In this document: positions 1 through 23,104 of the stretch, one piece after another
How the letters are laid out: each line of letters starts with the position of its first letter
Numbering within the stretch: position 1 is the stretch's first letter
Assembly: GCA_019058275.1 (NCBI GenBank)
Contig: JAHLVW010000046.1
Coordinates: 1-23,104, forward strand
Source: Candidatus Heimdallarchaeota archaeon
Lineage (GTDB): Archaea; Asgardarchaeota; Heimdallarchaeia; JABLTI01
Length of the DNA: 23,104 bases
Direction of reading: 5' to 3'
Program-made: the position numbers and the translations under genes
The notes under the pieces: model-generated
The model's input: only the letters and a program-made list of their open reading frames with translations
What the model was told of the DNA's origin: nothing
The model's database searches: none

Positions 1-102
1 GGATTGAACCGTAATTTTGAGTTGGAAAATGCCAAAGAGTTTTTGTTTCTAAAGTTAAATCATGATCATTCATCGACAAAAATAGTATTTAGAAGTATAT
101 AA
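1..102 (+). CDS. 3' end of an unknown gene, truncated by the window edge
   Basis: Frame 1 is open from base 1 (GLNRNFELENAKEFLF...VFRSI) to TAA at 100-102, just before repeat copy 1. Confidence 0.3.
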   Translation, partial: GLNRNFELENAKEFLFLKLNHDHSSTKIVFRSI

Positions 103-119
103 ACTCAACAAAAAATAAT

Positions 120-192
120 GATGCTCAAGACTCACACTACTTCTGTAAGGTCTAGAAGTCCGGTTCGGGAAGGAGACGCTTAGGTGATAAGC
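120..192 (+). repeat. Array boundary repeat, copy 1
   Basis: gatgctcaagactcacactacttctgtaaggtctagaagtccggttcgggaaggagacgcttaggtgataagc. Confidence 0.92.
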
Positions 193-286
193 ATTTGTAG
201 ATTATACAATTAATTCTTTATAAAACCATAAGAAATAAAAAGAGAGAAGTGATTTGTTAAGCGAATAAGGAAATGGAGAGTAAACA

Positions 287-448
287 TTGGCTGATAACGA
301 ATACAACCATTATAATGAATTGAAGCTTATAAAAGCGATAAAGTTACTTGCTGAAAAGTCAAAAGATCTAGATGAATTCAAACATCATTTAGAAAAATTA
401 TGGGAGAAATGGGAAAATTTCTACAAACAAGTTCAATCAGATTTTTAA
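287..448 (+). CDS. Small helical hypothetical protein (53 aa), below the ORF-track cutoff
   Basis: GGAGAG RBS, then TTG start: MADNEYNHYNELKLIKAIKLLAEKSKDLDEFKHHLEKLWEKWENFYKQVQSDF*. Its stop overlaps the convergent RHH gene's stop in a shared TTAA. Confidence 0.5.
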   Translation: MADNEYNHYNELKLIKAIKLLAEKSKDLDEFKHHLEKLWEKWENFYKQVQSDF

Positions 449-675
449 GGTTCTTCTTTCATTAATCTATTAATACGCTCTTCAGTTGTTTCTCCATATG
501 TAAATATTGTTATTTCTTTTTGCACTTGCACTATATAACTCGATATGGCTCTTCTAATAAATTCAGGTATGCTACTAAATGCGTATTTTTCTTTCACATC
601 ACTTCTCACTATAAAATTCTCAATTGCCTGAGCCATTTCTTCAGGTATATGTATCGTTCTCCATCCTTTTGGCAT
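445..675 (-). CDS. Ribbon-helix-helix (CopG/Arc/MetJ-like) DNA-binding protein
   Basis: N-terminal strand RTIHIPEEM followed by helices with SSIPEFIRRAI, a typical archaeal RHH pattern. Confidence 0.7.
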   Translation of the reverse strand: MPKGWRTIHIPEEMAQAIENFIVRSDVKEKYAFSSIPEFIRRAISSYIVQVQKEITIFTYGETTEERINRLMKEEP

Positions 676-818
676 CGTTTAACCCACTCGAACTAATTGT
701 ATATGAATTTGTGTTTTTAGAATAATGATATAATATCAATACCATAAAGGTTAAATAAAGTAATGTTATACGCTTATAGTAACCTTATAATAAACTCCGT
801 CCGGGATAAAAGGGGGAA

Positions 819-2021
819 ATGAAAAATAAGTTATTAATATCCTTAATTGTAGGTTCAGTTATAGGATTAGTTGGAACTGCTAGTATGACTGGTGTGTTCA
901 TTTTCAAACAAGGTCAATAAACAGCAATGTTGGAAACCTATCAACAATTAGATGATAGTTTTACCGATCTTGAAACAACATTGGCAGAGTTACAAAATAA
1001 TTACACTAGTTTAGAGAATAATTACACAATTTTGTGTGGTAATAATACAGAATTACAAGCACAATATGATGATTTATACGAAGATCATCAAGAGCTGATT
1101 GATGATTATAATGATCTTAGTGACGCTTATACTATTCTAAATGGTAACTATAATGATTTACAAGATGCTTATAATCTATTATACAATTTATATAATCAAT
1201 TGATGGATGATTATAATATTTTGCTAGATCAATATAATGATGTATTAGATGAGCTGAATGCATTTATGAATTACATAAAATCACTACCTAGACTTGATAA
1301 GATGACCTATTATTATCATCTTTGTAGGATAAACAATATTCAATATTACTATCAAGCACACAGCTTTGCAAAAAATTTAATTTTACATTCATCGCTTCAA
1401 GAAAATAATTTTGATGAGATTGATGATATACTAGATAAATATGATTTCTTTGAAGAAATTAATTCAATGTTCGACTCATATTGGACGATAGAAAAATGTC
1501 TACAACGTTGGATACAATATAATGTTTTAACACTCCCAGTTTATCCTGATGACATTCATGATTGGATTACAAATAACCTTGAATATCGATATGATTCAGT
1601 AACGAACTGTGATCGTGAAGGACTTGTCTGAGATTTCTTTATGTCACCTTTAGAAACGCTAAAGTACCGATGCGGTGATTGTGATGATTTTAGCATTCTT
1701 GGTGGATATATGTTTGAAATTAATGGTGTTAATGTCAAATTTGCTACAATAAGCGATAATACTTACTATCCAGATGGATTAAATCATGCATTCCTATGGA
1801 TAAAGATTGTAGATTATCTGAGCCAAGAACCATGGTGGGCAACTAACAATCATTGGTCCTTTAATGGTAGTGTAAGTTATGACTGGATTATTGTTGATTG
1901 TACACCTGGATGGCAAAGCTCAATCTGGGATCGACCTGCTTGGTATCAATGGTATAAAGATAATAGTATTACTACTGCTGATTGGTATCAATTTGTAGCT
2001 ACTGTTACAGTTGATCCATAA
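819..2021 (+). pseudogene. Membrane-anchored coiled-coil plus transglutaminase-like cysteine protease, with two in-frame stops
   Basis: ATG 819 after a GGGGG RBS gives anchor MKNKLLISLIVGSVIGLVG. In-frame TAA at 918-920 and TGA at 1629-1631. ORFs 927..1631 and 1641..2021 share the frame. Y/L heptad repeats, then SPLETLKYRCGDCDDFSIL, HAFL and IVDCT (Cys-His-Asp triad). Confidence 0.8.
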
Positions 2022-2048
2022 TTCTTCTTTTTCTTTTTAATCTTTTTT
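2022..2048 (+). terminator. Oligo-T archaeal-type terminator
   Basis: ttcttctttttctttttaatctttttt directly after the stop. Confidence 0.5.
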
Positions 2049-2080
2049 AAAATCAATCTTAAAAGGATAATGTGTTTTAA

Positions 2081-2158
2081 CAACTTCTTCTTTAAGGTCA
2101 AGAAGTCCGGTTCGGGAAGGAGATGCTTAGGTAGAAGGACCTACTTGCTGTGCATCTC
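2081..2158 (+). repeat. Array boundary repeat, copy 2
   Basis: caacttcttctttaaggtcaagaagtccggttcgggaaggagatgcttaggtagaaggacctacttgctgtgcatctc. Confidence 0.92.
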
Positions 2159-2361
2159 TTTGATGAGCATTTTTTTTATAAATAAAATTATGAAGGAAAA
2201 GTAAAACCCATTATACAATATATAATTGATAATTTTACAAGTTATAAAAGAGGGGTGAAATTCTATTTCGTTGATGAAAATGGAGAAGTCGAATCCATTC
2301 ATTGGCAGAATTTTATTAAACTTGTATGACAAATATACTATTTAACTGAGGGAGTTTAATT

Positions 2362-2895
2362 GTGTCAGAAAAAACTATGGCAAAAGCTGGTTTGATTATC
2401 CTTTGTATTGCAATTGCAGTTGGATCGGTTTTTGGAATTCTTGGTGGAAGCATAGGATTAGCATTTAGTGGAGATTATGGTTGGATAGCATTAATTGTAG
2501 GATCTGCTCTTTTATTCATTAGTGCTGTATATAGTATTTTCAGAATTTCACTTAGTAAAAGATTTCCAACTACTGAGAGAGAGAAAAAATCTCCTAAATA
2601 TACTCTCATCTGGATAGTTGTAGCGATTGCATCTCGTGCTGGAGCAGTTTTATCTTATTTCTTTGGTTTGAAAATGACTCATAATAAATGATTATTACTT
2701 GTAATCATAGCTCCTCTTGCTGCTTTGTGTTTGTTTTCAATAGTCGTTTTAATTTCTAGTGGGAAACGAAAAGCTGCAAAAGTAGCTGATACTATACCTC
2801 TTACAGATGTTGAAAGCAAAATTAACGAAGAGCTGAAAGATGAATTAGAAACAAAATCATCAAACAATCTCTCTGAATATGTTTTCGAATTTTAG
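2362..2895 (+). pseudogene. Four-TM membrane protein with an in-frame TGA at 2689-2691
   Basis: GAGGGAG RBS. After HNK* the frame continues with another hydrophobic helix (LLLVIIAPLAALCLFSIVVLISSGKRK) and a charged tail to TAG at 2893-2895. Confidence 0.7.
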
Positions 2896-2910
2896 AAGAA
2901 TAAGAAAAAA

Positions 2911-2956
2911 ATGTAGAATCTCTGCACACACTTCTTCTTTAAGGTCTAGAAGTCCA
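2911..2956 (+). repeat. Array boundary repeat, copy 3 (right extension absent)
   Basis: atgtagaatctctgcacacacttcttctttaaggtctagaagtcca. Confidence 0.92.
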
Positions 2957-3277
2957 TAATATTCGTGATAAGCTTTATAGATAAAAATAAGTTATTGAAA
3001 AAAAATAAATAAAACCTTTCTTCTTTCATCATATTTTTTCATAATTTCAACAACAAACAAACCAAAATCCCTTGATTTCATATAAAATATATAAAATATT
3101 GGCATAGGTTACATACATCTACTGTAGCTTAAATAAAAGCAAAGCTATATATTTTTCATATTCATATTTTTAATGAATAGTTAGGTAAAATTTTTGAATA
3201 TAGTTTGTTATGTTATAACATCAATTTTACTCAATAAAACTGAGCAATTCAATGATTTTTTTGGAGGAAAACATACT

Positions 3278-4924
3278 ATGAATAAAAAAATAAGTTATAC
3301 ATTCTTAATTTTCAGTTTAATTCTTACTATGCCAATAATCACTGCTAATGCCAATCTTGGTCCTCAAGAATTGGTAAATAATGAGATTACAGCTAATTGT
3401 GAAGATAATAAACAACAGATTATTGCATTGGATGGTTCCTATATTTTTAATGGAACAACCATTGATATTAATACTATTAATGAAACTTGGATTGAGGTTA
3501 ATCTCAATGGAACACTCCTAGTGCAAATATATCAGGGAGATGACCATTTAAAAGTCATTTTTCAACGAATTGTTATCCCAACAAATGAATTAATCATGTC
3601 ATTAGAGATGTATTCTTTTGAATATGATAATACTACTTTATCAATAGATCTTCCTTCAGGAATAGAAATTAGTGCTTCATATAACTATCTTGGAATTTGG
3701 ACTTTTAGAATTGCTGATTTCACTATTTCCTGGGCAAAAGAAGCTCATATACTAGATGTCTTTAATACTGATTTTCATGTGCACATTGAAGATTATGGTA
3801 CATATGAACGAATTTTTGTGAATTACTTTGGTTATTTGATTAATGTCTATAGATGGGCGGATCGAAGTTGGATTGTAAATTTTGGCGAGATATATAAAGT
3901 AAATGCTACTTACATTCCACCTGTTGAATCTGGTACACTAAATGTAACATATCAAAAAGAAGCTGGTCCAGTAATTCCTGTCTTTACCGATTTTCCAGAC
4001 TATAACATGGAAGACCCCGAAGTATGGCATGATATGGATGGCTTCCTAACAATCGCTTTTATTGAAACAGTTTTAATCATCGCTCATGACAACTTTGTTA
4101 TTTCCATTTATGAAGATAAAGTTGTTTTAGACTATGTCTTTGTTTCCATAATCATTTACATGACTACAATTATTGAACGTATAGTTATTATGTTCTATGA
4201 GTATACCATCATTTATTATTTTACTATAGTTGAGTTATTTCTAGTAATTATTTGGGAAACAATTGAACTCAAAGTATATCAATATCAAATTATCATTGTT
4301 TATGAGATATTTGAAATAATAATTCTGATTTTTGAAAATCACTATGAAGTTTTGGTTGTTTTTCATTTAGAATTATGGATTATTGAAATAGTTTTTGTGA
4401 TTCTTCTCTTTGGTCCAGTAATCATTCAACCGGTAATCATTCGAATATTACCTTTCATCATTCCCATATTAGTTCCAATGTATTTCTGGATTCCAGTTTT
4501 CATCAACCAATATACCTACATTTATTTGCCATATCTCGCAGAAGAAATATTCATCGATATTTACAATGAATTGCTTGAATCACCAACTCACACTATAGAT
4601 TTTTATGTTTATGATCATTTAGCTAATCCCATTGTTGATGCTAATGTTTTTGTTAATTACAATGGTTCAGATTATAGCACCACAAGTTTGGCTGGAGGTA
4701 TTTATAGAGTAGAATTACCTGCATCAGATCAAGCTGAAGTCATAACTGTTACAGCTACAAAAACCTTCTATCCTACTGCTACTCTCGTTTATACTTTAGA
4801 AGTAAATTGGAGTACTGCTATTGTAACAACAGTTGAAGCATCTTTGCCTTTATTTACTATAATTGTTTCATTAATCTCTATAGTAATTGGTACTATGGTT
4901 TATAATAGGAAAAAGATGATTTAA
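3278..4924 (+). CDS. Secreted/surface protein with signal peptide, Ile/Val/Tyr/Phe-rich core, Ig-like C-terminal domain and C-terminal TM anchor
   Basis: GGAGG RBS before ATG 3278 (preferred over 3194). Signal MNKKISYTFLIFSLIL. C-terminus ASLPLFTIIVSLISIVIGTMVYNRKK is a TM segment plus basic tail. Confidence 0.8.
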   Translation: MNKKISYTFLIFSLILTMPIITANANLGPQELVNNEITANCEDNKQQIIALDGSYIFNGTTIDINTINETWIEVNLNGTLLVQIYQGDDHLKVIFQRIVIPTNELIMSLEMYSFEYDNTTLSIDLPSGIEISASYNYLGIWTFRIADFTISWAKEAHILDVFNTDFHVHIEDYGTYERIFVNYFGYLINVYRWADRSWIVNFGEIYKVNATYIPPVESGTLNVTYQKEAGPVIPVFTDFPDYNMEDPEVWHDMDGFLTIAFIETVLIIAHDNFVISIYEDKVVLDYVFVSIIIYMTTIIERIVIMFYEYTIIYYFTIVELFLVIIWETIELKVYQYQIIIVYEIFEIIILIFENHYEVLVVFHLELWIIEIVFVILLFGPVIIQPVIIRILPFIIPILVPMYFWIPVFINQYTYIYLPYLAEEIFIDIYNELLESPTHTIDFYVYDHLANPIVDANVFVNYNGSDYSTTSLAGGIYRVELPASDQAEVITVTATKTFYPTATLVYTLEVNWSTAIVTTVEASLPLFTIIVSLISIVIGTMVYNRKKMI

Positions 4925-4949
4925 TTTCTCTTTTTCTTTATCTTTTTTT
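4925..4949 (+). terminator. Oligo-T terminator
   Basis: tttctctttttctttatcttttttt after the stop. Confidence 0.5.
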
Positions 4950-5089
4950 ACAAAAATGGATACTGAGATATTGAGATATTAGCTGCATTATAATACTCTT
5001 CATTTGATATAAAAAATTACTATTACTAAAATCAGAGTAAGAAGCTTGATTAATTCAAGATCAAATCACATAATTTTATAAAAAAAATA

Positions 5090-5121
5090 GATGCAACAGG
5101 ATTTACACTTCTTCTTTAAGG
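5090..5121 (+). repeat. Array boundary repeat, copy 4 (left half only)
   Basis: gatgcaacaggatttacacttcttctttaagg; similarity ends abruptly after AAGG. Confidence 0.75.
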
Positions 5122-5152
5122 AGATTATATAACAAGAACTCATATTTCCCTT

Positions 5153-5602
5153 TTAAGATTCAATGGAGTTATCTTCAATAATAGCTTTGTGCTTTTTTCG
5201 ATACAAAAACCAGAGGAGAGCACTAAAGGAAAGAATGAAATAGAAGCAAAAAGGAAGAAGAGAAAGCAAAAGAAAAGGGAAATCAAAGGATTCCCAACTC
5301 TCATTAAAAACAAACAAAGACAAAAGAATGTAAATGAGAAAAGCTAAGAATACAAGAAAACTGGTAAGGGTAAGAGAAAGAGAAATCAGATTTAGACGCA
5401 CACTTCTCAGCTGCTCATCTGAGAGATGACGATAAAGAAAATCTCGAGAACGGGAACGTAAAATGTAAGAAATGGTGAAAAAAATAGGTAGTCCAACTAA
5501 AAGACCTCCAAGAATCATCCCAAAACAACCCAAAGTATAGAAGCGATAAGGATAATCCGTAATATTCAGTGATTCAAGAAATGAAGGAAAAAACAAAATC
5601 AC
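5153..5602 (-). CDS. Membrane protein of unknown function (about 3 TM)
   Basis: Three long hydrophobic segments, a basic/acidic C-tail and a purine-rich RBS upstream. Confidence 0.7.
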   Translation of the reverse strand: MILFFPSFLESLNITDYPYRFYTLGCFGMILGGLLVGLPIFFTISYILRSRSRDFLYRHLSDEQLRSVRLNLISLSLTLTSFLVFLAFLIYILLSLFVFNESWESFDFPFLLLSLLPFCFYFILSFSALLWFLYRKKHKAIIEDNSIES

Positions 5603-5700
5603 TTCCTATACTTCCCCCAATTTACTCAAATAGAGATGGAACACATCACATCTTTCTTACATTAAATATATCTATCTTTCAATAAAAACTAATTGTTCAC

Positions 5701-5726
5701 ATCTCTTCTTCAAGCAAACCTAGGTG
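5701..5726 (+). repeat. Short variant-spacer site related to copy 7
   Basis: atctcttcttcaagcaaacctaggtg versus atctccacttcttcaagcaatacctagatg at 11945. Confidence 0.5.
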
Positions 5727-5750
5727 CAACTAGGCAAATAAAAAACAAAA

Positions 5751-5862
5751 ATGTAGAATCACTGCACACACAACCTCTTTAAGGTCTAGAAGTCCATTTC
5801 GGGAAGGACACGCAAAGGTGTTAAGTACCTACCGGCTGAGCATCTCGCTCGAAGATTTGACC
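5751..5862 (+). repeat. Array boundary repeat, copy 5 (longest)
   Basis: atgtagaatcactgcacacacaacctctttaaggtctagaagtccatttcgggaaggacacgcaaaggtgttaagtacctaccggctgagcatctcgctcgaagatttgacc. Confidence 0.92.
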
Positions 5863-5978
5863 TGGAAAAATTATCTCCAGTTGTTAGCATAAACATTTTC
5901 TGAATTCTAATCAGAGTATTATTATAGAAGGAAATTAAATAGAATGATAAAGATCTACTGACAGATAATGTGAAGAAG

Positions 5979-6224
5979 ATGGCAGAAGTAGTAGTAATAG
6001 GAAAGAAATTCCTTATGGAAATACCAAAGGAAATTCGAGAAAAAGCAAATTTGAAGGAAGGACAAAAAGTAAAATTAACAGTCAAAGGAAAAGAAATTAT
6101 CTTACAACTAATAATAGACCCTCTCGAACTAGCATTAACTGCTTCAAAATTCGCTGAAACAACCTTTGAAGAATTCGAACAAGAATCTGAGGAAATGCAA
6201 AATGAGCTCTTCAAAGAGCGATAA
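5979..6224 (+). CDS. AbrB/MazE/SpoVT-family antitoxin
   Basis: IPKEIREKANLKEGQKV swapped-hairpin motif and an acidic C-tail. Confidence 0.85.
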   Translation: MAEVVVIGKKFLMEIPKEIREKANLKEGQKVKLTVKGKEIILQLIIDPLELALTASKFAETTFEEFEQESEEMQNELFKER

Positions 6225-6252
6225 AATACCTTTAGATACTACTTACCCTTAA
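6202..6252 (+). pseudogene. 5' remnant of a PIN-domain (VapC-like) toxin
   Basis: Overlaps the antitoxin 3' end. MSSSKSDKIPLDTTYP* resembles the first PIN strand (hhhDT). Confidence 0.5.
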
Positions 6253-6282
6253 AGTATGATAATAATTACTTCTACCTTTGTT

Positions 6283-6564
6283 TTATCTGTAGGCTTTCTT
6301 TCGGTGAGAGATTCTTATGATAACCACAATTACTTCCTTGATGTAAATTTTATACAGAATACGATAATTCCCCGTTTTAGCTCGATAGGTGTTTTTCTTA
6401 TTGCGCATTCTTATGGCTGGAACTTGGAAAGGAAATTTCAAGGAATGAATAATATCCATAATTTGCTTCTGAATATTTTTTGGAAGCTTCTTTAGTTCTT
6501 TATCAACCACAGGAAGGAGATAAACCTTATACTCTCTTCTCTTGGGATTCTTACTCGACATCAC
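6283..6564 (-). CDS. relE: RelE/ParE-family toxin
   Basis: KELKKLPKNIQKQI, YRAKTGNYRILY and IRISHRKKAY; start overlaps the antitoxin stop. Confidence 0.88.
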   Translation of the reverse strand: MMSSKNPKRREYKVYLLPVVDKELKKLPKNIQKQIMDIIHSLKFPFQVPAIRMRNKKNTYRAKTGNYRILYKIYIKEVIVVIIRISHRKKAYR

Positions 6565-6752
6565 TTCACCAGAACAAGTTTATCAAAAGCCTTTTCCTTG
6601 ATGATTTTATCTGCTTGAATAATTCGTTCTAGTTCTTCTTCTATAAGGTAATCCTCTTCCACAATTAACAAAAGGAGTTGTTCAATTCGGTTTATTTTTT
6701 CCTCTAGTTGATTAATTCTCTCAAGAACAATATTCTCATTCTCTGTTGTCAT
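6561..6752 (-). CDS. Cognate antitoxin of the RelE toxin
   Basis: Small acidic protein directly upstream of relE with a 4-nt overlap. Confidence 0.75.
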   Translation of the reverse strand: MTTENENIVLERINQLEEKINRIEQLLLLIVEEDYLIEEELERIIQADKIIKEKAFDKLVLVK

Positions 6753-6936
6753 TGAAGATGCTCCTATGATGTTTCATGTACATAAATGTTAATATACATT
6801 ATTATTAAGAACATTTTAGTTTTATTTAAGATTATTAAAAAAAGTAATATTATACTGGATAGAAGATTTTTTTCCTACTAGAGATATAACCCTTTACTTC
6901 AACTATGAAAGAAACCAACTTGAAGAAATACTGAAG

Positions 6937-6991
6937 CACTTACTTCCTCTTTAAGGTTAAGAAGTCCAGTTCGGTAATGACAATTAAGTAC
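6937..6991 (+). repeat. Array boundary repeat, copy 6
   Basis: cacttacttcctctttaaggttaagaagtccagttcggtaatgacaattaagtac. Confidence 0.85.
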
Positions 6992-7039
6992 AATATTCAA
7001 GAAAAAAACAATCAATGAATAATTGGAATTGGTTTAGTT

Positions 7040-7612
7040 TTAAATTAGAATTATTAAACCAATTGAAGCAAATAAAATTGCTGAGAGTACTAAATTAATT
7101 ATCAACATTATTATTGAACGATTAACCCATTTCATTTTTTGCACAACAGCATTTGAGATATTGTATGTTTGCTTAGCATAATCAGAAAAAATGTCATCTT
7201 CTTCTAAGGATTTCAAATCTTTTATGTAGCTTTCAGCTGAATCATAAGATTCAATATTACGATAATATAATCGGCTTCTATTTTCATTACTATCTTGTTT
7301 CATTTTTCCGAATAGATTCTTTTTTTGACTAGGTATTCTATCTTTATAGATGACGATGGAAAAAATAATGCCAATAAGTGTTGTAGCAACATATAACCCT
7401 ACAAATATTAAAAATAATATTCGGTATTTATTCAACATCCCACTGACTTTACTGACAGTATCTGTTATTAATGCAGTACCCAAACCAAGTGAAAAAACTA
7501 AACTTTGTATAGAAATTGTTATGTTTGCTTTTGAATCAGCTCTAGCTGCTTCATCTAATGAAGTATTATATGCATGGACTACAACAGTTTTTCGCGAAAT
7601 ATCAATAGGCAC
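7040..7612 (-). CDS. Pycsar transmembrane effector-like protein (PycTM/DUF5706)
   Basis: ADSKA motif before TM1, then TM2, LYYRNI, YAKQTYNISNAVVQKMKWVNRSI and a final TM. AGGAGG RBS. Confidence 0.72.
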   Translation of the reverse strand: MPIDISRKTVVVHAYNTSLDEAARADSKANITISIQSLVFSLGLGTALITDTVSKVSGMLNKYRILFLIFVGLYVATTLIGIIFSIVIYKDRIPSQKKNLFGKMKQDSNENRSRLYYRNIESYDSAESYIKDLKSLEEDDIFSDYAKQTYNISNAVVQKMKWVNRSIIMLIINLVLSAILFASIGLIILI

Positions 7613-7731
7613 ATATTTCCCTCCTAAATATTATTAACTTGTTATTAGATAAATAATTTCACCACAAATTTTAAGATAAAAATGCAGAGTCATTCAACAT
7701 TCATGTTTTCTTTTTTAATTAATTCAAAATT

Positions 7732-8835
7732 CTAGCCTGATAATTTGATTTTCATTGAAGAAGCATTCTTGTCAATGACTATTAGTTTGTAATTATATTC
7801 TTTAGGTTTGTATTTGTTAAGGAGTTTCTTGATATTATTAGTAATATTTGTTACATAAATTTCTATCTCTCGATTTTGTTCATTTGCTACTTCTACAATC
7901 CACTTTAGGGGTGGAAATTCAGGATTTCCATGATAACCATTTCCTGATATAATGTATTTATCTGCAAGAATTGTTCTAAAGAAATCGACTGTAACATTTC
8001 TATCACTCCCGTGATGTGGTAATTTTAAAACATCCACTTTAAGTTTCCCTTTTTTATCAAGTAATCTTAACTTTGTTAATCCATCAATGATATGTTTGCC
8101 AAGTCCATCTCCTGTTAAGAGAATACTTTTGTTATCAACTTCTGCAAGTACCATAATGCTACTTAAATTTGGTATGCTATCATCAGCTTTTTTTATTAAG
8201 CTCTTTTCTACATCTCGGTGCATTAATTTTTTTTCATAATCTGTGATCCATTTCTCCCAGTGCCCTTTCAGTTTATCAAGAGTTTTCTTAGTAGGTCCTA
8301 TAATGAATAATTTTAGATTGTCAAACTTAATTGGATTAGAAGGATTTTCTAATGAAATCAAATTTCCTTTGAATTTCTTGTTTATATTTATATCTAGCAA
8401 ATCAGCTAATTGCTTCAATTCTTCACCTTGACTTATTCCTCTGTGAACATTTCTTTCAGGAGTTTTAGCTAATCTTACATCACGTATCTTTATCAGTAAT
8501 TTTTTTATTCGTTTTTCCAATTTATCGTCAATATTGAAAGATTTTCCAAATGAATTATACCATAGTTGATCAAAAGCAATAATTTTCTGTTTAGCATACG
8601 ATTCTACGAATAACTCAGTTAAACCAATAATATGATCATTATCAACATGTGTCGATATTATAAGATCAAGCTTTTCTCCCTTTTGATTTATTTTTTGTAA
8701 TTCATTACGTAAATGATGTTCATATATTGTTTCTGGACCACCATCTATTAAGATATATTTTGGTTTTTTATGAGTACCATATTCCAGAATAAAACAATCA
8801 CCATGTTCTGCTTGTATCATATGGAAGTTAAACAT
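7732..8835 (-). CDS. Metallo-beta-lactamase-fold hydrolase (ComEC/Rec2- or Avs1a-like)
   Basis: AEHGDC, LIDGG, THVDNDHI (HxDxDH), LLTGD, KLPHHGS and HGNP motifs. Confidence 0.88.
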   Translation of the reverse strand: MFNFHMIQAEHGDCFILEYGTHKKPKYILIDGGPETIYEHHLRNELQKINQKGEKLDLIISTHVDNDHIIGLTELFVESYAKQKIIAFDQLWYNSFGKSFNIDDKLEKRIKKLLIKIRDVRLAKTPERNVHRGISQGEELKQLADLLDININKKFKGNLISLENPSNPIKFDNLKLFIIGPTKKTLDKLKGHWEKWITDYEKKLMHRDVEKSLIKKADDSIPNLSSIMVLAEVDNKSILLTGDGLGKHIIDGLTKLRLLDKKGKLKVDVLKLPHHGSDRNVTVDFFRTILADKYIISGNGYHGNPEFPPLKWIVEVANEQNREIEIYVTNITNNIKKLLNKYKPKEYNYKLIVIDKNASSMKIKLSG

Positions 8836-9144
8836 AATACCACATTCAAAGAGTCAGATCTGAGTTTTCATGTTTATATCCTATTATTTTCTAAAAGATT
8901 GTACTGCAAATGTAACATTCAAGGAAGGTTGTTTTATTTTTACACTATTTCCTGATTTAAGTAAATTTAAGTCTGTAATATTTAGAAATAGTTCCCTCCA
9001 AAAAACAATTGATTATATTGATATTTATAATTTTTCCTACATTTAAATTTAGAATTTTCAACTTGAAATAAGGATTTTTTTAGAAGAAAGAATATAAGGG
9101 ATAATTTACATATTCTAATGTAATATTTTGGTGGTGGAGGGAAA

Positions 9145-11815
9145 TTGAATAGAGATATACCACAAGGATTAAGGAATAGAATAATAAAATTAGGAAGAGA
9201 TTGGGCACGAAAGAATAGAAAAGAGCAGCGTTCTGAAGGCAAATTAACTAGATGGGCATATTATCTTAATCTAATTTCTTTATATGATAGAAGAAATATA
9301 AAAATTGCTTTAGCAGAAATTGTTGACGAAAGAAATAAGAGGCTTAAAAAAGGAGACAAGCTTTATGAAAAGGAAAACTATGATAAAGCAATTAGTGCTT
9401 ACTTAAAAATAATAAGCTGGTATGAAATTGATGATCCTTTATATAAAATTGAAGATGAAGGTGCTTTATATAAAATAGGTAAATGCTATGAAAAAAAGGG
9501 TGCCTTAAATAAAGATATTGAAGATTATAGAAAAGCCTTAGAATATTATACCAGAGTTATTGTGGTTAATAATAAATACTTAGATACTTGGATTAGGAAG
9601 GGAGCTATATATCTTAAACTAGAAAAATGGGATGACGCAATTAATTCCTTCATAAAAGCCAAAAAAATTGAATCAAAATGTGATAAAATATTACTCAATT
9701 TAGGCATAGCTTCAATAAAAATAACAAGGATGACTGGAATAAATCCAAAGAATGTTTTAAAGAAATAATTAAAATTAATCATTCTCATAAAAATGCTTGG
9801 ATACAAATTGGACGAACATTTTTTAGATTAAAGCAATTTGATGAATTAATAAAATTATGTAATAAATATATCAATAAAAAAGTTGAACATCAAGCCATCT
9901 ACTATGCTTTAGGATTAGCATATCAAGGAAAAAAGAATTTTGAAGAGGCAATCAGATTTTATGATAAATCATTAGAGTATGATATAGTAAATTTTACGAT
10001 TCTCATCATGAAAAAGGAATTGCCTATGGTTTGAAGGGGGAATATAAGAAAGCAATTAGCAGCATTAAAAAAGCTCTTAATATAGAAGCTGAATCATTAG
10101 AAGCTTTAAATGATTTGGGATGCATTTATCGTAAAAAAGGAGAATTCAATGAAGGTATTAAGCAATTAAGTAAAGCTCTAGAAATCGATCCAGAATACGA
10201 GATTGCTTTTGTAAGCTTAGGAGAGATATATTATGATATGGGAAATTATGAAGAAGCAAAAAAACACTTCTTAAAAGCATTGAGACTAAATATTGAATGG
10301 CCTGAGATATGGAATAACCTAGGAGAATTGCATTATCGAAATAAGAATTGGGAAAAATCAATTGATTGCTTTAAAAACGCCATTCACTATTATGAAAAGG
10401 TACAACGATACGATAATCTATTCTATAAAATGCATGAGAGTATTAGTGATGCGTATATTAATTGTAATAAGTATGAGGAAGCAATGAAGCATATTGAAAA
10501 AATCATTAAAAAAGAGCATAATAGATACGATATTCGAAAGAAATTAGGCAGACTCTATTATGATACAAAAAAGTATAAACAAGCAATTGAACAGCAATTG
10601 GAAGTTATGAGACAAGATGAAACAGATTATATTACTTTAAATGAATTAGGATTGTCTTATTTAAAAGATAATCAAGTGGATACTGCAAAAGATTGTTTTG
10701 AAAAAATTGTAAATGAGATTAAAAAAGACTATCCAAATGCATGGTTCAATTTAGGACTTCTTAATATTGAAAATGGAGAAATTGAAAGAGCTAGAGATTG
10801 TTTTAATAAAACAATTAAACTTAATCCAGATTATAATGAAATGATTAATAAAAAAATAAAAGAAAAATTGGAATCCATTTTAAGAGAAGTTGAAGAAGCT
10901 AAAATTAAAAATAATTTAAAAAAGGCTCAAAAGCTTTCTGAAAAAGCACTAAATTTAGATCCAAAAAATAAACAAGCATTAAATGCATTAAAAAAAATAA
11001 ACAAACAAATAACCAAAAACAATTTAGAGATTTTGATGAAATTAGATGGCAGTGGCCAAAAAATCACTTTGAATGAATTAATGACAATTCTAAGTATTGA
11101 TGAACCTGCTAAATTACGAAAATTCCTGATATTGCATAAAAATAAGGTTAATTACGAAAGAGAAGGGAATGTAATTATTTTTGCTAAACCAGTAAAGAAA
11201 GAAGATGCACTAAGTGAAGAAGAAAAAATACAAATTCTATTTTTAGCTGCAAATCCTGAAGATACTGTTAGACTTAGAATTGATAAAGAGATGCGTGAAG
11301 TTGATCATGCTTTAAAAAAGTCAAAACACTATGAGAAATTTAAAATAAAAGACCTATGGTCGATTCAAATCGACGATCTTCAAGAGAGTTTGTTAGAATA
11401 TTATCCCACAATTGTTCATTTTAGTGGTCATGGCAAAGGTACAAATGAGATTATTCTTGAAAATGAATTTGGTGAAGCTCGAACTGTTACTCCAAAAGCT
11501 TTAGAAAATCTTTTCGCAATGCATAAAGATCATGTACGTTGTGTTGTGCTAAATGCTTGTTTTAGCAAAAAACAAGCTGAAGCAATAGGCAAGCATATTG
11601 ATTGTGTTGTAGGTATGTCTAAGAAAATAGATGATGACGCAGCAATCAACTTTTCAGCAGCATTCTATCAGGCATTAGGTTATGGAAAAAGTGTTGAATT
11701 TGCATTTAAATCAGGATTGACTAGAATCAAATTGAAGGATTTGAATGAAGAAGATGTTCCACAATTAGTTGACAAAAAGAATATCGCAAATGAAATAATT
11801 TTTGTTGTAAAGTAA
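9145..11815 (+). pseudogene. TPR-CHAT caspase-like protease (~890 aa), split by two frameshifts as sequenced
   Basis: TPR repeats continue through 9720-9985 in a third frame (NAWIQIGRTFF, AIYYALGLAYQGKKNFEEAIRFYDKSLEYD). Shifts fall at the A5 run 9717-9721 and at about 9984. The CHAT domain from ~11225 has ILFLAANP, VHFSGHG and VLNAC (His-Cys dyad). Confidence 0.88.
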
Positions 11816-11944
11816 TGAAGATTTACTCAAGCAAGAAATAAATACTAAAATTAATTATTAATTTTGCTTAATCTATTCTAATTTGGGAGATTTTTAACCC
11901 TTACTGATTAATGCACCAAATTAGCACAATAAGAAGGATTCTCA

Positions 11945-12006
11945 ATCTCCACTTCTTCAAGCAATACCTAGATGTCCGGTTTGGGAAGGAAATGCTAAGC
12001 TGGTAA
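11945..12006 (+). repeat. Array boundary repeat, copy 7 (variant spacer)
   Basis: atctccacttcttcaagcaatacctagatgtccggtttgggaaggaaatgctaagctggtaa. Confidence 0.8.
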
Positions 12007-12294
12007 ATTAAATTAGATATTAGTATTCCTAATAAAACATTAGAAGTAAAAATGTCACTATTTATGATTCCTTTTGGAATTTGAACATTTCACATAGATC
12101 AGCATATAGCAAGAAATAGCTGTTCTTTACGAATTGACAAAAAAAGGTTACATTTTTATTTTTGAAACTAATTCTATTTTAATTACACTTTGTAAGAAAA
12201 GCAAAGATTTATTCCTGAGCTGAAAGGGAGCAGGAAAATAATTACACTTCTTTTTTCAGTTTCAGGTGGAATAACAAAAAGGAGAAACATACAA

Positions 12295-13418
12295 ATGAAA
12301 AGAAATAGGATATATGGCATTATTTTTCTATCACTTATTCTTTCAATGGGATTGATAAGCTCATCGAATGTTTCAAGTCGCACATTTCCTTGCAATGGTT
12401 ATGTTAAGGAAGCAGGAACGAGTAATCCTATAAGTGGAGCAAAAGTTGACCTCTATGTGTATGATTTTATAACAGGTTGGGACTATATTGGCAGAAGACA
12501 TACTGATTCCAATGGTTACTATAGTTTCTCAAGTGTACCAATAGGTGCTAGAGAAGTCCATATTTCAAAATCAGGATATCAATCATACGAAGGAGTACAT
12601 CAATCAACCATTTATTTAGAGACATATACATATGATTACATTTTCTTTGGAACAATAAGAAATTTAGTTACTTCACAAGCACTTAGTGGAGCTGTTGCTG
12701 AAATCACATGTGGAACAAAAACAATTTCTGATACAACTGATAATTCAGGTTACTATTGTATCGTATTTTCCTATAGTACCAGTGGAGTTCGAACGTTTAA
12801 CATGGAAGTAAGTAAAACAGGTTATAGTACTTATACAGATACAATAATCAGAAATTATGGTTATGAACACCGAAACATCAATTTGAAAGAAATAAGGACT
12901 TGGTTGTATATTGAAGATTATGGTGAAGAAGCTAAGTATCTCAGATTTGAAATTGAGGAATATGAACTTTCTACACAATATAAACTAGTATTCGATGTGA
13001 CAATAGAGTTTTATTACTATCTAAATCCTGGATTCACTATTCAAGTTCAAAGATATTGTCCAATTGGTAATTTATGGATTAGAAATTGGATTACTGATGA
13101 TGATGCTACTGATACTGAATTACCTGGCGGATTGCATCAAGTCTATGCTCATGTTGTTGAAGAATTCTACTACGATAAAGCTACTTATTACTCAGATTGG
13201 TGTGGTGTATATGGAGGATTAGTTAAACCATCAACTTGTTCCCGTTTTATGGAATGGAACTTGTTTTTCAAATAGATGATCCTACCTATGGAACACCATT
13301 TGAATGGGAAGATAATTGGTTTGGTAGTTATCCATACGGATTCTTTGGAACACTTGATGAAGGGCATCCATATCTTACAGTTAGTTATCCTTCAGGTGCT
13401 TGGTATAGTAGGGCATAA
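12295..13418 (+). CDS. Secreted protein with two carboxypeptidase-regulatory-like (prealbumin-fold) domains; probable frameshift near the 3' end
   Basis: Signal peptide. Duplicated pattern PISGAKV/TDSNGYY/SKSGY and ALSGAVA/TDNSGYY/SKTGY. The -1 frame 13227-13418 has the same Y/G/W-rich composition and ends at an oligo-T terminator. Confidence 0.72.
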
Positions 13419-13421
13419 TAT

Positions 13422-13455
13422 CTTTCATTTCTCTTTCCCTTTTTTTTCTTTTTTT
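13422..13455 (+). terminator. Oligo-T terminator
   Basis: Long pyrimidine tract directly after the stop at 13418. Confidence 0.5.
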
Positions 13456-13523
13456 CAAAATCTTATATAGGATTCTTTCATAGGCAAAAAATGGTAACAT
13501 ATTGATTTTCACTGTTCTCCTTT

Positions 13524-13597
13524 TTCCTCTATAATGTCTAGAAATACATTTCGGGAAGGACACGCTTAGGTGGGAAGCATATCTTTAATGAGCATCT
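13524..13597 (+). repeat. Array boundary repeat, copy 8
   Basis: ttcctctataatgtctagaaatacatttcgggaaggacacgcttaggtgggaagcatatctttaatgagcatct. Confidence 0.88.
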
Positions 13598-13670
13598 TAA
13601 TTGATAAATTTATCAGCTTAGTTTAAGAATAGTTTATATAAAAATAAACCAAAAGTACTAGTGAGCTAAA

Positions 13671-13904
13671 ATGGATGTAAGTTTGAAAAAGGAAGTTGCT
13701 GAAGAATTAATTACCTACAAACTAAGACGTATTCAAGCAATAATAGAAGATATCCTTTCGAGATGGAAAGAAAAAACAATTGAAGAATTCTTAGAAAAAG
13801 CAAAAGATGGGACCTTACAAGAAGCGGAAAATGATGCAATAGAATTAAAACAATTGGTTAATGAAGAGGAAAAACTTCAGAATTTACTAAAGAAACTTGG
13901 GTAG
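13671..13904 (+). CDS. Putative antitoxin (TumA-like)
   Basis: Acidic helical protein (TIEEFLEKAKDGTLQEAENDAIEL) ending 2 nt upstream of a DUF6516-like gene. Confidence 0.6.
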   Translation: MDVSLKKEVAEELITYKLRRIQAIIEDILSRWKEKTIEEFLEKAKDGTLQEAENDAIELKQLVNEEEKLQNLLKKLG

Positions 13905-13906
13905 TT

Positions 13907-14278
13907 TTGGGGGAGAACAGAATTTTAGCTCGAGAAAAGCTTCTATATGCCCGAGAATTCCTAGTTAATAAATTTTTATCAGAGATTTATGAAATCATTT
14001 TAGATGATGATCGTCCAATTCTTACTATAAAATTCAGAAAAGGATTCATACTTCATATACGCTACAATGATTTTGGTGAATATTCTTACCAGATTTTATT
14101 CTCTCAGAAAAAATTCGATAGAGTGAGATATGATAATTATGATGACAAATGGGACGTTGCATCCAAACCACATCATTTACACCCTCGAAATAAACAAGAT
14201 GCAATTACCAGTCCAATGTTAGGAAAACCTGAAAAAGATATCCCACTTTTAATTGAAACAATAGAAAAATATCTGTAG
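13907..14278 (+). CDS. DUF6516/TumE-family putative toxin
   Basis: YSYQ, RYDN and PHHLH signature. Confidence 0.72.
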   Translation: MGENRILAREKLLYAREFLVNKFLSEIYEIILDDDRPILTIKFRKGFILHIRYNDFGEYSYQILFSQKKFDRVRYDNYDDKWDVASKPHHLHPRNKQDAITSPMLGKPEKDIPLLIETIEKYL

Positions 14279-14294
14279 TTTTGAAGTCTGATAC

Positions 14295-14336
14295 CAACTT
14301 CTTTCAGATCTAGAAGTCCGTTTTGGTAATGGCATG
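14295..14336 (+). repeat. Array boundary repeat, copy 9
   Basis: caacttctttcagatctagaagtccgttttggtaatggcatg. Confidence 0.8.
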
Positions 14337-14398
14337 TTTCTACAGTTAGAATAAAATTCAGATTTTTTAGGATAAAATATACAGTTTATTCATCATTT

Positions 14399-14830
14399 CT
14401 AAATTATCACCCTAAGCTTACATCTGTTATTTCCTTTTGTAATGGATTCCTCAAGAATAACTTCAACAGGTTTTTCTATTGCTCCTTCGAAAAGCTCTTT
14501 CACCCAACCTCGAGAACAATTACAGTATGTAGATGAAATCTTCCCTGCTGGGATTTTATTAATTATTGGGCAGAAACATTTTGCCCAGATAATTACTACC
14601 TCATCATCTGTTATTTGTAAGCTATCATATATTTTGCTGAATTTTCCAAGAAAATCTTTCAAATCATTCGAGTTCTTATATAGCTTATTAGCGTTCTGGA
14701 TGAGTTTCTCGTTTTTATCACGAATACATTTTCGTCCACATTCTTCTAGTAAGAGTATCTTTTTCTCAGCTTCTAGGTGTTTATCAAATCCATCCATTAA
14801 ATTGATCATCATTTTCTCGTATCGTCTCAA
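14399..14830 (-). CDS. Cys-rich DUF6144/V4R-like protein
   Basis: ECGRKC, CFCP, YCNCSRGW and SITKGNNRC motifs; AGGAG RBS. Confidence 0.7.
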   Translation of the reverse strand: MRRYEKMMINLMDGFDKHLEAEKKILLLEECGRKCIRDKNEKLIQNANKLYKNSNDLKDFLGKFSKIYDSLQITDDEVVIIWAKCFCPIINKIPAGKISSTYCNCSRGWVKELFEGAIEKPVEVILEESITKGNNRCKLRVII

Positions 14831-15066
14831 GATTTTATCTCCTAAGTTTGAGTTTGTTTTTATAATATTAATTTCCCTAGAAAATTAGCATTGAATAAAC
14901 AATTAATCATTAAAATTGTTAAACCTTAAAAAGAGCTATGAGGGAGATAGCTGTAAGTAATCTAACCCAATAAAAAGATTCATCCTACGATTATGTGAAT
15001 AAGCTATTAGCAACAACTCCCAAGTGTTTATTAGCTAAACTCAGCAGAAAAATAGCCAATCAGATA

Positions 15067-15108
15067 AATACTCAGGTCACACACTTCCTCTTTAGGGGCT
15101 AGAAGTTC
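15067..15108 (+). repeat. Array boundary repeat, copy 10 (right extension absent)
   Basis: aatactcaggtcacacacttcctctttaggggctagaagttc. Confidence 0.85.
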
Positions 15109-15144
15109 TTTAGGACAAGAATACAAGACTTAAAATCAAACCAG

Positions 15145-15477
15145 TTGCAACTAGATCTTTGGATAAAAACACCATCATCAGAAGCTCATTTCACTGCTAA
15201 ACTTACATTTAATGATATCAATGGTAAAAATAGAATCATACAAGATGGAATCCTTAAAGTAAATGAACCTATTAATAATTTTGAAAAGATAACAATAGAT
15301 TTGATTGCAACAGTCATTGAAATAAAGAAAGATGAGTCTTTGGCTCTTGAAGTCAGTTGGTCTAATTTTCCTAAATACTCATTACCACTGAAAAATGATT
15401 CCTTAAGACAATCAATTGCTTTAGGTCGATCGACACCTTCATGCATAATTTTACCATTTTATACCAAAGAACCATAA
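15145..15477 (+). pseudogene. Isolated C-terminal domain of a CocE/NonD (PepX_C-like) hydrolase
   Basis: LALEVSWSNFPKY, QSI and PSCIILP. No catalytic domain. The frame is open back to the TAG inside repeat copy 10. Confidence 0.65.
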
Positions 15478-15552
15478 TTCAATTTATTTAATTCGCTTTC
15501 AAATGGTTTAGCAAACTATTATATGATATTAAAAAAAGAAAGAGGATTTTGG

Positions 15553-16623
15553 TTATTTTCCTCGTACATCTAAATCTCTTAGTTCTACTCTTCGTACAGT
15601 CATTTTCTGTAGTTTGATTTGTTCCTCAATCTCTTCTATAGTAAAATCTACTCTTTCTCTTCTTGCATCGGAGCCAGCAATGTATCTATATATTTCATTA
15701 AAGCTAGCTTTTAGATTGTATTGCTTCTCAAAATAATTTATGATTGTTTGAATGTCTTTCTGTAATACCTGTAAGTTACTGTTTATTCTATTTTCACTGC
15801 GATTACCAACTAAGCTCATATCAATTGCTTGTGGAAAGTCTATAATAATTGGTTTATTCTCATGTACTAGTATATTATATTCCGAGAAATCACCATGAAT
15901 CAGTCTAGCTTTCTGATACATTATTTTAAGCTGTTCTACAATCTCATCGAACATTAGTTCAGGTTCTTCTAGGGGCACTTTTCTCAATTGTGGTGCAGGA
16001 ACCCAATCTGTTCCAATGAATTGCATAAGAATGATATTATTTATCTTCATAGCTGGAGTTGGAACATTAAGTCCTGCTCGATATGCTTTGCTCATGAAGA
16101 AATATTCCGTTTCCGCATAGGACGTTGCTCTTGTAAGTGGATTGCCAACACGACGTCTTTTAGCTTTGTTATGTGATGTTAGTTGCAATCTGAACATTTT
16201 CACAATGAGAGGTGCTCCATTTAGATGAGCAGAATAGATTGATGCTTCTTTACCGGAGTTAATCTCAGCTACCAAGTCAGTAACTGCTCTATAGCTTATC
16301 AATTCACTTCTAAGTTTTTGATAGTCTATTTCTTGCTCTTGCATCTGCATAAAGGATGGATCGAAATCTTTTGATGTGTAATATTTATTACTTGCTCTTG
16401 ATATCATTAGTTTTTCTGGTCGTTCCACTGCTCGAGTTGTTCGGGTTACTCCTTTTATTTTCTTGGTAGATTTTATTCGATCAGCTTTTTCAATATCCTC
16501 TACTCGGAGAATATCAAATGCCTCATCTTCAACAATATCGGATTCTTGTTCTTTTCCGACATCTAGCTCATTATTTTCTTTTAAATCACTAACTTTTTTT
16601 GTTTTTTCTTTTATTTTAGCCAA
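15553..16623 (-). CDS. rio1: RIO1-family atypical Ser/Thr protein kinase
   Basis: INSGKEASIY, VPTP, ILMQFIG, IHGDFSEYNIL and IIDFPQA. Start probably TTG 16623 after GGAGTG (track gives 16641). Confidence 0.9.
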   Translation of the reverse strand: MAKIKEKTKKVSDLKENNELDVGKEQESDIVEDEAFDILRVEDIEKADRIKSTKKIKGVTRTTRAVERPEKLMISRASNKYYTSKDFDPSFMQMQEQEIDYQKLRSELISYRAVTDLVAEINSGKEASIYSAHLNGAPLIVKMFRLQLTSHNKAKRRRVGNPLTRATSYAETEYFFMSKAYRAGLNVPTPAMKINNIILMQFIGTDWVPAPQLRKVPLEEPELMFDEIVEQLKIMYQKARLIHGDFSEYNILVHENKPIIIDFPQAIDMSLVGNRSENRINSNLQVLQKDIQTIINYFEKQYNLKASFNEIYRYIAGSDARRERVDFTIEEIEEQIKLQKMTVRRVELRDLDVRGK

Positions 16624-17172
16624 TTTTCTATCACACTCCAAACTGGAATAATATTGGTGATTAATTCAACAGTTAGGAGACGTTTTTACTTGGTTAGAAA
16701 AAGAACCAATAATGGTAGCATATCTAGCAGCATCACTAGGTTCTTAAAAAAAAAACCAAATAGACAGAACGTTCAACCTAACTTCTTTAGATTAGCCCAA
16801 ACCAAAAACCGGCAAATCCCTCAAAGTAAGAAGTTAGTTTATGTAGCTGTCTTGCTACTAGAATCTCACAACAATCAAGAGGTTTTGCTGCTTTCTTGTT
16901 TGACCTAATAAAAAATCCATGTCAATCATTATTTCAGTTCTCCTCCAGATAGTTTGTAGCAAGCTTTTCTCTGATTATTAAGCTTACAATCTTATATGTA
17001 ATATTCTATTTTTTAAACCCTTTCACTAAACTTGTTGTAAAATAACTTAAACTAAAAATTTTCATATAAAAAATAATTGGGTCATCTCCATAAATAAACA
17101 GAGGTAGATAATGATCCTTTTCCATAAACTCAAAATTAATTCTTCATTTAAATTAATTTCTAAGAAATACTT

Positions 17173-17220
17173 GATGTTCAGAACTCACACTTCTTCTTTA
17201 AGGACTAGAAGTCCAATTCG
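17173..17220 (+). repeat. Array boundary repeat, copy 11
   Basis: gatgttcagaactcacacttcttctttaaggactagaagtccaattcg. Confidence 0.92.
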
Positions 17221-17332
17221 AAAAGTAATTATTACAACATTAGAAAAAAAGGAAAAAGAAGAAATTAATGACTTTTCTTCTTTATATTTGGCAGAAAAAA
17301 ATAAGTATTTATCAACAAAGTGTTGACTTTAT

Positions 17333-17557
17333 TTATAATGGAATATTTGGATAATCATTTCCACTGGAACAGTGATTAATTCTGAATACAAGTTTCTTGA
17401 TTAGACACCATACTCCGGGAATCCAAATGAAGATAATTAATAGCATAATAGCAAATATTAAGCCAGGTATAATATACCAGCAGTGACAAGGTTTTCCTTC
17501 AAAGACTGGAACATAGCACTTATGAGTAACAATTGCCAATGGATCATCTGGTACCAT
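17333..17557 (-). CDS. Small single-pass membrane protein with Cys/His-containing N-terminus (74 aa)
   Basis: AGGAG RBS before ATG 17557; HKC and PCHCWY, then a TM segment. It is the only ORF between repeats 11 and 12. Confidence 0.5.
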   Translation of the reverse strand: MVPDDPLAIVTHKCYVPVFEGKPCHCWYIIPGLIFAIMLLIIFIWIPGVWCLIKKLVFRINHCSSGNDYPNIPL

Positions 17558-17775
17558 ATTTCCTTTACTCCTGTTTTTTGATAAATATATTATGAAAGTG
17601 AAAAACAACTATAAGACTTAATAGAACATCCAATCTATGGATTACTTATTTCTGCTTAAAAACAGAAAATAAGTTTTTCACCCTCCTAAGGGATATCTTC
17701 TATATTTATTTTTATAGTTTATCCTTTAACTTACGACAAAAAATGATATTATTATTTATATTGTTTGAAAAACAA

Positions 17776-17869
17776 ACACCTTATCTTTAAGGTCTAGAAG
17801 TCCATTTCAGTAATGACACGCTGAGGTGGTAAGTGCAGGCAGACTGATCTTCTCGTCTGATGACTTGAC
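17776..17869 (+). repeat. Array boundary repeat, copy 12
   Basis: acaccttatctttaaggtctagaagtccatttcagtaatgacacgctgaggtggtaagtg...tctcgtctgatgacttgac; aligns without gaps to the right extension of copy 5. Confidence 0.9.
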
Positions 17870-17958
17870 AAATACACCACAAATACAACACTGTTAATAA
17901 AAAAAAAGTAAAAGAGTTAACATAAGAAAAAAAGAATAAATTATCTAGTGATGAGTTT

Positions 17959-18183
17959 ATGACAACTCCTTTGATAAATGAAAGAATAGAGGTAACTCAA
18001 AAGATACTGGTTGGTAAGCTATCATAAAAGGAACAAGAATTGCAGTTGAATTTATTATTGGAATTGTTAGCAAATGATTGGACTTATGAAGCAATCTTGG
18101 AAAATTATCCCCAATTAAAGAAAGAAGATATCCTCGCAGCAATTGATTAAGCAAGAATTATCATTAAAGAAGAACAATTATGA
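17959..18183 (+). pseudogene. DUF433-family antitoxin pseudogene
   Basis: Across two frameshifts: MTTPLINERIEVTQKILVGK / IIKGTRIAVEFI / LELLANDWTYEAILENYPQLKKEDILAAID*ARII. Confidence 0.8.
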
Positions 18184-18236
18184 CCAGTGAAGGGGTTAAA
18201 GAGGAATTTACGATTGTTATAAACAAACAACCATTA

Positions 18237-18746
18237 TTATTTTTTAGATTCTAATTCCTTAAGAATTGTTTCATAAAGCAATGCAGTCATTCGAAAATTA
18301 GTTTTATTAATTGCTGATAAAATGACGAGAACTTCATTTCTAGAGAGTTTTCCTGTGTGCTTTAGAGAAACTAATAATCCAAGTAAACCAGTAAGATTAA
18401 ATCCTTCAGCTCTCGCAACAGATCGAGCGACTAAATCATCAAACACAATAACATCTTTCTTTTTCTTTGCTGCTAGCAAAATGGAAATTTCCCCATCATG
18501 TAAACCGAGAGTATGGTAGAGCTGATGAGATGAATGAGAAGTTATTGTAATGGATTGCACTTGTATTTTCCCATTAGAAATAAGTTCTTCAACAGCTTTC
18601 TTAATTGGAGATGGTTTCAAAGTGACTTCTTTGAGAACAGCAGAGGTAATTGTGAAATTAGGTATCAAATCACAAAATAATTGCAAATAGCCAATCTCAA
18701 CTAATACGATAAGGCTTGACGAATCGAAGAGAAATCGGTTTGTCAT
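18237..18746 (-). CDS. PIN-domain toxin, DUF3368-like
   Basis: FDSSSLI, LHDGEISIL, FDDLVARSVA and TGLLGLL. Confidence 0.85.
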   Translation of the reverse strand: MTNRFLFDSSSLIVLVEIGYLQLFCDLIPNFTITSAVLKEVTLKPSPIKKAVEELISNGKIQVQSITITSHSSHQLYHTLGLHDGEISILLAAKKKKDVIVFDDLVARSVARAEGFNLTGLLGLLVSLKHTGKLSRNEVLVILSAINKTNFRMTALLYETILKELESKK

Positions 18747-19066
18747 CCTTCTAACTTCCCTTCAAGGGTCTGAATATCTCTTTGAAGCTCACTTGAATCA
18801 TAGCTAAAATAGGTAAAACCACGTTCTTTTGCGAGGGTTACAAACTCAACAACAGACAATCCTGCTTCTGCTGCTGCACGAGTAAGAGAAATTTCATTTT
18901 TGATCAAGCGTTCAAAGTGAAAATCGAATAGTAAGCCTTTTTTTCCTCGTTTGATTATTTTTCTGATTAGCTCAGATTTACTTATACCAAGTTTTTTTGC
19001 AAGTGCATCGAGTTCTTTGGATTCTTCATCATCTACACGTACTTGAACAATAGTCATAACATCCAC
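18743..19066 (-). CDS. RHH plus UPF0175-like antitoxin
   Basis: VQVRV and SKSELIRKII (RHH), then ISLTRAAAEAGLSVVEF. ATGA overlap with the PIN gene. Confidence 0.8.
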   Translation of the reverse strand: MDVMTIVQVRVDDEESKELDALAKKLGISKSELIRKIIKRGKKGLLFDFHFERLIKNEISLTRAAAEAGLSVVEFVTLAKERGFTYFSYDSSELQRDIQTLEGKLEG

Positions 19067-19068
19067 AA

Positions 19069-19088
19069 TACAAATAATGACATTTGTA
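19069..19088. promoter_or_regulatory. Probable autoregulatory operator
   Basis: Perfect inverted repeat TACAAAT-aatgac-ATTTGTA just upstream of the RHH antitoxin start. Confidence 0.5.
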
Positions 19089-19179
19089 GTACAAAAACAT
19101 TCCTAACAGTTAGAAATGAAACATTATATAAAGAAAAAAGATTTTTCTATGCATCTTCAAGAACAGTGTAACTAATTTT

Positions 19180-19467
19180 TCATTGTAAATACTTGAGTTT
19201 GGTTATTCTTCCTTCTTTGCAATCGCTTCTTGCTTCTTCAATTGATTTCAGATAATCTCCACCGGGGATAGATACTTTAAATGTTGTGATGAATGGAGGG
19301 CTATCAATTGGTAGTGGTTCAATTTCAAGATATAGCTCAGTTGCTTCTTGGAGGTTTGCTAATGCTTCTTCAATGGTTTTCCCTTGACTAGCGGTTTCTG
19401 TTTGAGGACATTTTGATATGAAGTAATCTCCCTCTTTGTATATAACTGCTGTGAGAATGTATTCCAT
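19180..19467 (-). CDS. hicB: HicB-like antitoxin domain fused to the tail of a different antitoxin
   Basis: ASQGKTIEEALANLQEATELYL. The last 25 aa match the C-terminus of the 20727..20921 protein. Confidence 0.75.
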   Translation of the reverse strand: MEYILTAVIYKEGDYFISKCPQTETASQGKTIEEALANLQEATELYLEIEPLPIDSPPFITTFKVSIPGGDYLKSIEEARSDCKEGRITKLKYLQ

Positions 19468-19527
19468 TTACATCAATAAACAATAAAACACTCATACTCA
19501 TTAGTTTTTCTTATTTTTATAAGACCT

Positions 19528-19920
19528 TCATTGTGGCAAAAGTTTCTTCTCTTTGAGATAATCTTTCATTGTCTTGATATATTTTTCAGCTAACTTTAAT
19601 TGTTCTGTAGCATCAGCTTCTGTTATTTCTAATCCTACACCATAATCCCCCTCTAATCGTCTATCATAAGCTTCATTTAGTATTTTTCCAAATTCCTTAG
19701 CTAATTCACCTGTTCTAATGAAATACTTCCCGAAAAAGCTGATTGTTCCTTTATGAGTGGAAGTAGTTATGTTCTTAGTTAAGAGGAGAGCTTCAGTAAT
19801 TGCATACATAGCATAATAGCATCTAGAAAGGCAGCTAGCATAATCTCCATCTTCAAGTACTAGCTTTGCTGTTTTAAGAAATCTTTCCGCTTTAGTGATG
19901 AAATCAGCCAGTTCAGACAA
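19528..19920 (-). CDS. HEPN-domain protein (MNT-HEPN pair)
   Basis: SRCYYAMY, THKG and RRLEGDY. Confidence 0.88.
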   Translation of the reverse strand: MSELADFITKAERFLKTAKLVLEDGDYASCLSRCYYAMYAITEALLLTKNITTSTHKGTISFFGKYFIRTGELAKEFGKILNEAYDRRLEGDYGVGLEITEADATEQLKLAEKYIKTMKDYLKEKKLLPQ

Positions 19921-20236
19921 TTGAGATTCCTTCCTCTTTCACCGTTAAAATGAATGGGGATTGATAATTGTTATAGAATGATTCCGGAACAACTATTACC
20001 GAAATTAGCTCATCTTTTTCCATTAAAATCTCCCATAAAATATCACTCAGGCTTTTTCTTACTGTAATTCGATCCAGCTCATCAGAGATCACAACTAGCA
20101 AATCAATATCTGAATCCTTTGTAGGTTCCCTTCGAGCTTGTGAGCCATATAAAAGGATTTCTTTAACCTTTTGTCCATAAATTTCAAGTAAGTAATTTTT
20201 AACTGGTTCTAAAATTCTTGCTAGTTTTTCATCCAT
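19913..20236 (-). CDS. Minimal nucleotidyltransferase (MNT)
   Basis: LYGSQAR and DSDIDLLV (GSx10DxD). Confidence 0.9.
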   Translation of the reverse strand: MDEKLARILEPVKNYLLEIYGQKVKEILLYGSQARREPTKDSDIDLLVVISDELDRITVRKSLSDILWEILMEKDELISVIVVPESFYNNYQSPFILTVKEEGISIV

Positions 20237-20352
20237 AAGTGATCACTCAATTTACTACCTAATCCAGTAGTTGTTTATATATAACCACTGAATAATAATA
20301 ATTATTTCCAGTTTATAAAAACATTCACTAACCAAATGATTGAGAAATAAAA

Positions 20353-20427
20353 GATGTTCAGGTTACACACTTCTTCTTTAAGGACTAGAAGTCCAGTTCG
20401 GGAAGGACACGCTTCAACGATAAGTAC
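20353..20427 (+). repeat. Array boundary repeat, copy 13
   Basis: gatgttcaggttacacacttcttctttaaggactagaagtccagttcgggaaggacacgcttcaacgataagtac. Confidence 0.93.
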
Positions 20428-20478
20428 ATTTAGGTTGAATGCTTAATCGAGGATTCTACTAACGATAAATATTGCAAA

Positions 20479-20730
20479 CTATTGATAAATCGTTTTTCGA
20501 TGACCTACTCTCAAAATTACAATAATTCTATCATCTAAATCAAAAATGACTCTATAATCACCAATTTTGAATCTAAAGGAGCCAAGTTTCGGATTTGTTA
20601 ATTTTTTTGCATGTGCTAGCGGATCTAATTTGCATTCTCTCAATTTCTGAATAATTCTATCCTTTACTTTTTGTTCAAGTTTCTCTAGATCCTTGACAGC
20701 TCTTTTAGTAAAGACAATTTCATATGTCAA
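20479..20730 (-). CDS. relE: RelE/ParE-family toxin
   Basis: FTKRAVKDLEKL, RFKIGDYRVIF and LRVGHRKTIY. Confidence 0.9.
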   Translation of the reverse strand: MTYEIVFTKRAVKDLEKLEQKVKDRIIQKLRECKLDPLAHAKKLTNPKLGSFRFKIGDYRVIFDLDDRIIVILRVGHRKTIYQ

Positions 20731-20921
20731 GGTAAATCCTCGAGTTTTGTTATTTTTCCTTCTTTGTAATCTTTTCTTGCTTCCACTATTGATTTTATAT
20801 AGTCTTCACTTGACAGTCCGAGTATGTCTTCCAATAAATCTTCTACTACGTCATTTACTGTTTCTTTTATGAGTTTTTGTAATTCTTCAGCAGTCATATC
20901 CTTTACTTTTACTGTCATCAC
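20727..20921 (-). CDS. Cognate antitoxin of the RelE toxin
   Basis: VKDMTAEELQKLI and EARKDYKEGK; directly upstream of and overlapping relE. Confidence 0.8.
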   Translation of the reverse strand: MMTVKVKDMTAEELQKLIKETVNDVVEDLLEDILGLSSEDYIKSIVEARKDYKEGKITKLEDLP

Positions 20922-21060
20922 TATTCACTAACTTATAATTCTGCTTTCACCTTAAAAAAACTCTTGGATATTATAATAATTCTCTTAGCATCTCTTATTT
21001 CAAGTGAAATTATGAAATATAAATCAAATTGAGTATATTAATAACAACAAAATCAATCAA

Positions 21061-21137
21061 TAATGATGCTCTGGACACACACTTCTTCTTTAAGGGGTAG
21101 AAGTCCAGTTCGAAGGACACGCTTAAGTAGCAAGTAC
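21061..21137 (+). repeat. Array boundary repeat, copy 14
   Basis: taatgatgctctggacacacacttcttctttaaggggtagaagtccagttcgaaggacacgcttaagtagcaagtac. Confidence 0.92.
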
Positions 21138-21372
21138 AATCTTCTTTGAATCTACTCCCTTTAAGCTAGATATATTATTGTTCAAACTGTTTTGTATAAA
21201 AAAATCTGGCACACCAAAACATAATGAAAAAGAAGAGATTAAAATTGTTGGTTGTATTACTTATTTTCTGATTTTCTGACTTAATTTATCAGTAACAAGA
21301 TGATAAATCTCTTTAGAGAAAAAGGACCTAAAAAGGAAAATTGTTTTGAGAGCTTGTTAGAGTTGGTTGCCA

Positions 21373-22170
21373 TTAACTAATCTTCTCTCCAACAACTTTA
21401 GGAGAAAGAGAACCGAGGTTGTAGCTCTCTGCTTCAGTTAAGTGTTGAATTTCTTCTGGCTTAAATCCCATGATTCTAGCCATCGTAGCATCTGTTGCTA
21501 CAGTTGTTTTTCCTATTATGAACCGATCTAAGCGTCTCGATTTTGGTCCATTCCAACCTTCAAGAGCCACTCTAGCATCAACTATACAAAAATCAGGTTG
21601 AATAAATCTGTTCAAATCAACAATAACATCATTAATATGAGGATGATAGAATGATTGATCCTTTCTGGGGAGTAAACCAAAAAGATTCTTCAGAGTCCCA
21701 GTCAAAGTGGTCAAATAGTGAGTCTTTGCAACAGCTAAAGAAATGAAAAAATGTGGATCAACTAGAATATCAGGAAAATTTGGATTCTTGAAATAATTTC
21801 CTTCGAAATCAGTTTCAATTGTTGGGGACTGGCTAAGATTGATTAATGATACATCAAAACCAGCCAGCTGCATCGTTTCTTCTAAATTTCTATAACCGAA
21901 TTTTTCAAAAGCTTCATCAGCGAATTTACTCATACTATCTGACTCTACAATTTTAATTGATAAATCCCGGTCTTCTTTGAAAATTAAGTTTAATAAAGCT
22001 TCAACCACCCGAACATCATTTACAGCAAAGCCAGTTTTGTCATTTAGAGTACAGATATTTGGTTTGATTATAACAGGCGATTTCAAATCTTGAAAACCAT
22101 TGATAAGTTCAATGCCCATTTTTAGAGACTGTTCAATATTGTTCTCATCTTTCACCAAAGCTACAACCAA
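21373..22170 (-). CDS. DUF362-family protein
   Basis: VIIKPN, AKTH, TGTLKNLFG, IVDA and VATDA. Start probably TTG 22170 after a GGTGA RBS (track gives 22206). Confidence 0.85.
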   Translation of the reverse strand: MVVALVKDENNIEQSLKMGIELINGFQDLKSPVIIKPNICTLNDKTGFAVNDVRVVEALLNLIFKEDRDLSIKIVESDSMSKFADEAFEKFGYRNLEETMQLAGFDVSLINLSQSPTIETDFEGNYFKNPNFPDILVDPHFFISLAVAKTHYLTTLTGTLKNLFGLLPRKDQSFYHPHINDVIVDLNRFIQPDFCIVDARVALEGWNGPKSRRLDRFIIGKTTVATDATMARIMGFKPEEIQHLTEAESYNLGSLSPKVVGEKIS

Positions 22171-22300
22171 ATCAATCACCTTAAGAAATTCGTTATTTAA
22201 TAGCACTTCCGGATAATTCTTATGGATATCTAATTAGATTTTAAATTTTTCCCGAAGCTCTTCTACATCCATATAAACTTCAGTAAAATAAATAAAAAAC

Positions 22301-22396
22301 TGTAGAATACTCGGGCCTCGCTTCTTCTTTCAGGTCTAGAAGTCCAGTTCGGGAAGGACACGCTTAGGTGGTAAGTACCCTATGGCTAAGTATCTC
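22301..22396 (+). repeat. Array boundary repeat, copy 15
   Basis: tgtagaatactcgggcctcgcttcttctttcaggtctagaagtccagttcgggaaggacacgcttaggtggtaagtaccctatggctaagtatctc. Confidence 0.93.
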
Positions 22397-22490
22397 ACAA
22401 TTATAAACTAATTTTTGAAAAGAATTTATGTTTTTTTCAGATTTGAGAACATCAATGATTTTATATCATAAAATAGATAATATAAAGTAG

Positions 22491-22721
22491 ATGAAAATGA
22501 ACATAAAAACAATTGATTTAGATGAGGAAACGTACAAAAAACTTCTTACGGAAAAAAAGAAGGATGAAACAGTAGCTGATGTTGTGAAGAGACTATTGAT
22601 TAGCAGAAAACAAAAGTCCTTACTGGATTTTGCAGGGATTTGGAATCTTACTGATGATGAATGGCAGAAATTGCGACAGACACTTGAGGAATTTAGGAGC
22701 CAACTAGATGTTATGCTTTGA
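22491..22721 (+). CDS. vapB: Archaeal VapB-type antitoxin
   Basis: KTIDLDEETYKKL, ETVADVVKRL and LLDFAGIW; overlaps vapC. Confidence 0.8.
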   Translation: MKMNIKTIDLDEETYKKLLTEKKKDETVADVVKRLLISRKQKSLLDFAGIWNLTDDEWQKLRQTLEEFRSQLDVML

Positions 22722-22971
22722 TAGTGATTTTATCATTGACTTTCTGAGAGGAGAAAATGCAGCAATTGAGAAAGTAAAATCATTAGAGAAAGAGGGAATT
22801 GAATTAGTAACAACAGCAATAAATAGTTTAGAAGTATTCGTTGGAATTTTGGTAATAGATTCACCCAAAAATCGGAGAGTGATTCAAACAAAAGAATTTC
22901 TAGAATCACTAGTAGTATTACCATTTGATAAGGATGCATCTGAAAAAGCAGATATTATAATAAATAGCTTG
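22708..22971 (+). CDS. vapC: VapC PIN-domain toxin; 3' end lost in poly-A sequence
   Basis: CFDSDFIIDFLRG, TAINSLEVFVG and LPFD. Confidence 0.82.
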
Positions 22972-23104
22972 AAAAAAAAAAAAAAAAAAAATAAAACACA
23001 TATAATTAAAATAAAAAATAAATAATAAAAAAAAAAAAAATAATAATATTAAAATTTTAAAAAAAAAAAAAAAAAAATTTTAAAAAAAAAAAAAAATAAA
23101 AAAA
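22972..23104. other. Low-complexity poly-A tail, probably a read-end or assembly artefact
   Basis: Almost entirely A/T with long A runs, and it interrupts vapC mid-domain. Confidence 0.75.

Follow-up and report, generated by a model that had tools for sequence, protein, structure and literature searches.

The repeat that divides a stretch of DNA from the Asgard archaeon Candidatus Heimdallarchaeota archaeon into about 15 small gene modules is a spare copy of the last bases of the 23S ribosomal RNA gene plus the stretch behind it, so the end of an rRNA gene serves here as the joint of an integron-like, fast-changing gene-cassette array that has no integron parts and no recombinase in sight. 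The whole stretch that we analyzed (23,104 nucleotides; assembly GCA_019058275.1, contig JAHLVW010000046.1, positions 1 to 23,104) is referred to below as the window. We found no published description of such a structure.

To examine the preliminary description of the window, which had reported 15 copies of one degenerate repeat, all intergenic and on the + strand, we first relocated the copies and analyzed the genes between them (Table 1). The observation held: all 15 copies are present on the + strand (with the starts of copies 5 and 11 taken as 5749 and 17170, respectively). A search with the 19-nt core allowing up to 3 mismatches gave 12 matches against 0.01 expected by chance, none of which lies on the - strand. 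The copy at 5097 is only a 26-nt partial. All copies are intergenic with respect to credible genes, with only spurious ORFs overlapping them, and no annotated gene or operon crosses a copy. The intervals are 589-5010 bp in length, although two of them (15.1-17.2 kb and 17.8-20.4 kb) are composite rather than the single modules that had been proposed. Copies scattered across the genome in both orientations had been set out beforehand as an outcome that would speak against an array; in contrast, a profile search found 63 hits on only 7 of 118 contigs, co-oriented within each array.

Table 1. Coordinates of the orphan 23S tails and the intervening cassettes in the window. Tail positions are relative to the mature 23S end (23S, zero or negative; trailer, positive); the rRNA sense is the - strand.
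Feature	Position	Strand	Description
Orphan tail 1	114..200	+	23S positions -23..0 plus trailer to +57, distal type B
Orphan tail 2	2069..2148	+	-44..+32
Orphan tail 3	2909..2955	+	Trailer only (+5..+35, 100% identical to the native trailer) plus type A distal end
Partial tail 4	5097..5122	+	Distal half only, ends inside the core (..TTTAAGGA)
Orphan tail 5	5746..5861	+	-59..+35 plus type A distal end
Orphan tail 6	6926..6984	+	-8..+32
Orphan tail 7	11942..12016	+	-22..+37, the most diverged copy (69%)
Orphan tail 8	13505..13584	+	-43..+30
Orphan tail 9	14281..14356	+	-8..+28; 23S-side half co-inherited with the DUF6144 cargo in three congeners
Orphan tail 10	15064..15110	+	0..+46
Orphan tail 11	17163..17225	+	+1..+62
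Orphan tail 12	17762..17881	+	-71..+34, the longest 23S fragment in the window
Orphan tail 13	20348..20433	+	-26..+35
Orphan tail 14	21060..21142	+	-26..+48
Orphan tail 15	22304..22396	+	-44..+46
Cassette 1	201..2068	.	RHH protein (445-675 -), coiled-coil protein (927-1631 +), unknown protein (1641-2021 +)
Cassettes 2-3	2149..5096	+	Small membrane protein (2362-2691) and a 576-aa membrane or secreted protein (3194-4924), no Pfam match
Cassette 4	5123..5745	-	149-aa membrane protein (5153-5602); paralogue with 87% identity at contig C98:122448-123040, homology stops in the tail core
Cassette 5	5862..6925	.	AbrB/MazE-type antitoxin (5970-6224 +), ParE/RelE toxin (6283-6564 -) with a 63-aa partner (6561-6752 -)
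Cassette 6 (5 kb)	6985..11941	.	PycTM-domain protein (7040-7612 -), MBL-fold protein (7732-8835 -), TPR protein (9145-9768 +), TPR-CHAT protein (10031-11815 +); candidate defence module
Cassette 7	12017..13504	+	Secreted CarboxypepD_reg-like protein (12295-13275)
Cassette 8	13585..14280	+	Two-gene toxin-antitoxin-like pair: 77-aa ORF 13671-13904 (no Pfam family at E<=0.01) and TumE (13907-14278); tail-bounded homologues in congeners G005, G008 and G010
Cassette 9	14357..15063	-	DUF6144 protein (14399-14830); identity 78-87% in congeners G002, G005, G007 and G009 against about 70-74% for the core genome
Cassette 10 (composite)	15111..17162	.	PepX_C fragment (15145-15477 +), RIO-type kinase (15553-16641 -), degraded trailer remnant near 17075-17090; RIO unit 92% identical in G005 and 89% in G007
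Cassette 11	17226..17761	-	91-aa membrane protein (17333-17608)
Cassette 12 (composite, no internal tails)	17882..20347	-	Small ORF 17957-18154, PIN/DUF3368 (18237-18746) with RHH-UPF0175 (18743-19066), 95-aa ORF (19180-19467), HEPN (19528-19920) with MNT (19913-20236)
Cassette 13	20434..21059	-	ParE/RelE toxin (20479-20730) with upstream partner (20727-20921)
Cassette 14	21143..22303	-	DUF362 protein (21373-22206)
Cassette 15 (cut by the contig end)	22397..23104	+	VapB (22491-22721) and PIN/VapC (22708-23025); 3' end runs into A-rich low-complexity sequence

The identity of the repeat, which the preliminary description had treated as an unknown element, was revealed by comparison with the rRNA genes. 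The genome has a single LSU gene, at C98:98488-102769, and the Rfam model LSU_rRNA_archaea ends at model position 2987/2987 inside the native copy of the repeat. Each repeat in the window is the reverse complement of a nested 3' fragment of this 23S gene, and each also carries 35-57 nt of the 3' trailer. At least 56 such orphan tails lie in clusters on six contigs, and all 56 copies map onto the native tail, with starts ranging from -114 to +17 relative to the mature end and +17..+35 shared among them. One array starts directly behind the 23S gene, although the physical link of the window to this 23S-anchored array was not established because the assembly is fragmented. All ten sampled congeners (Heimdall-group Asgard MAGs, designated by G numbers) have tails. 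Independent support for the assembly is provided by single Logan contigs that span window positions 5622-17813, and 34 metagenome contigs show the same architecture.

The trailer portion of the repeat is the 3' arm of the predicted leader-trailer processing stem of the 23S precursor. Leader plus trailer cofold at -52.6 kcal/mol, against -33.8 +/- 2.8 for shuffled trailers. The stem is conserved in G006, G008 and G009, with one two-sided compensatory change (leader A>T with trailer T>A in G008) and one G-U change (G009). Archaeal leader-trailer helices are cut by the splicing endonuclease, but here the arm exists in dozens of orphan copies with no partner leader and serves as a DNA joint. The exchange zone described below (+22..+31) lies at the internal-loop region of the predicted stem, and the fixed 3' end with variable 5' truncation of the rRNA part resembles retro-copies, raising the possibility of an RNA-level origin in which cassettes are joined on transcripts by the splicing endonuclease and ligase and fixed in DNA by reverse transcription or RNA-templated repair. 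We consider this very unlikely. No canonical 3-4-3 bulge-helix-bulge could be drawn at the joint, the mechanism has no precedent, no reverse transcriptase was sought or seen, and the cassettes contain divergent genes with their own intergenic regions and multi-gene operons in both orientations.

To determine whether the modules are exchanged independently, we compared the window with the congeners. The TumE-pair, DUF6144 and RIO cassettes are bounded by tails in other species, but with different neighbours and order; in G005, for example, the order of the RIO and TumE-pair cassettes is swapped. Some cassettes are far more similar between species (85-92%) than the core genome (about 73%): RIO is 89-92% identical and DUF6144 85-87%, against 72-74% for the core genome in the same genomes. 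Conversely, G004 has 96% core identity yet shares under 3% of window 1-20000. These results support the earlier proposal of an integron-like array of self-contained, independently reshuffled modules in an archaeon.

The position of exchange within the tail was then examined. Homology of paralogous and orthologous cassettes stops or starts at the core, and the distal type and proximal variant of a tail are unlinked (Fisher p=0.70). Among 990 column pairs in 106 tails, all 31 significant pairs lie within one half of the tail and none spans CTTCTTCTT, an invariant segment of about 10 nt, placing exchange in this segment. Breakpoints falling outside the repeat had been named in advance as evidence against a site-specific system, and some do (C35:18193, C99:~434 and window position 15533). 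Tails are also truncated at many different points within and beside the core, indicating that imprecise processes also shape the arrays. An invariant core would also focus homologous recombination, so the linkage break does not by itself prove a site-specific enzyme.

It is possible that there is no dedicated recombinase and that the tails are simply short direct repeats, between which host homologous recombination (RadA) or double-strand-break repair inserts, deletes, duplicates and exchanges cassettes, with crossovers piling up in the core only because it is the longest stretch of perfect identity. This is the main rival reading, which we regard as possible but less likely. In its favor, no recombinase was found in or beside arrays in 452 kb, and in addition to the ragged truncations and off-tail breakpoints, many cassettes keep 20-114 nt of extra 23S homology that a core-specific enzyme would not need. 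On the other hand, the core is 80-99% conserved in orphans, including its 23S-side arm, which has no rRNA role there and is as strongly conserved as the distal arm, while the flanks are 30-70% conserved and the adjacent 23S fragment decays. This looks like selection on a defined site of about 30 bp rather than on homology length. Furthermore, cassettes bounded only by 27-nt core-length tails have still been duplicated to a second locus, and no significant linkage crosses the core, although blocks of 16-30 nt stay linked on either side.

Consistent with the earlier suggestion that any recombinase lies outside the window, the search for one at the arrays, including the tyrosine and serine types that had been put forward for checking, gave nothing. 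No PF00589, TIGR02249, PF00239, PF01797 or PF07282 hit lies on array contigs, and no phmmer hit at E<=10 was found in 1,244 ORFs from 452 kb of array DNA. No tyrosine recombinase lies within an array in the 10 congeners; one PF00589 hit, G010:C19:71490-71813, is on a tail-bearing contig but about 60 kb from its weak tail hit. The only candidate seen is an XerA-like tyrosine recombinase at C55:205719-206777, which is named solely because it is the one tyrosine recombinase conserved across the genus. It scores below the XerA cut-off and has not been tied to the site, and there is no dif-like second copy of the core, which occurs nowhere in the genome outside the tails. The presence of circular cassettes had likewise been proposed as a test, but no circle or excision joint was observed; only contigs were available, and their joints inside tails are ambiguous. 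The interpretation offered in the preliminary description, an undescribed site-specific system that captures, stacks and excises cassettes, is thus supported in part, since neither a dedicated recombinase nor excision has been shown.

The finding that the repeat is rRNA sequence changes the comparison set to tRNA-type 3'-end integration and accretion as well as integrons. Tandem accretion of integrative elements at 3' ends of tRNA, tmRNA or housekeeping genes, with decay to integrase-less CIMEs, is documented in bacteria (PMC5704250), and similarly the direct repeats here are spare copies of the 3' end of a stable-RNA gene with variable homology length, the signature of tRNA or tmRNA-type attachment sites. 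The units stack behind the intact gene, and some are decayed, as indicated by the trailer remnant near 17075. Viruses, plasmids or islands with their own integrase may thus have repeatedly integrated into the 3' end of the 23S gene, each carrying a replacement gene end, and then decayed to small CIME-like remnants, but this seems unlikely. Not one integrase gene or fragment was found among about 150 units in the 452 kb, and no match to the core was found in 2.9 million viral contigs. The units, of which there are dozens, are 0.6-5 kb rather than 5-100 kb, and units of 0.6-0.8 kb are conserved as discrete tail-bounded units across species and reshuffled individually, which is not expected from random decay of large elements. 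We found no published precedent for a 23S rRNA gene as the target.

Integrons are reported to be enriched in Asgard MAGs (Ghaly et al. 2022, PMC9668308), and the array shares with sedentary chromosomal integrons and CALINs, including archaeal integrons, a long co-oriented series of small, unrelated, TA- and defence-rich cassettes, each carrying one recombination site that is split at the joint, with rapid turnover between close relatives, exchange between species and an entry site at one fixed end. However, a canonical attC/IntI integron or CALIN is all but excluded. No R''/R' box pair lies at any tail (4 pairs in the window against about 6 expected by chance), and as single strands the tails do not fold better than shuffled sequence (z from -1.1 to +0.6); there is no folded bottom strand. 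There is no IntI (the best TIGR02249 score is 38 bits against a cut-off of 265, and it is off-array) and no attI-intI-Pc platform, and genes lie in both orientations. The repeat is demonstrably rRNA sequence, and the preliminary description was correct that it is not attC, pdif or MITE/REP. The array resembles IMEX elements that exploit host Xer recombinases at dif (CTX/TLC arrays, GGI) and pdif modules of Acinetobacter plasmids in comprising mobile units without their own recombinase, presumed to use a host-encoded tyrosine recombinase, in tandem arrays at one chromosomal site. The tails are not a dif mimic as far as can be told, because the core is unique to tails, and they are all co-oriented, unlike the alternating sites of pdif modules. 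Involvement of Xer was not tested.

Overall, in the reading that we favor with moderate confidence, the window is part of a large array (at least 56 joints over about 110 kb) of small, independently exchangeable gene cassettes. Read in rRNA sense, each joint consists of a variable-length 3' fragment of the 23S gene, an almost invariant core of about 30 bp (GGACTTCTAGACCTTAAAGAAGAAGTGTG, containing the dyad ACTTCT-N12-AGAAGT) and 20 or more nt of distal trailer. Our data demonstrate that a cassette unit consists of the 23S-side half of one tail, the cargo, and the distal half of the next tail, that the two halves of a tail are inherited with different neighbours, and that exchange is concentrated in CTTCTTCTT (trailer about +22 to +31). 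Going beyond these data, we infer that circular cassettes carrying one complete tail are inserted and removed by conservative site-specific recombination at this core, by an enzyme that would be encoded outside the arrays, in the way that IMEX elements borrow Xer. In this view the tail of the real 23S gene, at which one array begins, acts as the attI-like entry site. We further infer that the distal half stays conserved because, when a cassette sits first in the array, its distal half must complete the leader-trailer processing stem of the 23S precursor, while the 23S fragment on the other side is never used by the ribosome and erodes, which would explain the ragged 5' ends. In contrast to integrons, the anchor is an essential rRNA gene, and part of the site doubles as its processing-stem arm.

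To examine the repeat family in its genomic setting, we first searched contig C35, the contig that forms the window, within the 4.12-Mb, 118-contig archaeal MAG to which it belongs (G000, about 30% G+C). The repeat family reported in the preliminary description is real. A 19-nt core with up to 3 mismatches occurs 12 times, all on the + strand, against 0.01 expected, and looser matching and inspection recovered all 15 reported copies. The copies are intergenic and divide the contig into intervals of 589-5010 bp. The cargo is also as previously described, with two ParE/RelE pairs and an AbrB/MazE-type protein, a two-gene pair whose second gene is TumE, PIN-RHH, HEPN-MNT and VapBC pairs, a 5-kb block with PycTM, MBL-fold, TPR and TPR-CHAT proteins, a RIO-type kinase, DUF362 and DUF6144 proteins, and several small membrane or secreted proteins without a family. 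The 5-kb cassette, in which the PycTM-domain protein is a membrane protein and the TPR-CHAT protein is caspase-like, is a possible composite defence module of unknown type. The contig ends in long A-runs and the PIN/VapC ORF runs into this low-complexity stretch, which may be an assembly end artefact or a truncated gene. An Rfam scan of the window gave only two sub-threshold chance hits (CRISPR-DR49 with E=0.9, and mir-724), the repeats being too short to trigger the LSU model on their own, and a tRNA scan of the window found none.

To determine what the repeat is, we put all genomic copies in register. They share a fixed left end but stop at different points on the right, and a few run on much further. 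Read on the opposite strand, these are nested 3' fragments of one gene. An Rfam search of the copy at an array end showed that the archaeal LSU rRNA model ends (position 2987 of 2987) inside that copy, and the genome has a single LSU gene, on contig C98. Mapping of 56 copies onto this native sequence showed that each starts somewhere between -114 and +17 relative to the mature 23S 3' end, and that all share trailer positions +17 to +35. Beyond +35 there are two alternative distal ends, type A and type B, reaching about +57. The 23S gene itself carries a large insertion (853 nt in the Rfam alignment) with a LAGLIDADG homing-endonuclease ORF, an rRNA intron of the usual archaeal kind located about 1.5 kb upstream of the array's entry site. 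Upstream of the 23S gene, the aldehyde:ferredoxin oxidoreductase gene is split into two ORFs (AFOR_N plus part of AFOR_C, then the rest of AFOR_C), which could reflect a frameshift, a pseudogene or a sequencing error.

We next investigated the distribution of these 23S tails, since scatter throughout the genome had been put forward in advance as an outcome that would count against a cassette array. No such scatter was found. A profile of the window's copies gave 63 hits on only seven of the 118 contigs, co-oriented within each array: 14 on C35, 12 on C98 running from the 23S gene to the contig end plus 2 at a second locus, 11 on C80, 10 on C38, 9 on C75, 4 on C99 and one weak hit on C2. This clustering on one strand per array, together with the absence of any Rfam repeat family hit, does not fit dispersed repeats of the MITE or REP type, and the alternating site orientation of pdif modules is likewise not seen. 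The far end of the C80 array and the region upstream of the 23S gene hold ordinary chromosomal genes. All ten sampled congeners (G002 to G010 among them), named in public records as Heimdallarchaeota or Promethearchaeati MAGs, carry tails, and nine of them carry three to 27 or more. Thirty-four metagenome contigs with an exact core show the same co-oriented arrays, two of them directly behind an LSU gene. Logan contigs of three sediment runs span up to 12 kb of the window across seven tails and confirm its order, indicating that the order is not an assembly artefact of this MAG.

G006 was considered as a possible empty site, but its contig simply ends in the native tail. In G009 the 6 kb behind the 23S gene holds eight or more ORFs mostly on one strand (including one of 619 aa), with no further tails and no homology to G000; it may be one large first cassette or a different kind of insert, and we did not resolve this. 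In G008 a solitary unit of a glmS-like gene plus at least 170 nt of 23S 3' end and trailer sits between two genes that are neighbours in G000. This is a tail-bearing unit far from any rRNA gene. In G000, paralogous short-chain-dehydrogenase cassettes (81% identity) on C98 and C38 are each flanked by two tails cut down to the core (starting at +9). The C98 copy lies 47 kb upstream of the 23S gene, in the opposite orientation to the main array and among ordinary genes.

Locations of the array anchor, individual units, breakpoints and neighbouring features (G000, this genome; G008 and G009, congeners; L003, L017 and L019, loci on the contigs named beside them)
Feature	Location	Strand
Single LSU (23S) rRNA gene; array abuts C98:102769	G000 C98:98488-102769	
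LAGLIDADG ORF in the insertion inside the 23S gene	L003:8718-9275 (G000 C98 ~100717-101274)	
Split aldehyde:ferredoxin oxidoreductase gene	L003:349-1980 (G000 C98 ~92.3-94.0 kb)	
Paralogous short-chain-dehydrogenase cassettes	G000 C98:55152-56172 and C38:12434-13922	
Segment of C99 resembling the end of C98	G000 C99:1-6054 versus C98:128000-130185	
Possible composite defence cassette	window:6985-11941	
Breakpoint not at a tail	window:15533	
RIO-type kinase	window:15553-16641	-
Degraded trailer remnant	window: near 17075	
Breakpoint not at a tail	window:18193	
Breakpoint not at a tail	G000 C99:~434	
PIN/VapC ORF	window:22708-23025	
Contig end with long A-runs	window:22943-23104	
Solitary glmS-like unit with 23S 3' end and trailer	L017:4677-7010 (G008 C112 ~12.7-15.0 kb)	
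Genes flanking that unit, as neighbours in G000	G000 C97:11498-11971 and 12872-13408	
Region behind the 23S gene of G009	L019:1-6132 (G009 C20)	

The 5' leader of the 23S gene is complementary to the trailer in a helix continuous with 23S helix 1, as expected of an archaeal pre-rRNA processing stem. The cofold energy is -52.6 kcal/mol, against -33.8 +/- 2.8 for shuffled trailers. The helix is conserved in G006, G008 and G009, with one compensatory change on both sides (G008) and one change preserved as G-U (G009), and both distal types can extend the stem with different leader segments. We also looked for the canonical bulge-helix-bulge (3-nt bulge, 4 bp, 3-nt bulge) at the joint. The spacing is close to 3+4 on both strands, but the central 4 bp pair poorly and we could not draw a canonical motif; with the cleavage sites not known, these observations decide neither for nor against one. 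An RNA-level origin of the cassette joints appears very unlikely.

Several lines of evidence indicate that the cassettes are units of exchange. Within the genome, several cassettes have diverged paralogues (67-92%) in other arrays with other neighbours. Across species, the TumE-pair, DUF6144 and RIO cassettes are again bounded by tails but sit next to different cassettes, and in G005 the order of the RIO and TumE-pair cassettes is swapped. As a yardstick we used a 9.2-kb core region, in which G004 is 96% identical to this genome, G002, G003, G005 and G007 are 72-74%, and the rest are 67-72%. Against that yardstick the RIO cassette is 92% (G005) and 89% (G007) identical and the DUF6144 cassette is 85-87%, indicating recent transfer between species. 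The RIO-type kinase is an extra copy travelling as cassette cargo. It is 92% identical at the nucleotide level to G005, whose core genes are about 74% identical, and chromosomal RIO paralogues are only 65-72% identical. The near-conspecific G004 shares under 3% of window 1-20000, although G004 is a fragmented, 84%-complete assembly and this is not proof of absence. Within G000, C99 resembles the end of C98 (89-92% identity in two blocks) but has about 3 kb of different cassettes between them, with the right breakpoint exactly at a tail core and the left one not. This may be a second strain in the bin (contamination 6.8%) or a paralogous array segment.

To examine where exchange happens, we compared the ends of homology between related cassettes, the position of such breakpoints relative to the repeat having been proposed beforehand as a test of the array. 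Homology stops or starts at the core. The cargo plus the distal trailer half travel together, and the 23S-fragment half travels with the cargo on the other side. The distal type (A or B) and the main 23S-side variant are unlinked (Fisher p=0.70). In 106 tails from this genome and its congeners, 31 of 990 column pairs are linked at p<0.001, and every one of these pairs lies within the distal block or within the 23S-side block; none spans the invariant CTTCTTCTT segment, about +22 to +31. The core (CACACTTCTTCTTTAAGGTCTAGAAGTCC in window orientation) is 80-99% conserved, while the flanks fall to 30-70%. It contains the dyad ACTTCT-N12-AGAAGT and occurs nowhere else in the genome. However, not all change is tidy. 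Tails are truncated at varied points, the window keeps a degraded trailer remnant, and at least three breakpoints are not at tails. The main rival to a site-specific enzyme, plain homologous recombination focused on the longest identical stretch, is possible but in our view less likely.

We then asked whether the arrays carry the parts of an integron or of islands integrated at the 3' end of a gene. No integron integrase lies next to the array; the best TIGR02249 score in the genome is 38 bits against a cut-off of 265, on C9, which is not an array contig. No attC box pair (R'' RYYYAAC with R' GTTRRRY) lies at any tail, with 4 pairs in the window against about 6 expected, and single-strand folds of the tails are no better than shuffles (z from -1.1 to +0.6). 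The attC search rested on these box and fold tests, without the IntegronFinder and HattCI models. In place of mostly promoterless, co-oriented ORFs read from Pc, credible genes are split about evenly between the two strands and several cassettes hold divergent pairs. A canonical integron is thus the least likely of the alternatives considered. Direct repeats that duplicate the 3' end of the target gene and stack behind the intact gene, a hallmark of tRNA- or tmRNA-type islands and CIMEs, are present. An element-encoded integrase is not: no tyrosine, serine, Y1-HUH or TnpB gene lies on an array contig of G000, no tyrosine recombinase lies within an array in ten congeners (the hit on contig C19 of G010 is about 60 kb from that contig's weak tail hit), and no recombinase homologue appears, even at E<=10, among 1,244 ORFs from 452 kb of array DNA. 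A search for a recombinase at the array end had been suggested at the outset, but the array flanks are ordinary chromosomal genes, and a truncated integrase at the start of contig C5 has no tail beside it. A scan of viral contigs for the core was also empty. These results speak against decayed integrase-bearing islands, and we regard island accretion as unlikely.

The unit structure, the polarity, the anchor at the 23S gene, the localised exchange zone and the movement between species are shown by these data, whereas the mechanism is our inference. We favour, with about even confidence, conservative site-specific recombination of single-tail circles at the core of about 30 bp by an enzyme encoded elsewhere. 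The preliminary interpretation, of a site-specific system that captures, stacks and excises cassettes using a recombinase outside the window, is partly supported. A search for circles carrying one repeat had been suggested as a check of such a system, but the public runs were examined only as Logan contigs from sediment metagenomes, in which the joints between tails have only 21-49 nt on the shorter side and cannot be told from the genome's other tails, giving no evidence either way for circles or excision; one further run (X6, small share) was not interpretable. The only named candidate enzyme is the genus-conserved XerA-like recombinase, which scores 117 bits against a cut-off of 220, has about 90 extra residues, and is the sole PF00589 hit in G002, G003 and G005. 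As in IMEX elements that exploit Xer and dif, the units have no recombinase of their own, but the core has no second genomic copy and the host dif site is unknown, so that resemblance of the tails to a dif site is left undecided. In this view the asymmetry of the tails would follow from function. An inserted cassette would donate its distal half to the working 23S precursor, so that half must still pair with the leader, while its 23S fragment would always end up as an orphan and erode. We consider it improbable, though possible, that the 23S tail is the recombination site of a gene-capture system mechanistically unrelated to integrons, in which either a new kind of recombinase recognises the roughly 30-bp processing-stem core, or cassette joining is coupled to pre-rRNA processing itself (endonuclease and ligase cut-and-join at the stem centre, fixed in DNA). 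Under this reading Asgard archaea evolved their own integron analogue built on an essential rRNA gene.

The array works like a sedentary integron and looks like tRNA-type 3'-end accretion, but it fails defining tests of both. We found no published account of a 23S-anchored cassette array in the two Asgard mobilome papers, the archaeal integron paper or wider full-text searches. We regard the array as a variation on these known arrangements, which would become categorically new if the enzyme or mechanism proves unrelated to known recombinases. The missing enzyme is a well-defined search problem with a core substrate of about 30 bp. The double duty of the site, as both DNA joint and arm of the pre-23S processing stem, gives a concrete and testable explanation for why such an array can sit on an essential gene without harming it. 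The finding would add the end of a ribosomal RNA gene to the short list of natural gene-capture sites (integron attI, tRNA and tmRNA ends, dif), and would do so in the archaeal lineage closest to eukaryotes. The arrays may also be a systematic cause of assembly breaks and mis-binning around Asgard rRNA genes. Overall, the arrays hold more than 100 kb (about 3% of the genome) of toxin-antitoxin, defence, membrane and accessory genes, which turn over faster than species diverge and move between species, so the arrays are probably a main route of accessory-gene flow in these organisms.

Follow-up and report, generated by a model that had tools for sequence, protein, structure and literature searches.

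Within the window, the 23,104-nucleotide stretch of Asgard archaeal DNA analysed here, two copies of a repeat bound a cassette of three genes: a TPR-CHAT protease gene and, transcribed divergently from it, genes for a ComEC-like MBL-fold hydrolase and a PycTM-family membrane protein (Table 1). The core pattern of the repeat matches the window at 11 places, where chance would give 2.2, and nine of these are true copies, all on the + strand; the family was searched for around the sister-species loci and was not found there. The three genes, the bounding repeats, the frameshifts in the protease gene and the intact His and Cys motifs are all present as the original prediction described them, and domain and PADLOC model searches of the ORFs bear out its statement that genes for a cyclase, a gasdermin, a STAND ATPase or a Cas protein are missing from the repeat-bounded module. 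Its suggestion of an unnamed new system does not stand, as modules of the kind to which the CHAT-MBL pair belongs have been published, and PADLOC and NCBIfam already contain models of the MBL under the names LmuA, Avs1a and RT-associated MBL.

Table 1. Features of the repeat-bounded cassette (positions in the window)
Feature	Position	Strand	Remarks
Left bounding repeat	6942..6965	+	good copy, core ACTTCC-N12-AGAAGT
PycTM-family gene	7040..7612	-	190 aa, three predicted TM segments, intact
ComEC-like MBL-fold hydrolase gene	7732..8835	-	367 aa, predicted protease-gated pro-nuclease
MBL metal motif PHHGSD	8002-8019	-	
Second-insertion segment of MBL, residues 205-210 MHRDVE	8206..8223	-	Arg207, candidate second cleavage site
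End of first MBL insertion, residues 131-137 HRGISQG	8425..8445	-	Arg132, predicted P1 of first cleavage
MBL metal motif THVDNDH	8632-8652	-	
Divergent intergenic region, MBL / TPR-CHAT	8836..9144	.	promoters presumed
TPR-CHAT gene	9145..11815	+	disrupted, readable in three frames
4-bp deletion (CTTA or ACTT by alignment)	about 9709..9712	+	unique to window assembly
2-bp insertion (AT or TA)	about 9982..9986	+	unique to window assembly
Short CHAT (caspase-fold) domain	11234..11812	+	His motif and Cys motif intact
His motif HFSGHG	11417-11434	+	His763 of intact protein
Cys motif LNAC	11549-11566	+	Cys806 of intact protein
Right bounding repeat	~11951..11975	+	degenerate yet alignable; core altered, 3' flank TCCGGTTTGGGAAGGAAATGCT fits family

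A disrupted TPR-CHAT protease gene

The intact TPR-CHAT allele, present in four other assemblies at 99.6-99.7% identity, encodes a protein of 890 aa, in which a basic N-terminus is followed by about 14 TPRs, an unassigned linker of ~70 aa and, at the C-terminus, the CHAT domain; by Pfam, the protein contains TPR and CHAT only. In the window genome, two frameshifting indels inactivate the gene. Over 14.7 kb compared with L002, no other coding indel breaks a reading frame, the remaining two being an in-frame 3-bp and an intergenic 1-bp change, and with only four indels in all we rejected general assembly noise as the cause of the breaks. An alternative genetic code behind the split ORF was also rejected, since comparison with intact alleles shows each break to be an indel. 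Both frameshifts lie upstream of the CHAT domain, so that a catalytically competent protease is encoded in the four sister assemblies and not in the window. With the protease gene broken, the MBL should stay latent, and the CHAT-MBL module of the window genome is probably dead or decaying, while it is intact in sister strains; the window copy thus represents a natural knock-out of the protease whose intact allele the sister strains have kept.

The catalytic His and Cys of the CHAT domain are invariant in 49 homologues. A structural model of the domain (pLDDT 87) most closely resembles the SAVED-CHAT protease 8tl0 (TM 0.78), followed by caspases and MALT1, the last at a TM of only about 0.55. 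The CHAT subfamily is promiscuous, with fusions to TIR, SIR2, kinases, STAND and other domains, and the closest CHAT relatives outside the species reside in multi-CHAT and nSTAND1-WD40 clusters devoid of an MBL, which indicates that the protease has no ancestral specialisation for the MBL.

The MBL-fold protein and its protease partners

The metal-binding set of the MBL protein is intact, and its residues (H63-x-D65-x-D67-H68, H274-H275-G-S and D243) are invariant across 25 homologues. Among PADLOC models, the protein matches LmuA over its full length (1.5e-66), RT-associated MBL (4e-47) and Avs1a (7.5e-44), and the NCBIfam Avs1a model matches its N-terminal half (residues 6-202; 1.9e-57). Its sequence matches are to ComEC and its fold matches to ComEC/Pce; the PDB matches comprise ComEC domains only, with no solved canu, HamM or Avs-MBL structure among them. 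The AF2 model (pLDDT 88, pTM 0.90) displays two helical insertions, both situated where gating segments are expected. In the first (~100-146), helices 104-122 and 135-146 flank a disordered loop (124-131), right after which Arg132 is placed; the second (~183-219) is built of helices 183-204 and 211-219.

Several named systems were considered for this protein and rejected. For AVAST type 1 (Avs1), the MBL scores 194.8 bits vs an Avs1a equivalog cut-off of 420, and the module contains no STAND NTPase (Avs1b). For Lamassu, the MBL is the top match to the PADLOC LmuA model, but none of the ORFs around it fits a Lamassu model (LmuB, LmuC). Membership in 6A-MBL was rejected as well, as was Apyc1, a compact type of ~245 aa vs the 367 aa and two insertions of the window MBL. 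The resemblance to Apyc1 bears on a second proposal of the original prediction, in which the orphan PycTM would respond to a cyclic-nucleotide signal that the MBL either produces or breaks down. As to synthesis, MBL hydrolases are not known to make nucleotides. Apyc1 likewise adopts the MBL fold (Foldseek rank seventh behind ComEC and Pce, TMq 0.39), and faint precomputed PF23023 matches exist in some MBL homologues; however, in both sequence and fold the MBL is closest to ComEC nuclease domains and Pce, homology to the protease-gated DNases Avs1a, LmuA and RT-associated MBLs is full-length (PMC12642450), the two insertions are typical of the gated form, and no PycTM-family gene was found at 86 other MBL loci searched in six frames over up to 7 kb. 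We therefore regard an Apyc1-like role as extremely unlikely for this homologue of ComEC-type gated nucleases.

Protease adjacency to the MBL is conserved across homologues. An S8 protease is encoded directly upstream of the MBL homologue in 59 of 80 bacterial loci (a Pfam scan of upstream neighbours confirmed S8 in 50 of the 55 submitted) and within three genes of it in most of the 80, and genes for CHAT, C14 (caspase), C11 (clostripain) or trypsin proteases lie near the MBL in a few other loci. Within the Asgard phylum, the MBL is present in 5 of 400 genomes, the window genome counted, and all five copies adjoin a protease: TPR-CHAT, CHAT, S8, C14 and C14. A second species of the genus also encodes CHAT and MBL divergently, its MBL being 49% identical to that of the window. 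In an MBL tree that does not include CanC, the window MBL groups with this same-genus CHAT-linked copy (support 98), and the grouping is nested in a clade of 34 MBLs mixing S8-, CHAT- and C14-linked members; within this one clade, the partners have been exchanged.

It is conceivable that the three genes are unrelated cargo sharing a cassette, with the TPR-CHAT protein serving a separate conflict network of the CHAT/STAND type and the MBL having no local protease. Such a reading would accommodate the MBL-free multi-CHAT/STAND clusters in which the closest CHAT relatives lie, the mixed cargo of the other cassettes of the repeat array, and the divergent orientation of the TPR-CHAT and MBL genes, which are not co-transcribed. 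We consider it highly unlikely, however, given the linkage to proteases in the Asgard and bacterial loci, the recurrence of the divergent pair in the second species, and a covariation in the MBL itself, whose insertion carries an Arg that tracks caspase-type partners. The Arg132 column is Arg in six of the seven MBLs linked only to caspase-like proteases vs none of the 59 linked only to S8, a pattern representing only two or three independent lineages, and another Arg is found repeatedly in the second insertion. This relationship could help to predict both cleavage sites and partner specificity. Complex prediction for the CHAT domain and the MBL, run without controls, returned a score of 0.00 and counts neither for nor against an interaction. 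The idea, already advanced in the original prediction, that CHAT cleaves the MBL fits the near-universal protease-MBL linkage, the Arg covariation and two 2025 papers on protease-gated MBL pro-nucleases.

A probable archaeal protease-gated pro-nuclease

Modules in which a protease gates an MBL pro-nuclease were published in November 2025 (PMC12799240; PMC12642450). The canu (caspase-nuclease) loci, whose prototype is CanABC of Klebsiella aerogenes, include TPR domains and confer protection against T4; a conserved Gly, not Arg, was noted in their gates (Tuck et al., Science 2025, PMC12799240). MBL pro-nucleases are cut at two loops by a partner protease to become dsDNA nucleases, and three MBL clades are tied to trypsin-like, caspase-like and S8 proteases (Evans et al., bioRxiv 2025, PMC12642450). 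The CHAT-MBL pair belongs to these published modules (canu / MBL-protease clades), and the trio is not a new system.

As in canu loci, a caspase-fold cysteine protease adjoins a ComEC-like MBL protein, here a predicted pro-nuclease, into which two segments are inserted; TPRs are present, and the genomic context is a mobile one or a defence island. The locus is not CanABC in the strict sense. Instead of a MALT1-like paracaspase with an Ig-like domain, its protease is a short CHAT of ~200 aa, C-terminal to ~14 TPRs, with no Ig-like domain by Pfam and SAVED-CHAT as the nearest fold; there is no CanB-like or other third conserved gene; the genes are divergent, whereas CanABC forms a single operon with the nuclease downstream; the candidate cleavage sites of the MBL are Arg, in contrast to the conserved Gly of CanC; and the host is an Asgard archaeon. 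With the protease-associated MBL modules of Clades 1-3, the window locus shares the MBL family, the dual-loop architecture and protease adjacency. However, its MBL falls in a clade interleaving S8, CHAT and C14 partners, and its partner is a CHAT protease, while the Clades 1-3 and trypsin-MBL studies characterise trypsin-fused sensors (Avs2, Avs4, Hachiman).

Other CHAT systems resemble the window locus in part. Like SAVED-CHAT (8tl0), the window protein shows a caspase fold of the CHAT type built around a His-Cys dyad, although it has no SAVED domain, and like the type III-E Csx29 it combines CHAT with TPRs. Type III-E Craspase and gasdermin systems were rejected, as the module ORFs include no Cas7-11, Csx30 or gasdermin substrate gene; unlike in type III CHAT systems, genes for Csx31 and PCaspase substrates are also absent, and the predicted substrate is instead the MBL nuclease.

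Two genes, transcribed divergently, probably make up the functional unit, an abortive-infection module in which a protease gates a pro-nuclease, and the TPR-CHAT and MBL pair is an archaeal version of an antiviral design that was first reported from bacteria in 2025. The MBL protein is predicted to be a ComEC-like, metal-dependent DNase, and the two inserted segments would hold this nuclease inactive. Upon infection, the TPR array of the 890-aa protein would detect a cue and the CHAT domain, through His763 and Cys806, would clip both insertions, probably after Arg132 and Arg207; the freed nuclease would then degrade DNA and stop the infected cell. Both cleavage of the MBL by CHAT and the resulting DNase activity are predicted. 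Archaea are unmentioned in the main text of PMC12642450 and of the trypsin-MBL preprint (bioRxiv 10.1101/2025.09.03.673762), and the window locus extends a design so far studied in bacteria to the Asgard archaea. In these archaea, the closest prokaryotic relatives of eukaryotes, DNase activation by a caspase-like protease would echo caspase-activated DNA fragmentation.

An orphan PycTM gene

The PycTM gene is a true member of its family but an orphan. The match to PycTM, proposed as a check on the locus, was recovered both with Pfam PF18967 (32 bits, cut-off 27.2) and with PADLOC PycTM models (E 2.8e-19); the protein also matches CBASS 2TM effector models. It aligns full-length with Asgard PycTMs from PycTM-PycC operons, and its relatives, collected by an exhaustive HMMER search (a word-index search returned PycTM itself only), mostly adjoin a PycC cyclase. 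As in Pycsar, a PycTM effector domain is present; unlike in Pycsar, no PycC lies beside it, and where relatives carry PycC the bounding repeat starts, 75 bp past the PycTM stop. The six frames of the locus hold no cyclase remnant beside PycTM, and no PycC-like cyclase was detected in the 92.8%-complete genome with PF00211 and an Asgard PycC-like profile (positive control 2.7e-97). The protein is a genuine Pycsar-type membrane effector that lost its cyclase or never possessed one.

A broader reading is that the three genes form a true system in which TPR-CHAT licenses both the MBL nuclease and PycTM, the latter having been repurposed from cyclic-nucleotide to protease gating and taking the part played by patatin lipases in bacterial CHAT-MBL cassettes. 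PycTM is intact, shares the cassette and direction of the MBL, from which it lies 119 bp downstream, and possesses a ribosome-binding-like motif (GGTGG) of its own; compared with cyclase-paired relatives, it bears an 8-residue Lys-rich insertion in a cytosolic loop; and some bacterial MBL loci encode an extra membrane-attacking effector (four patatin, one Tle1 lipase). Moreover, the cyclase profile has no match in the window genome or in two same-genus PycTM-carrying genomes, which suggests that the PycTM family can work, or at least persist, without PycC. However, no protease adjoins the PycTM genes that lack a cyclase elsewhere in the genus, and the gene downstream of the same-genus CHAT-MBL pair is a different one, that genome's PycTM being on another contig. 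Co-occurrence of the trio elsewhere, which the original prediction had put forward as a test, was not observed: a PycTM-family gene is found at 0 of 86 other MBL loci (six frames, up to 7 kb as contigs reach), neither the MBL nor the CHAT domain was detected at 18 other PycTM loci of the phylum, and the trio has been seen in just one species-level lineage of near-identical strains.

On balance, a true three-gene system seems unlikely, and quite unlikely also is its specific form, a circuit in which one TPR-CHAT sensor-protease controls two death effectors, a gated MBL nuclease and a PycTM pore protein licensed by proteolysis. If true, such a circuit would constitute the first protease-gated PycTM-family 2TM effector and the first of its type in archaea. 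PycTM could act as a second effector, but the evidence does not support this; the gene has probably strayed in from another system and most likely stands outside the two-gene protease-nuclease circuit, travelling in the same cassette. As an orphan, it offers a cheap test case for the rewiring of such membrane effectors.

Separately, the cassette and strand that PycTM shares with the MBL could mean that the two genes are co-regulated.

An MBL-fold hydrolase with a probable protease partner

The originally predicted module is present, with its three genes, repeats and frameshifts (see table), and on sequence comparison we file it as a putative new archaeal, TPR-CHAT-driven form of the protease-gated MBL pro-nuclease. 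The protease plus MBL architecture was published in late 2025 (PMC12799240, PMC12642450). Tuck et al. described such MBLs as gated pro-nucleases that are unlocked by a partner protease in Hachiman and AVAST, and defined caspase-nuclease (canu) loci within which TPR and Ig-like domains occur (PMC12799240). Evans et al. reported that two-site cleavage yields a Zn-dependent dsDNA nuclease, and distinguished three MBL clades with trypsin-like, caspase-like and S8 protease partners (PMC12642450); a further preprint describes trypsin-MBL modules (bioRxiv 10.1101/2025.09.03.673762). No archaeal examples are discussed in the main texts of these three reports.

Features of the module and its surroundings (window coordinates; residue numbers for the MBL insertions)
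Feature	Position	Strand	Basis or remark
ParE toxin with small upstream partner	6283-6752		flanks module
Module-bounding repeat, left	6942-6965	+	core pattern match
PycTM, 190 aa, three hydrophobic segments	7040-7612	-	Pfam and PADLOC
MBL-fold protein, 367 aa	7732-8835	-	PADLOC and NCBIfam profile matches
MBL insertion 1	helices 104-122 and 135-146, disordered loop 124-131 between		AF2 model
MBL insertion 2	helices 183-204 and 211-219		AF2 model
TPR-CHAT gene	9145-11815	+	readable only in three frames in the window
Module-bounding repeat, right	~11951-11975	+	degenerate yet alignable copy
TumE	13671-14278		flanks module
PIN domain, TPR-GreAB-C-PIN type	18237-18746		flanks module

In PADLOC the MBL is homologous over its full length to LmuA (1.5e-66), the RT-associated MBL (4e-47) and Avs1a (7.5e-44), while the NCBIfam Avs1a model matches at 1.9e-57 with 195 bits, under its 420-bit equivalog cut-off. 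The family is large (807 matches, identity typically 43-49%), and its invariant residues comprise the ComEC-type HxDxDH motif (H63, D65, D67, H68), D243 and H274-H275-G-S. A PDB profile search retrieved ComEC MBL domains, and the AF2 model (pLDDT 88.4, pTM 0.90), which carries two insertions that a minimal MBL lacks, has Pce and the ComEC MBL domain 9ic4 as top matches. The original prediction had entertained the alternative that the MBL makes or destroys a nucleotide signal; given that ComEC and Pce are the best fold matches and that the MBL-fold Apyc1 ranks seventh (TMq 0.39), such a role is unlikely.

Gene neighbourhoods point to a protease partner. Among 80 bacterial MBL loci surveyed from many phyla, 59 have an S8 subtilase (~620-810 aa) directly upstream and co-directional by our own HMM, and Pfam confirmed S8 in 50 of the 55 upstream neighbours submitted; the upstream neighbours include one with a trypsin domain and one with an EAD1 domain. 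Downstream neighbours that were scanned include CHAT (2), caspase C14 (1), clostripain C11 (1) and further S8 (2) proteins, as well as patatins (4) and a Tle1 lipase (1). Within the window's phylum the MBL is present in just 5/400 genomes, the window's included, and a protease adjoins it in all five: TPR-CHAT in this genome, a likewise divergent CHAT in G081 of the same genus, a 750-aa S8 in G354, a divergent C14 in G366, and C14 plus an unknown protein of 441 aa in G241. Phylogenetic analysis with FastTree placed the window's MBL as sister to the G081 copy (support 98), and these two join the two Asgard C14-linked copies more weakly (support 85); all four sit in a fully supported 34-member clade that intermingles MBLs linked to S8, CHAT and C14. 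The originally proposed action of CHAT on the MBL is well supported by comparison and by the new literature.

Candidate cleavage sites and the disrupted protease gene

At the end of its first insertion the window MBL reads H-R132-G-I-S-Q-G. Arg occupies this first-insertion column in 6/7 copies with only a caspase-like partner (the seventh has a gap), in 2/6 with both kinds of protease and in 0/59 with only an S8 partner, where Ala predominates, although just two or three independent lineages underlie this covariation. Caspase-linked copies again have Arg in the second insertion, as in H-R207-D of the window and S-R-D and V-R-D of two bacterial copies, where S8-linked copies have G-D-P. Many clan CD proteases cleave after Arg. 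From the Arg columns and this preference we propose that CHAT would cut the MBL, with Arg132 and Arg207 as candidate P1 residues. Two bacterial loci (L009:4530-10073 and L012:1192-6518) place the MBL between an upstream S8 protease and a downstream CHAT protein of ~650 aa; the first-insertion column is Arg in the former and Leu in the latter.

The same locus was recovered from two other NCBI MAGs and two Logan assemblies at 99.6-99.7% identity, and in all four the TPR-CHAT ORF is unbroken and encodes 890 aa (in L002 at 5796-8468, - strand). Two indels relative to all four break this gene in the window: 4 bp are deleted at ~9709-9712 and 2 bp are inserted at ~9982-9986. Only four indels separate the window from the near-identical sister strain L002 over 14.7 kb aligned, the remaining two being a 1-bp intergenic indel and one of 3 bp that keeps the frame of the ParE gene (window 6516). 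In this strain or consensus, disruption is therefore specific to the protease gene, which is inactivated in the window. The MBL and PycTM genes stay intact, and one window-specific MBL change, at 8011, is synonymous (decoded by hand). An alternative genetic code was rejected as the cause of the split ORF, the breaks being indels relative to intact alleles. Elsewhere in the window, a CarboxypepD_reg-domain gene is cut to 272 aa in sister strains L003 and L005 by a 4-bp difference (window 12353-12356).

The intact protein comprises a basic N-terminus, ~14 TPRs, an unassigned ~70-aa linker and a C-terminal CHAT domain of ~200 aa. This domain shares ~50% identity with a very large family that has His763 and Cys806 as invariant residues, and its model (pLDDT 86.8) best matches the SAVED-CHAT protease 8tl0 (TMq 0.78), followed by caspases and MALT1. 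Fusion partners in the CHAT subfamily include TIR, SIR2, kinases, STAND NTPases, propellers and TPR. The nearest relatives beyond the species lie in multi-CHAT and nSTAND1-WD40 clusters devoid of MBL, and the CHAT-MBL pairing in the window looks like a local recruitment. In loci L137:1111-10063, L138 and L139, several proteins sharing the same short CHAT domain adjoin nSTAND1-WD40 NTPases, and this domain may be a shared adaptor or protease module of STAND-type conflict systems.

The PycTM gene

The assignment of the third gene to PycTM was borne out by Pfam (32 bits against a cut-off of 27.2) and by PADLOC PycTM models (E 2.8e-19); CBASS 2TM effector models match too. PF18967 was found in 21/400 genomes of the phylum, and in 11 of the 18 loci inspected a PycC-like class III cyclase (~235-250 aa) adjoins PycTM, in most directly downstream. 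Over its whole length the window protein can be aligned to the cyclase-paired PycTMs, its top match being a same-genus copy (31% identity, E 1e-34). An exhaustive HMMER search yielded 69 relatives, the closest at 35-38% identity; in the contexts that could be retrieved, a PycC-like gene accompanies one relative (E 8.5e-101, own cyclase profile) and another relative stands alone.

The original prediction proposed an unnamed system of all three genes, to be judged by their co-occurrence elsewhere. Neither the MBL nor the CHAT domain turned up in the 18 PycTM loci, and searches reaching up to 7 kb (contig permitting) around 86 other MBL loci found no member of the PycTM family; by this reciprocal absence the trio is confined to one species-level lineage, and by that criterion it is not a conserved system. 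Neither PF00211 nor an Asgard cyclase profile has a match in this genome (control genome 2.7e-97), a MAG of 4.12 Mb and ~30% GC that is 92.8% complete and 6.8% contaminated, and no cyclase remnant was found in six frames of the PycTM locus. The cassette-bounding repeat occupies the exact spot of the cyclase in PycTM relatives, which fits PycTM being a putative orphaned effector. Recruitment as a second effector of the module is conceivable; the cyclase-less PycTM copies among the 18 loci are without a neighbouring protease.

Three of the same-genus PycTM loci have two DUF998-like membrane proteins in the cyclase's place. These loci (L124:5311-8845, L125:5258-8806 and L126:724-4280, from G081, G084 and G087) share a conserved four-gene neighbourhood of PycTM, two paralogous 231-aa DUF998-like proteins and a divergent ~440-aa protein with polyketide-dehydratase (hot-dog) domains. 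Asgard Pycsar operons (L119, L121-L123, L128-L130, L133-L136) mostly encode PycTM and then the cyclase; since PF00211 detects only 5/11 of their cyclases, standard annotation would overlook many of them.

Repeats and flanking genes

Between gene groups of the window, one entire 23.1-kb contig, a dyad core of 24 nt (ACTTCTTCTTTAAGGnnnAGAAGT) recurs, flanked by conserved sequence and always on the + strand. Chance would give 2.2 matches to the core pattern; 11 occur, nine of them true repeat copies. Because alignable copies lie on either side of the module, its description as repeat-bounded holds. Same-strand repeats of ~70 nt each, at 136, 2083, 2930, 6942, ~11951, 15083, 17189, 20369, 21081 and 22320, divide groups of toxin-antitoxin and defence genes in an arrangement that resembles an integron cassette array, and the toxin-antitoxin-type flanking genes fit a defence/TA island. 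None of these repeats occurs in the retrieved sister-species loci; sister strains L002 and L003 have additional or differing copies. Past the window's left end, these two strains also carry, ~9 kb from PycTM, a small gene of the MBL fold that weakly matches the Pfam Anti-Pycsar Apyc1 family (L003:17335-17742, L002:19222-19482), which is truncated in L002.
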